From positions 3,976 to 67,975 of the forward strand of contig CANOYV010000003.1 of the NCBI GenBank assembly GCA_947571605.1: a stretch of DNA of 64,000 bases. Direction: 5' to 3'. Source of the DNA: an uncultured bacterium. GTDB lineage: Bacteria > Bacillota > Clostridia > Oscillospirales > Oscillospiraceae. The notes below the pieces were generated by a model, which was not told the DNA's origin, ran no database searches, and saw nothing but the letters and a program-made list of their open reading frames with translations. Below, one piece after another: positions 1 through 64,000 of the stretch. Each line of letters starts with the position of its first letter. The stretch's first letter is position 1. The position numbers were made by a program, and so were the translations under genes.

Positions 1-143
1 CGCTCCTCCGCGTAAACCCGCAGCTCGCCGCGCAGCTCGTTGAACATGGCCTCGTTGTCATACAGCTCCATATACAGCCAGCGCAGCTCGTCCATATGGC
101 GCCCCAGCCGGGCCTGGAACAGGGCCTCCTCTTTCTTCGTCAT
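1..143 (-). CDS. Amylosucrase-like GH13 glycoside hydrolase, N-terminal part (runs off window)
   Basis: Manual translation from ATG 143: MTKKEEALFQARLGRHMDELRWLYMELYDNEAMF resembles amylosucrase N-termini; directly downstream of the sucrose PTS gene. Confidence 0.65.
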   Translation of the reverse strand, partial: MTKKEEALFQARLGRHMDELRWLYMELYDNEAMFNELRGELRVYAEE

Positions 144-184
144 GAATTGCACCTCTTTCCCCATCTGGGATGGGTTTGATTTGG

Positions 185-2086
185 TTATTTGACCTGGATG
201 ACCTGCTCCAACGCCTTGCAGGGGCCGGGTTGGATGGAAACATCCCCGTAGTCGTCGGAGTTGGTCACCAGCACCGCCACCACGTCCGTGTGGCCGGCGG
301 CGGCGATCTTGTCCCGGTCAAACACGATGAGCTTGTCGCCCGCCTTCACCTGCTGCCCCTCCTGAACAAAGCAGGTAAAGCCGTCTCCGTTCATGGCCAC
401 CGTGTCCACGCCCACGTGGATGAGCAGCTCCATGCCGTCGGGAGAGGAGAGGCCCACCGCGTGCCTGGTCTCCGCCACGGTGGAAATTTCCCCGTCGAAG
501 GGGGCGACCACCACACCCTCGCTGGGCCGGATGCCCACGCCCCGTCCCAGGACGCCTGCGGCAAAGGTCTCGTCAGGGATCTCCTCAGAGGGGATGGCGG
601 CGCCGGACACGGGGGCGTACACCGTGCCGGGCTCACAGTGGATGGAAGGAAGGGTGGGGTCGGGCTGGGCCGGAGCGGCCTTCTTGGCCTCAGCGGGTTC
701 TGCGTCCTGATAGCCGAACATCCAGGTCAGCACAAAAGCCACGCCGATGGAGATGGCGGCCATGATGATGTAGTTGATGGGGTCATGGAGGCACAGCAGC
801 AGGCCGAACAGGCCGGTAACTCCGGTGCCGCTGGCGCCCAGGCCCACCAGGGAGGCGTACATGGCGCCCGCCGCGCCGCCGACGGCGCCGCAGACGAAGG
901 GCTTGAAGTAGCGCAGGTTTACGCCGAAGATGGCGGGCTCGGTGATGCCCATGAAGCAGGACAGCGCGGAGGGCAGCGCCACGGATTTGGTCTTGCCGTT
1001 CTTGGTCTTGAGGGCCACGGCCAGAGTAGCCGCGCCCTGGGCCATATTGGCGGCGGAGGCCAGGGGAAGCCAGTAGGTCACGTTATAGCTGGACAACTGG
1101 CCCACGTCAATGACGGTGTACATATGATGGATGCCCGCCACCACGGTGGTGGAGTACAGGCCGCCCATGATGAGGCTGCCGATGCCGAAGGGCAGGGCGA
1201 TCAGGGCCTGGATACCGCCGATGATGCCGTGCTCAATGGTGGAGAAGATGGGGCCGATGATGGACAGAGTCAGGTAGCCGGTGACGAACACGCTGACCAG
1301 AGGGGTGACGAACAGGTCGAACATGGCGGGGACGATCTTATGCAGGCGCTTCTCAAGGAAGCACATCACCCACACGGCGATGATGACCGGGATGACGCTG
1401 CCCTGGTAGCCCACCATGTTCACCTCATAGAGGCCGAACCACACCTTTTGGGTCTGCAAGACGCCCTCCGTCGCCACGGTCCAGGCGTTTTGCAGGTTGG
1501 GGTGGATCATAATCATGCCGATGACCGCGCCCAGATACGGGTTGCCGCCGAAGGCCTTGCCCGCGCTGTAGGCGATGAGGATGGGCAGGAAGGTATAGGC
1601 GGTGTTGGCGAACAGGTTGGCGAACACATAGATGGAGCCGGAGGTGTCGATGTTCAAAAAGTCGTTGTTCACCATGAAGTTCAGCGCCTCCATGATGCCC
1701 ATGAGGAAGCCGCTGGCCACGATGGCGGGGATGATGGGGACGAAGATATCGCCCAGAGTCTTGATGGCCCGCTTGAACATGTTCTGCTGGGCGGCGGCCG
1801 CAGCCTTGACCTCCTCTTTGGTAGCGGCGGACAGGCCGGTGATGGCGATGAACTCATCGTAGACCTTATTCACCGTGCCGGTACCCAGGATGATCTGGAG
1901 CTGTCCGGAGGCACTGAACACACCCTTCACGCCGTCCACGTCCTCCAGGGCTTTCATGTCGATCTTGCCGTTGTCCACGGTGACCAGCCGCAGGCGGGTG
2001 GCGCAGTGCGCCGCGCTCACCAGGTTTTCCCGTCCGCCCAGCAGGTCGAAGATATCCTGGGCGCACTTTTTGTAATCCAGTGCCAT
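185..2086 (-). CDS. scrA: PTS sucrose-family EIIBCA component
   Basis: EIIB HCATRLR motif, hydrophobic EIIC, EIIA with HAVG and LIHVGVDTV motifs; GGAGG RBS before ATG 2086. Confidence 0.88.
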   Translation of the reverse strand: MALDYKKCAQDIFDLLGGRENLVSAAHCATRLRLVTVDNGKIDMKALEDVDGVKGVFSASGQLQIILGTGTVNKVYDEFIAITGLSAATKEEVKAAAAAQQNMFKRAIKTLGDIFVPIIPAIVASGFLMGIMEALNFMVNNDFLNIDTSGSIYVFANLFANTAYTFLPILIAYSAGKAFGGNPYLGAVIGMIMIHPNLQNAWTVATEGVLQTQKVWFGLYEVNMVGYQGSVIPVIIAVWVMCFLEKRLHKIVPAMFDLFVTPLVSVFVTGYLTLSIIGPIFSTIEHGIIGGIQALIALPFGIGSLIMGGLYSTTVVAGIHHMYTVIDVGQLSSYNVTYWLPLASAANMAQGAATLAVALKTKNGKTKSVALPSALSCFMGITEPAIFGVNLRYFKPFVCGAVGGAAGAMYASLVGLGASGTGVTGLFGLLLCLHDPINYIIMAAISIGVAFVLTWMFGYQDAEPAEAKKAAPAQPDPTLPSIHCEPGTVYAPVSGAAIPSEEIPDETFAAGVLGRGVGIRPSEGVVVAPFDGEISTVAETRHAVGLSSPDGMELLIHVGVDTVAMNGDGFTCFVQEGQQVKAGDKLIVFDRDKIAAAGHTDVVAVLVTNSDDYGDVSIQPGPCKALEQVIQVK

Positions 2087-2107
2087 ATGTATTCCTCCCA
2101 TTCAATT

Positions 2108-2139
2108 TGAAATCGAATCCACTAGTGAAATCAATTTCA
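2108..2139. promoter_or_regulatory. LacI-family (ScrR) operator pair upstream of the PTS gene
   Basis: TGAAATCGAATCCA (2108-2121) and TGAAATCAATTTCA (2126-2139); same palindrome recurs at 2226, 3092 and 3262. Confidence 0.7.
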
Positions 2140-2225
2140 TATCATGGTTGAATTATAACAAACGGCAAGGTCTGTGTAAATTGATGACTTCTCCAAATCT
2201 TTGCGGCTCATTTTGTGCATAATAA

Positions 2226-2239
2226 TGAAACCGATTTCA
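2226..2239. promoter_or_regulatory. LacI-family operator
   Basis: TGAAACCGATTTCA palindrome with central CG, typical of LacI-family sites. Confidence 0.7.
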
Positions 2240-3067
2240 CATCAGCCTGTGCGCCTGAAACGCCCGGTAAAGGCCGTCCTCCCCCACCGGGGCGCACACC
2301 TCGTCGGCGGCTTTTTTCAGCGTCTCGCTGCCGTTGCCCATACAGATTCCCACCCCCGCAGCCCGGATCATCTCCAGATCGTTCATGCTGTCCCCAAACG
2401 CTACCGTATTCTCAATGGGAATGTCCAGATATGCACACAGCCGCTCCACGGCCATCCCCTTGTTGAAGGCTTTGTTGATGAGCTCGCCGTTAATCGCGCC
2501 AAGCTGGTCCGTGCCTTGTATGCAGAAGTCGAAGCCGTCCCCCAACACCTGCATGGGCTCCCGCAACCCGCCGGCGTCGCGGCTCACAAACCCGATCTTA
2601 TAGACGGGTTCCCCCCCATACTCCGCCATGGGGCGAATGCCCAGCTCGCTTTCGATCTGTTCCCGCCAGCGCAACAGCTCGCTGTTGCCTCCGGCCTGGG
2701 CGCTTTCCCGCAGAAAGTCCTTGAAGCTCTCATCGGTATAGCTGTGATCCTTGCCCTCCACCGTGCGGAATACGCCGTTGCGCTGGAAAACATCCATGGC
2801 CGTGCCGCACTGCTCCGCGGTCATGGGGTGGTCGTAGACCACCTGCCCGCCATATTCGATATAGCCCCCCGCGCTGCCCACCAGGCCGTCAAAGCCGTAG
2901 CGCAGCAGCGGGGAGAGCATCCCATAGTTGCGTCCGGAGCACAGAACCACCTTGTGGCCGTTGTCCCGCGCCTTGCGGACCGCCTCAACAGCGGAGGCGG
3001 GGGGCACGTTTTTCCCCGGCTCGGTAAGGGTCCCGTCAATATCCAGAAAAATCAGCTTGCATTCCAT
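2237..3067 (-). CDS. Cof-type HAD-IIB phosphatase
   Basis: DIDGTL motif I, SGR, and GDSMND motif IV; RBS AGGAGG before ATG 3067. Confidence 0.88.
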   Translation of the reverse strand: MECKLIFLDIDGTLTEPGKNVPPASAVEAVRKARDNGHKVVLCSGRNYGMLSPLLRYGFDGLVGSAGGYIEYGGQVVYDHPMTAEQCGTAMDVFQRNGVFRTVEGKDHSYTDESFKDFLRESAQAGGNSELLRWREQIESELGIRPMAEYGGEPVYKIGFVSRDAGGLREPMQVLGDGFDFCIQGTDQLGAINGELINKAFNKGMAVERLCAYLDIPIENTVAFGDSMNDLEMIRAAGVGICMGNGSETLKKAADEVCAPVGEDGLYRAFQAHRLM

Positions 3068-3091
3068 AGCGGCCTCCTGTCGGCATCGTGA

Positions 3092-3105
3092 TGAAATTGA
3101 TTTCA
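3092..3105. promoter_or_regulatory. LacI-family operator upstream of the HAD gene
   Basis: TGAAATTGATTTCA. Confidence 0.65.
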
Positions 3106-3251
3106 TCTCAAATGATAGCAGAAAGCTCCTCTCGGTGCAAGGGGAAGAGCCACCGTTGCTTTCGCCAAATATTTGCTGCAAAATTTAGCGAATATGCCCA
3201 ATCTCTCGGGAAAGTTTGCGCCGCAGCCCACTGGAAATCCGGCTGGACTTG

Positions 3252-3275
3252 TGATATAATGTGAAATAGATTTCA
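3252..3275 (+). promoter_or_regulatory. Extended -10 promoter plus operator of the LacI regulator (autoregulation)
   Basis: TATAAT at 3255-3260 with TG upstream, followed by TGAAATAGATTTCA (3262-3275). Confidence 0.6.
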
Positions 3276-3291
3276 AAAACAGGAGGCGCCT

Positions 3292-4275
3292 ATGAACATC
3301 GCGGATATCGCCAAGCTGGCGGGGGTGTCCCCCTCTGCCGTTTCCCGCTACTTGAATCAGGGCTATCTGTCCCAGGAGAAGAAAGAGGCCATCCGCAAGG
3401 TGATCGAGGAGACGGGCTACCGCCCGCTGGCCCAGGCCCAGGCCCTGCGCACCCGCAGGACCAAGACCATCGGCGTAGTTCTGCCCAAAATCGACTCCTT
3501 CTCCGTCAGCAGCGTCATGGCGGGCATCGACTCCGTGCTGGAGCAGAGGGGTTTCCAGATCCTGCTGGCGGACACCCACAACGACCCGCTCAAAGAGCTG
3601 GACTATCTGGACAGCTTTGACGACCAGCGGGTGGACGGCGTGATCCTGATCGGCACCGTGTTCACCGCCAGGCACATCGCCACGCTGAAAAAAAGCCGGG
3701 TCCCGGTGGTGGTGGTGGGCCAGCAGTTGCCCGGCGCGTCCTGCGTATACCACGACGACTACCACGCCTTTTATGACATCACCACGCTACTGGTGGCCAA
3801 GGGCTGCCGCACGCTGGGGTTCATCGGCGCGCTGCCCCAGGACAAGGCTGCGGGCCAGGAGCGCAGCCGGGCCTATTGCGATGCCCTGCGGGACGCCGGG
3901 CTGGAGGACCAGGCTGGACACACGGCCGTGGCCGGGTTCAGCGCCTCCTCCGGGCGGGAGAAGGCCCAGGAACTGCTGGAGACATACGGCCCGCTGGACG
4001 CGCTGGTGTGCGCCACCGACTCCATGGCGGTGGGGGCGCTGCAATACCTGAAAAGCCTGGGCCTGCGGGTGCCGGAGGACATCCGGCTTACCGGGCAGGG
4101 AGGCTCCGACCTGTGCGGGATGACCACCCCCACCATCACCACCATCCGCTACTTCTACGAGGACAGCGGGGCCAACGCCGCCGTCCTGCTGCTGGAGCGG
4201 CTGGAACACCCGGATGCTCCGGCAAAGGAGATCAAGTTGGGTTACCAAATTGTAGAAAACGAGTCCAGCCGGTAA
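3292..4275 (+). CDS. scrR: LacI-family transcriptional regulator (ScrR-like)
   Basis: N-terminal IADIAKLAGVSPSAVSRYLN HTH and sugar-binding domain; adjacent to sucrose PTS. Confidence 0.8.
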   Translation: MNIADIAKLAGVSPSAVSRYLNQGYLSQEKKEAIRKVIEETGYRPLAQAQALRTRRTKTIGVVLPKIDSFSVSSVMAGIDSVLEQRGFQILLADTHNDPLKELDYLDSFDDQRVDGVILIGTVFTARHIATLKKSRVPVVVVGQQLPGASCVYHDDYHAFYDITTLLVAKGCRTLGFIGALPQDKAAGQERSRAYCDALRDAGLEDQAGHTAVAGFSASSGREKAQELLETYGPLDALVCATDSMAVGALQYLKSLGLRVPEDIRLTGQGGSDLCGMTTPTITTIRYFYEDSGANAAVLLLERLEHPDAPAKEIKLGYQIVENESSR

Positions 4276-4292
4276 ACGATTCGTGCGGTTTT

Positions 4293-4418
4293 CGATAACA
4301 GCGGGGAACCCCTTCCCCAGCGGGACAGCTCGAACCAGGAGAAGCAGAACGGATAAGGTTTCTGCCCGCCTTGGTCTGAACTATCCCGCTGGGAGAAGGG
4401 GTTCCCCGCTGTTTATCG
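4293..4418. repeat. Long palindromic REP-like element, family 1 copy A; likely bidirectional terminator
   Basis: About 36-38 bp imperfect inverted arms (4293-4328 / 4381-4418); core homologous to 9480-9594 in the opposite orientation. Confidence 0.7.
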
Positions 4419-4426
4419 TTCTGGAA

Positions 4427-7021
<2,595 letters not shown>

Positions 7022-7129
7022 GGTGAAATTCACTCTCCTTTGGGCGGTTGGGAAGCCCACCGCCTGTCTGTCATTTCATTTACTAGTATACCCCGTCCCT
7101 CCCAAAATTCATGAACTGCCTGTAAACAA

Positions 7130-7156
7130 TTAGCACTCTACTCACGAGAGTGCTAA
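7130..7156. promoter_or_regulatory. CIRCE element (HrcA operator)
   Basis: Perfect TTAGCACTC-N9-GAGTGCTAA upstream of clpB. Confidence 0.95.
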
Positions 7157-7162
7157 TCCAAT

Positions 7163-7816
7163 TTATTTACATAATTCCAGAAACGACCGGAATATTTTTT
7201 CGCCGTCCACTGTATCGGGCCGGGCCAGCGCCCCCGTCATCCGCTCCGGGTGGAACTGGACGGAAATCAGTGGCAGGCTTTCGTGCTCCACCGCCTCCAT
7301 AACGCCGCCCTCGGACCAGGCCGTCACCCGCAGCCCTCGGCCCAGCCGCCCTAAACCCTGGTGGTGGCTGCTGTTCACCGGGAACACCGGGCCGTACAGG
7401 CGGCGAAGCAGCGATCCCTCCGCCGCACGCACCGGATGAACCTGGTCGCCCTCCTCTCTTTGGTGGAAGAGAACCAACTCCGGGCTCAGATTCTGAATCA
7501 AGTCGCCCCCCAACCACACGTTGACCACCTGATGTCCCCGGCAGATGGCCAGCACCGGCCTCCCGGCTGCGCAGAACACGTTGAGCAAGGCCAGTTCCGC
7601 CTCGTCCCGGGCCCGGTCAATGCCCCGTGAGGCTGTGTTCCCCTGACCGAACAAGGCCGGGTCCATGTCGTCCCCCCCCACCAGAATCAGGCCGTCATAA
7701 GACAGGTCAGGGGCGGGGAGGTAACGCGCTTCCCCCGCACCCCCGGCGGCCTCGACGGCGGCCAGATAGTTGGCGGCGTCCCCTCCGCCGGTGGACAGCA
7801 AAATCTTCGGCCTCAT
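7163..7816 (-). CDS. Class I glutamine amidotransferase-like / gamma-glutamyl-GABA hydrolase (peptidase C26) family protein
   Basis: GG-D, AICRGHQ nucleophile Cys, and VQFHPE motifs; start overlaps the spoVB stop (ATGA). Confidence 0.82.
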   Translation of the reverse strand: MRPKILLSTGGGDAANYLAAVEAAGGAGEARYLPAPDLSYDGLILVGGDDMDPALFGQGNTASRGIDRARDEAELALLNVFCAAGRPVLAICRGHQVVNVWLGGDLIQNLSPELVLFHQREEGDQVHPVRAAEGSLLRRLYGPVFPVNSSHHQGLGRLGRGLRVTAWSEGGVMEAVEHESLPLISVQFHPERMTGALARPDTVDGEKIFRSFLELCK

Positions 7817-9354
7817 AATGCGCTCCTCTTCCTTTTGAAGTATACCCCAAACCTGGCAAACAGGTCGGTGACGGACACCCCCTGGGCCAGCAGGGCGGCG
7901 GCGTACATCACCGCGCCCAGCGCCGTGCAGGCCAGCGACGCCCAGCCGTGGCCGCAGCCCGCGTCGATCATGGCGCGGAACATCAAGTTGCACCACAGCC
8001 CCATCAGCACCGCCGCCAGCGCGGGGCGGACAAACCATTCAAACGCCTTGGCCCGCAGCCCCGCGGCCCGCAGGACGGAGGCCAGGTTCAGCCCTGCCCC
8101 GGCCAGGCCCGAGGCCACGAATCCCGCCGCGAACCCCGCCAGCCCAAACCGGGACACGGCAAAAAACGTAAACGCCAACTGCACTATGTCGCTGAGGATG
8201 GCGTTCCGGGCAGCTTTTCCCTGGAGCCCCAGGCCGTTCAGCGCCCCGGACAGCACCGATTGGTAGCACCCCAGCAGCGTCCCCACCGCCAAGGGCAGGA
8301 TCAGCTCCCCCACCCGCTCGTCCCGGAACATCGCCGCCCCCACCGTGGGACCGATCACCGTCAGCAGAGCCATGGCCGGGGCCATCAGCAGGGAGGTGGC
8401 CGACATCACCCGGTCCAGGAACCCCCCCGCCGCCCGCCGGTCCCCCTGGGCAGTGCGCCGGGACAGGTCGGGCACCATCACCAGGCACAGTGCCCCGATG
8501 AAGCCCGTGGGCAGCCCCAGCATGGGCAGGGTCATGCCGCACAGCACCCCGAACTCGGACATGGCCTCCGGTAAGGCCATGCCACCCTCCACCAGCTTGG
8601 CGGGGATGAGCACCGAGTTGGCGGAATTTAACAGCGTCCCCAGCAGGGAAGTCGCCCCCACCGGCACGGCGATGGCCATGAGCCGTTTCCCACTGATCTC
8701 CACCCCGGGCGCCCCCGGAGGAAAACGCCTCCAATGCCGGCGGAACAGCAGGGTCAGCGCACCGGCGGAAAACACCTCGCACAGCACCATACCCAGGGCA
8801 ATGACGCCCACCGTCTCCTCGGCGCTCCGGGGCAGCAAGGCCGCCAGAAGCAGCAGCACCGCCCCCGCCCGGATGAGCTGCTCGGCGGTCTCCACGGCGG
8901 CGGGGGGGCGTACCCGGCCAATGCCGTAAAAGCAGTGCTTGTGGAGGTTCTCCACCCCGGTGAGCAGCATACAGGGCACCATCACCACCACCCCCAGGCG
9001 GGTCCGGGCGTCCCCCAGCAGGTAGACGGAGATGGGGTCGGACAGCGCCGCCACCGCCAGCCCCAGAGGAACGGCCAGCAGGAAAAAGTTTCTCAGCGCC
9101 CGGCGAAGCACCAGCTTCACGGCGCCGCTGTCCCCCAGGGCGTGGTAGCGGGCGGACATGGTGGACACCGCCACCGTCAGCCCCACGGCGGTCACCGACA
9201 TGAGCATAGAGTACACCGGCATCACCAGTTGATATAACCCCATAGTCTCGGCTCCGATGAGCCGGGACAGGGCCATACGGTACAAAAACCCCACCACCTG
9301 AGAGAACAGCCCGGTGGCGGTGAGCAGCAGCGTTCCGGCCAATATGGTGGACAA
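7813..9354 (-). CDS. spoVB: SpoVB/MurJ-like MOP-family flippase
   Basis: Multi-TM protein starting LAGTLLLTATGLFSQVVGFLYR...IGAETMGLYQL; TTG start with AAAGGAGG RBS. Confidence 0.75.
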   Translation of the reverse strand: MSTILAGTLLLTATGLFSQVVGFLYRMALSRLIGAETMGLYQLVMPVYSMLMSVTAVGLTVAVSTMSARYHALGDSGAVKLVLRRALRNFFLLAVPLGLAVAALSDPISVYLLGDARTRLGVVVMVPCMLLTGVENLHKHCFYGIGRVRPPAAVETAEQLIRAGAVLLLLAALLPRSAEETVGVIALGMVLCEVFSAGALTLLFRRHWRRFPPGAPGVEISGKRLMAIAVPVGATSLLGTLLNSANSVLIPAKLVEGGMALPEAMSEFGVLCGMTLPMLGLPTGFIGALCLVMVPDLSRRTAQGDRRAAGGFLDRVMSATSLLMAPAMALLTVIGPTVGAAMFRDERVGELILPLAVGTLLGCYQSVLSGALNGLGLQGKAARNAILSDIVQLAFTFFAVSRFGLAGFAAGFVASGLAGAGLNLASVLRAAGLRAKAFEWFVRPALAAVLMGLWCNLMFRAMIDAGCGHGWASLACTALGAVMYAAALLAQGVSVTDLFARFGVYFKRKRSAL

Positions 9355-9479
9355 AACCTAGCCCTCCTTTACAGGATGAGTTCTCATTCATCCTATGAAG
9401 GAGGGCTTGTCAGACATGCCCGGCGTTCCCGATGAGGCGGCGGGCATCCCCCTGCGGGGACGGTTGGAACCGGGAGCAG

Positions 9480-9594
9480 AGGGGCGGAGTATCCTTCCTC
9501 TGTGGGGACAGTTCAGACCAGGCCGGGTAGAAACCTTATTCTTTCTGCATGTCCTGTTCGAGTCGTCCCCACAGAGGAAGGATACTCCGCCCCT
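9480..9594. repeat. REP/REPIN-like element, family 1 copy B
   Basis: Perfect 30-bp inverted arms 9480-9509 / 9565-9594, GTAG at the end on the minus strand, nested inside further inverted repeats. Confidence 0.75.
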
Positions 9595-9662
9595 ACAAAA
9601 CGCGGCAGCATAAGCCGTCCCCGCAGGGGAGGGAGATGCCTCCCCCCATGCGAGCAGGGTGG

Positions 9663-10511
9663 TTACCGGTCCGTCAGGCGGGTCAGCGCCCCGGTGACAC
9701 AGTCCAGGTAGTAGTCCGCCGTGTCGGTGCTCACCAGCCACACCGGGACCAACCGCACCCCGCCGGACAGGGACTGGACCGTCCCCCGGTACCCCGCCTC
9801 CATGGATCGGATGGCGGTACACACATCGCCCGCGGAGGTAATCTCCTCGGAAAAGCGCATCAGCGCCGTGGGCAGGGTCAGGCATTTCCCCGCCTCCGCC
9901 GTTCCGACCTGGGCGGTGAGCAGCGTGCCCTGAACGGAGTTTAACAGGGTATTATCATCATATACGAACTCCACCTCGCAGGAGAACAACGGCACGCCGT
10001 TCCATATCTGCCGGAAGCGCACCCTCGTCCATTCCCCTTCCTCAGCCACATCTACTTGCGCCCCGTCGATTCCCATCTTCTTCAGCAGGCCGGCGGCGTG
10101 GCGCTCCGGCCCGCCGTCAGCCAACAGGTTCGGGTTGTCGGCCATTTTCGCCGACAATTCGCCGCCTGCCCGGACACTTAACTCGCCGTTGCCGTTCTGA
10201 TAGAGGTACAAACCGCCCCCCTGGTTTTCCACCTGGACGGTTCCTTTGCCCAGCAGGGCCTGGGCCAGTTGGAGTTCCCGGTTTAAATCCCGCTCCACCG
10301 CCATGGGAGCCAGCCCATCGGCGGAATCGAGGGCATTCGGGTCCACCTGAACGCCGCTGTTTTTCAGCACCTGTACCGTCTGCTCCAAGGCCAGGCGCTC
10401 GTACCGGGCGGACTCCTCTTTCCGGGCCCCCACCAGCACCAGCAAAAAGCCGTTGACCACCAGCAGAATCAGGATGATGATATTTTTCAGCTTGGGCCAC
10501 TCCATACCCAT
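9663..10511 (-). CDS. YycI-like two-component regulatory protein
   Basis: MEWPKLKNIIILILLVVNGFLL N-terminal anchor; last gene of a walR-walK-yycH-like operon. Confidence 0.6.
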   Translation of the reverse strand: MGMEWPKLKNIIILILLVVNGFLLVLVGARKEESARYERLALEQTVQVLKNSGVQVDPNALDSADGLAPMAVERDLNRELQLAQALLGKGTVQVENQGGGLYLYQNGNGELSVRAGGELSAKMADNPNLLADGGPERHAAGLLKKMGIDGAQVDVAEEGEWTRVRFRQIWNGVPLFSCEVEFVYDDNTLLNSVQGTLLTAQVGTAEAGKCLTLPTALMRFSEEITSAGDVCTAIRSMEAGYRGTVQSLSGGVRLVPVWLVSTDTADYYLDCVTGALTRLTDR

Positions 10512-10518
10512 CCCCCTC

Positions 10519-11781
10519 TCATGCCGCCACCCAGTCCGGCTCCAGCTCAGCCCCGCCGCCGTCCCGGTACTGGATGACCAGCTCCCGCCGCTGGTCCGTC
10601 AGGTCGGGCAGCATCGCCGCCGCTTTGTCTACGGGCAACAGCAGCGTGCGTTCCCCGTTGGCGGCATAGCTTCGGAACCGGAGGGTGAACTGAACGATAT
10701 ACCCGTCCCGCACCACAAACTCCGCCGCCCAGCCCTCGCTGCCCAGGTGCACCGCGCCGCCCCCCAACAGGTAGCCAAACCGGACCCGAAGCCCGTCCCC
10801 GTCCTCCCGGGCGGACATGAGGTACAGCCTTGCCTCGCCGCACAGCGCCCCCAGGGTCGCTTCCGCCAGAACCCGGGCGGCCTCCACCCCGCCGGCCAGA
10901 CCGCTGCCCGCAGGATACTTCTCCCCCTGGGCGGCCCGGTAGGACACGGTGCCGCTATCGCTGACCACCAGGCGGTCACCGCCGTCCAGATACACCTCTC
11001 CGCCGCTGACCGGGGCATGGTTCTGGCTGTTGAAGGACAGTGCCGACAGCACCAACCCTTGGGTCTCCCCCGTCAGGGGGAAGCTCGCGTTGTACCGCGC
11101 CCCGTTCTGTTCACCTTCCGTAATCAGCGTGTAGGGGGCCAGACGGTCCGCCAGCGCCTCGTTCTCAAAGGCGAAATAGGCCCCGTTGGGGGCGGCCCCC
11201 TCCACCACCGGGTCCAGGTTCAGGCTCTGGGTCAGGGCGGTGGAACAGGAGAAAAATGCTTCGTCAAGCCCGTCCTGCCAGCACAAGAGCACCTGGTCGT
11301 CCTCCCCCGCGCACAGCATCACCCGACGGGCGGAACCCTCCAGGGCCTGCTCCCCCGGCCCCTGGAGCCAGTGCTCCAAGGCGGACAAGGGCACGTCCCC
11401 CTGAAAGTCAAAATAGACGCTCCGGCCGCTCAGATGCCGCCGCCAATCCTCCTCCTCCATGGGCTGGGGCTGGCCCGCAGAGGCCAGCGCGTCCCCCAGC
11501 AGGGCCCCCAGAGGCGGGAATTGTTCCTCCAGGCGGACCTCCTCGTACTGAATGCCGCAGCGGCCTCCCACCCCGGTAATGGCCAGCCGCGCGGGGAGTA
11601 TGGCCACCGCGCCCTCCCCGCCGGAAGCCCCCGTCCCCGGGCTCTCCTTGGGGGCGAACAGCTCCATGACCCCGCTGTCCTGGACCAGGGGCGTCATGGA
11701 CAGCAGGTATACGGCAGTCAGGGTCAGCAGGATCATGAGCGCGTCCTTCCCCAGCTCGATCCAGCGCCGCTTATTCCTCAT
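10519..11781 (-). CDS. YycH-like membrane-anchored extracytoplasmic protein
   Basis: Single N-terminal TM (IELGKDALMILLTLTAVYL); position directly after the kinase. Confidence 0.55.
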   Translation of the reverse strand: MRNKRRWIELGKDALMILLTLTAVYLLSMTPLVQDSGVMELFAPKESPGTGASGGEGAVAILPARLAITGVGGRCGIQYEEVRLEEQFPPLGALLGDALASAGQPQPMEEEDWRRHLSGRSVYFDFQGDVPLSALEHWLQGPGEQALEGSARRVMLCAGEDDQVLLCWQDGLDEAFFSCSTALTQSLNLDPVVEGAAPNGAYFAFENEALADRLAPYTLITEGEQNGARYNASFPLTGETQGLVLSALSFNSQNHAPVSGGEVYLDGGDRLVVSDSGTVSYRAAQGEKYPAGSGLAGGVEAARVLAEATLGALCGEARLYLMSAREDGDGLRVRFGYLLGGGAVHLGSEGWAAEFVVRDGYIVQFTLRFRSYAANGERTLLLPVDKAAAMLPDLTDQRRELVIQYRDGGGAELEPDWVAA

Positions 11782-13246
11782 GGGAGGCCTCCCCCCGCGG
11801 CCCCTGGATGGGCAGCTCCATGCGGATGGTCAACCCAGGCTCCTTCTTGTCCACCAGGTACAGGCCGCCCTCGTGGCGGCGCATGATCTCCTGGGCGATG
11901 GACAGCCCCAGCCCCGTACCGCCGGACTGGCGGGAGCGGGCCTTGTCCACCCGGTAAAACCGCTCGAAGATGCGCTCCCGGTCGCTCTCCGGGATGCCGA
12001 TGCCGTTGTCGTCCACCTCCATCCACACCCGGTCGTCCCCCGCCCACCCGGCGGAGATGACGATGCGCCCCCCGTCTGGGGTGTACTTGATGGCGTTGGA
12101 CACAATGTTCATCATCACCTGCACCACCCGTTCCCGGTCCGCCCGCACCTCGGGGAGATTGTCCGGCAGGGACAGCTCCACGGTGTGGGCATGGTTCTGG
12201 GCGTCCATGAGAACGGCCTGATAGGTGTCGTCCACCGCCTTGGCGAAGGGGAAGGCGCTCAGGCGCAGCTCACTGCGCCCGGAGTCAAACCGGGACAGGG
12301 TGAGCAGGTCCTGCAAAATGTGGGTCATGCGGTCGGACTCGTTGAGGATGACCCCCAGGAACCGGTGCTCCATCTCCGGGGGCAGGTCTCCCACCCCGTC
12401 GTCCAGAGTCTCGGCGTAGCTCTTGATGTTGGTCAGCGGGGTGCGCAGCTCGTGGGACACGTTGGCCACAAAGTCCTTGCGCATCTGCTCGGCCTTCTCC
12501 AGCTCGGCAATATTGGCCTCCAACTGCCGGGCCATGACGTTGAAGCTCTCGGTGAGCTGGCCGATCTCATCGCCGGAGGTCACCTCCAGCTTCCGGGAGA
12601 AGTCCCCCTGGGCCACCTCCTCGATGCCATCGATGAGGCGCTGGATGGGGTTCACCATGGTTTTGGCCAGCAGGAAGGACAGCAGGATGGAGATGATGAG
12701 ACCCAGCACCAGCGCCTCGACGATGAGGGAAAACATCTCCGCGTTGAGTCCGCGGGCGGTCTCCCGGCTGTCCAGAATATAGACGATATAGGGCCGATCG
12801 CCCCGGACGATGGGGATGGCCGCGTCCATGTAGTCGGCGGTGACGCTGCTCTCGAAGCCCGGCGCCCCCGACAGGGCGGTGGAGATGTTGGGCGTCACCC
12901 GCACGCCCCCCTCCGGCTCCGGGGCGGAGCCGGCAAGATAGTGCCCGGTAGCGCCGTCCAGCACAAAATAGTTGCGGTTGCGGCGGTCCACCCCCAGCAC
13001 ACCCTCGTAAAGCGCCAGCACTTCGCCCACCATGGATGCGCCGTCCTCCTCCTCGTCGGTGGCGGTCTGAAGGTCCCGGACAAAGTCCACGTTGTCCGGG
13101 CCGAAGGCGTCGGCAATCTGGCTGTAAAACTCGTCGATATAGTAGCCGGTCACCGAGTTCATCAGAAACGCGCCCACCACCACCATCAGCGACACGATGA
13201 GCAGCACCATGATGAGCACCAGCTTGATGTGCAGGTTTCGGCGCAT
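11771..13246 (-). CDS. WalK/YycG-like sensor histidine kinase
   Basis: Two TMs, HAMP, H-box FVANVSHELRTPLT, HATPase N/G1/F/G2 boxes, RVDKARSR motif; no obvious PAS domain. Confidence 0.88.
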   Translation of the reverse strand: MRRNLHIKLVLIMVLLIVSLMVVVGAFLMNSVTGYYIDEFYSQIADAFGPDNVDFVRDLQTATDEEEDGASMVGEVLALYEGVLGVDRRNRNYFVLDGATGHYLAGSAPEPEGGVRVTPNISTALSGAPGFESSVTADYMDAAIPIVRGDRPYIVYILDSRETARGLNAEMFSLIVEALVLGLIISILLSFLLAKTMVNPIQRLIDGIEEVAQGDFSRKLEVTSGDEIGQLTESFNVMARQLEANIAELEKAEQMRKDFVANVSHELRTPLTNIKSYAETLDDGVGDLPPEMEHRFLGVILNESDRMTHILQDLLTLSRFDSGRSELRLSAFPFAKAVDDTYQAVLMDAQNHAHTVELSLPDNLPEVRADRERVVQVMMNIVSNAIKYTPDGGRIVISAGWAGDDRVWMEVDDNGIGIPESDRERIFERFYRVDKARSRQSGGTGLGLSIAQEIMRRHEGGLYLVDKKEPGLTIRMELPIQGPRGEASHEE

Positions 13247-13347
13247 AGGAGAACTCTCCTTTCCCAAGTTATCACGCTTCGAAGCGGTCAGGGCGTTCGG
13301 TCGCCTTCCCTCCGGCTCAGGCTCCCTCGCCGACCGCTTCTCAGCGC

Positions 13348-14049
13348 TCACATGCCAAATGCGTAGCCTAAGCCCCGGCGGGTCACAATGAACTTGGGGT
13401 CGGCGGGGTCGTCCTCCAGTTTCTCCCGCAGCCGCCGGATGGCCACGTCCACCGCCCGCACGTCGCCCACGTAGCCGTCGTAATTCCAGACCTGCTCCAT
13501 CAGCGACTCCCGGCTCACCGCCTGCCCCCGGCTGGAGGCCAGGGTCTTGACCAGCTCATACTCCCGCTGGGTCAGGTCCAGGGGATCGCCGTCCTTGTAC
13601 ACCAGCATGGCATCCAGGTCCACCTGGACGCGCCCCAGCTTCAACCGGTTGGCGGACTCCTGGGGGGCGGCGCGGGCGAGCATCTCCGTACGGCGGATGT
13701 TGCTCTTCACCCGGGCCATCAGCTCCCGCATGGAAAAGGGCTTGGTGATATAGTCGTCCGCCCCCAGCTCCAGCCCCAGCACCTTGTCCGTCTCTTCCTC
13801 CCGGGCGGTGAGCATGATGATGGGGGTGGCCCGCCCCTGCTCCCGCAGGCGGCGGCACACCTCGAAGCCGTCCATCTTGGGCAGCATCAGGTCCAGCAAG
13901 ATCAGGTCCGGGTCCTGTTCCAGGGCCAGGCGCAACCCCGCCGCCCCGTCCAGGGCCTCCAGGGTGCCGTAGCCCTCCCGTGCCAGGTTGAAGGTGAGGA
14001 TGTCCACGATGTTGCGCTCGTCCTCCACCACCAGGATTTTTTTACCCAT
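13348..14049 (-). CDS. OmpR-family response regulator (WalR/YycF-like)
   Basis: Receiver domain (LLDLMLP, ADDYITKPF) and winged-helix C-terminus. Confidence 0.9.
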   Translation of the reverse strand: MGKKILVVEDERNIVDILTFNLAREGYGTLEALDGAAGLRLALEQDPDLILLDLMLPKMDGFEVCRRLREQGRATPIIMLTAREEETDKVLGLELGADDYITKPFSMRELMARVKSNIRRTEMLARAAPQESANRLKLGRVQVDLDAMLVYKDGDPLDLTQREYELVKTLASSRGQAVSRESLMEQVWNYDGYVGDVRAVDVAIRRLREKLEDDPADPKFIVTRRGLGYAFGM

Positions 14050-14590
14050 TGGCTTCCTCCCGCATGAGTTTGTCCGCCCGGAACAGGGCCGTCACCGTCT
14101 TGGCGTCGTTGAGCCGCCCGTCGGCGGCACGTGCCAGCGCCTCGCCGAAGGGCATCTTGAAGGGCTCCAAAAACTCGTCCTGGTCCAGGTGCCGCGCTCC
14201 GAAGGCCAGATCCCGGGCCAGATACAGGTAGAGCATCTCGTCGGTGTAGCCCACGCTTGGCATGATGTAGCCCAGCGGGTCCCACCGGCCCGCCGTAGCG
14301 CCGATCTCCTCGCTCAGCTCCCGCCGGATGGCGTCAAAGGGGACCTCCCCCGGCTCCAGCTTGCCGGCGGGGATTTCGGTGACCACCTTGTGATAGGGAT
14401 AGCGGAACTGCCGCTCCAAGTAGACGTTCCCGTCCCCGTCCAGGGCCACCACCGCCGCCCCGCCGGGGTGGTGGACAAACTCGCGGACGGACGCGCCGCC
14501 GCCCGCCAGCTCCACCTGATCCGAATACACCTTCAACAGGCAACCGTCGAACACCTGCCGGCTGGACAGCGTTTTCTCGTTCAATTCCAT
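14042..14590 (-). CDS. NUDIX hydrolase (ADP-ribose pyrophosphatase-like)
   Basis: Nudix box GKLEPGEVPFDAIRRELSEEIG. Confidence 0.88.
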   Translation of the reverse strand: MELNEKTLSSRQVFDGCLLKVYSDQVELAGGGASVREFVHHPGGAAVVALDGDGNVYLERQFRYPYHKVVTEIPAGKLEPGEVPFDAIRRELSEEIGATAGRWDPLGYIMPSVGYTDEMLYLYLARDLAFGARHLDQDEFLEPFKMPFGEALARAADGRLNDAKTVTALFRADKLMREEANG

Positions 14591-14743
14591 ATCAACTACC
14601 TCCCGGTCAGTATTTCCCGCATATCTATGTATTTTACCATAGCGGGAAAAAAATAGAAAGCCAAAAGTCACATTTTCCCGATAAAATGAGGGATTGTCAT
14701 TTGGACCCCAATCCCTTATAATGTTCCCAACGAGGTGATTTCC

Positions 14744-15937
14744 ATGAATGTGAAAACCATGCTGGCCGCCCTGCGGGGCGTGACCGTGTACAAAGATATT
14801 CTGACCCAGCCCGTGATGGAGGCCGCCTTGCGACTGCTTACCAGCGCCGCCCACGGCGACGGCCTGGGCGGGCTGGAGGCGTATACCGACCTATTCTACC
14901 GCCTCCGGTCGGAGGGACGGCCGGGGCTGGGCCACTGGCTGGGAGACGCTTTGCGGTGGTCGGAGGGGCCCTACCCCCTGCTGGCGGAGCGGGGGGACCG
15001 GGACCCTGCGTTGGAGCAGGCGGCCAAGCTGGACGTCTCCGCCTTCGAGCTGCTGGCCAGCGTGGACTGCGACAAGTGGCTGGCGCACCTGGGAAAATTC
15101 CTGGACAGCGACTATCAGGGCGTACTTACCTCCCTGCCCCGGTGGCAACGGGGGGCGCCCTTCTCCTTTGACCAGCTCGCAAAAGCCTACCAAGAGGAGG
15201 GCGCGGGGCTGTTCGCCCGCTACCGCGCCTTTGTCTGGGACAGCGGCGCGCTGATCCCAGTGGCCCGCCCCGACTGCCCCTCCTCCCACCAGCTCCTGGG
15301 CTACGACGGCCAGCGGGCCGAGGTGGAGCGCAATACCCGCGCCCTGGTGGAGGGCCGGTACGTAAACAACGTGCTGCTCTACGGCGAGAGCGGCACGGGC
15401 AAGTCGGCTACGGTGAAGCACCTGCTCACCCTGCCCGGAATGGAGGAGCTGCGGCTCATTGAGGCGGACAAGGAGAACCTGGGCGGCCTGCCCGCCCTGA
15501 TCCGGAAGCTGGACGGGCGGCGGCAAAAGTTCATCGTGTTCATCGACGATCTGACCTTCGACCGGGACGACCCGACTTACTCGGTACTTAAAACCATTCT
15601 GGAGGGCGGCGTGGAGCGCCGCCCCCAGAACGTGGCCGTCTACGCCACCTCCAACCGCCGCCACCTGGTGCGGCAGACCATATCCGAGCGGGCCGGGGAC
15701 GAGATGGACCGGTCCGAGACCATCCGGGAAAAAACCTCCCTGGCCGACCGGTTCGGCGTGCGGGTGCTGTTCCAGGGGCTGAACAAGACGGAGTTTCTGG
15801 CCCTGGTGGATATGCTGGCGGATCGGCACGGAATCGCGCTGGACCGGGAGGAGCTTCACCGCCGGGCGGTAGCCTGGGAGCGGTTCCACGGAGCCCAGAC
15901 GCCCCGCACCGCATTGCAGTTTATCCTGTCGCTGTGA
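14744..15937 (+). CDS. DUF815-family AAA+ ATPase
   Basis: Walker A GESGTGKS, FIDDLTF Walker B, YATSNRRHLV motif. Confidence 0.82.
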   Translation: MNVKTMLAALRGVTVYKDILTQPVMEAALRLLTSAAHGDGLGGLEAYTDLFYRLRSEGRPGLGHWLGDALRWSEGPYPLLAERGDRDPALEQAAKLDVSAFELLASVDCDKWLAHLGKFLDSDYQGVLTSLPRWQRGAPFSFDQLAKAYQEEGAGLFARYRAFVWDSGALIPVARPDCPSSHQLLGYDGQRAEVERNTRALVEGRYVNNVLLYGESGTGKSATVKHLLTLPGMEELRLIEADKENLGGLPALIRKLDGRRQKFIVFIDDLTFDRDDPTYSVLKTILEGGVERRPQNVAVYATSNRRHLVRQTISERAGDEMDRSETIREKTSLADRFGVRVLFQGLNKTEFLALVDMLADRHGIALDREELHRRAVAWERFHGAQTPRTALQFILSL

Positions 15938-15979
15938 CAAAAACCCGCCCGGAGAACGCCGTCGGAAGGAGGTCTTGCC

Positions 15980-17215
15980 ATGTCCGCCGGCCGTCAATTT
16001 CAGATGGTCTATCTCCTGCTGGAAAAGGGCCGCATGACCGCCGGGGAGCTGGCGGAAAAGCTGGAGGTCTCCCCCCGCACGGTGCTGCGGGACGTGGACG
16101 CGCTGTCCGCCGCCGGGGTGCCGGTGTACACCACCCAGGGGGCCGGGGGCGGCGTGGCCCTGCTGCCCGGCTATGTGCTGGACCGGGCCGCCTTCACCGA
16201 CGAGGAGCAGTGCCAGCTCCTCACCGCCCTGCAAAGCCTGCCTAATCAGGAGGGGGAGCAGGCGCTGACCAAGCTGTCCGCCCTGTTCCGCCGGGGGCCG
16301 GAGGACTGGCTCCAGGTGAATCTCTCCCGCTGGGGGGCGGGGGAGGCGGACAAAGAGAAGTTCCGCCTCCTCAAGCGGGCCGTGCTGGAACGGCAGGTCC
16401 TGGCCTTTGGCTACGCCGGCTCCTACGGCTCCAGCCGGGCACGCAAGGTTCTCCCCGCCCGGCTGGTGTTCAAGGGGCAGGGATGGTATCTCCAGGCTTT
16501 CGACTTGGAGCGGGAGGACTACCGCACCTTCCGGCTGTCCCGCATCCTGTCCCCGGCCTTCACCGGAGAGGTGTTCCACCGCCGCCTGGATCCGCCGGAT
16601 ATTGACTTTCCCGGCGACATTCCGCCCCTGTTCCGGGTGGAGGCCAGGCTGCGGTTCGCCCCCTGCATGGCCTACCGGGTATATGACGAGTTCGACCAGG
16701 GCTGCGTCACCCGCCAGGACGACGGCTCCTTGCTGGTGGAGACGGTGTTCCCCGAGGACCAGTGGCTGTACGGCTACCTGCTCAGCTTCGGCGCGGGGGT
16801 GGAGGTGCTCTCGCCGGACACGCTGCGCAAACGTCTTGCCCTCCTGGGGCAGGAAATTTTTCGGGCCCATTCTGAACCTGACATACCTTGTCAGGTTCCG
16901 GATGCTATGATGGGACCATCCAAAACAAAGGAGGTTCCAACCATGGAAAACTACAAAGACATGAAATTCTGCCAATCCTGCGGCATGCCCCTCGCCCCCG
17001 GCGTAGAGCTTGGCACCGAGGAGGACGGTTCCCCCAGCGCGGACTACTGCGGCTACTGCTACAAGGATGGGAAATTCGCGGGAGAGATGACCATGGAGGA
17101 GATGATCGACTTCTGCGCCCCCATGATGGCCCAGGGCAACCCCGGCATGACTGAGGAGCAGGCCAAGGCCCAGATGCACCAGTTCTTCCCCATGCTGAAA
17201 CGCTGGAAGCGCTGA
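15980..17215 (+). CDS. YafY-type HTH-WYL regulator read in frame into a C-terminal zinc-ribbon domain
   Basis: HTH (ELAEKLEVSPRTVLRD), GWYLQAF, RTFRLSRI, then CQSCGMP...YCGYCY; internal RBS and ATG at 16943. Confidence 0.8.
   Translation: MSAGRQFQMVYLLLEKGRMTAGELAEKLEVSPRTVLRDVDALSAAGVPVYTTQGAGGGVALLPGYVLDRAAFTDEEQCQLLTALQSLPNQEGEQALTKLSALFRRGPEDWLQVNLSRWGAGEADKEKFRLLKRAVLERQVLAFGYAGSYGSSRARKVLPARLVFKGQGWYLQAFDLEREDYRTFRLSRILSPAFTGEVFHRRLDPPDIDFPGDIPPLFRVEARLRFAPCMAYRVYDEFDQGCVTRQDDGSLLVETVFPEDQWLYGYLLSFGAGVEVLSPDTLRKRLALLGQEIFRAHSEPDIPCQVPDAMMGPSKTKEVPTMENYKDMKFCQSCGMPLAPGVELGTEEDGSPSADYCGYCYKDGKFAGEMTMEEMIDFCAPMMAQGNPGMTEEQAKAQMHQFFPMLKRWKR
16874..16911 (+). promoter_or_regulatory. Intragenic operator/promoter for the zinc-ribbon ORF (16943-17215)
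   Basis: Perfect inverted repeat GAACCTGACA-N5-TGTCAGGTTC (16874-16898), then TGcTATGAT extended -10, then an AAGGAGG RBS. Confidence 0.6.
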
Positions 17216-17359
17216 GCCGTCGTGAGCAGCGCGGATGGACTGGAGCGAGGGCAAAAGCCCAAGGGCCACGCAGTGGGACTGGGTTTTGCCCGAGTCGAAA
17301 GGAAGCCGCGCGTCGCGAACAGGCAGAGCGTGACTATAAGCGCTGAGCCGTCGTGAGCA
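17207..17359 (+). repeat. Structured intergenic repeat, family 2 copy A, with a 22-bp direct repeat
   Basis: AAGCGCTGAGCCGTCGTGAGCA at 17207 and 17338; core similar to 18643-18769 (reverse) and 57046-57172. Confidence 0.7.
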
Positions 17360-17368
17360 ATGCGCAGC

Positions 17369-17403
17369 AAAAATCCCCCCGGATGCACAATCCAGGGGGG
17401 ATT
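17369..17403. terminator. Intrinsic terminator between convergent genes
   Basis: AAATCCCCCC...GGGGGGATTT hairpin. Confidence 0.6.
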
Positions 17404-17411
17404 TGTTCATT

Positions 17412-18338
17412 TCAAAGCAGGTCCTTTTTCCGCAGGATAACCCCCGCCACCACGATAATGACGGCGGAGATGACCAGCGGAGGCCAGAAGCTGTGGGCAA
17501 AAGGCAGAATGTCCACGTTCATGCCGTAAAACCCGAATACGATGTTGGGCACCGTCATGAGAATGGTGACGGAGGCCAGCAGCTTCATGATGACGTTCAG
17601 ATTGTTGGAGATGACGGAGGCGAAGGCGTCCATCATGCCCGAGATGATGTCGGAGTAGATCTGCGCCATCTCAATGGCCTGACGCACCTCGATGAGCACG
17701 TCCTCCAGCAGGTCATGGTCCTCCTCGTAGAGGGTGACGATCCGCCCGCGCAGGATCTTCTCCAGCGTCACCTCGTTGGCCTTCAGGGAGGTGTTGAAGT
17801 AGACCAGCGACTTCTCCAGGTCCAGCAGTTGGATCAGCTCCTTGTTCCGCTGGGACTTGTAAAGCTGCCGCTCCATATGGCTGTAGGTCTTGTCGATTTG
17901 TTTCAGGTAGCTTAAGTACCGCTTTGCCACCAGCAGCAGGATATTCAGGATAAATCGGGTGCGCTGCTCGGTGCGCACGTCCCTCACTATCCCGCCCTGG
18001 AGGTCCCGCACCACCGAGGTCTCCTTCAGGCACACGGTGATGATATGCCTCTCCGTCACGATGATCCCCATAGGCAGGGTGGAGTACACCACGCCGGTCT
18101 CGTCCTGCTCCATGGCGGGGGTGTCCACAATAATGAGGGTGCAGCCGTCCTCCTTGTCAATCCGGGACGTCTCCTCCTCATCCAGGGCCGCCCGGAGGAA
18201 AGACGGCTCCACCGCCAGGGTGGCGGCCACGGTTTTCAGCTCGTCCTCGCTGGGGTTCACCAGGTTGACCCAGCATCCATCCGTCACGGAGTTGAGCGGG
18301 GTCATCTTGCCGTCCACCGTCTTGTGGATGGTCATCAT
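17412..18338 (-). CDS. corA: CorA-family Mg2+ transporter
   Basis: C-terminal TMs with the FYGMN signature. Confidence 0.9.
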   Translation of the reverse strand: MMTIHKTVDGKMTPLNSVTDGCWVNLVNPSEDELKTVAATLAVEPSFLRAALDEEETSRIDKEDGCTLIIVDTPAMEQDETGVVYSTLPMGIIVTERHIITVCLKETSVVRDLQGGIVRDVRTEQRTRFILNILLLVAKRYLSYLKQIDKTYSHMERQLYKSQRNKELIQLLDLEKSLVYFNTSLKANEVTLEKILRGRIVTLYEEDHDLLEDVLIEVRQAIEMAQIYSDIISGMMDAFASVISNNLNVIMKLLASVTILMTVPNIVFGFYGMNVDILPFAHSFWPPLVISAVIIVVAGVILRKKDLL

Positions 18339-18577
18339 AGCTCTCACACACCTTTCCCGAATCGGCGGGAGGGCATAAAAATCCCCCCGCGACCCATGTA
18401 AAATTCTCCCATCGGCAAAACGCCGACAGGCTGCGGGCGCACGGGGAGGCAGTAAGTACCGGCTCAGCGGGTGCGCCGTGTTTTTCTGTTGCAACTTCGA
18501 CCAAACGGATCGCCTGACACGACGCATCTCACTTCCTTTATTCATCCAATTTCCGCATGTATGTTGCGGTTTTATCC

Positions 18578-18606
18578 ATTATATCCTTTTCCTCCCCTGA
18601 TTGCAA
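18578..18606 (-). promoter_or_regulatory. SigA promoter of corA, implying a ~230-nt 5' leader
   Basis: TTGCAA-N17-TATAAT on the minus strand. Confidence 0.7.
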
Positions 18607-18642
18607 GGAGAAAATCATCCCACCCTCGTGTCGTGCGTTTTT

Positions 18643-18769
18643 GCGCTCCGATTGGGCGCATTACGGGGCGGCTTCACTCCGCCCCGGAGGAAATCCGCCC
18701 CCGCTTCGCAGCGACCGGGTTTTCCTCCCCGCTCCGGTCCAAGCTCCCTTGTGCGGCTATCCTTGCGCT
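18643..18769 (-). repeat. Structured intergenic repeat, family 2 copy B
   Basis: 127 bp, AGCGC-bounded, homologous to 57046-57172; supplies the stop codon of spoVFB. Confidence 0.75.
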
Positions 18770-19344
18770 AGCAACAACGGCTGAATCTGCTCCCCCCGGC
18801 AGGCGGCCTCGACGGTCTCGGGGACCAGGGTGAAGTCGGCCACCAGAGAGGTGGGCTTGCCCATGCAGTCGTCTTGGCCGAAGGGCACGAAGTACACGTT
18901 TTTGCGCCCCAGCATGGTCCCCAGGTTGGGGGCGCTCCCGGCTAAGCCGTCATTGGTAGCCAGCGCCAGCACCAGCGGTTTCCCGTTGCGCAGGTGCGCT
19001 TTCGCCGCCATGGTCACCGAGCTGTCAGTGACGCCGTGGGCCAGCTTGGCCAGGGTGTTGCCCGTGCAGGGGCAGATCACCAGCACGTCCAGCAGCCCCT
19101 TTGGCCCGATGGGCTCCGCCCCGGCCACGGTGTCGATCACCCGGCGGTCGCACAGCCGCTCCATCTCCCGCATAAAGTCGTGGGCCTTCCCGAACCGGGT
19201 GTCGGTGGACGCCACCGTCTCGGACACGATGGGCGTCACCGGCCCGAACCGGGCGGTCGTCTGCTCCAAAGCGTCCAGCGCCTTGGACATGGTGCAAAAG
19301 GACCCGCAGAACGCGAAGCCCACTTTTAACTCCTTATGATTCAC
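18757..19344 (-). CDS. spoVFB: Dipicolinate synthase subunit B
   Basis: VGFAFCGSFCT, AEPIGPK, PCTGNTLAKLA, NVYFVPFGQDD, KPTSLVA motifs; GTG start overlaps the spoVFA stop. Confidence 0.93.
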   Translation of the reverse strand: MNHKELKVGFAFCGSFCTMSKALDALEQTTARFGPVTPIVSETVASTDTRFGKAHDFMREMERLCDRRVIDTVAGAEPIGPKGLLDVLVICPCTGNTLAKLAHGVTDSSVTMAAKAHLRNGKPLVLALATNDGLAGSAPNLGTMLGRKNVYFVPFGQDDCMGKPTSLVADFTLVPETVEAACRGEQIQPLLLAQG

Positions 19345-19820
19345 AGGTCTGATTCCTCCATGATATGATAGACGGTATCCTTGATGTACCGTCCCGAGGT
19401 GACGGGAGCCACCTTTCCCGGCAGGGACAGCGCCCAGATCACCCGCACACCCAGGGTGGCGGCGGCGTCCATATCCACCCCGCCGGGGCGAGACGCCAGG
19501 TCGATGACCAGGGCCCGCTCCTTCAAAGCGGCCAGCTCCTCCACCCCCAGCACCGGGGCGGGCACCGTGTTGAAAACGATATCGTAGCTGCACAGCCAGT
19601 CGCTCAGGTGATCCATACCCTCGCTGTTCAGGCCCATGCACTCGGCGGCGGCCCGCTGCTCATACCGCCGGGCGGACACCCACACCCGGGCCCCCAGCGC
19701 CCGCAGCCGGGGCGCCAGCGTCCGGCCCAGCCGCCCAAAGCCGATGACCAGCACACGGGCGTCGTGGAGGGTGATGGGCAGCTCCTCCATGGCGATCTGG
19801 ATGGCGCCCTCAGCGGTGGG
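19341..19820 (-). CDS. spoVFA: Dipicolinate synthase subunit A, 3' portion (interrupted gene)
   Basis: PTAEGAIQIAM, Rossmann GFGRLG, IDLASRPGG, LSLPGKVAP; no 5' part adjacent, the missing 5' part is at 34398-34783. Confidence 0.92.
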   Translation of the reverse strand, partial: PTAEGAIQIAMEELPITLHDARVLVIGFGRLGRTLAPRLRALGARVWVSARRYEQRAAAECMGLNSEGMDHLSDWLCSYDIVFNTVPAPVLGVEELAALKERALVIDLASRPGGVDMDAAATLGVRVIWALSLPGKVAPVTSGRYIKDTVYHIMEESDL

Positions 19821-19843
19821 TAGGGCGTTAGCGGTATGGTAAC
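19819..19843. other. Attachment site adjoining the spoVFA 3' portion (P arm plus CC core)
   Basis: Core 19819-19820, 3-bp spacer, arm GGCGTTAGCGGTATGGTAAC at 19824-19843. Confidence 0.88.
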
Positions 19844-19845
19844 GC

Positions 19846-19885
19846 AAAAAAAGAGAGACGGCCATCAACCAGCCATCTCTCTTTT
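19846..19885 (-). terminator. Intrinsic terminator at the element end, facing spoVFA 3' portion and spoVFB
   Basis: Stem AAAAGAGAGAUGGC/GCCGUCUCUCUUUU with a U-G wobble on the minus strand, followed by a U7 tract. Confidence 0.75.
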
Positions 19886-19923
19886 CCGTTTAATAAATTA
19901 CACTTTGAGTTCCAATATCAATC

Positions 19924-20424
19924 TCATCTACAAACGTCCAATTGCTGCATTGGGACGGAAACTGCATGATTAAGCCACCCATCCTGATATGTCCCCACAT
20001 AAACATAAACAGGGATGGAGAGCCGTTCTAAATACCGCTCCATCAGCGGGCGAACCTCTTCCCAGTCCAGCCCGCCGTTTCCGCAGCCCAGCCGGGGAAA
20101 CGCGATGGAGGCGATTCCCTTTTCCACATAGGTGTCCGCGAATTTTTGCAACCCCGCCTCGATGTATTCCAGCTTAGAGGGACTCCGCCAATGCTTTTTG
20201 GTTGGGAACATAAGCACCCATTTTTCCGGGCCCTTCCAGAGGAGGAGCTTCCCGATTTCCAACTGTTTTTCATCGCATACCCGCTCGTAGCTCTTGAACA
20301 TCGCCGGGTAGCGCTTTTTGAATTCCAGCGCAACGCCCTTTCCCATCACCCCTACAGTGTTCACCGTATTGACCAGCACTTGCGCCGGACTGCTGAATAT
20401 ATCGCCTTTCAAATAGGTAATCAT
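19924..20424 (-). CDS. DarG-like macrodomain protein, macrodomain only
   Basis: VNTVNTVGVMGKGVALEFK, FPTKKHWR and SIAFPRLGCGNGGLDW match DarG-type macrodomains. Confidence 0.8.
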   Translation of the reverse strand: MITYLKGDIFSSPAQVLVNTVNTVGVMGKGVALEFKKRYPAMFKSYERVCDEKQLEIGKLLLWKGPEKWVLMFPTKKHWRSPSKLEYIEAGLQKFADTYVEKGIASIAFPRLGCGNGGLDWEEVRPLMERYLERLSIPVYVYVGTYQDGWLNHAVSVPMQQLDVCR

Positions 20425-20590
20425 CACCATCACCTCAAACACGCATCATCAATATTTAGTATAACACAGCAGAAAGAAAAGTAAAAGACAAATCGAACTA
20501 AGGCTCAAAGGATTTCACTTTCCTGCATATCTTTGAGTGCCTGTCAAGCCAACCAAGCGGGACAGGAAAAATTTTGCGCAGGATTTTTGA

Positions 20591-20690
20591 GTTTCTGCAC
20601 TATACTGCAAAAACTTTCTTCTTTTTATAGTTTCTGCACTACAGTGCAGAAACTTTTCTTTTTTCGACAATTTTGCACCGAGCAAACCCC
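20591..20690. repeat. Three 39-bp-period palindromic repeats
   Basis: Copies at 20591, 20630 (perfect GTTTCTGCACT-AC-AGTGCAGAAAC) and 20669 (degenerate). Confidence 0.65.
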
Positions 20691-20771
20691 CGGCCTCCTG
20701 AGAGGGGAGGCCGGGGGTTCAATCTCCGTCTGACACGGCTGCACCACCTCCCACCGCTGGAGGGGGAGGTG

Positions 20772-21179
20772 TTACAGCCATGACAGGTCAGCCGCAGAAT
20801 ATCGCTTCACAATTTCCCGCTCCATGCGCTGGAACGCGGGGATATAGGTGTCAATGATGGTCAGCGCCAATCTCCGGGCGGCGTTTCCATCGTATATATG
20901 GCTCATATTATTGCGGTCACGGAGCATGGCAATCCAAACGTCCTCATCCACAAAGTCATAGACCTGAAACGCTACCTTTAAAATCTCCCGGGGGGAGCCG
21001 GATCTGGCCTCACTCCTGCCCTCGTATTGGAGCAGTTCCTTGAGCACCTTCCACCCCAGTTCAAATTGAATCATAAATTTGTCGATGATTCCGCCTATGA
21101 CAAACTCATTTTCCAGGTCCTGCTGGCCCGCCGTTGACAGAACTTCCAGATTGGCCCGGTAATGGTCAAGCTTTTTCAT
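20772..21179 (-). CDS. HEPN-domain toxin, HI0074/HepT family
   Basis: GIIDKFMIQFELGWKVLK and the RNNMSH R-x4-H motif; paired with an MNT gene. Confidence 0.82.
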   Translation of the reverse strand: MKKLDHYRANLEVLSTAGQQDLENEFVIGGIIDKFMIQFELGWKVLKELLQYEGRSEARSGSPREILKVAFQVYDFVDEDVWIAMLRDRNNMSHIYDGNAARRLALTIIDTYIPAFQRMEREIVKRYSAADLSWL

Positions 21180-21462
21180 AGAGAACCCGTCCCTCCTTTT
21201 GAATCGAAGCCAGCAGGTCTGGAGAGACATCCTGGCCCATGTCCACCACATCATACTTCAACAGAGTGGAGGTCTCCTCGTCAATGTCCGTCGCGAACCG
21301 TGCGACGCTGCCGCCCCAGACCGCCAGATCAATATCGCTGGCCCGGTGGTGGTCCCCCCTGGCGCGGGAGCCGAACAGAACCACTTTGTCCAGCTGATGC
21401 CGCTGCGCAAACCGGCAGATTTCCCTCTGCACCTGCTCTTTGATCCCGGTTCCGGCCAGCAT
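21166..21462 (-). CDS. Minimal nucleotidyltransferase antitoxin (MntA-like)
   Basis: LFGSRARGD...SDIDLAV motif; overlaps the HEPN gene. Confidence 0.85.
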   Translation of the reverse strand: MLAGTGIKEQVQREICRFAQRHQLDKVVLFGSRARGDHHRASDIDLAVWGGSVARFATDIDEETSTLLKYDVVDMGQDVSPDLLASIQKEGRVLYEKA

Positions 21463-21575
21463 ATATCCCACCTCTTTTAAAAAATATCTGTATTATTTTT
21501 AGTATAGCACAGCAGAGAAAAAAGTAAAAGGCAAATCGAACTGACACATGGGAGAATTTTGTTTTCCCGGGTGAA

Positions 21576-21612
21576 GAACCCCGGCTTCTGAACACAACAG
21601 AAGCCGGGGTTC
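21576..21612. terminator. Hairpin downstream of the recombinase
   Basis: Perfect 15-bp stem GAACCCCGGCTTCTG/CAGAAGCCGGGGTTC. Confidence 0.6.
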
Positions 21613-21618
21613 CTACGC

Positions 21619-23217
21619 TCACACCACCTCCCACCGCTGGATGGTGGTGGTGTATTCCTCCCGTTTGCCGCTGGTGGTGTACCAGATGCGGAAGGTTCCG
21701 GGCACAAACTTTACCCGCACGTTTATGTAGTCCTCAAACACCGTGACGCTCTCAATGACCTCCCGATAGACCTCCTCCGAGCCGTTCAGCCCCGCCCGGA
21801 TGGTGCGCACAATGTCCTCCAGCCCCGTTTTTTGACTCTCCAGAGTTTGGGCCGCCTCCGTAATTGCCAGGAGTTCCCGGTCGATGGCCGCCAGCTCCCG
21901 GTCATACCGTGAGCGCATGGTTTGTAGCTCCCCATCGGAGATTGTCCCGCTGAGAAAGGCGTCCAGGGCGTTTTCCCGCTTGCGCTCAATGGCCGTCCGC
22001 TTGGCTTGGAGGCGGTCTGCGCTCCCGCCGTCATCCGGGGCGCTTTGCAGCTTTTGGATATCGGCCAGCAGCTCGGCCACAATGGCGTCGCTGTCCAGCT
22101 CCAACTGCCCCAGCACAAAGGATACGATGGTGGTCAGGCTCTTGTCGTTCACCATCCGCATGTCGCAGCCCACGGCCTCCCCCCGGCTGTCCCGCTTCCA
22201 GTTCCCGTAGTGTACCCGGCTGTGACAGCCCCAAGCCATGTACAGATCGCCGTTGGGCCGCTTCCGCTTGCGCAGGGTGAAGCGGCTTCCGCAGGCCCCG
22301 CAAAGGATTTTCCCGGAGCACCAGTAGCGGTTGGAGTATTTGGACTTGTCCCCCTGCTTGGCACTGCGCAGGGCAAGCTCCCGCTGGGTAGCGTCCCAGG
22401 TCTCCCGGTCTATAATGGCCTCGTGGTGGTCCCGAAGCAGGATCTGCTTCTCCTGGCCTCGGTTGGGCACCTTCTTGTGGTCGAGAAAATCAGGGGTGAC
22501 GTTCTTCTTCTGGAGCAGATCGCCCACGTGCTTCTCGTTGTGCAGGATACGCAGGATCATCACGGAGGACCATTTCCCCGTGGCGGTTTTGGGCGGGTCA
22601 ATCCCAGCCTCGTACAGCTCCCGGGCGATGACGTGGGTGCCCTTTCCCTCGTTGAGAAACTTGTGGTAAATGAGCCGCACCACCTGGGCCTCCTCCGGCT
22701 TGACGAACAGCTTCCCGCCTCGGGTGTCAAAGCCGTAGGTGGAGTTGTTGCCGAACACCACCCCCGCCTCCATGCGGCGCTGCTGGCCCCACTTCACCCG
22801 CTGGGAGGTCTTGCGGGACTCCTCCTGGGCGATGCTGGCCATGATGGTTAGGCGCAGTTCCCCGTCATTCTCCCGCGTGTCGATGTTGTCATTGATGAAC
22901 AGAACCCCGACGCCCAGGCTTTTCAGTTTCCGGGTGTATTCCAGGGTGTCCACGGTGTTTCGGGCGAAACGGGACACCTCCTTGGTGAGGATCAGATCCA
23001 GCCCGCCTGTTTCGGCCTGGGCGATCATGCGGTTGAACGCCTCCCGCTTGCGGGTGCTGGTGCCGGAGATGCCCTCGTCGGCGTACACTGTGGTCAAAAT
23101 CCAATCTTGACGGGCCTGGATATATTGGGTAAAATAAGTCTGTTGGCTGTGCAGGGAATTCGCCTGATCCTCCCGGTCTGTAGACACGCGGCAGTAGGCC
23201 GCTACCCGCAGCGGCAT
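21619..23217 (-). CDS. Large serine recombinase (SpoIVCA/CisA-like integrase)
   Basis: Catalytic YCRVST, DEGISGT, KEVSRFARN; recombinase domain, Zn ribbon (CSGKILCGACG) and coiled coil; intact ORF with AGGAGG RBS. Confidence 0.93.
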   Translation of the reverse strand: MPLRVAAYCRVSTDREDQANSLHSQQTYFTQYIQARQDWILTTVYADEGISGTSTRKREAFNRMIAQAETGGLDLILTKEVSRFARNTVDTLEYTRKLKSLGVGVLFINDNIDTRENDGELRLTIMASIAQEESRKTSQRVKWGQQRRMEAGVVFGNNSTYGFDTRGGKLFVKPEEAQVVRLIYHKFLNEGKGTHVIARELYEAGIDPPKTATGKWSSVMILRILHNEKHVGDLLQKKNVTPDFLDHKKVPNRGQEKQILLRDHHEAIIDRETWDATQRELALRSAKQGDKSKYSNRYWCSGKILCGACGSRFTLRKRKRPNGDLYMAWGCHSRVHYGNWKRDSRGEAVGCDMRMVNDKSLTTIVSFVLGQLELDSDAIVAELLADIQKLQSAPDDGGSADRLQAKRTAIERKRENALDAFLSGTISDGELQTMRSRYDRELAAIDRELLAITEAAQTLESQKTGLEDIVRTIRAGLNGSEEVYREVIESVTVFEDYINVRVKFVPGTFRIWYTTSGKREEYTTTIQRWEVV

Positions 23218-23285
23218 GGCGTTCACCTCCTTCTTTTGAAATGGGGTGGGCGCGGGCCAGGGTTTGACACCGCGCCCACGGTTGG

Positions 23286-23417
23286 TCAGGCCCGCTGGAG
23301 ACGCATCAGTTGCTCAAACTGGGCCTGGGTGATGTGGTGCTGGCGGTAGAGTTCGCGGATGAGGCCCTGCTTGATGAGGCTGCCCAGGCCGCTGCTTTCA
23401 TGGTTTTGTTGACGCAT
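23286..23417 (-). CDS. 43-aa protein upstream of the recombinase (candidate directionality factor, SHOCT-like)
   Basis: MRQQNHESSGLGSLIKQGLIRELYRQHHITQAQFEQLMRLQRA; co-oriented with the recombinase. Confidence 0.55.
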   Translation of the reverse strand: MRQQNHESSGLGSLIKQGLIRELYRQHHITQAQFEQLMRLQRA

Positions 23418-23510
23418 AGTTGCCCTTCTTTCCATATATTTACAGAAATAATATATACTCCTGGCCACTGTTTTAGCACCCGACGAGCTTGTAAACAGCT
23501 CCTCAGTGTG

Positions 23511-25136
23511 TTAGAATTGGGGCAAAAGGCGAATGCCGCGATATCCCCGCTGATCCTTGCCACCAATGCGCGGTTGCCAAGATACCTGCGGCCTTTGCTT
23601 CATCTGCTCTTTGAGCTTCCGCGAAAAATCAATTTGCGAAATCGGAGCCGATTCATTATAAGTGCAATACGCCTCAAACAACGCTTGGGTTGTCGTTTCA
23701 GATCCCGGCGCAAATTCACAACACTCCTCCAGGAAACGCCCAACCGAGCGGTAGCCGCTGCGGGCGTCCTGCGGCGCGTATTCCGCAGGAATTGGTACTC
23801 TGGTCAACTCAAACCCATTTTGTTCCAGCCGGTAATACGCCTCAATAGCCTCCCCGACAATATATGGAGCCTCATCCAGCAAATCTTTGTACAATTCCTG
23901 CCGCATTTCCCGTTCCCCGACAGGGTTTTGAAAATAAATTGTGACCATTCGATTGAGGAGCGCTGCTTCACGTTCGAGCTTTGGTATGCGCAGAGGGTGA
24001 TTCCCTGCCATCAAGAGCAGGGGTTTACTGTGGTAGGTACGCGAGTTCTCGTATTTGCGCTCCGCCTTGATTGCGTCATCCCCCACAAGCTGCTTGACAA
24101 TCCCAACAGCCCGAGGTGGAAGTACAGAATCCGGCAAATCCAGGCAAAGCGCCAGCATTTTTCCCTCCAGACTGCCGATTGTCCACCGATCACCAAAATC
24201 GTGGACATCACGGACACACATCGTTTGCTCCTGGCCCACCAGTTCCTCTAAAAAACGTCCAAACTGGGTTTTGCCCGTGTTGCTGGGGCCGACAAGCACA
24301 AAAAAGTGCTTGAGCGGTCTGCACAGAATGGTCAGGGCAACAAGCTGGAGCAGTTGCTCCCGCACATCCGGGTTCTCGCCTGAGATATGCGACACAAAAT
24401 CCTCAAAAATTCGTCCAGAACAACGTGGAACGTCTTTGAATTTGACGTTTATTGCTGAAAAGAAGTTGTCGCGAGGGTCATGGGGAAGAAATCGCCCGCT
24501 CGCAATATCGAAGGCCCCATCCAAAAAGTTGATTTTGCCAGCCGCCGGAGTGACTTCTCCTGTCAGGCACAGCACGCTTGGATCGCCGAGGAGCCCCTTT
24601 CGTAGCTGCTCATACTCCCTGTTTGTCAGGCAGTATCCCTGGTTATGTGACTCTATGAGCGCCCGAATTTCTCGCTCGGCTTCCAGGTCGGACAGTTTTC
24701 TCCAGCAGGGTGGGTAATAGACACATAGTTGGTCGCCAAGGAGTATAAAGCGTTGCGATTGGGCAACAAACTTCTGTAGCGCCACCAAATCCACTCGATC
24801 CCTGCGTTTCCCCAAGCCCTTGGAAATATCTGGGATTTTAGGTTTGGCGCTGTCTGGGAGTTCAAACCCATTTACGTCCCTTGCCCAGGCATCCACGGAA
24901 ATGTCCGGCTCCAACTCCACGTTTCCCTTGAACGGCAGCTCCCAAGGGGTGAATTCACTGTCCTCGGGCAGGTCAAATTCGCCCTCCGGCTGCCACCCTC
25001 CGACAAGGAAGGGCGGCGAGCCGAAATCTGGCGCAAGTGGCAACGAATCCAGGGCAGGCTCCTCCAAGTCCACCTCACCCCTCGGACAAGGGATTGGACC
25101 CGGCTCAAAAATGAATGACAGGTTCACAAACGGCAC
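23511..25136 (-). CDS. Phage/plasmid P4-family D5-like SF3 helicase
   Basis: INFLDGAFD, Walker A GPSNTGKT, KQLVGDDAIKAERKY, LLMAGNH; start uncertain; no primase domain recognised. Confidence 0.8.
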   Translation of the reverse strand: MPFVNLSFIFEPGPIPCPRGEVDLEEPALDSLPLAPDFGSPPFLVGGWQPEGEFDLPEDSEFTPWELPFKGNVELEPDISVDAWARDVNGFELPDSAKPKIPDISKGLGKRRDRVDLVALQKFVAQSQRFILLGDQLCVYYPPCWRKLSDLEAEREIRALIESHNQGYCLTNREYEQLRKGLLGDPSVLCLTGEVTPAAGKINFLDGAFDIASGRFLPHDPRDNFFSAINVKFKDVPRCSGRIFEDFVSHISGENPDVREQLLQLVALTILCRPLKHFFVLVGPSNTGKTQFGRFLEELVGQEQTMCVRDVHDFGDRWTIGSLEGKMLALCLDLPDSVLPPRAVGIVKQLVGDDAIKAERKYENSRTYHSKPLLLMAGNHPLRIPKLEREAALLNRMVTIYFQNPVGEREMRQELYKDLLDEAPYIVGEAIEAYYRLEQNGFELTRVPIPAEYAPQDARSGYRSVGRFLEECCEFAPGSETTTQALFEAYCTYNESAPISQIDFSRKLKEQMKQRPQVSWQPRIGGKDQRGYRGIRLLPQF

Positions 25137-25632
25137 CTCTTTCCTGTCCCATCAGTTGCGCTTCCAGTGTCCAAAGCCTGATGAGCTGCCTTGAGCAATC
25201 CCACAGTATAGCACTAGACGGCCCATCCTCACCTTCACCGAAGACCGTTTTGATCTCAACGAGTTTTGGGTCAGAGCTAACTGCTTGGTCGGCAATGACG
25301 ATAATCTGCCCGCACAGTTGTTCGCGGTCAGACGCAAGCAGCGGGGTACCGTTCTCGTCCAAGAGAACGACGCGGACACGGTTGGGCCGTTCGCCCTTAT
25401 TGTCCAGTAGCATGAAGCCCCGGAAGCTGTCCTTGGTGAACATGATCTGCTGCCCGTTAACTGTGCGCAAGGAAATAAAAAGATCGGTGAGGATCGCCCG
25501 CCGCCGCTGGGTGTAGAGCGTGGGCAGGTTCTCCCAGTCTGGCTCTCGCTTCACACCGAAGCAGTTGGGATATCCCAGGTTCAGGTTCTCAAAAAGCTCG
25601 TTGAGCAGGGTCGTGGTTTGGAAATTTTTCAT
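25105..25632 (-). CDS. Hypothetical protein
   Basis: 175-aa ORF with GAGGAGG RBS; overlaps the helicase start. Confidence 0.6.
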   Translation of the reverse strand: MKNFQTTTLLNELFENLNLGYPNCFGVKREPDWENLPTLYTQRRRAILTDLFISLRTVNGQQIMFTKDSFRGFMLLDNKGERPNRVRVVLLDENGTPLLASDREQLCGQIIVIADQAVSSDPKLVEIKTVFGEGEDGPSSAILWDCSRQLIRLWTLEAQLMGQERGAVCEPVIHF

Positions 25633-25769
25633 AACAAGCTCCTCCTCGTCGATTGTGTGTTTGCTCGGCGCCGTTCGCATTTTCAGTGTAGCACGTCCCC
25701 TGGTGTGCTTGTAGGGGGGGATTAAAAAAACTTTTTCCCCCTCCCCCCCAGTGTCAATAGGCACCACAA

Positions 25770-25822
25770 AAAATATCGGAGGTATTGGGAAGCCAATCAT
25801 TTCCCAATACCTCCGATATTTT
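25770..25822. terminator. Perfect 22-bp hairpin after the low-GC ORF
   Basis: AAAATATCGGAGGTATTGGGAA-N9-TTCCCAATACCTCCGATATTTT. Confidence 0.6.
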
Positions 25823-26929
25823 ACCTAAACCAATTATTCAAAACTCTTGTATCCATTTTGCTTTCAAGCTCTTTCTGAACTTCCTCAATTCTTTCATCCG
25901 TTAATGGACTACCCCCATCTTCCGCAGTTCCCGCCTCCACTGTGCCTTTTGCGTTATCGGCATTCTGTAAAACCTCTTTCAGCGTCTTTTCAATTATTTT
26001 GATAACCAAGCCATCTTTCCCATGCCCTGCCGCCCCCATGCTCTCTACTTCTTCCACAGCCGCAGGGTCAACGCCATACCTCTCAAAGCATTCCTTTTCA
26101 ATTTCCGCTTTGCGCTTTTCTATTTGTAGACGCACTTTCGCAGCCTCATTCACACTGCCTATCGTTCCATTCTCCAACTTTGACAACTTTTTCTCCAACT
26201 CGCGAAGCGTCTCGTCCTGCATATCTCCGATAGTTTTATCTTCCATTTCTTTTATAGCGCTCCAATATTCAGGCGGTGCGCAATCGCCCATTTTTATCCC
26301 ATGGTCAATCAAAATCTCGTTCAGGCTCTCGCTTGCCTCGCCCATCGCATCATTCCACTGCTCACAAAATGTATCCAGCAGCTTACCCAGCGAATAATTG
26401 ATCGCGGAGATCATATCCAGCCTATTGTTAGCATTGAAGCAGGGCGTCCCTTGTATTTGAGAAAACAGCCGACACAGTTTACTGCGTGACGAATTCAGGA
26501 CATTGTCAATATCCCGTCTATAGAGCCAGCCTGTTCGCTGCCTGTATGCAACGATTTGATTCTCAATGCTCTCAGAATCTTTTTCCGCGTTTTTCATGCA
26601 TCCGCATATGAATTCCTCTAACTGTTTAAATTCAGTAATTGGCACCCTATCGAACTGTCCTTTACGCAATTCCCGGAATGGGGTATCCGACGCATTGAGT
26701 AGGAATCTATGTAGGTACATACTCTCTTTTTCTGCAAAGCAATAATAACCCCTGTTATCAAGAAAGCTTTTCTTATCTAAACCAATCACCTTGCAAAGCG
26801 AAAAAATATTTCGCGGTATTCTTTTTTTGCATTCTCAAGATCCGGATCGTTTTTATGCTTCCCATGCTCCTTTTTTCGTGTATACACCCGTTCTATAATA
26901 GAACTCAGGCTTTCGTACTCCTCACCCAT
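25821..26929 (-). pseudogene. Low-GC hypothetical protein split into 47-aa and 322-aa ORFs (possible 1-bp deletion near 26788)
   Basis: ORF 26786-26929 has a good RBS and overlaps ORF 25821-26789; the peptides read on if one base is added (FRFA-K-VIGLDKK). Confidence 0.45.
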
Positions 26930-27141
26930 ATGAATACCCTCCCATTCAAAAATCTCAATTAAAGGATGCACACAAAAATTATACATGGCAGAAGTATAAT
27001 GTCAACCCAAATCAACTCATTCTTGGGCAGATGGGCGGATGGGCACCGCGAAAATGGCTTAAATCATAGCAGCATAGATGCCAAATATCCAATGCAAAGA
27101 CAGAGTTTTTATCCGCCCATCTGCCCATCCGCCCCACAGTA

Positions 27142-27348
27142 CTATAATTTTTCTGTAAATGCCCGCAGGCTGTCTTTAGTCACCCTCCACTGCTTCCCCA
27201 CCCGGAACCCCTTCAATTCCCCCGAGTTGAGCAGCCCGTACAGCGTGTTCTTTCCGATATACAGCAAGTCCATGACCTCTCTGGGCGTCAGGTACTCGCT
27301 GATGGGCTCCCGCTCGTCCAAACCCTCATAATCATCATAATCGTACAT
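27142..27348 (-). CDS. Excisionase-like helix-turn-helix protein
   Basis: YLTPREVMDLLYIGKNTLYGLLNSGELKGFRVGKQWRV is a typical Xis/HTH_17 pattern. Confidence 0.8.
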   Translation of the reverse strand: MYDYDDYEGLDEREPISEYLTPREVMDLLYIGKNTLYGLLNSGELKGFRVGKQWRVTKDSLRAFTEKL

Positions 27349-27573
27349 GGTTTTACTCCTTTCCGGCCCAATTGGGGCCTTATGAGTTTGTTTGACGTTA
27401 TCCTGGTATTCCCAAACGATACATTATTTAAGAGAACATCCGCATAACCCGGCGTTTCCTTACGCTTACGGGTTCTGCGGATGTTTTTATTTCTTGCGGA
27501 AAAACCGGGGAAAACGCCTGAAAATCCAAAAATCAGCCGCGATTTTTCCCAAAAATTGAAAGGAGGAACCCCC

Positions 27574-27657
27574 ATGCTGTACCTGTTCCTGTCCGCCCTC
27601 CGCGCCGTCTTATACGAAGTGGCGGTCTGTCTGCTCCGCGGCGTCTGCTGCGCGTAG
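27574..27657 (+). CDS. 27-aa hydrophobic peptide
   Basis: MLYLFLSALRAVLYEVAVCLLRGVCCA; strong AAGGAGG RBS. Confidence 0.45.
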   Translation: MLYLFLSALRAVLYEVAVCLLRGVCCA

Positions 27658-27792
27658 CAACACCTATCACCCGGAAAGGAGCGCGATCCCCAATGATGAA
27701 CTGAGCAACGATATCCTGAGCCTTTTGGCCGCCGCTGTGGCCGCCGGTCTGTGCGCGGCCATCGACTACATTTTAGAGGAGGAAACAGACTG

Positions 27793-28904
27793 ATGACAGA
27801 AACCTTTATTTGCTCTGCCTGTGGAGAGGTCCACCCGCTGGAGGATCGGACGGTGGTGGACGGCCAGGAGTTCTGCCGCCCCTGCCTGGAGGAGGAAACC
27901 GTTGTGTGCCACGAGTGCGGCCGGCACATCCTGCGGGAGGACAACGCGGGGGACGATACCACGCCCCTGTGCCAGAACTGCTATGACCGCTATTACACCA
28001 ACTGCACCCGCTGCGGGGCGCTACTGGAGCTGGACCGCGCCTACTACCTCAGCGATGACGCGGACGAGGAGGAGCCGTTATGTCACGGCTGCTATGCGCT
28101 GCGTACCGATCCCGGGGAAATCCACAGCTATTACTACAAGCCGGACCCCATTTTCTATGGGGAAGGGGCACGCTATTTCAGCGTGGAGCTGGAAATCGAC
28201 GGGGCGGGGGAGCGCAGCGACCGGGCGTGGCAGTTGGTGAACGCGGCTAACAGCAACGGTTTGGAGCACATCTACATCAAGCATGACGGTTCCCTGGAGG
28301 ACGGCATGGAGATTGTTACCCACCCTATGACCCTGGGCTATCACCTCGCCGAGATGCCCTGGGGCGCGGTGGTGGCCGAGGCCGTCCGCATGGGCTACAC
28401 CAGCCATAAAGCCTGTACCTGCGGCCTCCATGTCCACGTCAATCGCTCGGCCTTTGGCCTGTCCGAGGAGGCCCAGGAGGCGGTGATCGCCCGCATCCTG
28501 TTCTTTGTGGAGAACCATTGGAACGAGCTGCTGCGGTTCAGCCGCCGCACCCGAGACCAGATGGAGCAGTGGGCGGCCCGGTATGGCTGGAAGGACAACC
28601 CCAAGGCGGTGCTGGACAGCGCCAAAAAGGAGCACTACCAACGGTACAAATGGTGAACCTGACCAATTATGATACCATAGAGTTTCGGATGTTCCGGGGG
28701 ACGCTGAAGCTCAATACCCTGATTGCCACCTTGCAGATGGTTGACCGCATCTGTGAGGTGGCTTTGTATTTGTCCGACCAGGAGATGCAGGGCCTGACCT
28801 GGACGGATTTTGTGTCCGGCTGTACCGCCCCGGAGCTGGTGCAGTACCTCAAGGAGCGGCGGCTCTACATCAACGAGCCGGTGGCCGTCCCCGAGGAGGT
28901 GTGA
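27793..28904 (+). pseudogene. Zn-finger-rich putative amidoligase (COOH-NH2 ligase type 2), frameshifted near 28651
   Basis: Multiple CxxC motifs, VELEID, KHDGSL, MEIVTHP, CGLHVHV; C-terminal TIEFRMFRGT lies in another frame (28518-28904 ORF). Confidence 0.78.
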
Positions 28905-28906
28905 CC

Positions 28907-29863
28907 ATGTGCGCCATTTTCGGAGTGCTGGACTATCAGGGAAAGCTGACCCCGCCCCAGCGGATCGGGCTGTTTCGGGCGCTGGCGGATGCCGCCCAGG
29001 CGAGGGGCACCGATGCCAGCGGGGTGGCCTATATTCATAACGGGGTCGTGCAGATTCAGAAAGCCCCCCGGCCCGCCTGTAGAATGCGCTGGCGCATTCC
29101 TTCCCAGGCCCGGTATCTCATGGGCCACACCCGCATGACCACCCAGGGGGCGGCATCCAGGAACTACAACAACCACCCCTTTCCCGGCAGGGCCGGAACC
29201 CAGCCCTTTGCCCTGGCCCACAACGGGGTAATCTATAACGATGTGGAGCTGCGGCGCAACCACCGTCTTCCGCCCACCGGGATTGAGACGGACAGCTATG
29301 TGGCGGTACAGCTTTTGGAGAAGGCCGGGAAGCTGTGCCCGGACAGCCTGTGCCGGATGGCGGAGCAGTTGGAGGGCAGCTTCACTCTCACGGTGCTGGA
29401 CGTGGAAAACACCCTGTACCTGATCCGGGGAAACAACCCCCTGTCTGTCCGGCTGTTCCCCAGCCTGGGGTGTTACCTCTACGCCTCCACCGATGAAATC
29501 CTCAACATGGCGCTGGCCGCGCTGGGGATTTCCAAGCTGGCCTACACCGATATCCCCATTGGCCAGGGGGACGTGGTGGCAATCAACCCCCAGGGGCGGC
29601 GTACTGTCACCCGATTTGACGATACCAAACTGCGGCCTCAGCGATACTTCTCCGATTGGGGCTGGTATGAACCCGCCAAGGAACCAGATGACTATATGGA
29701 AACCCTGATGGAATACGGCAAACGTCATGGGGTGCCGGAACGGGAACTGCGGCTCCTGATTAACGCCGGGTACGACGCGATGGACCTGGAGGAGATGATC
29801 TACGACAAGCAGTTTCGGGCGTACTGCCTCCGGGAGATCCTGGCGGAGTACGGGGTGCGCTGA
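28907..29863 (+). CDS. Class II (Ntn) glutamine amidotransferase-like protein
   Basis: N-terminal MC, RGTDASG, GHTRMTTQG, NNHPF, AHNGVIYN, TDS motifs. Confidence 0.85.
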   Translation: MCAIFGVLDYQGKLTPPQRIGLFRALADAAQARGTDASGVAYIHNGVVQIQKAPRPACRMRWRIPSQARYLMGHTRMTTQGAASRNYNNHPFPGRAGTQPFALAHNGVIYNDVELRRNHRLPPTGIETDSYVAVQLLEKAGKLCPDSLCRMAEQLEGSFTLTVLDVENTLYLIRGNNPLSVRLFPSLGCYLYASTDEILNMALAALGISKLAYTDIPIGQGDVVAINPQGRRTVTRFDDTKLRPQRYFSDWGWYEPAKEPDDYMETLMEYGKRHGVPERELRLLINAGYDAMDLEEMIYDKQFRAYCLREILAEYGVR

Positions 29864-29976
29864 GTGTGCCGCTGGGGTATACCCTAACGGCGCAGTGGAA
29901 AAGTATAGCAATAGGGCCGGTTTCCGGGTTTTGGCATATGCCACGCCCAGAACCGGCCCTATTGGCACCAATCTGT

Positions 29977-30315
29977 TTATTTCTGTTCTGCCAGGTGCGC
30001 CGCCAAATCCTGGCCCCTGGTACAGATGGCCCGGATAAAGACCTGTCGCCCGTCCTCGTCCACACTGTACAGCACCACATCATTCCGGGTGACATACTGC
30101 CGCACACCCCGCCCTGCCCACGGCTCCAGATGATAGGGCTGATACTTGAACGGGAAAGTGGCAAGCTGTTTCTGAATCTCAAATTTCAGCCGAAAATACC
30201 ACTCCTCAGCCAAATCTGGATCATGAAACTGGGCCGCAATATAGTCCGCCTTTTCCTCAATGTCCTGTATGGCGCTTTCGGTGTAGACAATCTTATACTG
30301 CGGTATCTGTGCCGT
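29977..30315 (-). pseudogene. RelE/ParE-family toxin with ACG in place of a start codon
   Basis: Open frame 30315-29977 (AQIPQYKIVYTESAIQDIEEKADYIA...VLYSVDEDGRQVFIRAI); begins ACG, overlapping the antitoxin 3' end. Confidence 0.68.
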
Positions 30316-30601
30316 GGGCGAACCGTCCTTTCATGCGGCGGTCAAGCTCGTCCTGGCTGTATACCCGGCCCGCCGCAATGTCGGCCTCGCTTCGGAGCAG
30401 CTTGGCATCTACCTCCTGGGCCGTCATATCCTCCCAGGCTTTGAGGGTGGGACGGAAAGGCATCCCACCCTCCCGCAAGCTCTGCTGGGCAAAAATGCGC
30501 ACGGCCTCCGCAAAAGAAGTGCCCAAATTGCGGTATAGCTCCTCCACTTCGGCCTTGAGGTCACTGTTCATTCTGATTTGCAGGGTGGCATCCATTGCCA
30601 T
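30293..30601 (-). CDS. RelB/DinJ-family antitoxin
   Basis: LQIRMNSDLKAEVEELYRNLGTSFAEAVRIFAQQSLREGGMPF. Confidence 0.85.
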   Translation of the reverse strand: MAMDATLQIRMNSDLKAEVEELYRNLGTSFAEAVRIFAQQSLREGGMPFRPTLKAWEDMTAQEVDAKLLRSEADIAAGRVYSQDELDRRMKGRFAHGTDTAV

Positions 30602-30613
30602 ATCCACCGCCTC

Positions 30614-30637
30614 CTTGTAGTGCTATTGTACTACAAG
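30614..30637. promoter_or_regulatory. Putative antitoxin autoregulatory operator
   Basis: CTTGTAGT-N8-ACTACAAG inverted repeat directly upstream of the antitoxin RBS. Confidence 0.5.
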
Positions 30638-30673
30638 TATTCCCTTGCGTCAAGAAAACTTGCTTGAAAGGAA

Positions 30674-31234
30674 GTGGCTGATTTGAAAATAGGTTACGTC
30701 CGTGTCAGCACCCAGGAGCAGAACACCATCCGGCAGGAGCTGCTAATGGAAAGCCTGGGTGCGGATGAGGTCTACATCGACCGCATGAGCGGCAAAAGCA
30801 CAGACAGGCCGGAGCTAAAAAAGCTGATGGAGTACGTGCGCCGGGGCGACACGGTGATCGTGGAATCCATCAGCCGGTTTGCCCGGAATACCCGCGACCT
30901 GCTGGAGCTGGTGGAGCGGCTGACGGCAAAAGGGGTGGAGTTTGTGTCCAAAAAGGAGGCCATCGACACCACCACCCCCAGCGGGAAGTTTATGCTTACC
31001 ATTTTCGGGGCGGTGGCCGAGCTGGAGCGGGAGTACATCCTACAGCGCCAGCAGGAGGGGATTGCCATTGCCAAGGCCCAGGGGGTTTATAAGGGCCGGA
31101 AGCCCATCGAACGCCCTGAGTTTCCCCAGGTGGCGGCGCTGTGGCGGGAGGGGAAAATCACGGCGGTGGAGGCCATGCGGCGGCTGGACATGAAGCCGCG
31201 CACGTTTTATCGGAGGGTGAAAGCCCTGCCGTAA
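30674..31234 (+). CDS. Small serine recombinase (resolvase/invertase)
   Basis: GYVRVSTQEQN, SGKSTDRPEL, SISRFARN, C-terminal HTH. Confidence 0.9.
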   Translation: MADLKIGYVRVSTQEQNTIRQELLMESLGADEVYIDRMSGKSTDRPELKKLMEYVRRGDTVIVESISRFARNTRDLLELVERLTAKGVEFVSKKEAIDTTTPSGKFMLTIFGAVAELEREYILQRQQEGIAIAKAQGVYKGRKPIERPEFPQVAALWREGKITAVEAMRRLDMKPRTFYRRVKALP

Positions 31235-31243
31235 AGAAAAAGA

Positions 31244-31585
31244 TCAGCCGCCCATTGGCTGATCTTTTTTTGCGTCCATTGCCATGAGAAACGTCCGCAG
31301 AAGCCGCTCCGCGTACTCCCGCTCCGTGGGTGTGGCGCTTTGAAGCATGAGGGCTATGGTATTGCTCTCCTCCACTGTGGACGTACCATATAAAATATAG
31401 TCCGTAGACAGCCGGAGGGCACGGGATATTTTACACAGGGTTGGGACGGACATTCCCTTCACCCCCAGCTCAATATCCGAGCAGAACTTGGGCGTCACGT
31501 CCAGCAGCTCGGCAAACTGCTCCCGGGTGTAGCCCATAAACTCCCGCTGTGTACGGATTCGCTTTCCAATCGCGCCCCAGTCCAT
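31244..31585 (-). CDS. XRE-family transcriptional regulator
   Basis: IGKRIRTQREFMGYTREQFAELLDVTPKFCSDIELG. Confidence 0.85.
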   Translation of the reverse strand: MDWGAIGKRIRTQREFMGYTREQFAELLDVTPKFCSDIELGVKGMSVPTLCKISRALRLSTDYILYGTSTVEESNTIALMLQSATPTEREYAERLLRTFLMAMDAKKDQPMGG

Positions 31586-31756
31586 TCAACCCCTCCGTTC
31601 CTTCTGTAGTTTAACCCGGAAAGTTGTAGTTATAAATAAACTTACAGGGTTGACTATTAAGAACTCTTGGGGTATATTTAACATGATAGGCCACTACAAC
31701 ACAGCCGGGATTTGGCCCAATCTCCATACTACACAAAAATGCAGGAGGATATGACT

Positions 31757-32323
31757 ATGGGAGAGTATGTCAAGAAGAAAAAAGATATGAAATTTCAAAG
31801 CCAGGATGCACTGAAAGCAGTTCAGACCGTGCTTGACGAAGCGGCCCAGGCATTGAATGACAAATCAAGAAAGATATCTGATTCTCCGATTGCCGATGCC
31901 CTCGCGGGCGCGGTGGGCGTAGGTCTGGGCGCGGGCATTGGCTTTGCGGGACTGTACCTCGGCGGCTCTGTTGTGGGCCTGAGCGCCGCAGGAATCACCA
32001 GCGGACTGGCCGCAGCCGGCGGACTGATTGGCGGTGGAATGGCGGCGGGACTCGCTGTATTGGCGGCCCCCGCCGTGGTGCTAGGCGGTGCTGGAATCGG
32101 TGTTGCTTCTCATATACGGAACAAAAAGCTGCGCGAAGCGAAAGAAATCCTTTACAAAGACGCTGTTGCCAAACAGTCAGCCATTGTAAGAGCATTGAAA
32201 GAGGAGACGAATGCGGATAAGGATCGAATTGAGTATCTGCAAAGCTTGAACATACTCCTCCAATCCGCTATCCGGGATTTGCAGCACGATTTGGGCAAAG
32301 ATGCCTTAGCGATTCGCACTTGA
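31757..32323 (+). CDS. Hypothetical glycine-rich membrane protein, paralog 1
   Basis: AGGAGG RBS; long Gly/Ala hydrophobic core and C-terminal coiled coil. Confidence 0.75.
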   Translation: MGEYVKKKKDMKFQSQDALKAVQTVLDEAAQALNDKSRKISDSPIADALAGAVGVGLGAGIGFAGLYLGGSVVGLSAAGITSGLAAAGGLIGGGMAAGLAVLAAPAVVLGGAGIGVASHIRNKKLREAKEILYKDAVAKQSAIVRALKEETNADKDRIEYLQSLNILLQSAIRDLQHDLGKDALAIRT

Positions 32324-32347
32324 TAAAGTATTGGAGGAATCCTTAAA

Positions 32348-32893
32348 ATGGGAGAATATATCACAAAAAAAGAGGACATGAAATTCCAAAGCCAGGAGGC
32401 CCTGGTTCCTGTGCAGAACGTCATCGACGAAGCGGGCAAGGTGCTGAACGATCCCTCGCTGCGGGTTGAGGATTCCGCCATCAGTGGGGCAATTACCGGG
32501 GCACTGGGTGCGGGTGCGGGCGGTGCCCTTGGATTTGCTGGGCTTTATTTTGGCGGTACGGTAGGGTTAAGTGCGGTAGGAATCACCAGTGGATTGGCCG
32601 CAGCCGGCGGGCTAATCGGCGGCGGTATGGCCGCAGGGCTTGCCGTATTGGCGGCCCCTGCTGTTATCCTGGGCGTAATTGGAGCCGCAATCGGCGCTGC
32701 TTCGGAGGAAGAAAAGCTCCATGAGGCAAAGGAGTTAGTATACAAAAACGCCATTGAAAAACAGACGGCGATCCTCAAAGTATTGGCCTTTGAAACCAAC
32801 GCGGATAAGGAGAGAATTGAGTATCTTACCGGCCTCAATATTCTCCTGGACTCCGCCATCAAAGATTTGAAACATGACTTGGGAATAGCGTGA
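32348..32893 (+). CDS. Hypothetical glycine-rich membrane protein, paralog 2
   Basis: Clear paralog of the preceding ORF (MGEY..K..DMKFQSQ.AL; GITSGLAAAGGLIGGGMAAGLAVLAAPAV). Confidence 0.78.
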   Translation: MGEYITKKEDMKFQSQEALVPVQNVIDEAGKVLNDPSLRVEDSAISGAITGALGAGAGGALGFAGLYFGGTVGLSAVGITSGLAAAGGLIGGGMAAGLAVLAAPAVILGVIGAAIGAASEEEKLHEAKELVYKNAIEKQTAILKVLAFETNADKERIEYLTGLNILLDSAIKDLKHDLGIA

Positions 32894-32914
32894 ATCCTTC
32901 TGGAGGGTAAATCA

Positions 32915-34315
32915 GTGAGCCATTTTAAATACTCCGATCAAGAGAAAGACTTGAATAAAGTATTGAAGATGAATTTGGACATCTCTAAGTCTCTGCAAAA
33001 TGATTCTGGCATGGCCTCCACCCGCAAAGAAGCCGACGCCGCCATCGCATCCTCCCTGGAACTACTGCAATCTCTTGGAAAAGGCAAAGAAGTGGGCAAA
33101 CTGGCCCAGGAGGTTTCCGAACATGGGAAAGACCGGCACCTGGAGCACCGGCCCGAAATAGAACCCTGGGAGGAGATTGTCCGTCAGGCCAACGAGTATT
33201 GCCCCACCCCTGTCATGCTGGAAGATATTATGTCCGACCGCGAGATACAGGCGGCGTTTGACGAGCGAGACGAAATCCGCAGACGCTTTGCGGAAAAGAC
33301 CAGCATCGTCAACCCTACGGACTTAACTTTTTTGACTGTCGCCACCGCCCTGCAAGTTGCCAAAAGCCTGATTTTCCCCTATGTAGCGGGGATGTTCCAC
33401 TATGGCGAGAGCTTTGACCCTGCCACCAGACTGGCCCATAATGACAAATCCATTGAGCGTGCGCACCGGCAAGCTAATGACGCATTCCGGGACAAGCGTT
33501 TGGAAAGCCATGGTACAGGCCACTGGATCAACATTCTGTATCAAACGCCTCCATACGACATTACAAAGGGCTCGGCGGCCATGGGCATCAACATGGGCGG
33601 GCGCTATCACCGAATGTACACCCTGGGCCATGACCCGATCCTGGGCTGGCTTTTCGGCACCATGAACATTTTAACCGATGTCATCACATTGAACAATTTC
33701 AACTCTTACCGGGTCATTCGAAAGCCTAAAATGATTATCACACCCGAGCCCGTTTCCATTGGTCAAATGATTCAGGAGAGCTATCAGCTTGTGCAGGATG
33801 ACTTTCTCAACCTCCCTGCGGCAGTCTTTGCCCAGGCACGGCATTTCAAGTCTGACGAGTACACAAAATGCGGGCTCCCGGTTCCGATTCTCTCCAGCCT
33901 CAACGAAAATTTTGCCAGCAAGCTCTATAGGTCGCAGTACGATGCCCTTTGCTTTGCCCGTGACGCCAAAATCGTGGGCGCATCATTTATCGTGTCAAAG
34001 CTCTTTGATATTGTCATCTCCCTCGTCCACGGGCTGTTCTGTACCGAAGGCGAGGACAAAGACCTGTTTGAGTGCAGGACGCGGAAAATCCTGCTAATCT
34101 CCAACAGCATCGCCTCCACCAGCACCATCATCCACGCGGGGATCACTGCCAATCCCAAAAATCTGGATATTGGCAGTCTGCTCAATACCATCACTCACCT
34201 GTTTACGGATATCCACTTCATTCTGCGGGTCAAGCAGGAGTTCATCGACAGCGAAATTTCAAGCAGATTGCAGAAGGAGCTTGACGAGGTGGACAGGCTG
34301 TACGAGACGATTTAA
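32915..34315 (+). CDS. Hypothetical 466-aa protein with hydrophobic segments
   Basis: Long lower-GC ORF with HRMYTLGHDPILGWLFG motif; third gene of the operon. Confidence 0.75.
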   Translation: MSHFKYSDQEKDLNKVLKMNLDISKSLQNDSGMASTRKEADAAIASSLELLQSLGKGKEVGKLAQEVSEHGKDRHLEHRPEIEPWEEIVRQANEYCPTPVMLEDIMSDREIQAAFDERDEIRRRFAEKTSIVNPTDLTFLTVATALQVAKSLIFPYVAGMFHYGESFDPATRLAHNDKSIERAHRQANDAFRDKRLESHGTGHWINILYQTPPYDITKGSAAMGINMGGRYHRMYTLGHDPILGWLFGTMNILTDVITLNNFNSYRVIRKPKMIITPEPVSIGQMIQESYQLVQDDFLNLPAAVFAQARHFKSDEYTKCGLPVPILSSLNENFASKLYRSQYDALCFARDAKIVGASFIVSKLFDIVISLVHGLFCTEGEDKDLFECRTRKILLISNSIASTSTIIHAGITANPKNLDIGSLLNTITHLFTDIHFILRVKQEFIDSEISSRLQKELDEVDRLYETI

Positions 34316-34322
34316 CCTAAAA

Positions 34323-34357
34323 GAATGCCCGAGCGGGATCGCCCTGCCCGGGCATTC
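34323..34357. terminator. Hairpin between the three-gene operon and the att site
   Basis: GAATGCCCG...CGGGCATTC stem. Confidence 0.55.
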
Positions 34358-34374
34358 GCCCCCTTCTCCCCACT

Positions 34375-34399
34375 GTTACCATACCGCTAACGCCACAGG
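34375..34399. other. Attachment site adjoining the spoVFA 5' portion (P arm plus CC core)
   Basis: Arm GTTACCATACCGCTAACGCC at 34375-34394 (exact reverse complement of 19824-19843), 3-bp spacer, core 34398-34399. Confidence 0.88.
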
Positions 34400-34783
34400 G
34401 ATTGCGTTCATCACCGCCAATTCCTCCTGTGCGAAATAGTCCCGCAGAACCAGTTCCCGCAACGCCGCCATCCGCTTCAAATCGCTCCCCGCCATCCCGG
34501 CGCATACAAGTTGGCCGGGACGCAGGGCGTTCAGCACTTCCTTCAGCTCATGACGCTCCGCCGCCAGCGGCGCGTTCAGCGTCCCGTCCGCCCACGCCGC
34601 CGGAAGGGGCAGGATTACACAATCCGCCCGGTCTATCCCGGCCATGGACGCCTCACATTTCATCTCTCCCCCCTGCTCCAGGGCGTAGGTATGCACGCTG
34701 TGACCGTCGTCGGCCAGCAGGACCGCCAACGCCGCCTGCCGGGGGTCGCCCCCCACTACCCAAATATTTTTTGCCCGCAGCAT
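34398..34783 (-). CDS. spoVFA: Dipicolinate synthase subunit A, 5' portion (interrupted gene)
   Basis: AGGAGG RBS; VVGGDPRQ, VILPLP, DYFAQEELAVMNAIP; the unexcised form stops at TAA 34376 inside the att arm. Confidence 0.92.
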
Positions 34784-34937
34784 GATAAACCTCCTGTCCG
34801 GGCCGACCGGCCCTCTCGTCATCAATCCAGTGTATTCCCCACCGGCCGGACAGGTGACTGAGCAAAACATCATGCACATGCAATTTTTTTGAAAAACGGG
34901 GCATACTGTTTTCACCAATACATTTGGAGGGAATAAT

Positions 34938-35573
34938 ATGCCAAACGCCTATCAAAACTACCACAAAGGCAACGTGGACTTTATGAAGAGCAAAACCCGG
35001 GAAAACCTGATGCGCTCCTTCGCAGGCGAGAGCCAGGCCCGCAACCGCTACACCATCGCCGCCTCCGCCGCCCGGGCGGAAAAGCTTGAGGTGGCGGCCC
35101 GCGTCTTCGAGTTCACCGCCGACCAGGAAAAGGCCCACGCCAAGGTGTTCTACGACCTGCTGCTGCCCTCTGCCGGGGCCAATATCGCCATTGACGGCAA
35201 CTACCCTGTCGATCTGTCGGACAAGACCCTGGATTTGTTGAAGGCCGCCCGCCACAACGAGTACCAGGAGTTTGAGCACGACTACGCCCAGTTCGCCAAA
35301 ATCGCCCATGAGGAGGGCTTTGATCTCATCGGCGGGCAGTTCGAGCTTATCGCGAAAATCGAGAAGGTCCACGGCGACCGCTTCGGCATGATGGCGGATC
35401 TGCTGGAGCGGGGCACGCTGTTCGGTGAGGATAACCATCAGACGGTGTGGATGTGCCTGAACTGCGGGGAAATCATCACCTCCTCCCTGGCCCCCCAGAC
35501 ATGCCCCGTCTGCCGCCACGGACAGGACTATTTCATCCGCCTGGACTGGGCGCCGTACACCGCAGGAAAATAA
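34938..35573 (+). CDS. Rubrerythrin-family protein
   Basis: FAGESQARNRY, QEKAHA, EKVH, C-terminal CLNCG...CPVC. Confidence 0.9.
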   Translation: MPNAYQNYHKGNVDFMKSKTRENLMRSFAGESQARNRYTIAASAARAEKLEVAARVFEFTADQEKAHAKVFYDLLLPSAGANIAIDGNYPVDLSDKTLDLLKAARHNEYQEFEHDYAQFAKIAHEEGFDLIGGQFELIAKIEKVHGDRFGMMADLLERGTLFGEDNHQTVWMCLNCGEIITSSLAPQTCPVCRHGQDYFIRLDWAPYTAGK

Positions 35574-35578
35574 ACCAA

Positions 35579-35608
35579 AAAGGGACCGCCCCAGGGACGG
35601 TCCCTTTT
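35579..35608 (+). terminator. Intrinsic terminator
   Basis: AAAGGGACCG...CGGTCCCTTTT. Confidence 0.65.
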
Positions 35609-35682
35609 CCCATTTTAGGATTGATTTTACTGTCAAGACAGCATATAATGATAGCCACAACAGAGAGGGAGGGATTCTCCAA

Positions 35683-37113
35683 ATGAAGCGCGATATCAAC
35701 TACACCATGCTCTTTGACTTCTACGAGCTGACCATGGGCAACGGCTACTTCCAGACCGGTCTGAAGAACCGCGTGTGCTACTTTGACGTGTTCTTCCGCA
35801 ACGTCCCCGACGGGGGCGGCTTTGCCATCGCCGCGGGGCTGGCGCAGGTCATTCAATACATCCAGGATCTCCACTTCGATGAGGAGGACATCCAGTACCT
35901 GCGGAGCAAAAAATGCTTCTCCTCCGAGTTTCTGGAGTATTTGAGGAACTTCCGCTTCACCGGCGACATCTGGGCCGTCCCCGAGGGCACCCCCATCTTC
36001 CCCCGGGAACCCATCCTCACCGTCCGCGCCCCGGCCATTGAGGCCCAGTTTGTAGAAACCTATCTCCTGCTGGCCCTGAACCACCAGTCCCTCATCGCCA
36101 CCAAGTCCAACCGCATCGTCCGGGCCGCCGAGGGCCGCCCGGTGTCCGAGTTCGGTTCCCGCCGGGCTCAGGGGTCGGACGGCGCGCTGCTGGGCGCCCG
36201 GGCCAGCTATATCGCCGGAGCCGGCGGCACCGCCTGCGCCATGGCCGACGAGCTGTACGGCACCCCCGCCACCGGCACCATGGCCCACTCCTGGGTGCAG
36301 ATGTTCCCCGACGAGTACACCGCCTTTAAGACCTACTGCCAGGTCTATCCCAAGGCCGCTACCCTTCTGGTGGACACCTACAATGTGCTCCACTCCGGCG
36401 TGCCCAACGCCATCCGCGTGTTCCAGGAGCTGGGCATCACCTCCGGCGGCATCCGCATCGACTCCGGCGACTTGACCTACCTGTCCAAGCAGGCCAGGAG
36501 GATGCTGGATAACGCGGGCCTTCCCGGCATCAAGATCGTGGCCTCCAACTCTCTGGACGAGTACATCATCCGGGACCTCATCACTCAAGGCGCTCGCATC
36601 GACGCCTTCGGCGTGGGCGAGCGGCTTATCACCTCCAAGAGCGAGCCGGTGTTCGGCGGCGTATACAAGCTGGCCGCCATCGAGGACGATGGCGGCAACC
36701 TCATCCCCAAGATCAAGATCAGCGAGAACGCCGGAAAGGTGACCATCCCCCACTTTAAAAAGGTGTACCGCCTCTTTGAAAACGCCACCGGCAAGGCCAT
36801 GGCTGATTATATCTGCGTCCACAACGAGCAGCCCGACTTCACCCAGCCTCTGGAGCTGTTCGATCCGGAGGCCACCTGGAAGCGCAAGACCGTTACCGAC
36901 TACACCGTCCGCGCCCTGCTGGTGCCCATCTTCCAAGGCGGCGAACTGGTGTACAAAATCCCCACCATCCAGGAATCCCGCGCCCACTGCCAGCGGGAGG
37001 TGGACAGCCTGTGGGACGAGGTGAAGCGCTTCGAGTACCCGCACAACTATTACGTGGACCTGTCCCAGAAGCTGTGGGACGTGCGGGCCGCGCTGCTGGC
37101 GGAGAGGCATTGA
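35683..37113 (+). CDS. pncB: Nicotinate phosphoribosyltransferase
   Basis: DFYELTM, EFGSRRAQG, GTMAHSW, LVDTYN, IRIDSGDL, FGVGERLIT. Confidence 0.93.
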   Translation: MKRDINYTMLFDFYELTMGNGYFQTGLKNRVCYFDVFFRNVPDGGGFAIAAGLAQVIQYIQDLHFDEEDIQYLRSKKCFSSEFLEYLRNFRFTGDIWAVPEGTPIFPREPILTVRAPAIEAQFVETYLLLALNHQSLIATKSNRIVRAAEGRPVSEFGSRRAQGSDGALLGARASYIAGAGGTACAMADELYGTPATGTMAHSWVQMFPDEYTAFKTYCQVYPKAATLLVDTYNVLHSGVPNAIRVFQELGITSGGIRIDSGDLTYLSKQARRMLDNAGLPGIKIVASNSLDEYIIRDLITQGARIDAFGVGERLITSKSEPVFGGVYKLAAIEDDGGNLIPKIKISENAGKVTIPHFKKVYRLFENATGKAMADYICVHNEQPDFTQPLELFDPEATWKRKTVTDYTVRALLVPIFQGGELVYKIPTIQESRAHCQREVDSLWDEVKRFEYPHNYYVDLSQKLWDVRAALLAERH

Positions 37114-37161
37114 GAAAAAAGGGCTTGCAAGGAAAAGCGGTTGATTGTGCGGAAAACAACG

Positions 37162-37494
37162 ATGAGTCGAAGAATTTGTACTATTGCGGTGTTCAATATC
37201 CTGGTATCTCTGATCGACAAAATCATTTTAATCCCCAGGGGCGCAGTTGGAGCGCCCCTGGTACTGACCCTTGTTTTGTGGTTCTTTATTTACAAACGTA
37301 AAAAATGGGCGTTTACGATATTTGGAATTCTCTCCCTTTTATCCGCGCTCACGGGCGTGCTTGGCATCTTTCTTTTTGCCGGATACTTATACCGCGGATT
37401 TGATCCTGTTCCCAGCCTCCTTATGGTGATTGTTGGGATCAGCTATGCGCTTTCGTGGCTGCTATTGCGCAAAGAGAGGAAGTATTTTGACTGA
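37162..37494 (+). CDS. Small hypothetical membrane protein
   Basis: 110-aa, about four hydrophobic segments, lower GC. Confidence 0.55.
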   Translation: MSRRICTIAVFNILVSLIDKIILIPRGAVGAPLVLTLVLWFFIYKRKKWAFTIFGILSLLSALTGVLGIFLFAGYLYRGFDPVPSLLMVIVGISYALSWLLLRKERKYFD

Positions 37495-37541
37495 TAAGCG
37501 CCAGTTTATTAGCCCACTGTCCGGGATAGATAACCGCGCGC

Positions 37542-37570
37542 TTGCAAACGTCCCCGCCCTGTGTTATACT
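37542..37570 (+). promoter_or_regulatory. SigA promoter of ahcY
   Basis: TTGCAA-N17-TATACT. Confidence 0.6.
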
Positions 37571-37610
37571 GTGCCTACCAAAAAATTTGCATCCGAAAGG
37601 AAGTTACATT

Positions 37611-38855
37611 ATGAGCATCATCCGTGACCCCGCCCCGGCTCCCTCCGGCCACCGCAAAATTGACTGGGTGCGCAATTTCATGCCCGCCCTGTCCCAGATC
37701 GAGGCCCGTTTCGTGAAAGAGCAGCCCTTTAAGGGCCTGCGCGCCGCCGTCTCCGTCCACCTGGAGGCCAAAACCGCCAACCTGGCCCTGGTGATGAAGG
37801 CGGGCGGGGCCGACGTGTACCTCACCGGCTCTAACCCCCTGTCCACCCAGGACGACGTGGCCGCCGGCGTGGCCGCCCGGGGCGTCAACGTGTTCGCCTG
37901 GCACGGCTCCACCCCCGAGGAGTACGAGGCCCATCTGATTGAGACGCTGAAATGCCACCCCCACATCGTCATCGACGACGGCGGCGACCTGGTGAACCTG
38001 CTCAGCGGCAAGTGCGGCGAGTACGCCGACTGCCTGATCGGCGGCTGCGAGGAGACCACCACCGGCATCCTGCGCCTGCGCGCCCGGGACCGGGAGGGCA
38101 CCCTGCCCTGCCCCATGATGGCGGTGAACGACGCCAAGGCCAAGCACTACTACGACAACAAATACGGCACCGGCCAGTCCGTCTGGGACGCCATCATGCA
38201 CATGACCAACCTGGTGGTGGCGGGCAAAACTGTGGTGGTGGCCGGGTACGGCTGGTGTGGCGCGGGCGTGGCCCTGCGGGCTGCGGGCATGGGCGCCGAC
38301 GTCATCGTCACCGAGATCGACCCCTTCAAGGCCCTGGACGCCACCATGAACGGCTACCGGGTCATGACCATGGCGGACGCCGCCCCCCTGGGGGACGTAT
38401 TCGTCACCGTTACCGGCTGTAAAGATGTCGTCACGCCGGAGCATTTCGCGGTGATGAAGCCCAACGCCCTGCTAAGCAATGCGGGCCACTTCGACTGCGA
38501 GGTCAACGTGAAGTGGCTGGAGGACAACGCCGTGGAGAAGTGGGAGCAGCGCGAGGGCATCACCGGCTACAAACTGGCCGACGGCAAGGTGCTCAACGTG
38601 CTGGCCGAGGGCCGCCTGGTGAACCTGGCGGGCGGCAACGGCCATCCGGCGGAGATCATGGACATGTCCTTCTCCGTCCAGGCCCTGGCGGCGGAGTGGC
38701 TGGTCAAGCACAAGGATGAGCTGACGAAAAAGCTCTACGATATCCCCGCTGAGATCGACGACCAGATCGGCTGGGCCAAGCTGGCCGCCCTGGGCCTGAC
38801 CATCGACAAGCTGACCCCCGAGCAGGAGGAATACCTCAACAGCGCCAATGCGTGA
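37611..38855 (+). CDS. ahcY: Adenosylhomocysteinase
   Basis: HLEAKTA, SNPLSTQDD, EETTTG, DNKYGTGQS, GRLVNL, GHPAEIMDMSF. Confidence 0.95.
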   Translation: MSIIRDPAPAPSGHRKIDWVRNFMPALSQIEARFVKEQPFKGLRAAVSVHLEAKTANLALVMKAGGADVYLTGSNPLSTQDDVAAGVAARGVNVFAWHGSTPEEYEAHLIETLKCHPHIVIDDGGDLVNLLSGKCGEYADCLIGGCEETTTGILRLRARDREGTLPCPMMAVNDAKAKHYYDNKYGTGQSVWDAIMHMTNLVVAGKTVVVAGYGWCGAGVALRAAGMGADVIVTEIDPFKALDATMNGYRVMTMADAAPLGDVFVTVTGCKDVVTPEHFAVMKPNALLSNAGHFDCEVNVKWLEDNAVEKWEQREGITGYKLADGKVLNVLAEGRLVNLAGGNGHPAEIMDMSFSVQALAAEWLVKHKDELTKKLYDIPAEIDDQIGWAKLAALGLTIDKLTPEQEEYLNSANA

Positions 38856-38860
38856 TCCTG

Positions 38861-39154
38861 CTTTTTCTTTGAAAAGACTGCAACGACACTTGCTTTTGCG
38901 CAGCAAAAGCTTAGTGGAGTGCGTCCCTGAAAGGAGAAAAGTGGGCAAAAAGAAACTTTTAGAGCGTTACAAACGAGGGAGAAAACGATTCTGTTTCCGC
39001 TCGGTAATGAAGCCAAAGCAACCATATAGAAAAATTTATAATCATAGCATTGTAAGGCGGGGCAGAAACAACCAGGTTTCTGCCCCGCCTTGAATGATGA
39101 AAATGATATAGATAGCAGTTTAAAGTTTCTTTTTCGCTTCCTTTTTCTTTGAAA
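38861..39154. repeat. AT-rich palindromic intergenic segment with terminator
   Basis: 14-bp direct repeat CTTTTTCTTTGAAA at 38861 and 39141; internal palindromes; strong hairpin AAGGCGGGGCAGAAAC...GTTTCTGCCCCGCCTT. Confidence 0.45.
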
Positions 39155-39178
39155 TGAAAAAGGCTGGCCCCGTCCCCG

Positions 39179-39934
39179 TTACGCCTGGACAGCGCCGTCC
39201 AGGGAGATCCGGTCGGCGATCATGGCGATGAACTCGCTGTTGGTGGGTTTGCCCTTGGCGTTGGAGACGGTGTAGCCGAAATACTTTTGCAGCGTCTCCA
39301 GGTCGCCCCGGTCCCAGGCCACCTCGATGGCGTGGCGGATGGCCCGCTCCACCCGGCTGGCGGTGGTGCCGAATTTCTTGGCCACCGCCGGGTACAATAC
39401 CTTGGTCACGGCGTTAATGATCTCCATATCCGTCACAGCCAGGCCGATGGCCTCCCGCAGGTATTGGTAGCCCTTGATATGCGCGGGAACCCCAATCTCG
39501 TGAATGATGGCGGTGATCTGGCGCTCCAGGTCCCGGGGCTTGCTCTCCTCCTGGAGCTGGTTGGACGCGCCGTTGACCAGCGACCGGGCGCGATCGATCA
39601 CCGCCTGGCCCCGGCAGGGTTTCAACATACAGTAATCACCGCCCAGGGCAATGACCTGCTCCGCCACCGCCGGATTGTTGAACGCGGACAGCACCAACAT
39701 ACGGGGCCGATCCTCTTCCAGCCTCTCCAGCACCTCCAGGCCGTCCATCCCCGCCAGCATCAGATCCATAATGACGATGTCCGGCCTGTGGCGCGAAACC
39801 AGCTCCAACAGCTCCTCACCGCTGCCCGTTTGGGCGCAGACCGACAGATCCGGCTCCTGCTGGATCATATCAGCCAGCATTTGACGGAATTCCTCTGAAG
39901 CGTCCGCCAGCACGATCTTCTTCTTCTCGCTCAT
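39179..39934 (-). CDS. spo0A: Sporulation master regulator Spo0A
   Basis: Receiver domain plus [49 protein letters not shown]. Confidence 0.97.
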
Positions 39935-40064
39935 ATCCATGTTCCTTTCCGGTCCGTGACCTGAGGTATTGAATTACCATTTTTTCCAATTTTTGGCACA
40001 TCCTTAAAATACCACAGATTCCCCCAGTTGGCAAGGAATTTTTGCACGTTTTTTCAAAGTTTTC

Positions 40065-40083
40065 TTCGACATCCACTGTCGAA
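40065..40083. promoter_or_regulatory. Inverted pair of consensus 0A boxes upstream of spo0A
   Basis: TTCGACA-N5-TGTCGAA (consensus TGNCGAA). Confidence 0.75.
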
Positions 40084-40129
40084 ATCCGGTCACAGTCCGG
40101 TTTTGGAATCAAAAAATTGGAAATTACAT

Positions 40130-41173
40130 CTAGTATTCACATTGTTGGAGCATCCGCCCCACCCAAATGCCGTAACCGCTGGCAGGGTCGTCAATGAGAA
40201 CGTGGGTCACCGCACCGACAATCTTCCCGTTTTGCAGAATGGGGCTCCCGCTCATTCCCTGGACAATGCCGCCGGTGGCCTCCAGCAGCCGGGGATCGGT
40301 CACCTTAATGAGGTAATCCCGGCAGTCCTCGGCGCTCTCCGGGAACACCTTCTCGATCCGCACGGCATACTCCTCCACCTGGTCTTGGTCGATGTTGCAC
40401 AGGATGGAGGCGTCTCCAGCCTCCACCTCGTCCCGCTGCGCCACCTCAACCGGTGTGCCCTCCACCCAGCCGCTGTCCGCCATCACGCCGAACACGCCGC
40501 CGCTGGTGTTAGCGTGGAGCAGGCCCAGGGTGGAACTGGTGTCAAAGACGCCCTTGAGCTGTCCGGGGTCCCCCTTCACGCCTTTCTCCACCCCCGCCAC
40601 GCTGGCGGGCAGGATGGAACCGCTCTCCAAGGGCATGAGCAGGGCGGTATCCACGTCGTTGATGCCGTGGCCCAGCGCGCCGAAGGCCCCGGTGTCAGGG
40701 CAGTAGAAGGTCACTGTGCCAATGCCCGCCATGGAATCCCGGATCCACGCCCCCAGCTTATAGGCCCCGTCGGCGGAACACAGCGCCGCCGTGGCGGTGA
40801 GCTGCACCTGCTTGTCGTCCCGGATGGCCCGGATGCTCATGGTCTCCCCCTCCAGCTCCTGGAGCAGGGCGGAGACCTCTTCAATGGTGTCCACCTCGGT
40901 GGCATTGATGTGGGTGATGATGTCACCCTCTTTCAGGCCGCAGTCTTTGGCCGGGTTCACGTTGCCCTCTTCGGTGGCGATATCGGAGGTGCCCACCACC
41001 ACCACGCCGTCGGAAAAGAGCTTGATGCCCACCGCCCTGCCCACCGGGATCACCGCGGGCGCACTGGCCCAGGCCGTGGCGGGCCACATGGTCAGCATCG
41101 CCGCCAGCAGCAATCCCAGCCCCCGCAGGACCGCCGCCCCCATAAATGGTCTGGCTTCTTCATTCAAATCCAT
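40130..41173 (-). CDS. spoIVB: SpoIVB peptidase
   Basis: PDZ domain, GAWIRDSMAGIGTVTF, FGALGHGIND, GGIVQGMSGSPILQNGKIVGAVTHV. Confidence 0.95.
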   Translation of the reverse strand: MDLNEEARPFMGAAVLRGLGLLLAAMLTMWPATAWASAPAVIPVGRAVGIKLFSDGVVVVGTSDIATEEGNVNPAKDCGLKEGDIITHINATEVDTIEEVSALLQELEGETMSIRAIRDDKQVQLTATAALCSADGAYKLGAWIRDSMAGIGTVTFYCPDTGAFGALGHGINDVDTALLMPLESGSILPASVAGVEKGVKGDPGQLKGVFDTSSTLGLLHANTSGGVFGVMADSGWVEGTPVEVAQRDEVEAGDASILCNIDQDQVEEYAVRIEKVFPESAEDCRDYLIKVTDPRLLEATGGIVQGMSGSPILQNGKIVGAVTHVLIDDPASGYGIWVGRMLQQCEY

Positions 41174-41195
41174 TCACCGCCTTCTTGAAACTGGC

Positions 41196-41223
41196 AGGTA
41201 TCCGGGCGGCTGCGGAAATATGC
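41196..41223 (-). promoter_or_regulatory. Possible SigF/SigG-type promoter of spoIVB
   Basis: GCATA-N15-GGATACCT. Confidence 0.4.
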
Positions 41224-41481
41224 TCCGCAAACGCCCCAACGCCCGCTTTGTTAATATGGCGTCAGAAACGGATTTTCACCGTGGCAAAGTAAGGCGGGTT
41301 TGACAGGGCCCGGGAGCGGGGATATTGAACCGCAAGGCATTCCGGTTTTAATCCTGGAAAACGCCGGATTTTCTGGTTAAATTTGGACAAAATTCGACAA
41401 ACTCCGCAGAAAAAAAGGGACAATTTCAAACATAGTCTGCCCTGTCAGCCTCATACCTTGTATCAAAAGCGAGGTGTGACT

Positions 41482-42006
41482 ATGGAAAAATCGACCAAAA
41501 AGCTAATCCTGTCTTATTTGACTGCCGCAGCGGCAGGAATCGTACTCCACTTTCTGTTCCACTGGTTTCCCAACCCGGCGCTGGCGCTGATCTCCCCGGT
41601 CCGGGAGAGCGTCTGGGAGCACGTAAAGCTGCTGTACTTTCCCCTGCTGGCCGTCTCCCTGCTGATGGGGCGGGGAGGAAACGGCGCCGGCCGCACGCCC
41701 TGGCTGCTGAGTATCGTGGTAGTTTGCGCCGCCATGTTGACGGCGGGGTATCTCTACCACATCACCCTCCGGGGTGAGAGCCTGTACATGGACCTGGCGC
41801 TGTACTTCGTGCTGCTGGCGGTGGGGTTCCTGCTGCCTCGAATGCTGTGGCCGCTGTGCGAGTGGCCGGGGACGGACAAGGCGGCGGTGGGGCTCGCCGC
41901 CCTGCTGGGGGCGCTGATCGTGTGGTTTACTTTCTTCCCGCCCATGGCCGCGCTGTTTGCCGATCTCAGCGGCGCAGTAAGGACGTTTTTGACGATTCCG
42001 GTGTAG
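41482..42006 (+). CDS. Conserved membrane protein (DUF6512-like)
   Basis: LHFLFHWF, PVRESVWEHVKL motif; multiple TMs. Confidence 0.7.
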   Translation: MEKSTKKLILSYLTAAAAGIVLHFLFHWFPNPALALISPVRESVWEHVKLLYFPLLAVSLLMGRGGNGAGRTPWLLSIVVVCAAMLTAGYLYHITLRGESLYMDLALYFVLLAVGFLLPRMLWPLCEWPGTDKAAVGLAALLGALIVWFTFFPPMAALFADLSGAVRTFLTIPV

Positions 42007-42167
42007 ATCACGTGTGCCAAGAGGGCCAGTGCCCTTTCTTTTTAGGGACGGCTGCCCGCTCCGGAAGAAAGGGTACAGTCCCTCCCCATGCTGCGTTTCC
42101 GCTTCAGCCACCTCCCAAACAGAACGGGGACCGCTCCTCTCAGCCGGGAAGCCCTCCCTGAACCGCG

Positions 42168-43424
42168 TTACCGCACCTGCCCCGTTCCCTTGACAACATA
42201 TTTGTAACTGCACAGCTCCGCCAGGCCCATGGGTCCCCGGGCGTGGAGCCGCTGGGTGGAGATGCCCATCTCGCACCCCAGGCCGAACACGCCTCCATCT
42301 GTGAACCGGGTGGAGGCATTCCAATACACGGCGGCGGAGTCCACCATGGCAGTGAAACGGCGGGCGGCGTCCTCATTTGCGGTGACAATGGCCTCGGAGT
42401 GGCCGGTGGAGTGGGCGGCGATGTGGGTGGCGGCCTCGTCCACGCCGTCCACCACCTTGACCGCCAGGATATAGTCCAAAAACTCGGTGTCGAAGTCCTC
42501 CGGCCCGGCGGGAACGCCGTCGATGATGGCCGCAGCCCGCTCGTCCAGCCGCAGTTCCACCGGGGCCATGCCCCGGATGGCCCGCTGGTCCACCAAGAGG
42601 TCCTTCAGCCGGGGCAGGAACACCCCGGCAAAGTCCCGATGCACCAGGCACACCTCGGCGGCGTTGCACACGCTGGGCCGGGAACACTTGGCGTTCTCTA
42701 CGATGCTGAGCGCCATATTCAGGTCCGCGTCCTTGTCCACGTAGACGTGGCAGATGCCGGTCCCCGTCTCGATCACCGGGACGGTGGCATTGTCCACACA
42801 GGCCCGGATCAGCCCCGCACCCCCCCGGGGGATCAGCAGGTCAACCAGTCCACTGGCGGTCATCAGTTCGTTGGCGGACTGCCGGGTGGTGTCCTCCACC
42901 AGGCCCAGCGCGTCCTGGGGCAGCCCGGCGGCGGCCAGCCCCTGCCGCAGCGCGTCCACAATGGCGGCGGCGGAGCGGTGGGCCTCCTTGCCGCAGCGCA
43001 GCACGCAGGCGGAGCCCGCCTTCAGCGCCAGCGCCGCCGCGTCGGAGGTGACGTTGGGGCGGCTCTCATAGATGATGGCCACCACACCCATGGGTATGGC
43101 GGTCCTTTCAATGACCAGCCCATTGGGCTGCTCCTCCCGGCGGAGCACCAGTCCCACCGGATCGGGCAGCGCCGCCACCTTCCGCACGCCGTCCGCCATG
43201 TCGGCGATGCGCTCAGGGCTGAGAGCCAGGCGGTCCAGCATCACGTCGGACACAGTGCCCCTGGCCGCCTCCATATCCGTTGCGTTGGCGGTCAGAATGG
43301 ACGGGGCGCGCTTCTCCAGCGCCATGGCCATGGCCACCAGGGCAGTATTTTTTATGTCGGAGGTGGCCAGCGCCATGGCGCGCTTGGCGTTTTTCGCATG
43401 TTGGAGCAACTCTAATGTTGTCAC
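42168..43424 (-). CDS. proA: Gamma-glutamyl phosphate reductase
   Basis: [45 protein letters not shown]. Confidence 0.95.
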
Positions 43425-44209
43425 TGGCCCTCTCTCCTTCCAATAAAGCGGGTGCCGGTGTGCTTCCCCGCAACAATACCGTACAAATGCTCGGGCTTCT
43501 GTCCGTTGGCGATTACCATGTCGCAACCGCAGGCCATAACAATCTCCGCCGCTTTCAATTTGGTGGCCATTCCCCCGGTGCCCAGGGCGGAGCCCGGAGC
43601 CCCTGCCAGGGTTTTCAGCGACCGGGTGATCTCCCGCACCTCGGGGATGAGGACGGCGTCCGCATCCTTCCTGGGGTCGGCGGTGTAAAGCCCGTCAATG
43701 TCGCTGAGCAAAATGAGCAGGTCCGCCCCCACGCACTCCGCCACAATGGCGGACAGGGTGTCGTTTTCCCCGATGGTGGTGGACACGCCCACCTCGTCGG
43801 TGGCCACCGCGTCGTTCTCATTGACGATGGGCAGGGCGTTGAGCTCCAGCAGGCGGTCCATGGCGTTGACGAAGTTCTGCCGCCGCCGGGGGAAGTTCAC
43901 ATCCTCCGCCGTCAGCAAAAGCTGGGCTACAGTGTGATTATAGCCTGCGAACAGCTTGTCGTAGGTATACATCAGCTCGCACTGGCCCACGGCGGCGGCG
44001 GCCTGCTTGGTGGGCATATCCGCCGGGCGGCCGGGGAGGTTCAGCTTGCCCACCCCCATGCCGATGGCCCCGGAGGATACCAGGATAAGCTGATGCCCCG
44101 CGTTTTTCAAGTCGGACAATACCTTCACCAGCTCCTCCACCCGGCGGATGTTCAGCCGCCCGGTGGCGTGGGCCAGGGTGGAAGTGCCCACTTTGACCAC
44201 GATTTTCAT
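43421..44209 (-). CDS. proB: Glutamate 5-kinase (no PUA domain)
   Basis: [33 protein letters not shown]. Confidence 0.95.
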
Positions 44210-44371
44210 AGTCGTTCCCTCTCTGTCTCATATTTTGCCCATTATATCACACTAAAGCGGAAAAAGGAAGCCCACATCGGGTGCGCTACGCAAGAAAGCG
44301 CACCAATATCTGGAGGCAATGGCGCTCGCGCGATTGCCTCAGCATTATCAAGCTCCCTATCAAGTTAAAAT

Positions 44372-44812
44372 TTAATTGGACTTTTGCAAAATGCGGTGGT
44401 AATCAAAAAGAATATTTTCTAATGTAATGCTTTTCAGACTTTCACATAAGTCTTTCCCAATTTTCTGATAAGAACAGCCCAATACGTCATAAATATTTTT
44501 TCCCACAGGGCATAACGGCGAAGGTAACGGGTGTACGCCGATGAGTTTAGAAGCAAAGTCCGGTTCGATCGCCTTGCATACGCGGTATAAGGTGACTTCG
44601 CTTAGCGGGCAGTCCAGCGTTGCGCCCCCCGTCCCGGGCCTCACAGATATGATCCCGTCTTTTTTGAGACCACTGATAATCGTCCGGATTGTGACCGAAT
44701 TGGTTCCGGTTGATAACGATAAAAGGTCACTGGTTACCTTCCGTTTCTCCCCATATTCATAAATAAAAATCAGGCAATGGATGGCAACAGAGCATTTTGT
44801 GCTGATATGCAT
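44372..44812 (-). CDS. Rrf2-family transcriptional regulator
   Basis: MHISTKCSVAIHCL, GTGGATL, CPVGKNI. Confidence 0.85.
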   Translation of the reverse strand: MHISTKCSVAIHCLIFIYEYGEKRKVTSDLLSLSTGTNSVTIRTIISGLKKDGIISVRPGTGGATLDCPLSEVTLYRVCKAIEPDFASKLIGVHPLPSPLCPVGKNIYDVLGCSYQKIGKDLCESLKSITLENILFDYHRILQKSN

Positions 44813-44927
44813 ATCGCTCCTCCTTTTATAGCTCAAGTGTACCATATTTAAATGTCGCTGTAAATCTTGACATTATACTTTGCGCTTGCTATAATGATGT
44901 AAATTTAAAAATTACAGGAGGTCAACC

Positions 44928-45695
44928 ATGAACGTCACACAAATTACCTTTAGCCCCACCGGAGGAACTGCCCAAGTCGCGGAACTCATCACCAGATCCT
45001 GGGGGATGCCCGTCCATAAAATTGACTTATCCAACGCGCAAACCGCCGGTTCGTTCCTTAGCTTGGGAAAAGGAGATCTTGCGATCATTGCCATTCCCTC
45101 CTATGGGGGACGGGTTCCCGGTCTGGCCGCTCAAAGGATTTCAAATATCCACGGAAACCAGACTCCGTGCGTCCTGGTCTGCGTGTATGGCAACCGGGCG
45201 TACGAAGATACCCTGGTTGAATTGAACGACATTGCGGAAAAGGGCGGTTTTAAGGTCATCGCCGCTATTGCCGCCATCGCGGAGCATTCTATCATCCATC
45301 AGTATGCGACAGGCAGACCCGACACAAAAGACGAAAGCGAGTTAACCTATTTCTCCCAAAAAATTTTAGATAAAATAAACGGCAGCCTCGCCCAGCTTAC
45401 AACGCCGCAAGTACCGGGAAACCGCCCCTATAAAAAAGCGTCCGGAGCCGGTTTGGTGCCGAAAGCAAACGGCGACTGCACAAGCTGCGGCCTTTGTGCC
45501 GAACAGTGTCCCGCAAAGGCGATAAGCCCGGAAAACTTGAAAGTTGCAGACAGCAAAAAGTGCATTTCATGTATGCGCTGTGTGGTAAAATGCCCGCAAT
45601 CCGCCCGCCACGTAAATCAAGCCATGGTTACCGCCGCAGCTTTGGCGCTGAAAAAAGCCTGTTCCACCAGAAAAGAAAACGAATTATTTATTTAA
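44928..45695 (+). CDS. Flavodoxin-like plus 4Fe-4S dicluster protein
   Basis: FSPTGGT flavodoxin motif and two CxxCxxCxxxCP motifs. Confidence 0.85.
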   Translation: MNVTQITFSPTGGTAQVAELITRSWGMPVHKIDLSNAQTAGSFLSLGKGDLAIIAIPSYGGRVPGLAAQRISNIHGNQTPCVLVCVYGNRAYEDTLVELNDIAEKGGFKVIAAIAAIAEHSIIHQYATGRPDTKDESELTYFSQKILDKINGSLAQLTTPQVPGNRPYKKASGAGLVPKANGDCTSCGLCAEQCPAKAISPENLKVADSKKCISCMRCVVKCPQSARHVNQAMVTAAALALKKACSTRKENELFI

Positions 45696-45774
45696 ATCCC
45701 CGGAGTTTTTACAAGTTAGCCGAAGGCCGACACTTTTTTACAAAGTGCCGGCCTTCGGCTCTTTTCTCCCCTGT

Positions 45775-47037
<1,263 letters not shown>

Positions 47038-47047
47038 AGCTTCCTCT

Positions 47048-47728
47048 TTATTTGGTTAAAAATTCCAAAACTCTTTGGTTGAATGCCTTCGGGTTTTTGC
47101 CGGCGATAAAATGATCTCCCGGCAGGAAGGTGAGCTCCGCCCCGGGTATGCTTTGGGCGATGAGCCTGGTATGCTCCGCTTTGATCATATCCTTTGTCCC
47201 GGCAATCACCAGCGTTTTTGCCGTGATTTTGGACAGCTCCTCCGGGCGCACATTGGGGTCGCTCACCATAAGGCCAAGCAGTTCGGCATTGAATCTGGCC
47301 CGGTCACTTTTTCCCGAAAATTTCCGTGCAATTCGGTAGCCGATTTCAATGGGCATCTGCACCGTGCGCTTCACGCCCCCTGCGTCCAGATTGGCGCCGT
47401 TCAGAATCAGCCGGCCCACCCGCTGCGGATGGCGCATGGCAAACACCATGGCGATATTGCCGCCGTCGGAAAACCCCAGCAGATGGGTTTTGGGGATTTG
47501 ATGCTCGTCCAGAAACCCCAGCAGATCCTCCGCGAACTGGCGTATGGTAAACGGGAGTTCGCCCCTTGGGGTTTTGCCGTGTCCCCTGGTGTCCAGAGCG
47601 TACACATGATACCGGGCCGAAAACGCGTCCATCTGGCGCTGAAAGTATGCGCAGCTTTCCCCGTTGCCGTGGAGCAGGATCAGCGGATCGCCCTGTCCCT
47701 TTTCCACGTAAAAATGCTTGATATCCAT
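47048..47728 (-). CDS. Alpha/beta hydrolase
   Basis: LHGNG, DTRGHG, GFSDGG nucleophile elbow, GDHF. Confidence 0.85.
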   Translation of the reverse strand: MDIKHFYVEKGQGDPLILLHGNGESCAYFQRQMDAFSARYHVYALDTRGHGKTPRGELPFTIRQFAEDLLGFLDEHQIPKTHLLGFSDGGNIAMVFAMRHPQRVGRLILNGANLDAGGVKRTVQMPIEIGYRIARKFSGKSDRARFNAELLGLMVSDPNVRPEELSKITAKTLVIAGTKDMIKAEHTRLIAQSIPGAELTFLPGDHFIAGKNPKAFNQRVLEFLTK

Positions 47729-47759
47729 CAGGCCGATTGCCCCCTTGTCCTTCCGTGCC

Positions 47760-48263
47760 TTATACTTTTTTCAACGCCTCCACGATCTCCCCCCAGTACA
47801 TGGTGTGCCAGTCGCTGTTGGGATACCACTTCTCCTTCACATCCTCCGGCATGAGGGCGGGGTCCATGGGCACGACCATCCGCTTGCGGCACACCAGCAC
47901 CAGCTCCGCCTGCTCAAAATAGGGGGCGTTCCCGGCCCCGGCGGCCACGGTAAAGCCGCACTCCTTTACCTTGTCCATGTCCCGCCCGCTTTTAGCGCCG
48001 CACAGGCTCAACTGGGGACGGTATTGTTCCGGGAAGAAAGACAGGGTGAAATACTCGTTCCCATCCACAAACTCCTTGGTGTACCGCTGGGGGCGGATAT
48101 AGGCCGCAGCCATGGGCGCGCCCCACAGCACCCCCAGCCCGCCCCAGGAGGCGGTCATGGTGTTGCAGTGGTCCGGCGTTCCGGCGGTAATGAGCATCCA
48201 CTGACTGCCGATGGCGGCAAAGGGGTTGAGGTCCAGGGTTTTGGGATCGACTTTTTGAAACAT
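47760..48263 (-). CDS. Flavin reductase-like protein
   Basis: WMLITAG, NTMTASWGG, RPQRYT, HTMYWGEI. Confidence 0.82.
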   Translation of the reverse strand: MFQKVDPKTLDLNPFAAIGSQWMLITAGTPDHCNTMTASWGGLGVLWGAPMAAAYIRPQRYTKEFVDGNEYFTLSFFPEQYRPQLSLCGAKSGRDMDKVKECGFTVAAGAGNAPYFEQAELVLVCRKRMVVPMDPALMPEDVKEKWYPNSDWHTMYWGEIVEALKKV

Positions 48264-48365
48264 GGCGGAATACCTCCTGTTTTGATACGTTAGTATATGC
48301 AAGCGGGGCGAGAAAGAGAAAGACCCGCCGCAATTGCTTGCAACGGGTCTTTGAACTGACAGGTT

Positions 48366-48566
48366 TTAGCCCAAACCGAACTTCTTGTTGAAGCGGCTGA
48401 CGCGTCCGCCGGTATCCACCATCTTCTGCTTGCCGGTGTAGAAGGGGTGACACTTGGAGCAGACTTCCACCTTGATGTCCTTCTTGGTCGAGCCAGTCTC
48501 GATCACGTTGCCGCAGGCGCACGTAATGGTGGTCTGCTGATACTTGGGATGGATGCCTTCCTTCAC
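48366..48566 (-). CDS. rpmE: 50S ribosomal protein L31 (Zn-binding type)
   Basis: MKEGIHPKY...CACG...[10 protein letters not shown]. Confidence 0.96.
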
Positions 48567-48633
48567 AGGGATTCACCTCTTTCTGTCGATCAAAAGTCCA
48601 GGAGCGCAAACTCTCCTTGTAAACGCAAAACGT

Positions 48634-48662
48634 ATCTTATCATGCCCACCGTCAAATTGCAA
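48634..48662 (-). promoter_or_regulatory. SigA promoter of rpmE
   Basis: TTGCAA-N17-TAAGAT. Confidence 0.5.
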
Positions 48663-48698
48663 GTGGTTTTTTAAAATTTCCGAATCTTTTCGCCGGGC

Positions 48699-51600
48699 TT
48701 ACAGCTCCACCTCGTGGCCCACGCCAAAAAACCACAGGCACCGGCGGCGCACCGTCACCTGCGCCGCCTGGGACAGAGCCCGGGTGTACGCGTCCAGTTG
48801 GGGGCGGTAGTCCTCGGCGCGGCTCTTCACGGTGTTCTCGCTCACCCGGTCGGTCTTGAAGTCCACCACCGTCACCGTGCCGTCCTCCTCCACAAACCAG
48901 CAGTCCACCACGCCCTGGAGGAGCACCTCCTCCCCCGGCTCCCCCCCGGGGTAGTAGTCCTCTGCGGGCGCCAGCAGGGAAAACTTGAACTCCCGCTCCA
49001 GCCGGCTGGAGCGGCGCAGGCGCAGCCCCAGATCAGAGCGGAAAAAGGCCAGGATATCCGCCGGGTTCACCGCCTCCCCCTGCCGGGGGGTAATGTACTG
49101 CCCGGCCACCAGGCGGGCAATCTCGTCCGAAATCTCCCGCAGATCATTGGTGTGGTCATAGTTCAGATACTGCATCACCATGTGCAGGGCGGTGCCCCGC
49201 TGGGCGGGGGTGAGGGGCCGTTCTCCCTCGAACACCGGAGGTTGCAGGCGGGTGGCCTGTGGGGGCGCGGGGCGCAACTCCACTCCGTCCTCCGCCGCCT
49301 CCGCGTCCTTTTCCCTCCCTTTGAGCTGGGTGGCGGTGAGCTTGGAGGCGATGGCTGCGGAAGCCGCGTGGGGATAGCGCCAGCTCAGCCGGTCCACCAG
49401 ATCTTCGGGCAGAGCGGCGGCGGGCGCTTCCGCCACCCCGCCCCCCGCGCCCTGGGGCCGCTCGAAGTCCGCTCCGGACAGCATATGCACATCCCAGGGA
49501 TAGCCCTCGTCCGCCGGGAAATCGGGCCGGGGGACGTCCAGCTCCGCCCAGAGGGGGGCGCTGTCCCTCCGGCACAGCACCGGGACAAGGACCCACTCCG
49601 CCATGGACCGGGCCGCCCCCATCTGACGGGGCGGCGGAGGGCATTGGGCCTGTCCCGCCAGCGCGGCCAAGCTCCCGCCCCGGCCGTTGACGGCGGTGAA
49701 CAGGATCAGCTTGTGCTCGGCGCGGGTCATGGCCACGTATAAAAGCCGCATCTCCTCCGCCCGGAGCTGCCGCCGCAGCGCCAGGGCCACCGCGTCCCGG
49801 GCAATGGTGGTGTACCGCAGCCCTCGCGCCCGGTCGGTGCGCTTGGGTCCCAGCCCCAGCTCCGGGTGGAACAGGATGGTGGACTTGGCGTCCGCCTCGT
49901 TGAACTGCCGGTCCAGCCCGCACACCAGCACCACCGGGAACTCCAGCCCCTTGGACTTGTGGATGGACAGGATGCGCACACCCCCCGCCTCGCTTTTCGG
50001 CACGGGGACGGGGACGCCGTTCTCCGCCATCCGGCTCAGGTGGAGCAGGAAGGCCATCAGCCCCCGGTGCCCGCCGCTCTCGAACCGGCACGCCTCGTCG
50101 TACAGGGCCATCAGGTTGGCCCGCCGCCGACCGCCGCCGGGCAGGGCGGCAAACAGGTTGGGCACGTCCAGCTTGCCGTAGATATACCACAGCAAGCGGT
50201 GGCTGCTCTCCTCCGCCGCCAGCTCCCGCAGCTCATCCAGGAGCGACAGAAAGGCCACACAGTCCTCCTCCCCCCGGTCCGCCCCGGCGGCAAGACAGTC
50301 GTACACTGTCCCCTCCCCCAACCCCCGGAGGCGGGCCAGCCGGTCCGGGGTGAAGTCGAACAGCGGGGAACGCAGCGCCGCCAACAGCGCCACGTCCTGC
50401 CGGGGGTTGTCCAACACCTGGAGCAAGGCGATTGCCACGGAAATCTCCGTGGTTCCAAAAAACTCCTGCCCGCCGTCGGCGGACCAGGGGACGCCCGCCT
50501 CGTCCAGGGCGGCGGCGTAGTGCCGCAGCACTGGCCCCGGCGAGCGCAGGAGAATGACGACATCCTCCGCCCGGACGGGGCGGTCCCCCACGGGCAGGCC
50601 GCTGTCCAGCAGCTCCCGGATGCGCCGCGCTGCGGTTCGGGCGGTGACCAGGTCCTTGTCCGTCTTTTCCTTCCCCTCATCGTCGGCCAGGGCGGACAGG
50701 TCCACGCAGTTCAGCTCCACCCGGTATCGCTCGTCCGGCGGCAGGTCCGCCCGCCCCGGCCGCAGGGCCTCGGCCTCGGTGTAGTCCAGCTCCCCGGCGG
50801 CGCGGGTCATCACGTTGCGGAAGATAAAGTTGACCCCGTCCAGCACCTCCGGACGGGAGCGGAAGTTGTCCGACAGCAGGATTTTCCGTCCCTGCCCCGG
50901 CTCGGCCCGCGCCGCCGGGGAAAAGCGCTCATACTTATCCAGGAAGATGCCCGGCTCCGCCAGTCGGAAGCGGTAGATGGACTGTTTTACATCGCCCACC
51001 ATAAACAGGTTGTCCCCCGCCGACAGCGCCCCGAAAATGGCGTTCTGCACCGCATTGGTGTCCTGGTACTCGTCCACCATGATCTCCCGGAACTGCTTCC
51101 CCACGTCCCGGGCCAGATCGGAGGGCGTTCCATCCGGGTTGGTGAGCAGCCGCGCCGCCAGGTGCTCCCCGTCGGCGAAGTCGATGAGATGGCGGCGCTG
51201 CTTCAGCCGGATAAACGCCCCGTCGAACTGGGCCGTCACCTCCAGCAGGGCGGTCATGGCCGGACCCACCGCCCGCAGGTCGTCCATAGCCTGCCCCGCC
51301 GTCACGTCGAACCGCTCCCCCAGCTTCTTGATCTGGGCCTTGCACTGGTCTCTCATGGTAGCCATCCGGGTTTTCAGCATCTCGTTAAACTCCCCCCGCT
51401 TCATCCCCGGCCGGGGGAAGGGGACAGGGAAGCAGGCCGCTGCGTCGTCCCAGCCCCCGTTCAGGGCGGCGCGGAGCTTTTCCAGACCGCCGATGGTCTC
51501 CTCCAGAGTGGGGCCGTAATTTTTGTCCAGCAGATTGTCCCAGGCGATTTCGTTTCGCAGGGCGGTCATGGCCTCCAGCCAGTAATCCGCCAGTTCAAGG

Positions 51601-52256
51601 CCGTCGGCCAGCAGGGCCTTCCCCCAGGGGGTGTCCTCCGGGCCGGCGCCCACCGGCAGCGCGAAATCTTCCTTACGCGACCTCAGCCACTTCACCGGGT
51701 CGGCCTGGGCCTGGACCCGCCGGTGAACGTCCAGGATCACATCCTCCAGGGTCTGGTCGTCCCGCTCCCCCGCCAGGGCGTCCACCAGGGCGGCGAAGGG
51801 CGCGTCCTCCCCAATTTGGGCGTACCGTCCCTCCAGCACCTCCTCCAGGGCGCGGCGGCGCAGCTCGTCCCCCGTCCCCTCGTCGCACAGGCGGAAATCC
51901 GGGTCCAGATCCGCCAGATGGCCCCATTGGCGCAGGAAGTCCAGGCAGAACGCGTCGATGGTGCAGATGGGGGCCTTATATACCAACGTGGCGTTGCGGC
52001 GCAGGTGCTTATCCCCCGGCCGCCGGGCCAGCCGGGCATGGATGGCGGAGGCAATGCGGTCGCGCAGCTCGGCGGCGGCGGCGTTGGTGAAAGTGATGAC
52101 CAGGAAGCGGTCGATGTCCTCCCCCTGCTCCACCCGCGCCATCAGCCGCTCCACCAGTACCCGGGTCTTGCCCGACCCGGCGGCGGCGGACACCAGCAGG
52201 TCCCCGCCCCGGTCGTCCACCGCGGCCTGCTGCTGCCTGGTCAACTCAATCGCCAT
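48699..52256 (-). CDS. addA: ATP-dependent helicase/nuclease subunit A
   Basis: SAAAGSGKT, DEYQD, HKSKGLEF, YVAMTRA; C-terminal nuclease QGVVD...DFKT. Confidence 0.95.
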   Translation of the reverse strand: MAIELTRQQQAAVDDRGGDLLVSAAAGSGKTRVLVERLMARVEQGEDIDRFLVITFTNAAAAELRDRIASAIHARLARRPGDKHLRRNATLVYKAPICTIDAFCLDFLRQWGHLADLDPDFRLCDEGTGDELRRRALEEVLEGRYAQIGEDAPFAALVDALAGERDDQTLEDVILDVHRRVQAQADPVKWLRSRKEDFALPVGAGPEDTPWGKALLADGLELADYWLEAMTALRNEIAWDNLLDKNYGPTLEETIGGLEKLRAALNGGWDDAAACFPVPFPRPGMKRGEFNEMLKTRMATMRDQCKAQIKKLGERFDVTAGQAMDDLRAVGPAMTALLEVTAQFDGAFIRLKQRRHLIDFADGEHLAARLLTNPDGTPSDLARDVGKQFREIMVDEYQDTNAVQNAIFGALSAGDNLFMVGDVKQSIYRFRLAEPGIFLDKYERFSPAARAEPGQGRKILLSDNFRSRPEVLDGVNFIFRNVMTRAAGELDYTEAEALRPGRADLPPDERYRVELNCVDLSALADDEGKEKTDKDLVTARTAARRIRELLDSGLPVGDRPVRAEDVVILLRSPGPVLRHYAAALDEAGVPWSADGGQEFFGTTEISVAIALLQVLDNPRQDVALLAALRSPLFDFTPDRLARLRGLGEGTVYDCLAAGADRGEEDCVAFLSLLDELRELAAEESSHRLLWYIYGKLDVPNLFAALPGGGRRRANLMALYDEACRFESGGHRGLMAFLLHLSRMAENGVPVPVPKSEAGGVRILSIHKSKGLEFPVVLVCGLDRQFNEADAKSTILFHPELGLGPKRTDRARGLRYTTIARDAVALALRRQLRAEEMRLLYVAMTRAEHKLILFTAVNGRGGSLAALAGQAQCPPPPRQMGAARSMAEWVLVPVLCRRDSAPLWAELDVPRPDFPADEGYPWDVHMLSGADFERPQGAGGGVAEAPAAALPEDLVDRLSWRYPHAASAAIASKLTATQLKGREKDAEAAEDGVELRPAPPQATRLQPPVFEGERPLTPAQRGTALHMVMQYLNYDHTNDLREISDEIARLVAGQYITPRQGEAVNPADILAFFRSDLGLRLRRSSRLEREFKFSLLAPAEDYYPGGEPGEEVLLQGVVDCWFVEEDGTVTVVDFKTDRVSENTVKSRAEDYRPQLDAYTRALSQAAQVTVRRRCLWFFGVGHEVEL

Positions 52257-55200
52257 GTCCGTCCTCCTTTCGGGTCAGCCAGTTCCAGAATTCCGCCGCC
52301 CGTACCCCGCGCCGGTAGCGTTTCGCGTCGCCGCAGCCCTCCTCGAAATGGCAAGCCGCCCGGTAATCGCACCAACGGCAGGGATTTTTGTCCGCGCTGT
52401 GCCAATAGGGGTCCGCGTCGATGTTGCCCCGGGCCAGCTCCCCGGCGGCGGCGCGCAGGGTGTCGGTGACGTATTCGTCCAGCAGGTCCATCTGCTCCCC
52501 GCTGACCAGGTAGTCCGCGCCGCCCCGGCCCGTGCTGACGGGCAGGAAGCGGTAGCCCTGGGCGGCGTGCTCCATGGCGGACAGCACCTCGGGCTCGTCC
52601 AGCACCAGCCCCTGGCGGCGCATCAGCCGGTCCCTGGATTTTTGGATTTCCTCATCGGACATGCCCCGCTCGCCGTCTACCAGAGGGGTGCGGGCGGGGA
52701 CGTACAGCACCCCGGCGGGCACAATCTCCTGGTCGCCGAATACCCGCCGTCCCTCCCGGCTGAGAGCGAAGAGGTAGAGCAGCATTTGCAGCCCCCGCCC
52801 GTCCTCCACATCGGCAAAGTCGAAGCTTTTTTTGCCGGTTTTATAGTCCACCACCCGGAGATAGCGTTTCCCGCCGTGCATCCACTCGTCCACCCGGTCC
52901 ACGTAACCGGTGAGCCGCAGGCGCACTCCCCGCTCCACTTCCACCGGGGGCAGCTCCTTCCCCGGCCCGAAGCCCAGCTCGAAGGCGGCGGGGGTGAAGT
53001 CGGAGGCGGACAGTTCGGCGCACACGCTCTGTACCACCGCCAGCGCCGCCTGCTTCATGCGGCCGAAGAGGTAGCGGAACCGGGCGGGTTCGTCCTCCAG
53101 GCCCGCCAGGACCTCCCGCTCGTAGCGGTCGGCGGACTGCTGGGACAGGCGGCGCACCTCATCCGCGTCGTCCAGTGAAATCCCCTCGTTTTTCACCAAA
53201 CACAGGGTATTCTCCAGCACGTCGTGGACAAAGGTCCCGTAGTCCGACGGACGGAACGCCGCTCTCTGCCGGGGCTTGGCTTTTAGCCCGAAGCGGAGGA
53301 AGTGGCTGAAGTGGCAGGAGTTGACCAAATCCAGCCGGGTGGCCGACATGGGCACCACCGTGCCGAACAGCTCGTCTACCGCCGGCCGGGACAGCCGTCC
53401 CCGCCGCCAGTGGGCAGCGTTTTGAATGCGCTCCACCCGGGGGGCCAGCCCAGGCACCTGCCGCAGGGCATCGGCCACAGCCGGGTCCCGTCCCGCCAGC
53501 TCCAGGGCCGCATCCGGCGCGGCCAGGCGGACCAGGGGGGCCCCAGCCTCCGCCACGGGGGCGTCCGGGAACAGCGCCGCCAGCCGCTCCCAAAGGAAAC
53601 AGGGAGCGCGCTGGCCTTCCCCCGCCCCGGCGGCATAGCTGACGTATAGCCGCCGGGAGGGCCGGGCGCAGGTCTCATAGGCGATGGTCATCTCCCGGCG
53701 CAGCTTGTCCTCCTGCCGGGGGGCCAGCTCCACCTCCATGGCCGCCAGCACATCCCGGTCCTGGTCGGTAAACAATCCCGGAGAGACGGAGCAGTCCGGG
53801 ATGGAGTTGCTGTCCGCCCCCAGCAGGAACAGGGCCTTAACCTCCTTGTGGGCCATGCGGGGGGCGTCCCCCACCGTCACCGCGTCCAAAGACACGGGGA
53901 TGGCCCCCACGTCGTATTGGCTCAGCACCAGGGAGAACAGCCGGGAGAACTCCTCCAGCTCCAGCTCGGCATCCCCCAGCAACAGGGCGCACTGCTCCAG
54001 CCCTCCCACCAGGATGTCCCAGAGCTGGCGGTACTGGGCGGCGCCGTTCCGGTCCCCCCGGGCCTCCAGGCTGTCTGCCCGCTGAGCCAGGCGGGTGGGC
54101 AAGTCGATGTCGTCCAACAGCCGGTACAGGGCCAGGGCGCGGCCTTTGCCCGTTTTGTCCTTGTTTTTGCGCAGGGCTTCCAGCGGCGCGACAACCTTCC
54201 GGCGCAGTCCATCCAGCCGGGCCACAAATTCGGCATCCCCCTCCCGGAAGGTCTGGCCGTAGCCCTCCGGGTGCATATCCCAGGGCTTTTTTCTCGTCCA
54301 GGCGGAGCCCTTCAAGTCCCAGGTCAGGACGTAGTTCTCCAGCAGGTCCCGTTCCTCGTCCGTAATGCCCGTCAGCCCCGTTTTCAGGTAGCGGAACAGC
54401 TCCTCGTAGGGGTAGTCCTCCGCCACCGCCGCCAGGGCGGAGGTGACCAGCGCCAGCACCGGCTTTTCCAGCACATCCTCCATGGCGGACAGAAACACCG
54501 GCACCCCGTACCGGGCAAATACACTCTCGATAAGTTCCCCGTACCCGTCCAGCTTCCGGGCGCATACGGCGATCTCCCGGCAACGGCAGTCCTCCTCCCG
54601 CAGCAGGCGCAGAATCTCGGCGGCGCACCACTCCACCTCCTGCCGGGGGGTGGCGGCGGCGGCGCGGGTCACGGCGCACTCCCCGTTCCAGCCGCCTTCG
54701 GGCATGGAGCCGAACAGGTTTTGCTCCAAAAAAACCAGGGAGGGATGGCGGGCAAGGGGGCGGTCCAATGTCTCCTCCAGGAGAAACGCACCGTTTTCGC
54801 GGGCCAGCCGCACCAGCCGCCGGGAGGCCCGGAACGCGGGCTGAAAGACACCCAACTGGTCGTCCCCGGCGTCGCACACAAAGGCCACCGTCAGTTCCCC
54901 CTGGGCCATCAGCGCGGACAAAACCTGCTCCTCCTGGGGGGTGAAGTCGGTGAAACCGTAGACATAGAACGCCATCCCCGCCCCCCAGCGGGTGTCCTGA
55001 AGCTGGACCGCCAGACGGTCCAGACGGCCCCTGGGGTCGGCGGCCCCCTGAGCCTCCATCGCTTGATAGGCGGCGTAGATCATCCCCAGGTCCCGGAGCT
55101 TGTCCCCCTGGCGGCCTCCCAGCTCCTCCCCGGCGGAGATGAGCGATTCCGGCTCCACCCGGTAAGAGCGGCACTCGTCCACTGTGGCCAGCAGGCCGGT

Positions 55201-55542
55201 AAGGAACGCGGGCTTCCGGGAGGGCGCGCGGTAGGTGGTCAGCGCGTCGGACACCCGCCGCAGCGCGGCGTACATCAGCAACATCCGCCCGCCCGCGTCC
55301 AGCATGGGCGCGGCCCCGCCCCCGGCGGCGTCGGTGAGCCGCCCGGCCAGCCGGGTGAAGGACAGCACCTCGCATTTCATGGACGCGCCGCTCCCCAGCG
55401 CGGCGCACATGGCCCGCTCGCTCTCATGGGAATACTGCTCGGGCACGATGAGCAGCCGGCGGCGGGCGGGGGAACGGCCCATCCGCTCCAGCAGCTCCCC
55501 CCGGATGTCCTGCCCGGCCCGGGCGTACAGCAGGTCCAGCAT
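52246..55542 (-). CDS. addB: ATP-dependent helicase/nuclease subunit B
   Basis: VPEQYSHE; nuclease motif GYVDRVD...DYKTG; Fe-S Cys cluster (C..H, CRWCDY..C). Confidence 0.92.
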   Translation of the reverse strand: MLDLLYARAGQDIRGELLERMGRSPARRRLLIVPEQYSHESERAMCAALGSGASMKCEVLSFTRLAGRLTDAAGGGAAPMLDAGGRMLLMYAALRRVSDALTTYRAPSRKPAFLTGLLATVDECRSYRVEPESLISAGEELGGRQGDKLRDLGMIYAAYQAMEAQGAADPRGRLDRLAVQLQDTRWGAGMAFYVYGFTDFTPQEEQVLSALMAQGELTVAFVCDAGDDQLGVFQPAFRASRRLVRLARENGAFLLEETLDRPLARHPSLVFLEQNLFGSMPEGGWNGECAVTRAAAATPRQEVEWCAAEILRLLREEDCRCREIAVCARKLDGYGELIESVFARYGVPVFLSAMEDVLEKPVLALVTSALAAVAEDYPYEELFRYLKTGLTGITDEERDLLENYVLTWDLKGSAWTRKKPWDMHPEGYGQTFREGDAEFVARLDGLRRKVVAPLEALRKNKDKTGKGRALALYRLLDDIDLPTRLAQRADSLEARGDRNGAAQYRQLWDILVGGLEQCALLLGDAELELEEFSRLFSLVLSQYDVGAIPVSLDAVTVGDAPRMAHKEVKALFLLGADSNSIPDCSVSPGLFTDQDRDVLAAMEVELAPRQEDKLRREMTIAYETCARPSRRLYVSYAAGAGEGQRAPCFLWERLAALFPDAPVAEAGAPLVRLAAPDAALELAGRDPAVADALRQVPGLAPRVERIQNAAHWRRGRLSRPAVDELFGTVVPMSATRLDLVNSCHFSHFLRFGLKAKPRQRAAFRPSDYGTFVHDVLENTLCLVKNEGISLDDADEVRRLSQQSADRYEREVLAGLEDEPARFRYLFGRMKQAALAVVQSVCAELSASDFTPAAFELGFGPGKELPPVEVERGVRLRLTGYVDRVDEWMHGGKRYLRVVDYKTGKKSFDFADVEDGRGLQMLLYLFALSREGRRVFGDQEIVPAGVLYVPARTPLVDGERGMSDEEIQKSRDRLMRRQGLVLDEPEVLSAMEHAAQGYRFLPVSTGRGGADYLVSGEQMDLLDEYVTDTLRAAAGELARGNIDADPYWHSADKNPCRWCDYRAACHFEEGCGDAKRYRRGVRAAEFWNWLTRKEDGHGD

Positions 55543-55654
55543 GGCGGGACCCCCTTTCGCGGTTTTTCTACATTATAACAAACGCCATCCTCCGGGGCAA
55601 CTGCGGTGTGGAACAAATTCTCCCTGCGCCAAAAGAAAAAACCGAAAAATTCTG

Positions 55655-55683
55655 TTGACAAACCTTCCCCTATCTGGTATGAT
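55655..55683 (+). promoter_or_regulatory. SigA promoter of infC-rpmI-rplT
   Basis: TTGACA-N17-TATGAT. Confidence 0.8.
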
Positions 55684-55697
55684 ACTTGGGCAAAAGG

Positions 55698-55826
55698 AAG
55701 CAGGAATGGCGCCGCCGTCCTCACCTCCCGCCGCAGGCGAAGGGGTCAACATGGTGAGATTCGCACGGAAAGTGCGTGTTTCGTTGTGGACGTGGGTGCC
55801 TTGCCGCATTCACGTTTTTTATTTTT
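55698..55826 (+). ncRNA. L20 ribosomal protein leader (attenuator)
   Basis: AAGCAG...CTCACCT motif and a terminator-like hairpin with U-tract directly upstream of infC, as in Firmicutes L20 leaders. Confidence 0.65.
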
Positions 55827-55840
55827 GGAGGTGCGTGACC

Positions 55841-56368
55841 ATAGCTAATACGGCTCATCAAATCAACGAGGAAATCCGCGACCGGGAAGTGCGGCTCATC
55901 GGCGCCGACGGCGCTCAGCTGGGCGTCATGTCCGCCCGGGAGGCCCAGGTCCGCGCCGACGAGGCCGGGTTGGACCTGGTCAAAATCTCTCCCACCGCCA
56001 CCCCCCCCGTGTGCAAGCTCATGGACTACGGCAAGTACCGCTTTGAGCAGGCCAAGCGGGAGAAGGAGGCCAAAAAGAACCAGCACGTGGTGGAAATCAA
56101 AGAGGTGCGGATGTCCCCCGGCATCGACATCGGCGACTTCAATACCAAACTGCGCAACGCCCAGAAGTTTTTGGCCGAGGGCAACCGGGTGAAGGTCACC
56201 GTCCGTTTCCGGGGCCGGGAGATGGCCCACACCGACATTGGAAAGAAGCTGCTGCTGGACTTCGCCGAGCAGTGCGGCGAGTTGGCCGTGCTGGACAAGG
56301 AGCCCAAGCTGGAGGGCCGGCACATGAGCATCTTCCTGTCTGCAAAAAGCGCGAAAACCAACAAGTAA
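55841..56368 (+). CDS. infC: Translation initiation factor IF-3 (ATA start)
   Basis: [33 protein letters not shown]; GGAGG RBS then non-canonical ATA start. Confidence 0.93.
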
Positions 56369-56439
56369 GAAGCGCGGAGCAGGCGGTCCGGCCGCGTGCA
56401 AAGCGTGACATCATCAACTACGAAAAGGAGACAACCGCC

Positions 56440-56643
56440 ATGCCTAAAGTGAAAACCCACAGCGGTGCCAAGAAGCGTTTCAATCTGACCAAGAACGGAA
56501 AGGTCAAGCGCGCCCACGCCAATAAGAGCCACCTGCTCAACGGCCACGGCAAGACCCGCAAACTCAAGAGAAGCCTCCGCAAGGGCGGCTATGCCGACGT
56601 GACCAACGCGGCCACCATCAAGCGCATGGTTCCCTATAAATAA
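56440..56643 (+). CDS. rpmI: 50S ribosomal protein L35
   Basis: [14 protein letters not shown]. Confidence 0.96.
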
Positions 56644-56686
56644 GGAACGGCATCATATTTTACTCAATACAGGAGGCTGAACAACA

Positions 56687-57043
56687 ATGGCACGAGTCAA
56701 AGGCGCAATGATGACGCGCAAGAGAAGGAATAAGGTCCTCAAGCTGGCCAAGGGCTACTGGGGCGCCAAGAGCAAGCATTACAAGATGGCCAACGAGCAG
56801 GTCATGAAGTCCCTGCAATACGCCTATGTGGGCCGGCGGCTGAAGAAGCGCGACTTCCGTCAGCTCTGGATCGCCCGCATCAGCGCCGGCTGCAAGATGA
56901 ACGGCATGAACTATTCCACCTTCATGCACGGCCTGAAGCTGGCCAACGTGGGCATCAACCGCAAGATGCTGGCCGAGATGGCCGTCAACGACAAGGCCGC
57001 CTTCACCCAGCTCACCGAGCTGGCCAAGGGCAAGCTGGCATAA
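56687..57043 (+). CDS. rplT: 50S ribosomal protein L20
   Basis: MARVKG...[12 protein letters not shown]. Confidence 0.97.
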
Positions 57044-57045
57044 GA

Positions 57046-57172
57046 AGCGCGAGGATAGGCACATAGGGACGGATGGACCGGAACGAGGAGTAAAACCCAG
57101 GGCCCGCGAAGCGGAGCCGGATTTTCTCCGAGTCGGAGGGAAGCCGTCCCGTAATGTGCCCAATCCGGGCGC
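57046..57172 (+). repeat. Structured intergenic repeat, family 2 copy C
   Basis: 127 bp, GCGC-bounded; GGCACAT/ATGTGCC and GGGACGG/CCGTCCC pairings. Confidence 0.75.
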
Positions 57173-57183
57173 GACAACACCAG

Positions 57184-57215
57184 AAACAGGGGGCTGTTCA
57201 AGCCCCCTGTTTTTT
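57184..57215 (+). terminator. Intrinsic terminator after rplT
   Basis: AAACAGGGGGCT...AGCCCCCTGTTTTTT. Confidence 0.75.
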
Positions 57216-57255
57216 GATATAATACGATGAAACTTGTCCCAAGGAGTGATACGCC

Positions 57256-58194
57256 ATGCACGAAAATCAACTGGCCGCCCAGGTGGTGGGCGAAGTGAAA
57301 AAGGCTGTGGTAGGCAAGGACGAGATCGTGGCCAAGACCCTCATGGCGGTGCTGGCCCGGGGCCACGTCCTGCTGGAGGACATCCCCGGCGTAGGCAAGA
57401 CCACTATGGCCATCGCCTTCTCCAAGGCCCTGGGACTGCAATACAACCGGGTGCAATTCACCCCCGACGTAATGCCCTCCGATCTGACGGGCTTTTCCCT
57501 CTATAACAAGGCCACCGGGCAGATGGAGTACCAGCCCGGCGCGCTGCTGTGCAACCTGTTCCTGGCCGACGAGCTGAACCGGGCCACCAGCCGCACCCAA
57601 TCCGCCCTGCTGGAGGCCATGGAGGAGGGCCGGGTGACGGTGGACGGCGCGGTCCATCCCATCCCCGATCCCTTCCTGGTCATCGCCACCCAGAATCCCA
57701 CCGGGGCCTCCGGCACCCAGATGCTGCCCGACTCCCAGTTGGACCGCTTCGCTCTGCGCCTGACCATGGGCTACCCCGCTCCGGCGGACGAGATGGAGTT
57801 GCTTCAACGCAAAATGCGGGGCGGCCTCATGGACAAGGTGTGCCAGGCGGCGGACCGGGAGCAGTTGTCCGCCCTCCGCGCCCAAGTGGACCGGGTGTTT
57901 GTGGACGACGCCATCCTGGACTATATCCTCCGGCTGATCCAGGCCACCCGGAGCCATCCCCAACTGGCCCAGGGGGCCAGCCCCCGGGCGGCCATCTCGG
58001 TGTCCGCGCTGTGCCGGTCCTGCGCCTTTCTCCGGGGGCGGGACTACGTCATCCCCGAAGACGTGAAACTCGTCTGGGTGGACGCCGTCGCCCACCGTCT
58101 GGTCCTCCCCGCCGGGTCGGCGGGGGGCTCGCAGCGGGCCATCGACATCGCCTCGGAGGTGCTCGCCGCCACCCGTGCCCCCCGCCTGCGTTGA
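57256..58194 (+). CDS. MoxR-family AAA+ ATPase
   Basis: LLEDIPGVGKT, FTPDVMPSD, ADELNR, ATQNP, DRF. Confidence 0.92.
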   Translation: MHENQLAAQVVGEVKKAVVGKDEIVAKTLMAVLARGHVLLEDIPGVGKTTMAIAFSKALGLQYNRVQFTPDVMPSDLTGFSLYNKATGQMEYQPGALLCNLFLADELNRATSRTQSALLEAMEEGRVTVDGAVHPIPDPFLVIATQNPTGASGTQMLPDSQLDRFALRLTMGYPAPADEMELLQRKMRGGLMDKVCQAADREQLSALRAQVDRVFVDDAILDYILRLIQATRSHPQLAQGASPRAAISVSALCRSCAFLRGRDYVIPEDVKLVWVDAVAHRLVLPAGSAGGSQRAIDIASEVLAATRAPRLR

Positions 58195-58198
58195 CGCC

Positions 58199-59200
58199 AT
58201 GATCCTCCGCCGCATATTGTACGGCCTCACCCTCGTCGGGGTGTTGCTGTTTCACATCACCAACGAAAACTACCTGGCTCAGTTCCTGCTGTGCCTGTGC
58301 GTCGCCCTGCCCCTGCTGTCGCTGGCGCTGTCCCTGCCGGGTATGCTGGGGTGCAGGCTGGAGCTGTCCTCTCTCCCTCCCGCCCTGGAGCGGGGCGCGG
58401 ACGGCCGCTGGCAGGCCTCCATCAAGACCCCCAACGGCCTGCCCCTGTCCCGGCTCACCATCCACCTGCGCTGTAAGAACCTGCTCAACGGCCAGAGGGA
58501 CCACCGCCGGTTGGTGCTGTCCGGGGTGGCCCGCCGCCGCCCGGTGGAGCTGACCGTGTCCACCGACCACTGCGGCCTGCTGGAGCTGCGGGTGGACCGG
58601 GCCCGCGTATACGACTACCTGGGGCTGTTCTCCCTGCGGGTGGCCCGGCCGCAACCCGCCCGGATGCTGTGCCGCCCCATTCCCGTCCCGGTGGAGCTGC
58701 CCACCCTGCCGGAGGCGCAGGGCGCCCGCCCTTCCCCCGTCAGCGCCGCCCGCTCGGGCCCCGGGGAGGACTATGAGCTGCGGGACTACCGCCCCGGCGA
58801 CCCCATGCGCTCGGTTCACTGGAAGCTGTCCTCCAAGTGGGACGAGCTCGTCGTCCGGGAGCCGGCCGAGACCCTGATCCCCCTGCCCTTGCTCACCCTG
58901 GACCGGTTCGGCGAATCTGACGCGCTGGATCTGCTGCTGGACCGGACGCTGGGGATGAGCCGCGCCCTGCTGGCCGTCCAGCGGCCCCACGCCCTGCTGT
59001 GGCTGGACAAGGACGGGCAACCCCAACTGCGCGTGGTGTCCGACGAGAAGCAGCAGACCGAATGCCTGCTGGACCTGATGGGCTCCTTCGCGCCCCCGGC
59101 GGGTCCCTCCCTGGACGACCACCCCGAGCTGCTCCGGGGCCCCGACGGCCCGGTGTTCCGCATCCACGTCACTCTGAAGGGGGGCGATACCCGTGACTGA
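58199..59200 (+). CDS. DUF58 domain protein
   Basis: RDYRPGDPMRSVHWKLS motif; follows moxR. Confidence 0.85.
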   Translation: MILRRILYGLTLVGVLLFHITNENYLAQFLLCLCVALPLLSLALSLPGMLGCRLELSSLPPALERGADGRWQASIKTPNGLPLSRLTIHLRCKNLLNGQRDHRRLVLSGVARRRPVELTVSTDHCGLLELRVDRARVYDYLGLFSLRVARPQPARMLCRPIPVPVELPTLPEAQGARPSPVSAARSGPGEDYELRDYRPGDPMRSVHWKLSSKWDELVVREPAETLIPLPLLTLDRFGESDALDLLLDRTLGMSRALLAVQRPHALLWLDKDGQPQLRVVSDEKQQTECLLDLMGSFAPPAGPSLDDHPELLRGPDGPVFRIHVTLKGGDTRD

Positions 59201-61550
59201 CCGCGACGCCCGTTTCTCCCCCCTCACCGTTCTGGGGGACGGCCTGCTGCTCCTCTGCGCCATCGCGGGTTTCACCCTGTCTTTTCTGTCCCTGTACGGC
59301 GGCGAGCGGCTGGACGAATTCATCGCCACCCCAACCACCGCCCTGGACCTGTGCGCCACCCAGCCGGGCATCCTGCTGGGCCCGGCGGTGCTGTTCGCCC
59401 TGGCGGCGCTGTGCGCGTGGTCGCTGCCCCGGTTCCGGTGGGCGGCGGCGGGCGGGCTGGCCGCCCTGTGGGGCCTGCTGCTCTTTTTCAACTGGGACCG
59501 GACGGTCCAGGGCGCGGCAATCGCCGTGCGCATCATTTCCGACCTGTTCACCCGGCAGGTGAGCTGGGGCCGCGCCTTCGCCTATGAGTCCGGCCTCACC
59601 CCATCCCAGGAGGGCGCCGCTGCCAAGCTGTTCCTGATGCTGGCCCTGGCGCTGCTGGCCCTGGCCCTGGGCTGGGCGGTGGCGCGGGCCCGGCGGTGGT
59701 GGCTGGTGCTGGCGCTCACCCTGCCGCCCCTGCTCCCCGGCCTGCTGGCCGACCTGTACCCGGACTGGCCTCCCTTTATGGCCCTGGCTTTGTGCTGGTG
59801 CGTCATGCTGCTCACCGACCTGTGCAAGTGGGCCGCCCCCGACCGCCGGGGCGTCCTCACCCTGGCCATGCTGCCCTGCGTGGGGCTGGCGCTGGCCCTC
59901 ATCACCTTCGCCTTCCCCCGGGAGGGCTACACCCGACCCGACTGGGCCCTCCGTGCGGAGGTCCGGCTCAGCGACACGGGAATCCGCCTGGCGGACTTCT
60001 TCGCCCAATTCGACGGCCCCTTCCATAATACCGTTACCTACGTGGGCGCGGCGGAGGAGGCGGACCTGGCCCACGCCGGGCCGCTGAACTACTCCGGGCG
60101 CACCGTGCTCCGGGTGTCCTCCGACTGCCCGGACCGGCTCTATCTCCGGGGGGCTTCCCTGGCCGTCTACGAGGAAGGGGTGTGGCAGCCCCTGCCCCAG
60201 GGAACCTATCAGGAATACTTGGACCGGGCGGGCGAGGACGCAAGTTCGTTTCCGCTGGAGTTCCCCGCGCTTGCCGGCATGGGCGAAGACGGAGCGGGGG
60301 GACCTTACACCGCCACAGTGGACGACGTGGGGACGGCGGGGACTTGCGTCTATACCCCCTACTTTCTGTTTCAGGCACAGTGGGACGAGTGGGGAATGCT
60401 GCCCGTGGAGGACGCCTATTTTGCCCGGAGGCAGGGCCAGCGGCAACATACCATGACTTTCATGCAGATCGACCCCCGCCGGGGGCTGTTTCCGGAGGAT
60501 TTCGCCCCGGCTCTACTCGCCGAATACCGGGACTATGTACTCGCCCACTATCTGGATATGGAATCGGAGCTGAGTCAATATCTGGCCCGTCTCTGTGTGG
60601 ACGGCGGAGCCGCCGGCGCGGCCCGGTACGGGGAAAATTATGACTCCATCCAGGCCGCCCTGGACGTCGCCGCCCTGCTGGACAAGCTGTGCGAGTACGA
60701 TCCGGAAACCCCCGCCGCCCCAGAGGGGGAGGACCCGGTGCTCTACTTCCTCAACGACAGCCGCCGGGGATACTGCATGCACTTCGCCTCCGCCGCCACG
60801 CTGATGCTCCGCTCCCTGGGCGTCCCTGCCCGGTATGTCAGCGGCTTCACCGCCGTCCCCCGGCCGGGGCGGACGGTGGACGTGCCCGACCGGGCCGCCC
60901 ACGCCTGGGTGGAGGTGTGGGTGGACGGCTTCGGCTGGTATCCCGTGGAGGTCACCCCGCCCGCCGCCTTTGAGTGGTATCAACAGGGGGAGCTCGCCCC
61001 CATCGACCTGCCCTCCGATCCCGTGGAGGAGAGCGACGGCCCGGAGTCCACCCCCACCCCCACTCCCTCCGACGACCCCGCCCCCTCCGACGAACCCAGC
61101 CAGCCCCAGGGCGGCGACGGGGAAGGTCCTGCGGGCGGGCTTGACCCGGCTATTCTAATCAACATCGCCAAGGCGCTGGCCGCCGCCGTTGGCGTGGCCG
61201 CCCTGCTCTGGCTGGGGCAGTACCTGCCCAAGCGAGTCCGGATCAAAAAGCTGTCCGCCCCTGACCGTAACCGCGCCGCCCTGAACGGCTACAGCTACCT
61301 GCTCCGTATGGAGCGCTGGGGCGGGCGGGTGGACCAGCGGGCGGTGGAGCTGGCCCAAAAGGCGAAATTCAGTCCGCACACCCTCACCGGGGAGGAGCTG
61401 GACGAGCTGCGCACCCTGGTGGACCGGGAGCGGGAGCGGCTGTGCATCGTCCTCAGTCCCGTGCAGCGGCTGGTGTTCCGCTACCTCTGGGGGATGCCCC
61501 GGCGGCCTGAGCCACCTGGGTCGGAGCAGCCCCCGGAAAAGCCGGAATAA
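59193..61550 (+). CDS. Membrane protein with transglutaminase-like domain
   Basis: N-terminal TMs; GYCMHFASA, HAWVEVW, EVT catalytic-type motifs. Confidence 0.87.
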   Translation: MTDRDARFSPLTVLGDGLLLLCAIAGFTLSFLSLYGGERLDEFIATPTTALDLCATQPGILLGPAVLFALAALCAWSLPRFRWAAAGGLAALWGLLLFFNWDRTVQGAAIAVRIISDLFTRQVSWGRAFAYESGLTPSQEGAAAKLFLMLALALLALALGWAVARARRWWLVLALTLPPLLPGLLADLYPDWPPFMALALCWCVMLLTDLCKWAAPDRRGVLTLAMLPCVGLALALITFAFPREGYTRPDWALRAEVRLSDTGIRLADFFAQFDGPFHNTVTYVGAAEEADLAHAGPLNYSGRTVLRVSSDCPDRLYLRGASLAVYEEGVWQPLPQGTYQEYLDRAGEDASSFPLEFPALAGMGEDGAGGPYTATVDDVGTAGTCVYTPYFLFQAQWDEWGMLPVEDAYFARRQGQRQHTMTFMQIDPRRGLFPEDFAPALLAEYRDYVLAHYLDMESELSQYLARLCVDGGAAGAARYGENYDSIQAALDVAALLDKLCEYDPETPAAPEGEDPVLYFLNDSRRGYCMHFASAATLMLRSLGVPARYVSGFTAVPRPGRTVDVPDRAAHAWVEVWVDGFGWYPVEVTPPAAFEWYQQGELAPIDLPSDPVEESDGPESTPTPTPSDDPAPSDEPSQPQGGDGEGPAGGLDPAILINIAKALAAAVGVAALLWLGQYLPKRVRIKKLSAPDRNRAALNGYSYLLRMERWGGRVDQRAVELAQKAKFSPHTLTGEELDELRTLVDRERERLCIVLSPVQRLVFRYLWGMPRRPEPPGSEQPPEKPE

Positions 61551-61585
61551 AGCCAAAATTTTGGCATAAAACGCCCATCGGCCCC

Positions 61586-61614
61586 TTGACAATTCGCAAA
61601 TGATCCTGTATCAT
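61586..61614 (+). promoter_or_regulatory. SigA promoter of rpsF-ssb-rpsR
   Basis: TTGACA-N17-TATCAT. Confidence 0.75.
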
Positions 61615-61656
61615 AGTTTAGTCTGCCGCTTGATGAAAAAAACAGGAATCGCGGCA

Positions 61657-61707
61657 AACCATCCTTGCCTCCGGCGAGACCGGAGGCCATAAGACCATAA
61701 GGAGGTG
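61657..61707 (+). ncRNA. S6:S18 ribosomal protein leader
   Basis: CCTTGCCTCCGG-CGAGA-CCGGAGGC hairpin with CCTT able to pair with the AAGGAGG RBS of rpsF. Confidence 0.6.
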
Positions 61708-61716
61708 CAAAACACA

Positions 61717-62013
61717 ATGGCAAAAGTGAGTGGAAATTACGAGGTGCTCTACGTCCTCAACCCCAGCCTGGGCGAGGAGGAGACCGCCGCCCTGGTGGCC
61801 CGCTTCAAGGAGCTGGCTGAGGGCCATGGCGCCGTATCCGAGGTGGACGAGTGGGGCAAGCGCCGTCTGGCCTACCCCATCAACGACCTGGAGGAGGGCT
61901 ACTACGTCCTGATGACCTTCTCCTCCGACCCCGCGTTCCCCGCCGAGCTGGACCGTCTGATGCGCATTAATGTCAGCGTCATGCGTTCCATTATCGTGGC
62001 TAAGGACGCCTGA
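61717..62013 (+). CDS. rpsF: 30S ribosomal protein S6
   Basis: [25 protein letters not shown]. Confidence 0.96.
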
Positions 62014-62026
62014 GAAGGAGAAAAAC

Positions 62027-62527
62027 ATGCTCAATCATATCGTCATCATGGGCCGTCTGGCCCGTGACCCGGAGTTGCGCCACACCCAGTCCGGCACCCC
62101 CGTCGCCAGCTTCCGGCTGGCCGTGGACCGGGACTTTAAGGACAAGAATACCGGCGAGCGCGCCACCGACTGGATCGACGTGGTGGCCTGGCGTCAGACC
62201 GGCGAATTTGTCAGCCGCTACTTCTCCAAGGGCCGCATGGCCGTGGTGGAGGGCCGTCTCCAGATCCGGGAGTGGACCGACAAGGAGGGCAACCGCCGCA
62301 CCACCGCCGAAGTGGTGGCGGACAACGTCTATTTCGGTGACTCCAAGCGGGACGGCGACGGCGGCTATGGCGACCGCAGCGGAGGCTACGGCGGCAGTTA
62401 CGGCGACCGCGGCGGAAGCTACGGCGGACGTCCTTCTGCCCCCTCCGCCCCTGCCGATTACGGCATCCCGTCCGGCGGCGACCAGTTCTCCGACCTGGCC
62501 GACGACGACGGCGAACTGCCCTTCTGA
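62027..62527 (+). CDS. ssb: Single-stranded DNA-binding protein
   Basis: [18 protein letters not shown]; Gly-rich linker; DDDGELPF tail. Confidence 0.96.
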
Positions 62528-62567
62528 GCGAAGGAAGGGCCATCTCAACATAAGGAGGTCTGCCAAT

Positions 62568-62810
62568 ATGGCTATGGATAATGTGAAGCCCCGCGGCAAT
62601 CGCAAGCGCCGCAAGGTATGCGCGTTCTGCGTGGACAAGGTGGAACAGATCGACTACAAGGACGCCCAGAAGCTGAAGCGTTACCTGTCCGAGCGGTCCA
62701 AGATTCTGCCCCGCCGCACCACCGGCACCTGCGCCATGCACCAGCGCCAACTGACCGACGCTATCAAGCGCGCCCGTCATGTGGCCCTGCTGCCCTATGT
62801 CACTGACTAA
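62568..62810 (+). CDS. rpsR: 30S ribosomal protein S18
   Basis: [35 protein letters not shown]. Confidence 0.97.
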
Positions 62811-62819
62811 AACGTCATG

Positions 62820-62853
62820 AAAACCCCCGGAGCGTTGCTCCGGGGGTTTTTTC
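62820..62853 (+). terminator. Intrinsic terminator after rpsR
   Basis: AAACCCCCGGAGC...GCTCCGGGGGTTTTTT. Confidence 0.85.
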
Positions 62854-62997
62854 ACACCTGCCGTCTCAGCTTCATTCGGGAGAAACCTAAAAGGAATCTT
62901 CAAAATTTCCTAAGAGGACCTTTGTTGCCATTTTCTGATTTACCGCTATAATGGCATTAGTACTAACGTCCAGTTGATAAAGAGAGGATCATGTCCC

Positions 62998-63678
62998 ATG
63001 GAAGATAAACGAGGCAAGGTCATGCTGTGGGCGCTCACCGCCGCCATTCTGGGCGGCTGCGTGTGGGCGCTGTACGCCACCGGTTTTTTCGAGGCCGCCG
63101 GCTCCCCGGAGCGGATGGGTGCGTATATCGCCCGCTGCGCCCCCTGGTCCCACCTGGCTTACTTCGGCGTGCAGTTGGTGTCCGTCATCGTCGCCCCCAT
63201 CCCCAGCAACATCACCGCCGCAGCGGGAGCGTACCTGTTCGGGCTGTGGCCCTCCTTCCTGCTGACCTGGGCGGCGGTGAGCCTGGGCTCCGCCCTGGTC
63301 TTTACCCTGGCCCGGGCCCTGGGGCAGCAGTTCGCCGGGCAATTCGTCAGCGAGAAGCTGTCCGAGAAGTACCTGGACCTGATCCGCCGCAAGCGGGACA
63401 CCTTTCTGGCCCTGGCCTTCCTGTTCCCCTTCTTTCCCGATGACCTGCTGTGCATTCTGGCCGGCCTGACGGACATCCCCTTCCGGCGTTTTTTCCTGCT
63501 GACGGTGCTGGCCCGGCCCTGGGGGCTGCTGGTGGCCTGCGCGGTGGGCAGCGCCACCGTGACCATTCCCCTGTGGGGCATGGCGCTACTGGGCGTCGCG
63601 GGGCTGGCGGCGTTCCTGCTGGCCATGAAATATGGCGACCGTCTGGAAGAGGCGGTGATCCGGCGGCTGAAGCGGTAA
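62998..63678 (+). CDS. TVP38/TMEM64 (VTT/DedA) membrane protein
   Basis: VIVAPIPSN, FPFFPDDLLCILAGLT. Confidence 0.85.
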   Translation: MEDKRGKVMLWALTAAILGGCVWALYATGFFEAAGSPERMGAYIARCAPWSHLAYFGVQLVSVIVAPIPSNITAAAGAYLFGLWPSFLLTWAAVSLGSALVFTLARALGQQFAGQFVSEKLSEKYLDLIRRKRDTFLALAFLFPFFPDDLLCILAGLTDIPFRRFFLLTVLARPWGLLVACAVGSATVTIPLWGMALLGVAGLAAFLLAMKYGDRLEEAVIRRLKR

Positions 63679-63794
63679 AACTTTCCTTTCATTTTCTGCC
63701 TGGGAGGGGGTGGATTCCCTTGTCATTTTTCGGCCGATCTGTTACAATCATATGGAATACTTTCCGACCGGAAAAAGACAAAGGGGAACACCAC

Positions 63795-64000
63795 ATGAAA
63801 AGACGATGGACAGCCGCGCTGCTGGCGCTGCTCCTGACCGCCGCCCTGCTGCCCGGGACTGCTCACGCCGCCCAGGCCGACCACTCTGCGGGCGCCCGCC
63901 TCACCGGCACGGACCGGGTGGTATACGACATACTCCGGGCCGAAGTAGCCAAGATCGCCGACGGCGCCAGGACCTCCACCACCATCCGCATTCCGGACCA
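63795..64000 (+). CDS. Secreted protein, N-terminal part (runs off window)
   Basis: MKRRWTAALLALLLTAALLPGTAHAAQA signal peptide; frame stays open to the window end. Confidence 0.65.
   Translation, partial: MKRRWTAALLALLLTAALLPGTAHAAQADHSAGARLTGTDRVVYDILRAEVAKIADGARTSTTIRIPD

Follow-up and report, generated by a model that had tools for sequence, protein, structure and literature searches.

Intervening elements that interrupt sporulation genes have been described in spoVFB, sigK, spsM, gerE, spoVR and yabG, and our search of the literature found no published case in spoVFA. The closest described system is vfbin, in spoVFB of Bacillus weihenstephanensis KBAB4. As cited in two reports (PMC4191935, PMC6957869), vfbin (Abe et al. 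2013) interrupts the same two-gene mother-cell dipicolinate synthase operon as the element analyzed here, and a site-specific recombinase removes it and rebuilds the open reading frame. Vfbin lies in the gene of the other subunit, in Bacilli, and is prophage-like, whereas our element lies in spoVFA of a member of the Oscillospirales, has no phage genes, and is one whose excision we infer. The skin elements in sigK depend on SpoIVCA in B. subtilis and on CD1231 with the recombination directionality factor (RDF) CD1234 in C. difficile (PMC5025042). As here, their recombinase and target are conserved while the cargo is unrelated between hosts, and the C. difficile skin element is likewise 14.6 kb long (bioRxiv 10.1101/2022.02.25.481979); the target gene differs, and in our element we found no RDF under the control of a sporulation sigma factor. 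SPbeta in spsM (SprA/SprB) is an active mobile element that doubles as an intervening element, as we propose for the present one, and its directionality factor is encoded by a small gene directly upstream of the large serine recombinase (LSR) gene, a position matched here by a 43-aa ORF (PMC4191935, PMC5499854). Unlike our element, SPbeta is a complete phage; our LSR is only a distant relative of SprA (PDB YokA, E 1e-14), and the 43-aa ORF has no detectable similarity to SprB. Finally, gin in gerE of Bacillus cereus ATCC 10987 is, like our element, not prophage-like and has more than one site-specific recombinase gene (PMC5595907); its target, recombinases and cargo are different. Elements of this kind have been described before, one of them even in spoVFB of the same operon; spoVFA as the target appears to be new.

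The window that was analyzed is a stretch of 64,000 nt from contig CANOYV010000003.1 (GCA_947571605.1) of an uncultured Oscillospiraceae, and all coordinates count from its start. Its minus-strand spoVFA is interrupted, with break points at 34398 and 19820:

34828..34856, (-), candidate sigmaK-type promoter upstream of spoVFA: CAC, 17 nt, then AATACACTG
34398..34783, (-), spoVFA (dpaA) 5' fragment: codons 1-128 and the CC of codon 129; DpaA_N at residues 6-117
19819..34397, intervening element: 14,579 bp (one CC copy counted), GC 54.3% against 63.4% in the flanks
19341..19820, (-), spoVFA 3' fragment: from the CC of codon 129 to the stop; NAD-binding domain; 159 open codons
18757..19323, (-), spoVFB (dpaB, flavoprotein subunit), from Pfam Flavoprotein and the called genes; start ambiguous between GTG at 19323 and an overlapping GTG at 19344

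The 5' fragment has no internal stop and ends in ...AAC GCA ATC CC; in the integrated state it runs 7 codons into the element (PVALAVW) before a stop. The 3' fragment begins CC C ACC GCT GAG. When the halves are joined in silico via the single shared CC, they give 864 nt encoding 287 aa and a stop, reading ...AVMNAIPTAEGAIQ..., and the NAIPTAEG motif is regained in an intact reading frame. A rejoining at the shared CC into 287 aa had been claimed in a first-pass annotation of this DNA and is borne out, also by the lengths of intact homologues, which in a collection of 5.8 billion proteins are nearly all 287 aa, with identity up to 90%. The joined protein matches Pfam DpaA_N (E 3.6e-24) and a 2-Hacid_dh_C/Rossmann domain; these two domains, together with dpaB directly downstream, identify it as DpaA/SpoVFA. 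Insertion took place within the proline codon of the conserved N-A-I-P-T-A-E-G stretch, at its CC, and the break falls in the linker separating the two Pfam domains. The flanks are syntenic with intact loci of two relatives (L100 and L101), with rubrerythrin, NAPRTase and spoVFA-spoVFB-corA, and Spo0A is intact within the window. Gut bacteria require spoVFA for heat-resistant spores. The dpaAB genes are known to be expressed in the mother cell (bioRxiv 10.1101/2022.02.25.481979), and on this established knowledge of their expression the element interrupts the coding sequence of a mother-cell sporulation gene.

The ends of the element have the following features:

34375..34399, (-), attL: core CC at 34399-34398, then the attP-type arm TGT and GGCGTTAGCGGTATGGTAAC at 34397-34375
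34325..34356, (-), hairpin and U-tract just inside attL, ~20 nt past the stop of the truncated 5' fragment; -22.5 kcal/mol
19849..19885, (-), intrinsic terminator (hairpin and U7) immediately before the attP arm at attR; -22.4 kcal/mol, z-score -6.0
19819..19843, (-), attR: attP-type arm GTTACCATACCGCTAACGCC and CTA at 19843-19821, then core CC at 19820-19819

The attP rebuilt from these ends reads GTTACCATACCGCTAACGCC-CTA-CC-TGT-GGCGTTAGCGGTATGGTAAC. Its 20-nt arms are perfectly complementary inverted repeats equidistant from the CC, a symmetry beyond chance, which places the crossover firmly at the in-frame CC. Both the dinucleotide used for insertion, CC, and the arm motif are conserved across the clade to which the LSR belongs and, as judged from sequence, the element ends are the att sites of the element's own recombinase. 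The attB predicted for the excised state is GTGATGAACGCAATCCCCACCGCTGAGGGC. Both the 14,579-bp insert and the attB junction GCAATCCCCACCGCT had been given correctly in the first-pass annotation. An intrinsic terminator precedes the 3' fragment at all four element ends that were folded (the window element, L011, L014 and L019). The terminator at attR would keep transcription from running on into the 3' fragment and spoVFB, and no promoter candidate was found between it and the 3' fragment. Taken as sequence features, the terminators at both ends leave the integrated spoVFA pieces silent or truncated.

The architecture cAC-N16/17-[CA]ATAnnnT[GA] is found upstream of spoVFA, split or intact, in ~20 lineages; its assignment to sigmaK follows the Bacillus subtilis consensus. 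Within the window element no sigmaE- or sigmaK-type promoter was found, and this holds also for the region ahead of the small ORF and LSR. Some relatives (L014, L017, L019, L021 and the L058 group) do have such motifs or may allow read-through from the spoVFA promoter. The small ORF and LSR follow the 5' fragment at a distance of 200-550 nt and in the same orientation in seven relatives; no terminator was detected between the fragment and this pair in five of the seven, so that in these five the spoVFA promoter could drive the recombination module.

The recombination module of the window element consists of two genes:

23286..23417, (-), 43-aa ORF directly upstream of the LSR; motif GLLRExYR..[IL][TS]..QF
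21619..23217, (-), LSR, 532 aa from ATG; Pfam Resolvase, Recombinase and Zn_ribbon_recom

The LSR, which had been described as an intact protein between the halves and is one, is co-oriented with spoVFA and matches the PHROGs integrase (E 9e-125). Its N-terminal serine-recombinase motif region (A7 Y8 C9 R10 V11 S12 T13) is invariant among eight aligned clade members; this region, the three Pfam domains and the non-palindromic CC at the centre of attP mark it as a serine integrase. Among the characterised LSR families of NCBIfam it has only weak, sub-threshold matches to CcrC, CcrB and XisF, with no orthology. The LSR dN/dS is 0.1-0.2. The protein collection lists the exact LSR in 109 blocks, with the same context at every place inspected, and no intact spoVFA of the same allele is on record. 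The LSR lies at or near an edge of the element, as spoIVCA does in skin elements (bioRxiv 10.1101/2022.02.25.481979). In a profile search, the large majority of fetched LSR loci, spoVFA-linked or not, had a homologue of the 43-aa ORF immediately preceding the LSR; its presence beside LSRs with other targets indicates that it is not specific to sporulation. The ORF has no match to known families and is, by its position (compare sprB upstream of sprA), a candidate RDF. Overall, the structural reading of the first-pass annotation, a spoVFA split by a serine-integrase element with precise in-frame reconstitution possible, is fully supported.

The remaining genes of the element are, by their sequence matches, defence-like and replication genes:

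32915..34315, (+), BnzB-like protein (Bunzi defence system), 466 aa; PADLOC BnzB, E 8e-24
31712..32893, (+), two paralogous Gly-rich membrane proteins (31712-32323 and 32348-32893)
31244..31585, (-), XRE-family HTH regulator; Pfam HTH_3, PHROGs transcriptional regulator/repressor
30674..31234, (+), small serine recombinase (resolvase/invertase), 186 aa; Pfam Resolvase E 3.6e-45, PHROGs DNA invertase
27751..29863, (+), Amidoligase_2 gene, then class-II glutamine amidotransferase
27142..27348, (-), HTH_17 'excisionase family' DNA-binding protein, 68 aa; NCBIfam TIGR01764
23511..25136, (-), P4-family primase/helicase; D5_N and DUF5906 domains
20772..21471, (-), MNT/HEPN pair (nucleotidyltransferase and substrate-binding partner); PADLOC candidate family PDC-S09
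19924..20442, (-), stand-alone macro-domain protein, DarG-macrodomain-like; Pfam Macro

The first Gly-rich protein (31712-32323), the one paralogue covered by the PADLOC scan, has a weak match to BnzA (E 3e-8), and the PADLOC match of the macro-domain protein to DarG (E 1e-65) covers only profile positions 1-145 of 329. The small serine recombinase is the element's second recombinase. Amidoligase_2 is frameshifted in the window at ~28652; an intact 370-aa gene is present in L004 and L009, and an extra C follows 28652 in runs X2-X5. In some strains a 469-bp deletion (26959-27427) removes the HTH_17 gene, and its joint is present in X4, X5, X15, X25 and X33. No phage structural genes were found in the element by Pfam and PHROGs, and a search of IMG/VR turned up neither attP nor a spoVFA fragment next to an LSR, and no full-length relative of the LSR with more than 49% identity. 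A prophage or prophage remnant was rejected on these grounds. The same element is found in two other species (L020 and L023) with 96-97.5% nucleotide identity, whereas the host flank is only 88% identical, which indicates that the element was recently mobile; a domesticated remnant was therefore rejected as well. Elsewhere, the cargo of spoVFA elements includes defence systems, among them whole CRISPR-Cas I-C loci.

A survey of relatives for empty and occupied spoVFA, proposed with the original annotation, yielded both states. Among the best 80 LSR loci in species-representative genomes, 29 have spoVFA broken at the same CC, and the same break occurs in L011-L019, which were fetched through protein look-ups. 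Relatives of the LSR occupy this CC of spoVFA in at least 29 species-representative Oscillospirales genomes, where the cargo is unrelated, and many related organisms carry an intact gene. The LSRs linked to spoVFA belong to a single clade. Each of the 20 distinct 5' fragments is open, and the 3' fragments are open and of the correct length except at ~7 loci, which have a second insertion or a contig edge. The dN/dS of the fragments is 0.08-0.23 against close relatives and 0.03-0.19 in pairs in which the divergence of the LSR equals or exceeds that of the host gene. In shallow comparisons the divergence of LSR and host gene is discordant, so that much of the signal of purifying selection could predate insertion.

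The element is an integrative, non-phage mobile element with an LSR specific for spoVFA, and it is probably excised in the mother cell during sporulation in the manner of skin. The split at the same dinucleotide in ~30 species by one LSR clade, the open fragments with dN/dS of 0.03-0.23, the conserved sigmaK-type promoter and the terminators that insulate the 3' fragment and spoVFB lend indirect support to such excision. The LSR inserted the 14.6-kb element at the proline-codon CC, and integration sets the sigmaK-type promoter, along with DpaA_N, apart from spoVFB and the NAD-binding domain. If the element behaves like skin/SpoIVCA, SPbeta SprA/SprB and vfbin, attL and attR would be recombined in the sporulating mother cell by the LSR and a directionality factor, for which the conserved 43-aa ORF just upstream of the LSR is the best candidate. 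A 14,579-bp circle would be released, spoVFA-spoVFB would be rebuilt under their own promoter and dipicolinate could be made, while the forespore chromosome would retain the element. The element is also horizontally mobile, having entered the same site in other species.

It is also conceivable, and in our view unlikely, that the insertion simply inactivates the gene: a highly conserved coding stretch in spoVFA, a gene dispensable for vegetative growth in the gut, would be a reliable landing site in hosts without SpoVFA-dependent dipicolinate or sporulation, and excision would be rare and would serve transfer only. The recent movement of the element between species, the lack of a sporulation promoter found within it and the intact gene in many related organisms are compatible with such inactivation. 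Descriptions of cultured relatives call them non-spore-forming or variable (PMC12050419), and some clostridial non-sporeformers have dpaAB genes too (bioRxiv 10.1101/2022.02.25.481979). Nor were attB or attP junctions found in the Logan contigs of 12 DNA and metatranscriptome runs, a weak negative since contigs drop rare variants. These points and the missing sporulation promoter also count against skin-like excision. Against plain inactivation, none of ~35 independent split genes has a stop or frameshift in either fragment, the dN/dS of the fragments is as low as that of spoVFB even where the LSRs predate the host split, the spoVFA promoter is retained and the whole LSR clade keeps to spoVFA; a permanently broken spoVFA would, moreover, be purged if transmission needs spores.

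Excision and re-integration in some vegetative cells, as in active lysogeny or a phage regulatory switch, would give sporulation-competent and incompetent subpopulations. LSR systems are reversible when they include a directionality factor, the 'yin' element in yabG of C. botulinum is both integrated and excised in one culture (PMC10747680), and the element encodes a primase and could persist as an episome. Such a switch is nevertheless quite improbable here, as no empty site or circle of the same allele was found in any assembly and contigs span both element junctions in every run inspected. The break in the linker between two Pfam domains and the purifying selection on both fragments could alternatively mean that the DpaA_N and NAD-binding domains act as separate polypeptides that assemble without DNA rearrangement. 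We give this very little credence: the break cuts through the most conserved motif of the protein, a strong terminator lies directly upstream of the 3' fragment with no promoter candidate between, and spoVFB would lose its promoter too.

Skin-like excision in the mother cell can be extended in ways that are possible but that we hold with some doubt. The monophyletic LSR clade and its 43-aa partner may form a portable spoVFA switch across gut Oscillospirales, with spoVFA as a germline-only dock for defence islands (including CRISPR-Cas I-C) that are deleted from the mother cell; read-through from the host sigmaK promoter across the 5' fragment and on into the recombination module may make excision self-timing in some architectures, and the 43-aa protein may represent a new, very widespread family of directionality factors. 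Defence systems including CRISPR-Cas ride on elements inside a gene needed only by a cell about to die. Should excision prove developmental, many abundant gut anaerobes, among them Pseudoflavonifractor, Flintibacter, Butyricicoccus, Intestinimonas and uncultured Oscillospiraceae, would need a DNA rearrangement to make dipicolinate, and their spore resistance and host-to-host transmission would hinge on it as well. The recombinases are also a natural set of serine integrases with 50-98% mutual identity, one well-defined attB and co-varying attP arms, useful for studies of target choice. The split explains why many genome annotations show dpaA as a pseudogene or as two separate genes, which distorts genome-based predictions of sporulation.

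Dipicolinate synthase subunit A, the product of spoVFA (dpaA), is certainly encoded in two pieces in the window, which are separated by an inserted element. When the window sequence was re-read and the halves were joined, the coordinates, the junction sequence and the 14,579-bp insert length of the first-pass annotation all proved right. The pieces are as follows.

34783 (ATG) to 34398, minus strand: spoVFA 5' fragment, ending ...AAC GCA ATC CC; encodes the N-terminal 128 residues
19820 to 19341 (stop), minus strand: spoVFA 3' fragment, beginning CC C ACC GCT GAG

Joined through one shared CC, the fragments form a reading frame of 864 nt (287 codons and the stop) that reads ...ELAVMNAIPTAEGAIQIAME... 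across the junction. Pfam assigns residues 6-117 of the joined protein to DpaA_N (E 3.6e-24) and residues 142-246 to an NAD-binding Rossmann domain. Nearly all intact SpoVFA homologues in a collection of 5.8 billion proteins are 287 aa long and cover the full query, the closest being 90% identical. The flavoprotein subunit gene, spoVFB, lies directly 3' of spoVFA and is followed by corA. The flanks of the element are syntenic with two uninterrupted loci, L101 and L100, in the genes for rubrerythrin and NAPRTase, in spoVFA-spoVFB-corA and in the nearby spo0A (39179-39940 in the window). Among the SpoVFA homologues in ENA is one of 369 aa (P0001) with an internal tandem duplication of ~80 residues (ELPITIHDARVLVVGFGRLG... 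is present twice), which may be an assembly artefact.

In spoVFA orientation, attL reads ...GCAATC-CC-TGT-GGCGTTAGCGGTATGGTAAC and attR reads GTTACCATACCGCTAACGCC-CTA-CC-CACCGCT... In the attP assembled from their element-side halves, the two 20-nt arms are perfectly complementary, and 3 nt separate each of them from the central CC. Because the arms are symmetric around this CC, the sole crossover that keeps the reading frame coincides with the midpoint of the inverted repeat. Such a layout is the anatomy expected of a large serine recombinase (LSR), and chance is excluded. The expected products of excision are an attB of ...GTGATGAACGCAATC-CC-CACCGCTGAGGGC... and an attP of ...CGCTAACGCCCTA-CC-TGTGGCGTTAGCG... 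With a GC content of 54.3%, the element is poorer in GC than its flanks (63.4%). In the window, the attP arm at attR is immediately preceded by a strong intrinsic terminator (-22.4 kcal/mol, z-score -6), and three elements with unrelated cargo have one at the same place; thus, without excision, the 3' fragment and spoVFB would be promoterless.

The contents of the element are listed from attL to attR, in the direction of spoVFA.

Just inside attL: terminator hairpin
31712-34315, opposite strand to spoVFA: BnzB-like protein (466 aa) and a paralogous pair of Gly-rich membrane proteins, together a candidate Bunzi-like defence module
Beside the small recombinase: XRE regulator
30674-31234: small serine recombinase (resolvase/invertase), the element's second recombinase
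Next: RelB antitoxin gene, then a 78-aa ORF
Next: glutamine amidotransferase and amidoligase, the latter frameshifted in the window
Next: 68-aa HTH_17 'excisionase family' protein
Between this protein and the primase: three proteins of unknown function
Next: P4-family primase, then a 43-aa ORF (23286-23417)
21619-23217: LSR (532 aa)
After the LSR, toward attR: MNT/HEPN pair
19924-20442: DarG-like stand-alone macro domain, matching the macrodomain half of DarG only

The BnzA match was obtained with the first Gly-rich membrane protein, the one scanned of the two. The 78-aa ORF looks, from its sequence, like the C-terminal part of a ParE/RelE-type toxin; in the related locus L003 a ParE_toxin gene adjoins relB. 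No DarT gene was found near the macro domain. Pfam and PHROGs detected no genes for capsid, tail, terminase or lysis functions in the element; it is therefore a small integrative element, and a prophage origin was rejected. In IMG/VR, likewise, neither a close relative of the LSR nor an attP was found, nor any spoVFA fragment next to an LSR. Overall, the element resembles a satellite or mobilisable element with defence-type cargo. The amidoligase_2 frameshift (27751-28904) leaves ORFs of 301 and 128 aa; other strains (loci L004 and L009, sequencing runs X2-X5) have one extra C (T in one run) after 28652 and an intact 370-aa protein. The pair of small serine recombinase and XRE regulator is also kept in the related locus L016.

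Two MAGs of other Oscillospiraceae species (L020 and L023) carry the window's element in the identical site at 96-97.5% nucleotide identity over 10-11 kb, whereas their spoVFA flank is only 88% identical to the window. Between the window and these loci, dS is 0.08-0.09 for the LSR and 0.33-0.38 for the host. The element is therefore actively mobile and has recently integrated into new hosts; in this it is unlike the skin element of B. subtilis, which is a fossil. The macro-domain end is the sole part of the window's element not shared with these two copies, which elsewhere are 96-97% identical. The intact locus L100 was considered as a same-species empty site and rejected, since it is a mosaic on a single contig at 3.9x coverage. 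Its spoVFA (L100:1453-2316) has no mismatches to the window from nt 507 to the gene end; the sequence before nt 507 is only 82% identical. Over the 3.2-kb alignment, which runs into corA and takes in the diverged 5' part, identity is 96.8%, and the upstream synteny differs. L100 may have arisen by recombination, with the element lost through allelic replacement, or be an assembly chimera.

The neighbourhoods of related LSRs were examined through protein look-ups and by scanning a single genome for each GTDB species. In a public assembly collection, 109 blocks contain the exact LSR protein, with the same context in every inspected place, and homologues at 57-97% identity are abundant. A spoVFA fragment lies at most 10 kb away in 29 of the best 80 LSR loci of the species-representative scan. 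Hosts of split spoVFA genes include uncultured Oscillospiraceae, Pseudoflavonifractor, Butyricicoccus, Intestinimonas, Agathobaculum, Hominilimicola and Flintibacter, several of them cultured isolates. Among the cultures that carry a member of the clade are Flintibacter muris DSM 110149, Pseudoflavonifractor intestinihominis CLA-AP-H29, Pseudoflavonifractor sp. HCP28S3_F10 and Butyricicoccus sp. Marseille-Q5471. The break falls at the identical CC in every spoVFA-linked case, within the proline codon of N-A-[IV]-P-T-A-E-G. The attP arm motif TACCGCTAACGC is kept where LSR identity is at least 61% and drifts in more distant members. In a neighbour-joining tree the spoVFA-linked LSRs form one clade, apart from LSRs at 47-51% identity, which come mostly from Lachnospiraceae and lack a nearby spoVFA. 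L035 alone breaks the pattern: its LSR falls inside the clade, but no spoVFA fragment is present on its 13-kb contig. Cargo is unrelated between spoVFA elements, as these relatives illustrate.

L014: CRISPR-Cas I-C and a xanthine-dehydrogenase-like cluster
L019: transporters and kinases
L011: AAA_14 ATPase and MNT/HEPN
L016: a set similar to that of the window

The LSR lies at or near the element edge, in three recurring arrangements; spoIVCA has likewise been noted at or near the edge of skin elements (bioRxiv 10.1101/2022.02.25.481979). The L014 element (L014:3074-19634, ~16.5 kb) holds a complete type I-C CRISPR-Cas locus, and its second cluster is of the molybdopterin xanthine-dehydrogenase-like kind.

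The split genes are well preserved. None of 20 distinct 5' fragments has an internal stop, and the 3' fragments are open for 158-160 codons to their stop, except at ~7 loci with a second insertion or a contig edge. Compared with close relatives, dN/dS is 0.08-0.23 for the spoVFA fragments and 0.07-0.19 for spoVFB. The fragments score 0.03-0.19 in species pairs in which LSR divergence equals or exceeds that of the host genes, pairs that fit a long-standing presence of the element. Relaxation of selection on the 5' fragment was not supported: the N-terminal half in the window is a little more divergent than is typical, ~79% identical to intact homologues, but within the normal range of intact-intact pairs (83-84%, sd 4.7). 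The pattern cAC-N16/17-[CA]ATAnnnT[GA] occurs upstream of spoVFA in ~20 lineages, split or intact. The Bacillus sigmaK consensus is AC-N17-CATAnnnTA, and the promoter candidate upstream of spoVFA in the window, CAC-N17-AATACACTG, matches it. In Bacillus, dpaAB is sigmaK-dependent (bioRxiv 10.1101/2022.02.25.481979).

Excision by site-specific recombinases in the mother cell is established for sigK (skin), spsM (SPbeta), spoVFB (vfbin), spoVR (vrin), gerE (gin) and yabG (yin) (PMC4191935, PMC5595907, PMC5025042, PMC6957869, PMC10747680). The kind of element is thus already known; what is added here is a whole LSR clade dedicated to one site, together with non-phage cargo in which defence genes abound and mobility that is clearly recent. 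Neither full-text searches and these papers nor a comparative survey of sporulation genes (bioRxiv 10.1101/2022.02.25.481979) yielded an account of spoVFA/dpaA being interrupted, the nearest mention being a prophage remnant 'in one of dipicolinate synthase subunits' of B. thuringiensis israelensis (PMC6199540). SprA and the LSR are not orthologues, their match reaching only E 1e-14; among solved structures, the LSR is closest to the catalytic domain of a putative conjugative-transposon recombinase (PDB 3g13).

Products of excision were sought in public data. The attB/attP joint (19820 to 34398) was not seen in Logan contigs of 12 mouse-gut DNA and metatranscriptome runs. Contigs of the mouse-gut runs span both element junctions, and the loose ends found there trace either to the inverted repeat of the element itself or to uninterrupted alleles from related organisms (e.g. 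a NAVATAEG allele in run X3 and alleles at the junction of the related locus L092). Coverage in the metatranscriptome runs is flat and uninformative on expression. The clade's attP and the species-specific attB were both absent from JGI metagenomes, a weak negative, the clade's attP was absent from IMG/VR, and the exact joined SpoVFA protein was absent among 15 billion sequences.

Developmental excision, in which the gene would be restored during sporulation, is on balance the best explanation of the split gene, and probably the right one. Plain insertional inactivation, in which the element would merely have broken the gene, seems unlikely to us. The open frames and low dN/dS of the fragments speak against it, and the recent mobility of the element means that part of this sign of purifying selection may be older than the insertion; the published description of cultured relatives is non-spore-forming or variable (PMC12050419). 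A reversible switch at the population level we regard as improbable; the contigs surveyed showed occupied sites and no joint. Least credible is a gene working in two pieces, which purifying selection on both fragments would suit and the attR-side terminator would oppose.

How developmental excision would be controlled was approached through the recombination module, the 43-aa ORF and the LSR. The promoter search used patterns based on the spoVFA promoters and on the sigmaE consensus. In the window element there were no sigmaK-type hits and two sigmaE-type hits, both inside coding sequence and equal to chance expectation, and no convincing promoter of either type was found for the window's module. 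Such motifs are present for the module in relatives L014, L017, L019, L011, L027 and L032. In seven relatives the module lies right behind the 5' fragment, with no terminator detected between them in five, and this layout, to which L021 and the L058 group belong, is one in which the spoVFA promoter could drive the module. Such read-through does not apply to the window, because a terminator follows attL and the module is 11 kb away.

The 43-aa ORF has the motif GLLRExYR..[IL][TS]..QF, and in the large majority of fetched LSR loci a profile built from it picks up a homologue immediately 5' of the LSR gene, including LSRs without a spoVFA target. No match was found in Pfam, NCBIfam, PHROGs or the PDB, which includes the SprA-SprB fusion. 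In SPbeta, sprB (yotN) lies upstream of sprA (yokA), the position that the 43-aa ORF holds relative to the LSR; by position only, it is the best candidate for a directionality factor. The 68-aa HTH_17 protein is an unlikely one. A 469-bp deletion (window 26959-27427), seen in contigs of runs X4, X5, X15, X25 and X33, removes its gene and part of the divergent promoter region; the protein is unlikely to be essential, since these strains keep the element. More widely, an unannotated family of 40-50 aa occurs immediately upstream of LSR genes across a large clostridial LSR group, whatever the target site.

A few related loci depart from the simple arrangement. In L029, L031, L034 and L052 (e.g. 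L031:4141-9682), from Butyricicoccus, Intestinimonas and a Clostridiaceae MAG, spoVFA is in three pieces, with a second insertion of ~5 kb at the conserved motif KPGG|VD near residue 243 besides that at NAIPTAEG. In L017:8812-20381 (L018 likewise), an LSR 64% identical to the window's and its small ORF lie 350 bp upstream of an intact spoVFA and face away from it; next come CRISPR-Cas I-C, an array of 10 repeats and, at 20341-20388, an intact attP with 23-nt arms and a CC core. The attB-like site in this gene reads NAVPSSEG. Here attP and the intact gene are present in cis. An inversion switch was considered for L017 and found no support, there being no locus with its two fragments oppositely oriented. 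Finally, the element of L027, whose attL is at 3791, contains a degenerate attP-like site (ATACCGCTAACGCACCA-CT-TGGGGCGTTAACAGTAGAG) at 16100-16170, which suggests tandem or composite elements.

Follow-up and report, generated by a model that had tools for sequence, protein, structure and literature searches.

A dpaA-splitting element with a large serine recombinase in a gut Oscillospiraceae bacterium, best read as an addition to the class of sporulation-gene intervening elements

The split dpaA gene and the inserted element

We analyzed a 64,000-nucleotide stretch of DNA (the window) from a mouse-gut Oscillospiraceae bacterium, in which a 14,579-bp insertion interrupts the Pro129 codon of dpaA (spoVFA), which encodes the A subunit of dipicolinate synthase. 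Features lie on the minus strand of the window unless marked plus. The 5' fragment of dpaA (codons 1-128; 34400-34783), identified by its translation and a Pfam DpaA_N match (E=2.4e-24), runs into the element and stops at a TAA at 34376-34378, yielding a 135-aa product ending in NAIPVALAVW that occurs in exact form in 159 public contigs. The 3' fragment (19341-19818), from the third base of codon 129 to the stop codon, encodes the NAD-binding domain (Pfam 2-Hacid_dh_C and related families), and gene callers give this piece a 174-aa product. dpaB (spoVFB; 18757-19344; Pfam Flavoprotein) is intact and its start overlaps the dpaA stop, an arrangement identical in the intact loci L055-L057.

In-silico deletion of 14,579 bp (19821-34399) rebuilt a 287-aa DpaA that contains NAIPTAEGAI and matches the natural intact protein P0253 at 284/287 residues; the exact restored protein was not found in the protein collection. 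Deletion of 14,580 bp left the frame unrestored. The span of 19819-34399 given in a preliminary description of this DNA had the ends and core right, but at 14,581 bp it holds both copies of the core. Both dpaA halves are under purifying selection (dN/dS 0.08-0.40), and zero stop codons were found in the fragments passing a full-length filter (20 five-prime and 20 three-prime). The -10 consensus of B. subtilis sigma-E/K promoters is CATACA-T. Compared with this consensus and with C. difficile elements (the sigma-K -35 AC and -10 boxes such as CATATAAT; PMC3789822), a promoter-like box upstream of dpaA (AC, 17 nt, AATACACT; 34829-34855) is, as a pattern match, a candidate mother-cell-type promoter. 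Expression of dpaAB depends on sigma-K and is confined to the mother cell in both C. difficile and B. subtilis (PMC3789822).

The element encodes a 532-aa large serine recombinase (21619-23217), whose ATG start at 23217 has a ribosome-binding site. It matched Pfam Resolvase (5.8e-33), Recombinase (6.7e-22), and Zn_ribbon_recom (1.7e-6; 28.7 bits, cut-off 25.3), the PHROG 95 integrase (E=9e-125), and PDB 3g13 (7.7e-44) and SprA structures (1e-14). Residues 4-159 align to 3g13, CRVST included, and Ser12 in the N-terminal motif AAYCRVST is the presumed nucleophile.

Directly upstream lies a conserved 43-aa ORF (23286-23417), which aligned without gaps across 17 family members with the consensus L..IK.GL.RELY....IT..QF..LM..QR. 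An ORF of 34-54 aa stands immediately 5' of the recombinase in all members examined, 3-kb minimal elements included, and overlaps or abuts the recombinase start in distant members; the exact 43-aa sequence occurs in 538 contigs. It had zero Pfam, PHROG, or PDB matches, with a weak SHOCT-like resemblance at most, and no similarity was detectable to a PDB sequence set that included the SprA-YotN fusion chain. We guess from position and conservation that its product may act as a directionality factor or accessory protein. Between the two genes is a possible attenuator, a GC-rich hairpin with a short stretch of T after it (23246-23279; -30 kcal/mol, z=-3.7); L002, L006, L009, L013, L017, and L018 have a hairpin of other sequence at the same place. 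A promoter-like box 5' of the small ORF (GTGCTA, 16 nt, TATATATT; 23450-23479) recurs in relatives, which repeat a -35 GTGCTA and a -10 box xATATAxTA upstream of the small ORF. The promoter of this recombination module had no match assignable to a sporulation sigma factor.

The element backbone includes a primase/helicase-like replication gene (23511-25136; Pfam D5_N and DUF5906; PHROG DNA primase, 1e-39), syntenic in L003, L006, and L009, and, on the plus strand, an amidoligase-like gene (27751-28656; Pfam) and a class-II glutamine amidotransferase gene (28901-29863; Pfam), a pair (PHROG 16683, 3e-55) syntenic in L009-L011. A 186-aa small serine recombinase of the resolvase/invertase type (30674-31234, plus; Pfam Resolvase, 3.6e-45) is also a backbone gene, present in L009-L011 and missing from minimal elements. 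The preliminary description had left out both this gene and the candidate directionality factor. Variable cargo adjoins attR (19924-21471): a DarG-like macro-domain gene (19924-20442; Pfam; PADLOC DarG, 1e-65) and a HepT (20772-21254) and MNT (21166-21471) toxin-antitoxin pair (Pfam; PADLOC PDC-S09). About 390 bp spanning part of the macro gene and the sequence just past its end (19862-20249) is without counterpart in L012/L016. Other genes encode a RelB antitoxin (30293-30607; Pfam), an XRE-type HTH protein (31244-31585; Pfam), and, on the plus strand, a Gly-rich BnzA-like protein (31712-32323; PADLOC BnzA, 3e-8), a second Gly-rich ORF (32348-32893) called BnzA-like solely because its DNA repeats that of the first at 74-78%, and a 466-aa BnzB-like protein (32915-34315; PADLOC BnzB, 8e-24).

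Terminator-like hairpins in the dpaA sense stand just inside both ends. The one at attR (19846-19890; U7; -26.4 kcal/mol, z=-6.8) would keep transcription from the element out of the dpaA 3' fragment and dpaB, and the one at attL (34319-34357; U4; -27.4 kcal/mol, z=-2.65) would block dpaA-promoter transcripts from the element. In L002, a putative hairpin and T-run of other sequence, read from the alignment, lie at the same place near attR. Pfam, PHROG, and PADLOC scans of the element ORFs returned integrase, primase, regulator, toxin-antitoxin, and defence-like genes only, with no virion structural, packaging, or lysis genes, and we rejected a prophage identity on this ground.

Attachment sites and the crossover core

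Inverted arms of 20 bp, complementary at 20/20 positions, lie at 19824-19843 (GGCGTTAGCGGTATGGTAAC on the plus strand) and 34375-34394 (its exact reverse complement). The pair was also recovered independently as an inverted repeat. At both insertion ends the arms are 3 bp inside a CC/GG dinucleotide: on the plus strand, the spacer TAG (19821-19823) adjoins GG at 19819-19820 and ACA (34395-34397) adjoins GG at 34398-34399, GG on this strand being CC in the dpaA sense. The family core motif GCRTTAGCGGTAT occurs in the 64 kb at these two sites only, against 0.06 expected from shuffles.

Read in the dpaA sense, attL has its core CC at 34398-34399, bases 1-2 of the Pro129 codon, followed by a P' half-site (34375-34397) that is conserved in relatives and consists of the spacer TGT and the arm GGCGTTAGCGGTATGGTAAC, with the in-frame TAA inside. 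At attR, a P half-site (19821-19843) made of the arm GTTACCATACCGCTAACGCC (19824-19843) and the spacer CTA precedes the second core CC (19819-19820) and reads in frame as T-A-N-A-L before Pro129. The ORF translations bear out two earlier readings, that one arm supplies the TAA that stops the 5' fragment and that the other reads as N-A-L-P. In attL and attR alike, a half-site from the host and a half-site from the element meet at the 2-bp CC core. Reversing the exchange yields the natural attB together with a palindromic attP of 48 bp, whose half-sites are complementary at 21/24 positions; joining the element ends gives exactly the attP with perfect 20-bp arms around CC that had been described. 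The attB halves have few positions in common and are less symmetric than attP.

The empty site has one CC and the occupied site two. Since CCC is common to both junctions, the window by itself permits more than one crossover placement. Only the CC placement yields the four C's (ATCCCCACC) of the natural empty site on metagenome contigs L058 and L059, whose flanks are 99.4-99.6% identical to the window and which carry the exact predicted attB, ATC-CC-CACC, so that the crossover position is fixed. In addition, the junctions of the relative L018, G-CC-T and A-CC-G, have nothing but CC in common. At the level of sequence, these comparisons confirm a 2-bp CC crossover core, as proposed earlier from frame restoration. 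With recombinase domains at full length and a natural attB that agrees letter for letter, the integrase/attP/attB set is complete, as had been stated.

An AAYGC block stands at the same distance from the core in B and P half-sites, and the AACGC previously noticed in the left arms of attB and attP lies at -9..-5 in both. Phage-type serine integrases (A118/LI, Bxb1, phiC31) likewise have a 2-bp non-palindromic core, an attP of ~48-50 bp with inverted 24-25-bp half-sites, a less symmetric attB, and an inner block common to P and B half-sites (PMC3783163). In a by-eye comparison we identified no zinc-ribbon-domain motif moved 5 bp inward in attB, as it is in phage-type integrases: attB +10..+18 and attP +15..+23 had at most 3/9 matches, and the family-conserved block is +5..+17. 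Many family members encode T-A-N-A-[LIPV]-P in the P arm with the frame open. This mimicry of N-A-I-P would follow from the AAYGC block being read by the same recombinase domain in B and P half-sites (model: PMC3783163).

The family of dpaA-splitting elements

Relatives of the recombinase (39-98% identity) belong to elements that split dpaA at the Pro129 codon in 26/42 genome loci and in 8 metagenome contig loci (L002-L004, L006-L010), and these dpaA-splitting relatives have the CC core and the P-arm motif GCRTTAGCGGTAT in common. Upstream of the P arm, members' sequences are unrelated. Minimal elements of 3.1-5.8 kb hold little besides the small ORF and the recombinase (the 3-6 kb members are L013, L019, L030, L045, and L046). 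One family member carries a whole type I-C CRISPR-Cas locus between cassette and attR. We found no description of this element family in the literature searched.

The element is 96.4-97.5% identical in nucleotides in L012/L016, where the flanks are ~85% identical, indicating recent integration. Pro129 has remained the target of the recombinase family in many Clostridia, and the element has passed between hosts recently. Within the window's species, truncated dpaA is the usual state (159 contigs versus 2 intact). The two empty-site contigs come from another strain, 0.4-0.6% divergent and with a different insertion in dpaB, and hence represent presence/absence polymorphism rather than developmental excision. 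Among the contigs assembled from 12 public runs there was no excision joint (attB or attP), contigs being prone to drop rare variants, and no attP junction occurred in viral or JGI metagenome collections.

The recombinase is under purifying selection, with dN/dS of 0.10-0.25 up to the point of synonymous saturation, and the gene is full-length with zero stop codons in 37 locus sequences aligned end to end. Together with recent transfer and presence/absence polymorphism, this indirectly supports the earlier suggestion that the system may still be functional. The perfection of the arms, on which that suggestion had been based, is poorer evidence for it: arm complementarity is 15-21/24 in 11 relatives and 9/24 in the outlier L046, so perfect arms are not required. 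Use as a genome-engineering tool, also proposed, is plausible but ordinary, because a computational catalogue already lists thousands of recombinase/att sets (PMC10083194). That catalogue likewise contains many diverged recombinases on one conserved coding site.

Excision, its alternatives, and related systems

We consider it probable that this is a non-phage integrative element that was inserted at the CC of dpaA by its large serine recombinase and is excised in the mother cell to restore dpaA. A recombinase dimer would bind each att site and cut with a 2-bp stagger at CC, and the halves would be swapped by subunit rotation, with the non-palindromic CC setting orientation. Excision by serine integrases normally requires a directionality factor. 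The recombinase may be switched to attL x attR excision by the product of the preceding 43-aa ORF or by some other factor of the element. Excision would occur in the terminally differentiating mother cell, as for skin, SPbeta, and vfbin, so that dpaA is restored and dipicolinate made, while the forespore chromosome would retain the element (mechanism precedents: PMC4191935, PMC5499854, PMC5025042, PMC5595907). Until excision, the terminator hairpins inside both ends would separate transcription of the split gene from that of the element. A probable role for the small serine recombinase (30674-31234) is to resolve multimers or to invert a DNA segment.

A purely selfish integrative element, for which dpaA is a conserved, dispensable landing site and excision serves horizontal transfer with no mother-cell link, would leave dipicolinate synthesis inactivated or unaffected by the insertion. 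The defence-type and toxin-antitoxin cargo and primase module, as in mobile islands, the clear horizontal transfer, the lack of an excision product in the contigs of the 12 runs, and the lack of an assigned sporulation promoter all agree with such an element; moreover, varied serine recombinases at one conserved coding target are a general pattern (PMC10083194), and dpaAB is found in some non-spore-formers and is dispensable in some clostridia (bioRxiv 10.1101/2022.02.25.481979). We nevertheless regard this explanation as unlikely, though with a real chance of being right. All full-length dpaA fragments tested are open and under purifying selection, truncated dpaA is the common state of the species, 3-kb minimal elements persist without transfer functions, and the dpaAB operon is targeted by three different serine-recombinase-type insertions (one at Pro129 of DpaA, one near its residue 244, and one in DpaB). 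Several insertions of this kind would be expected if mother-cell genes are a safe harbour by virtue of their restoration on excision.

The remaining alternatives are weaker. An immobile fossil, with sites and recombinase that look intact merely from recent insertion, agrees with the missing excision joints and with activity being deduced from sequence, but is very improbable given a stop-free recombinase under selection out to synonymous saturation, a near-identical element in different hosts, its presence or absence inside a 99.5%-identical lineage, and arms kept across the family. Slightly less probable again is that no excision is needed and that the two dpaA pieces are made separately and assemble into a working enzyme, aided by the N-A-I-P mimicry of the P arm. 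The frame kept open by the P arm in many members and the predicted 174-aa product would suit this; however, the in-frame ATG sits in a strong terminator hairpin without a ribosome-binding site, members have unrelated sequence 5' of the P arm, and the mimicry is more simply explained by the AAYGC block (PMC3783163). That the 186-aa recombinase, rather than the 532-aa enzyme, moves the element is extremely improbable: it is a conserved backbone gene, but it is missing from minimal elements that use the same site, and 24-bp half-sites with a 2-bp core fit large rather than small serine recombinases (PMC3783163).

The proposed excision that restores dpaA in the mother cell has close parallels. The vfbin element in spoVFB/dpaB of Bacillus weihenstephanensis KBAB4 likewise interrupts a spore former's operon for dipicolinate synthase and is excised to rebuild its gene (PMC4191935, PMC6957869, PMC10747680). 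Compared with vfbin by description only, the element here splits the other subunit gene, dpaA, in Clostridia (Oscillospiraceae) rather than Bacilli, is not prophage-like, and belongs to a many-genera family with a fixed target codon. The skin elements in sigK (B. subtilis SpoIVCA; C. difficile CD1231) also interrupt a mother-cell gene and carry a large serine recombinase of their own; their sizes vary between a few and tens of kb, and they have no cargo in common (bioRxiv 10.1101/2022.02.25.481979), and a small directionality factor, CD1234, controls excision in C. difficile (PMC5025042). In contrast to skin, the element here has a different target gene and recombinase lineage, and its excision and the control of it are putative. 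SPbeta in spsM similarly pairs a serine integrase (SprA) with a small partner (the directionality factor SprB), but is a functional phage, whereas the element here is without virion genes. The gin element in gerE of Bacillus cereus ATCC 10987, which is non-prophage, minimal, and essentially a serine recombinase plus an accessory gene (PMC5595907), resembles the 3-6 kb family members but differs in gene, host class, and recombinase, and the window's member is 14.6 kb with replication and defence-type cargo.

Several features of a serine integrase system are present here (a catalytic domain, C-terminal recombinase and zinc-ribbon domains, a 2-bp core, and an ~50-bp attP), and so are those of an intervening element: the element carries its own site-specific recombinase, splits at codon 129 a gene whose sigma-K dependence is known from C. 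difficile and B. subtilis, and leaves an intact 287-aa ORF upon precise excision in silico. Family members probably excise during sporulation, restoring dpaA, and the element is best read as a dpaA-targeting addition to the skin/vfbin/SPbeta class. More tentatively, and with somewhat less than even confidence, dpaAB of gut Oscillospiraceae and allied Clostridia may be a hub for independent serine-recombinase elements (at DpaA Pro129, at ~244, and in DpaB), with a ~45-aa SHOCT-like protein and a large serine recombinase as the universal excision cassette of the main family and the cassette-attR gap as a swappable defence island. We found no programmed rearrangement for dipicolinate described in the literature searched. 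If the hub reading is true, dipicolinate synthesis in many gut spore formers would depend on programmed DNA rearrangement.

Split dpaA, its att sites and a natural empty site

The dpaA (spoVFA) gene is divided at codon Pro129 into a 5' piece (34400-34783, minus strand) carrying the Pfam domain DpaA_N and a 3' piece (19341-19818, minus strand) carrying the NAD-binding fold, with intact dpaB (18757-19344, minus strand) following the 3' piece. Just inside each break lies a 20-bp arm: GGCGTTAGCGGTATGGTAAC occupies 19824-19843, and 34375-34394 carries its exact reverse complement. Each arm is 3 bp away from a GG core (CC in gene sense; 19819-19820 and 34398-34399). The family core of this arm, GCRTTAGCGGTAT, occurs only at the two arms in the 64-kb window, against 0.06 occurrences predicted by shuffles. 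Joining the element ends gives an attP of GTTACCATACCGCTAACGCC-CTA-CC-TGT-GGCGTTAGCGGTATGGTAAC; the predicted junction sequences are GATGAACGCAATCCCCACCGCTGAGGGCGCC for attB in the excised chromosome and GCTAACGCCCTACCTGTGGCGTTAGC for attP in the circle. Deletion of 14,579 bp (19821-34399) restores a 287-aa DpaA containing NAIPTAEGAI, and deletion of 14,580 bp causes a frameshift.

These results reproduce the perfect arms, the frame-restoring CC core and the attP of the preliminary description. As it also stated, the P' arm supplies a TAA stop to the 5' piece (translation ends ...NAIPVALAVW*), and AACGC is found at -9 to -5 from the core in the left arms of both attB and attP. Its span of 19819-34399 includes both copies of the core; the excised length is 14,579 bp. 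The P arm does read in frame as N-A-L-P (...TANALP, then TAEGAI), but an AAYGC/GCRTT block found in B and P arms alike, 5-9 bp from the core, would explain this mimicry with no role for protein function.

Because CCC is common to both junctions, the window alone does not fix the crossover. An exact-sequence look-up found the truncated 135-aa DpaA product on 159 public contigs, and its 90% cluster also contains one full-length 287-aa protein (P0253) differing from the restored window DpaA at 3 of 287 residues. The gene for P0253 lies on a pair of metagenome contigs (L058 and L059) that are 99.4-99.6% identical to the window flanks. Their site reads ...GTGATGAACGCAATC-CC-CACCGCTGAGGGCGCC..., identical letter for letter to the predicted attB, and among the possible 2-bp crossovers within CCC, only the placement originally proposed yields its four C's. 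A second, more distant empty site (L055) is 96.5% identical. Another protein, P0121, gave the top score against restored DpaA and was rejected as an empty site, having an internal duplication and coming from another species.

The recombinase family and its small partner

The gene at 21619-23217 begins with ATG behind a GGAGG ribosome-binding site. Its 532-aa product is a large serine recombinase, with the Pfam domains Resolvase, Recombinase and Zn_ribbon_recom and a PHROG integrase match at E=9e-125. Among proteins of known structure, the closest to it is the catalytic domain of a recombinase from a C. difficile conjugative transposon, with SprA of SPbeta next, and its closest named records are from uncultured Oscillospiraceae. 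Protein and genome searches recovered relatives of 98% down to 39% identity in gut Clostridia of mouse, human, rabbit, goat and others. A dpaA fragment adjoins the recombinase in 26 of 42 genome loci and in eight metagenome contig loci (L002-L004 and L006-L010), and all such fragments are broken at residues 126-131. Aligned on the Pro codon, the family attL reads AAYGCNRTN-CC-T[GA][TC]NGC[GA]TTAGCGGTAT... and attR reads ...ATACCGCTAAYGCnnn-CC-NACNGCNGARGG. The junctions of one relative, L018, are G-CC-T and A-CC-G, with the bases beside CC differing on both sides and CC alone in common. Complementarity of reconstructed attP half-sites was 15-21/24 in 11 relatives (9/24 in an outlier, L046) and 21/24 in the window. 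As judged from these reconstructions, inverted arms are a family trait and perfection of the arms is not. The elements range from 3.1-5.8 kb, with little besides the recombinase (L045, L046, L030, L019 and L013), to 16.5 kb (L007). Two hosts of family members are in culture, Butyricicoccus sp. Marseille-Q5471 (NZ_CATNVC010000010.1; L022) and Clostridiaceae bacterium strain 9 (QXXE01000022.1; L019).

Directly upstream of, and co-oriented with, every recombinase examined is an ORF of 34-54 aa (43 aa in the window, 23286-23417, with the exact protein on 538 contigs), and 17 members align without gaps on the consensus L..IK.GL.RELY....IT..QF..LM..QR. In distant members this ORF overlaps or directly adjoins the start of the recombinase gene; closer members have a GC-rich hairpin with a short T run after the ORF (window 23246-23279), the hairpin being conserved in position and not in sequence. 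Searches of Pfam, PHROGs and PDB gave no significant match and no source a named homologue, with sub-threshold resemblances to SHOCT and UPF0175 at E ~0.01-0.1. Serine integrases require a directionality factor for attL x attR recombination (PMC3783163, PMC5499854, PMC5025042). Considering this requirement, and that the small ORF is the only gene besides the recombinase common to the minimal elements, we propose from its position and conservation that it is a candidate directionality factor.

The promoter-like region upstream of the small ORF (23450-23479) has a conserved, AT-rich -10-like box and GTGCTA as the -35 sequence; GTGCTA fits neither the AC of sigma-K nor the ATA of sigma-E, and the comparison assigned no sigma factor. 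We also observed that cassette orientation varies among relatives (L013, L015, L034 and their relatives versus L020 and L022). In one layout the cassette follows the dpaA 5' piece at a distance of ~100 bp and in the same orientation, where read-through from the dpaA promoter could drive the small ORF and recombinase. Cassettes of the other layout start ~60 bp from the attR P arm and read away from dpaA, which would put their -35 region within or across the att site.

Element content and other insertions in dpaAB

None of the element's genes is a virion, packaging, lysis or conjugation gene. L009-L011 share the element's backbone, which comprises an XRE-type HTH protein, a small serine recombinase (30674-31234), a glutamine amidotransferase paired with an amidoligase-like protein, unknown genes, a primase/helicase-like protein (23511-25136) and the cassette of small ORF and large recombinase. 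Variable cargo, a DarG-like macro domain and a HepT/MNT pair, adjoins attR, and a BnzA/BnzB-like module adjoins attL. In this module, two tandem paralogous genes for Gly-rich membrane proteins (31712-32893; repeats D1/D2, 74-78% identical and ~590 bp apart), the first of which (31712-32323) matches BnzA, precede a BnzB-like 466-aa gene, together forming a candidate defence module. The attR-side cargo occupies a swappable slot, which in other members holds a DUF4143 ATPase, AAA_15/21, DUF4365 or, by eye, an L,D-transpeptidase-like ORF. In the L007 element (3066-19643), the interval between recombinase and attR holds a complete type I-C CRISPR-Cas locus (cas3, cas5d, csd1, cas7, cas4, cas1 and cas2) and a xanthine-dehydrogenase-like gene set.

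Several repeats and transcription signals were also observed in the window. Copies of a 48-bp direct repeat (20452-20499 and 21495-21542; 90% identical) lie upstream of both the macro-domain gene and the MNT/HepT pair, and each overlaps a promoter-like TTTACT-16-TATACT; with a nearby tandem 39-bp unit containing a palindrome (20584-20661), they may be regulatory or operator elements that the cargo genes have in common. A 469-bp stretch of the AT-rich element centre (26959-27427) is missing in public sequencing runs X3, X16, X18, X25 and X26, with 4-bp microhomology at the joint. This indel polymorphism encloses a 17-bp perfect inverted repeat (27024-27040 and 27111-27127). A perfect sigma-70-type promoter (26978-27005, minus strand; TTGACA-16-TATAAT, 12/12) faces leftward unknown genes at 26786-26986 and 25821-26789. 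A 22-bp perfect palindrome with A/T runs beside it (25770-25791 and 25801-25822), between ORFs of 322 and 231 aa, is probably a bidirectional terminator. Folding revealed terminator-like hairpins on the dpaA-sense strand inside the attR end (19846-19890; z=-6.8) and the attL end (34319-34357; z=-2.65), both missed by a terminator scan owing to its loop-length limit. These hairpins would block dpaA-promoter transcripts from entering the element and element transcripts from reaching the dpaA 3' piece and dpaB. An AC-17 nt-AATACACT box upstream of dpaA (34829-34855) resembles mother-cell promoters. Rfam gave zero matches in 17000-37000.

On L058 and L059, where dpaA is intact, dpaB is split by a different element with a Replic_Relax-like gene (L058 1752-3900; L059 3007-3076), at a position corresponding to window 18890-18891, inside dpaB. 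The ends of this element look like another serine-recombinase-type site because inverted arms, AGAGACAYACYGATAAGG, directly flank a 2-bp overlap (TT in gene sense). Loose contig ends in runs X3, X17 and X27 match the same insertion, and depths in X17 suggest one strain with both the dpaA and dpaB elements. A second dpaA break at residue ~243-245 was observed in L033 and L018, and also in L021, L029 and L034. The L033 dpaA is in three pieces (8051-8443, 12925-13284 and 20474-20602), and the L018 observation lies at 7161-7559 and 7779-8741; in both, the second break is directly followed by another large serine recombinase, which shares just 27% identity with the first.

Integration, excision and significance

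Several observations indirectly support the proposal that the system is still functional. In L012 and L016 the element recurs, with 96.4-97.5% of nucleotides identical over 10-11 kb, between host flanks that match those of the window at only ~85%, a comparison that indicates recent transfer into different species and then integration at the same codon. Their B' arms differ at several positions, representing natural attB variants. Within one 99.5%-identical lineage, the window has the element and L058 and L059 lack it. The recombinase has a dN/dS of 0.10-0.25, up to synonymous saturation, and zero stop codons among 37 locus sequences aligned full length. The analysis demonstrates the attL/attR/attB/attP anatomy, the 2-bp core, the conserved recombinase-target pairing and recent integration events, and we regard the anatomy as almost certainly that of site-specific recombination. 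Following the serine-integrase literature (PMC3783163), recombinase dimers would occupy 24-bp P half-sites and shorter B half-sites, and the AAYGC/GCRTT block fits the portion of a half-site that the recombinase domain contacts, equally placed in B and P sites. Cleavage would leave a 2-bp CC overhang, the asymmetry of which would set orientation.

Both dpaA halves are open in the 20 + 20 fragments passing the full-length filter and have a dN/dS of 0.08-0.40. Open, constrained halves would be hard to explain by a permanent knockout. With developmental excision, removal in the mother cell would restore dpaA for sigma-K-stage dipicolinate synthesis as the forespore keeps the element, for which skin, SPbeta, vfbin and gin are precedents. 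Contigs of 12 public runs (four labelled RNA) contained no excision joints and only the integrated form over 18800-35400, with neither a jump from 19820 to 34400 nor a circle junction. Flank depth was often 20-60% greater than element depth; related strains or species with the same flank k-mers could produce this difference too, and it was set aside as evidence. The strict family attP pattern had zero matches in viral and JGI metagenome contigs; the sole relaxed-pattern match, on a high-GC soil contig (L054), was dismissed as a chance palindrome next to an IS110 transposase and an M20 peptidase. On balance, we consider developmental excision somewhat favored.

Known intervening elements interrupt sigK (skin), spoVFB (vfbin), spoVR (vrin), spsM (SPbeta), gerE (gin) and yabG (yin) (PMC4191935, PMC5595907, PMC10747680, PMC6957869). 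The full-text literature searched reported none in spoVFA/dpaA, with an earlier mention possible in the 2013 description of vfbin, and a sporulation-gene survey cataloguing split sigK does not mention split dpaA (bioRxiv 10.1101/2022.02.25.481979). The mechanism class is already known, and diverged serine recombinases on one coding-sequence target are a known pattern (PMC10083194); the points of interest are how broad the family is, its conserved small partner and the repeated insertion into dpaAB. The suggestion of a genome-engineering tool is reasonable, but thousands of recombinase/att sets have been catalogued and this one does not stand out among them. A possible use is to integrate DNA site-specifically in gut anaerobes that form spores, at the cost of disrupting dpaA. 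The family provides a natural series of recombinase/attP/attB sets for one protein motif, NA[IV]PTAEGA, with attB sites that vary in nature and a small candidate directionality factor, for studies of serine-integrase specificity. For annotation, sporulation surveys scoring intact dpaA would wrongly count carriers as defective. If excision is developmental, the skin/SPbeta paradigm would extend to the dipicolinate synthase A subunit and to uncultured Oscillospiraceae, and across many gut Clostridia the maturation of spores, in its dipicolinate-loading step, would hang on the recombinase of a mobile element.

Follow-up and report, generated by a model that had tools for sequence, protein, structure and literature searches.

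A TerB-less relative of the Bunzi system with a duplicated short membrane partner, probable defence cargo of an element splitting spoVFA in an uncultured Oscillospiraceae bacterium

Bunzi is a two-protein anti-phage system, composed of BnzA and BnzB, for which protection of bacteria against phages has been reported (Millman et al. 2022, preprint 10.1101/2022.05.11.491447; PADLOC models PDLC03833 and PDLC03834). In the literature the system is described by the TerB domain of BnzA, a protein that also has a lipid-interacting domain (Millman et al., 10.1101/2022.05.11.491447). In the same preprint, protection against phages AR9 and PBS1 is a result for the dynamin system. When a Bunzi system predicted by PADLOC/DefenseFinder on a lactococcal plasmid was assayed, it did not protect against the lactococcal phages used (PMC11381338). 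The pair of BnzA and BnzB is what was known before; what is new here is a version of it that lacks TerB and has a shortened and duplicated membrane partner.

The DNA analyzed (the window) is a stretch of 64,000 nucleotides from contig CANOYV010000003.1 of an uncultured Oscillospiraceae bacterium. Its open reading frames define, at 31244-34315, three co-oriented genes, coding for two small proteins (sA and sB) and a large BnzB-like protein, opposite a divergent gene for a regulator of the XRE family (Table 1). The ORFs match the arrangement given by a previous sequence-only reading, i.e., an operon under a divergent XRE gene with two tandem paralogs and a 466-aa protein, and its remark that GC is lower than in the host also holds (0.51-0.55 over 31-34 kb vs about 0.60-0.70 for much of the DNA on either side). 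A GGAGG-type ribosome-binding site lies 7-9 nt 5′ of each gene. Purifying selection is strong on all three operon genes (dN/dS 0.06-0.09), with values of 0.063 for sA in the comparison with locus L001, 0.064 for sB, and 0.091 for the BnzB-like protein.

Table 1. Features of the operon, its control region, and the interrupted gene that flanks the element (positions in the window).
Feature	Position	Strand	Evidence
Dipicolinate synthase A, NAD-binding half	19341-19868		
XRE-family HTH regulator, 113 aa	31244..31585	-	Pfam HTH_3 E 5.9e-9
Divergent control region	31586..31756		Consensus scan and repeat finder
8-bp inverted repeat, GTTGTAGT / ACTACAAC	31623-31630 / 31693-31700		Repeat finder
Promoter-like site, TTGACT-17-TATATT	31650-31678	+	Consensus scan
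sA, 188 aa, BnzA-short	31757..32323	+	PADLOC BnzA E 8.9e-9
sB, 181 aa, divergent sA paralog	32348..32893	+	PADLOC BnzA E 6.4e-7
BnzB-like protein, 466 aa, GTG start	32915..34315	+	PADLOC BnzB E 8.1e-24
Inverted repeat past the stop codon of the large gene, GAATGCCCG (34323-34331) / CGGGCATTC (34349-34357)	34323..34357	+	Read from sequence
Dipicolinate synthase A, N-terminal half	34376-34918	-	Pfam DpaA_N E 2.4e-24

The regulator matches several PADLOC models of defence-associated HTH proteins: HTH_VI (5.6e-10), control protein (2.1e-5), and CapH (6.5e-5). Its gene is retained beside the operon in L001 and L040-L044, and it is presumed to code for the repressor of the three genes. The promoter-like site between this gene and the operon is conserved, its hexamers being identical in four of four copies of the element. 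The 8-bp inverted repeat that flanks it is retained in three of the four and is possibly the XRE operator. A second inverted repeat, located between the operon and the boundary of the element with the 5′ piece of spoVFA, may form a transcript-end hairpin without a T tract; a terminator scan made no call at this position.

The sequence-only reading regarded the family as unassignable. It can be assigned, since the large protein is homologous to BnzB by profile comparison and the small proteins match the membrane part of BnzA. Residues 65-455 of the large protein align to positions 93-492 of the 504 of the BnzB profile (PDLC03834). Thirteen other proteins of the large family (14 with the window's own) score against this profile with E between 1e-23 and 1e-138. 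Eleven residues (D136, D215, H232, H239, P241, G244, F247, N251, H310, D314, and P324) are common to the BnzB-like protein and to a canonical-like BnzB scoring E 2e-138. A pairwise BLASTP against a canonical-like BnzB gives E 0.39, and the homology is seen through profiles only. The HR-x4-GHDP motif pointed out earlier is confirmed (H232-R233...G238-H239-D240-P241), and no block of the family is more conserved. At 90% identity, the subfamily to which the large protein belongs comprises more than 1,300 clusters; at 50% identity, the wider family has 637 representatives.

The AlphaFold2 model of the BnzB-like protein is confident (pLDDT 91.2, pTM 0.74). It shows an N-terminal extension of three helices (about residues 1-75), followed by a mainly α-helical core with a three-stranded sheet. 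Two moderately hydrophobic helices (about 137-157 and 350-377) correspond to the hydrophobic segments previously noted in this protein. A Foldseek search of the model against 350,542 PDB chains finds none at E ≤ 0.001 (best E 1.6), and neither a Foldseek search against BFVD nor a PDB sequence profile search gives a significant match. No Pfam, NCBIfam, or PHROGs family is found for sA, sB, or the BnzB-like protein, and a Pfam scan of 79 aligned homologs of the latter gives no family, only scattered chance matches.

sA and sB share 68% identity (BLASTP E 2e-58). sA has an N-terminal helix; a hydrophobic Gly/Ala-zipper tract of ∼75 residues (45-120) and a basic juxtamembrane patch (SHIRNKKLREAK) follow, and a helical hairpin forms the C-terminus. 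In place of the basic patch sB has an acidic one (AASEEEKLHEAK), and the diagnostic changes of sB relative to sA are K9E, R38L, H119A, and K123E. In each protein, residues 45-120 include 22 Gly, 19-20 Ala, 26-27 [GAS]xxx[GAS] pairs, and a single charged residue, with Kyte-Doolittle maxima of 2.1-2.4. This tract would provide the predicted transmembrane helices expected of a Bunzi partner. The AlphaFold2 model of sA (pLDDT 52 overall) is unreliable, hence its topology and oligomerization are guesses. Still, helices are predicted at residues 16-34, 118-149, and 155-179 with pLDDT of about 65-72. Of the layout proposed earlier for these proteins, the Gly/Ala-rich hydrophobic tract stands, but the C-terminus is better called a predicted helical hairpin than a coiled coil. 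No signal peptide was seen in our own reading of the N-termini.

In synteny, both small proteins stand where BnzA would be, and profile searches give weak matches to the membrane segment of BnzA. Residues 47-153 of sA align only to positions 303-411 of the 544 of the BnzA profile, and the matches of sA and sB together stay within positions 295-411, thus covering only about 110 of the 544. Because these matches are short and lie in a hydrophobic tract rich in Gly and Ala, they may be partly compositional. Pfam finds no TerB in either small protein or in the large one (E ≤ 0.1); the same searches find TerB or a TerB region in L017 and L029. The latter locus (genome G282, same class) codes for a WYL regulator, a 362-aa BnzA with an N-terminal match to the TerB region, a Gly-rich tract, and a coiled coil, and a 431-aa BnzB of the GHDP type. 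Hence, the full architecture of BnzA pairs with the same subfamily of BnzB.

Genomic contexts of the relatives were gathered by looking up the encoding contigs and genomes; a scan of contigs with peptide patterns gave L001 only, these patterns being too specific. The small gene is directly upstream of the large gene in each of the roughly 9 distinct contexts, and the relatives nearly always consist of one small and one large gene, not three. This small and large pair is a conserved, horizontally mobile unit. There are 3108 clusters of homologs of sA. In the tree, sA falls among the partner genes that other loci carry in single copy. The sB proteins form one clade (SH-aLRT 99) with a long stem, including about 26 clusters at ≥79% identity, after which identity falls to ≤71%. 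In every locus looked up, sB is found in elements of this family inserted at sporulation genes. The ancestral unit is one of two genes, to which the third was added as a recent paralog.

The distribution of the family is patchy, with presence in 2 of 400 genomes sampled across the phylum and, for any BnzB, in 7 of 37 genomes of the genus. The proteins from Lachnospiraceae, Turicibacter, and Alkalibacterium sources still show 66-78% identity. Some relatives are in chromosomal defence islands without an obvious element. Others are at the end of a prophage (after two serine recombinases), follow holin and amidase genes on a satellite-like element of 9 kb from a Turicibacter sanguinis assembly, or belong to an ICE-like element; more distant ones are on Lactococcus plasmids. 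The neighbors include genes for PbeA-like, PrimPol-helicase-PLD, and SNF2 proteins (L011), and for a PDC-M38A/AbiLi-like ATPase with nSTAND (L022-26). WYL regulators accompany four variants, and the relatives often lie behind such a gene. Together with the homology to BnzB and the match to the membrane part of BnzA, the occurrence of relatives in defence islands and at the ends of mobile elements strengthens the earlier guess of an anti-phage function.

In the window, the operon ends 60 bp short of dipicolinate synthase A, of which the nearer ORF codes for the N-terminal half. The positions of the two halves of this gene, spoVFA, place the operon at the right-hand end of an inserted element, where the sequence-only reading had located it. 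The operon is cargo in a variable end slot of this element, a serine-recombinase element of 14.6 kb that splits spoVFA. In genomes of the same genus, the slot carries other systems of the BnzB family. Three different cassettes of this family are found in the genus at the same element end, beside the 5′ piece of spoVFA, and a fourth copy of the element is beside cotJB/cotJC. Every alternative cargo observed there is of the BnzB superfamily. Taken together, these data make it probable that the operon is a member of the BnzB superfamily without TerB and with a duplicated partner, acting as a membrane-associated cassette against phages or other invaders, carried as element cargo and probably controlled by the XRE protein.

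Other explanations are less favored. The Gly-zipper and BnzB-like proteins could form a module of membrane integrity or repair instead of a suicide effector, stabilizing or resealing the membrane under holins, phage injection, or antimicrobial peptides in the manner of dynamin-like or PspA-type proteins; any protection would then be due to delayed lysis, not to abortive infection. sA matches the C-terminal part of the PADLOC model of LeoBC (E 2e-5), as does the partner in L014, and in P0285 a BnzB is fused to a P-loop GTPase with weak matches to dynamin and LeoBC, but the resemblance to LeoBC is weak and falls within hydrophobic or coiled-coil stretches. In several genomes, a cluster of three dynamins is directly upstream of the WYL-small-large unit; however, it is missing in L024 and L026, which are otherwise identical, and is therefore a neighbor, not a partner. 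The relatives with TerB do point to a theme of envelope stress, yet the sporadic distribution on mobile elements fits defence cargo, not a housekeeping function of the envelope, and we consider this explanation unlikely.

A Pfam search of ten fused representatives is mostly empty, with one GTPase and one protein with Sel1 repeats, and only one fusion of BnzB with a BnzA containing the TerB region was found (P0266). None of the 16 long fused BnzB representatives screened has Gly-zipper tracts, and they thus give no evidence from fusion for a contact between the Gly-zipper protein and BnzB.

The cassette could also be a selfish module of maintenance or exclusion, in which the large protein or the XRE protein restrains a Gly-zipper membrane toxin, as in toxin-antitoxin systems, and which has no primary role against phages. 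Small hydrophobic proteins are commonly membrane toxins, the cassette rides mobile elements and adjoins recombinases, and the element of the window also carries genes for a RelB-type antitoxin and a HEPN-like NTase_sub_bind protein. However, at 466 aa, with high conservation and an enzyme-like set of residues, the large protein is unlike a typical antitoxin, copies exist in chromosomal islands without an obvious element, and the system to which it is homologous is reported to protect against phages. Such a module is, accordingly, improbable.

The presence of the cassettes beside spoVFA and of an element copy beside cotJB/cotJC raises the possibility of a function linked to sporulation, e.g., a role in the membrane of the mother cell or forespore tied to excision. 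Yet close homologs of the pair are in unrelated contexts (the satellite-like element of T. sanguinis, the ICE-like element, and chromosomal islands) and more distant ones are in Lactococcus, which is not known to sporulate. Exchange of cargo among elements of a single family explains the link more simply, and a sporulation role is very improbable. Equally hard to credit is a secreted multi-component α-pore-forming toxin of the ClyA, Hbl/Nhe, or YaxAB type acting on other cells, the analogy drawn by the sequence-only reading: the proteins are all-α, with coiled-coil-like helices, hydrophobic segments, and three components per operon, but no PDB chain significantly matches the confident model of the large protein (neither the elongated helical bundle of ClyA nor any other), signal peptides were not seen by eye, the basic unit elsewhere has two genes, and the XRE and WYL regulators and the neighboring genes are of the type found in defence loci.

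If the operon is an anti-phage cassette, its mechanism could be as follows. The small proteins would insert in the cytoplasmic membrane as Gly-zipper helical hairpins with both ends in the cytoplasm, and the contrast between their basic and acidic juxtamembrane patches suggests that they assemble as a hetero-oligomer. Their C-terminal helices would dock the N-terminal helices of the BnzB-like protein, whose conserved Asp/His set is a putative metal-binding or catalytic site. Upon a membrane change induced by the phage, the complex would either permeabilize the membrane (abortive infection) or block a membrane step of infection. The TerB of fuller variants would be an optional input module, absent here, and the divergent XRE repressor probably keeps the operon under control.

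A broader proposal, put forward tentatively and with some doubt, is that the Bunzi superfamily, taken broadly, has a Gly-zipper hairpin protein and BnzB as its true effector core. The latter would then be a metal-dependent enzyme or sensor of new fold acting at the membrane (D136/D215/H232/H239/H310/D314), to which TerB, M48 peptidase, Zn-ribbon, and GTPase would serve as interchangeable inputs, with sA and sB as the basic and acidic subunits of an obligate hetero-oligomer. If this is true, sA and sB would be the first two-partner architecture in the family.

Judging from sequence, this locus and its many relatives suggest that TerB is dispensable in the Bunzi superfamily and that the constant unit is a protein of the BnzB family with a short membrane partner. 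With roughly 650 residues in two genes, this unit is a minimal system for dissection; the confident model of the large protein offers a clear candidate active site to mutate, and the duplication that gave sA and sB is a natural experiment on partner assembly. Moreover, with this cassette a cargo slot is identified in elements that disrupt sporulation genes of gut Oscillospiraceae, linking developmental DNA rearrangement to the carriage of defence genes.

The locus resembles Bunzi by its nearly full-length BnzB homolog with the shared Asp/His core, by the co-oriented adjacent partner in which a hydrophobic membrane segment is followed by helices, and by its setting in mobile elements or defence islands. 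It differs in that the partner has 181-188 aa, vs the 544 positions of the BnzA profile, lacks TerB and may lack the region described as lipid-binding, and is doubled into two diverged paralogs. Furthermore, the BnzB-like protein here is of a distant GHDP subfamily and carries an additional N-terminal helical extension, and an XRE regulator is attached.

The PADLOC candidate system PDC-M09 (model PDC-M09A), seen with a canonical-like BnzB in L014 and L013 of the same genus, occupies the same slot of the same family of elements, and its partner also has Gly-rich hydrophobic stretches and a coiled coil beside a protein of the BnzB family. However, this partner has 346 aa and is encoded 3′, not 5′, of the BnzB gene. 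Its similarity to sA is marginal (hhalign E 4.5e-4, probability 33%), and this is the best of the profile comparisons between sA and partner proteins of other loci, which, like the pairwise ones, are weak. The proteins of the window have no match to PDC-M09. With the dynamin-type Eleos system (LeoA, LeoBC), the locus shares the weak LeoBC-like similarity of sA, a theme of action at the membrane, and the dynamin clusters near some relatives, but Pfam and PADLOC find no GTPase domain in any protein of the operon.

The P2/P4 hotspots are reportedly hotspots of defence cargo in integrated mobile elements. As in these, a fixed end slot holds alternative systems in different copies of the element; in contrast to them, the carrier here is a serine-recombinase element in sporulation genes of Oscillospiraceae, and the alternative cargos seen in its slot belong to a single superfamily, that of BnzB.

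The sequence-only reading had listed the open reading frames correctly, as all of them are found in the window. The three plus-strand genes, coding for two small proteins (sA and sB) and a large BnzB-like protein, are separated by 24 and 21 nt and each has a GGAGG-like ribosome-binding site 7–9 nt upstream. Between them and the divergent XRE regulator gene lies a promoter-like site flanked on both sides by an 8-bp inverted repeat, with hexamers identical in four copies of the element. We propose that XRE holds expression of the operon in check. The GC content of the operon is indeed lower (0.51–0.55 versus about 0.60–0.70 in much of the flanks).

Features of the window, and neighborhoods or partners of BnzB-family genes at comparison loci (L) and in family representatives (P)
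Source	Feature	Position	Strand	Length	Details
Window	XRE/HTH_3 protein	31244–31585	minus	113 aa	Pfam HTH_3, E 5.9e-9
Window	Promoter-like TTGACT-17-TATATT	31650–31678			in divergent region of 171 bp
Window	sA	31757–32323	plus	188 aa	
Window	sB	32348–32893	plus	181 aa	
Window	Large protein	32915–34315	plus	466 aa	GTG start
Window	Dipicolinate synthase A, N-terminal half	34376–34918	minus		DpaA_N, E 2.4e-24
Window	Dipicolinate synthase A, NAD-binding half	19341–19868			
L011	Neighborhood				among PbeA-like/PLD, SNF2, PIN_8, serine recombinase, PrimPol-helicase-PLD, and DUF1016 genes
L022–L026	Neighborhood				3′ of WYL regulator; adjoins PDC-M38A/AbiLi-like ATPase with DUF3226, PDDEXK, and nSTAND genes
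L027	Neighborhood				prophage-like end, after two large serine recombinases
L034	Neighborhood				Turicibacter sanguinis assembly; ~9-kb satellite-like element, at its end behind holin and amidase genes
L036	Neighborhood				in ICE-like element
L038	Neighborhood				chromosomal, NERD gene nearby
L029	Partner				TerB-containing BnzA
L017, L018	Partner				separate TerB protein, Gly-rich partner, and M48-peptidase-BnzB fusion
L013, L014	Partner			346 aa	PDC-M09A-like
L028	Partner			217 aa	Zn-ribbon/coiled-coil
P0260	Fusion				multi-TM, N-terminal
P0285	Fusion				GTPase, C-terminal
P0266	Fusion				BnzB fused to TerB region of BnzA

Pfam, NCBIfam, and PHROGs contain no family for sA, sB, or the large protein. 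The earlier reading could not assign one either, which PADLOC does: it relates the large protein to BnzB and the small ones to BnzA, at the membrane segment. The large protein matches the BnzB model (PDLC03834) with E = 8.1e-24 (residues 65–455, profile 93–492 of 504), and 13 other proteins of its family that were scanned score from 1e-23 to 1e-138. The canonical-like BnzB of L014, from the same genus, scores E = 2e-138 on this model; its BLASTP comparison with the large protein is not significant (E = 0.39). An alignment of 79 sequences including the L014 protein has in common D136, D215, H232, H239, P241, G244, F247, N251, H310, D314, and P324, with H310 and P324 invariant. Given the profile scores and these shared residues, we regard homology with BnzB as established at the level of the superfamily. 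The conserved Asp and His residues resemble a putative metal-binding or catalytic site. The AlphaFold2 model (pLDDT 91.2, pTM 0.74) has three N-terminal helices (8–72) and a mostly helical core, which includes a three-stranded sheet (256–279) and long helices at 134–160, 344–373, 382–411, and 419–465. Foldseek gives nothing significant for it (best E = 1.6 in PDB, 0.22 in BFVD) and a PDB sequence profile search is empty; the modeled fold has no solved relative in these two libraries.

The small proteins are tandem paralogs, as had been claimed (68% identity, E = 2e-58), and their Gly/Ala hydrophobic stretch spans the almost uncharged residues 45–120, with 22 Gly, 19–20 Ala, and 26–27 [GAS]xxx[GAS] pairs in each. 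The proposed C-terminal coiled coil is retained only as a helical C-terminus predicted to fold in a hairpin; the sA model is poor (pLDDT 52) and supports just this hairpin and an N-terminal helix. Both proteins match BnzA (PDLC03833; E = 8.9e-9 for sA, 6.4e-7 for sB) exclusively at profile positions 295–411 of 544, and Pfam finds TerB in neither; the C-terminal part of LeoBC is a further PADLOC match of sA (E = 2e-5). Their counterpart in BnzA is at most the membrane segment and the following helix. The BnzA match covers little sequence, all of it in a tract of biased composition, and comparing profiles with those of other partner proteins gives at best a marginal score (E = 4.5e-4, probability 33%). 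Hence, the case for homology with BnzA is weaker than the one for BnzB, and synteny and architecture are a stronger argument than the sequence match for regarding sA and sB as counterparts of BnzA.

Homologs of sA form 3,108 clusters, and a small gene lies directly 5′ of the large gene in every retrieved context, almost always in single copy. In the phylogenetic tree, the sB-type proteins form a single clade with a long stem (SH-aLRT 99). sA falls within the single-copy partners, as do the sA genes that accompany sB in related elements. There are ~26 sB-type clusters among >2,000, with a sharp fall in identity from 79% to 71%. All sB loci looked up belong to this element family, adjoin a small resolvase and XRE, and are in elements inserted in spoVFA or beside cotJB/cotJC. 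In the index, 473 sample blocks have exactly this sB protein, so the element is common. The diagnostic changes from sA to sB (K9E, R38L, H119A, and K123E) turn a basic juxtamembrane patch (SHIRNKKLREAK) into an acidic one (AASEEEKLHEAK). Relative to the 95%-identical copy in L001, dN/dS is 0.063 for sA, 0.064 for sB, and 0.091 for the large gene, values indicating purifying selection on all three. In our reading, the duplication is old and led to subfunctionalization, the duplicates possibly forming a heteromer. In the same comparison (window:31757–34315 vs L001:1726–4291), synonymous divergence is about 1.0–1.2 in sA and sB and 0.31 in the large gene (nucleotide identity 79–82% and 92%), a difference suggestive of a recombination breakpoint that separates the large gene from its two small neighbors.

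At 90% identity, homologs of the large protein make up at least 1,372 clusters among the best 8,000 candidates scored, and its family has 637 representatives at 50% identity (159 below E = 1e-30). Among the homolog matches listed there is no functional annotation, the few source names being "hypothetical protein" or similar. Named sources include Lachnospiraceae, Oscillospiraceae, and Clostridiales MAGs, Butyrivibrio, Turicibacter sanguinis, and Alkalibacterium; identity stays at 66–80% across them, which points to horizontal spread. Occurrence is sparse: in a sample of 400 genomes from the whole phylum, 2 have the large protein, and any BnzB is present in 7 of 37 genomes of the genus. Distant homologs, all hypothetical, are found in two phage records and 13 plasmids, including Lactococcus ones with WYL, 205-aa, and 372-aa genes. 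From gene content, the pattern of contexts looks like the signature of mobile defence cargo. The element of L034 (1–9401) codes for a serine recombinase, HTH repressor, Rep, SSB, small terminase, holin, and amidase, and ends with the small and large genes. A cluster of three dynamin-family GTPase genes and an 831-aa protein with a faint Sel1 match (L022:1–6350) lies directly 5′ of the WYL-small-large unit in L022, L023, and L025, but is missing in the otherwise identical L024 and L026. None of its proteins that were scanned, three in all, has a PADLOC model at E ≤ 1e-5; the cluster is perhaps a dynamin-type defence insertion not described before.

The operon had been placed at the end of the element, and it does end 60 bp from the ORF for the N-terminal half of dipicolinate synthase A (the 5′ piece of spoVFA). 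Between the two halves of this gene lie a large serine recombinase, a D5-like helicase, macro-domain and HEPN-like genes, an amidoligase/GATase pair, a RelB antitoxin, and a small resolvase, an arrangement consistent with a 14.6-kb element that splits spoVFA. The macro-domain gene (E = 3.8e-21) and the HEPN-like NTase_sub_bind gene (E = 7.6e-30) are in the left part (window:19924–21254); hence, the element carries several defence-type or toxin–antitoxin-type cargos besides the operon. The amidoligase ORF (window:27751–28656) has 301 aa versus 370–429 aa in related elements (L013, L040, and L044), consistent with a frameshift.

The slot that separates the small resolvase from the element end is a cargo hotspot, carrying other cassettes in genomes of the same genus. 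For example, on the spoVFA side it holds a canonical-like 427-aa BnzB with its PDC-M09A-like partner in L014 (4457–8146), and L013 has a similar pair. In L016 (3804–7595), the end adjoining the spoVFA 5′ piece has WYL, 358-aa, and 389-aa BnzB-like genes. This looks like cassette exchange inside one superfamily at a fixed element end. The same element family is also found outside spoVFA, directly beside cotJB and cotJC (Mn_catalase), with small resolvase, XRE, or BnzB-family cargo (L040:5743–12065, L013:3343–8168). The presumed cotJC ORF of L013, identified by its N-terminal sequence, has 140 aa versus 191 aa in L040; given this and the adjacency, a second sporulation locus may serve as integration site.

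The BnzB core is combined with varying partners and add-ons (see table). The M48 peptidase-BnzB fusions have 778–796 aa (L017:4956–9102, L018:187–4479). In L017, where the neighbors' domains were scanned, the fusion precedes the TerB protein (Pfam TerB, E = 2.8e-6) and a partner of 337 aa whose N-terminus is rich in Gly and Ala; gene order in L018 is similar.

The anti-phage role suggested earlier gains from the homology with BnzB and from the mobile and defence contexts of relatives, and is kept as the best reading only: the cassette is rather probably a membrane-associated anti-phage or anti-invader system, the details being much less certain. sA and sB would be inserted as Gly-zipper hairpins with cytoplasmic ends. 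They would bind the BnzB-like protein, whose subfamily-specific N-terminal helices are perhaps the contact site. BnzB would be a sensor or an enzyme acting through the Asp/His site, and activation would permeabilize the membrane or block a membrane step of infection, with XRE restraining expression. A role in membrane repair is doubtful, and a toxin module for maintenance of the element marginally more so. The analogy with alpha-pore-forming assemblies drawn earlier is unsupported, since the large-protein model has no significant PDB match (best E = 1.6), and a secreted toxin of this type is very improbable; a function in sporulation is equally so.

The cassette remains best read as defence, and its closest known system is Bunzi. 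In the preprint on that system (10.1101/2022.05.11.491447), BnzA is a TerB protein for which transmembrane helices are predicted and a lipid-interacting domain is described, and "membrane surveillance" is offered as a possibility. In G282, a genome of the same class (L029), a WYL regulator gene precedes those of a 362-aa protein and a 431-aa BnzB of the same HR-x4-GHDP subfamily as the large protein. The 362-aa protein matches the BnzA profile at its N-terminal TerB region, and a hydrophobic tract rich in Gly and a coiled coil come next; by analogy, sA and sB look like this partner minus its N-terminal sensor part. Because TerB is lacking, the cassette is not Bunzi in the strict sense; it can be filed as a real, well-conserved, TerB-less, and partner-duplicated variant within the Bunzi/BnzB superfamily. 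The class is already known, and a minimal, abundant variant with a clean model is a good entry point to its open mechanism.
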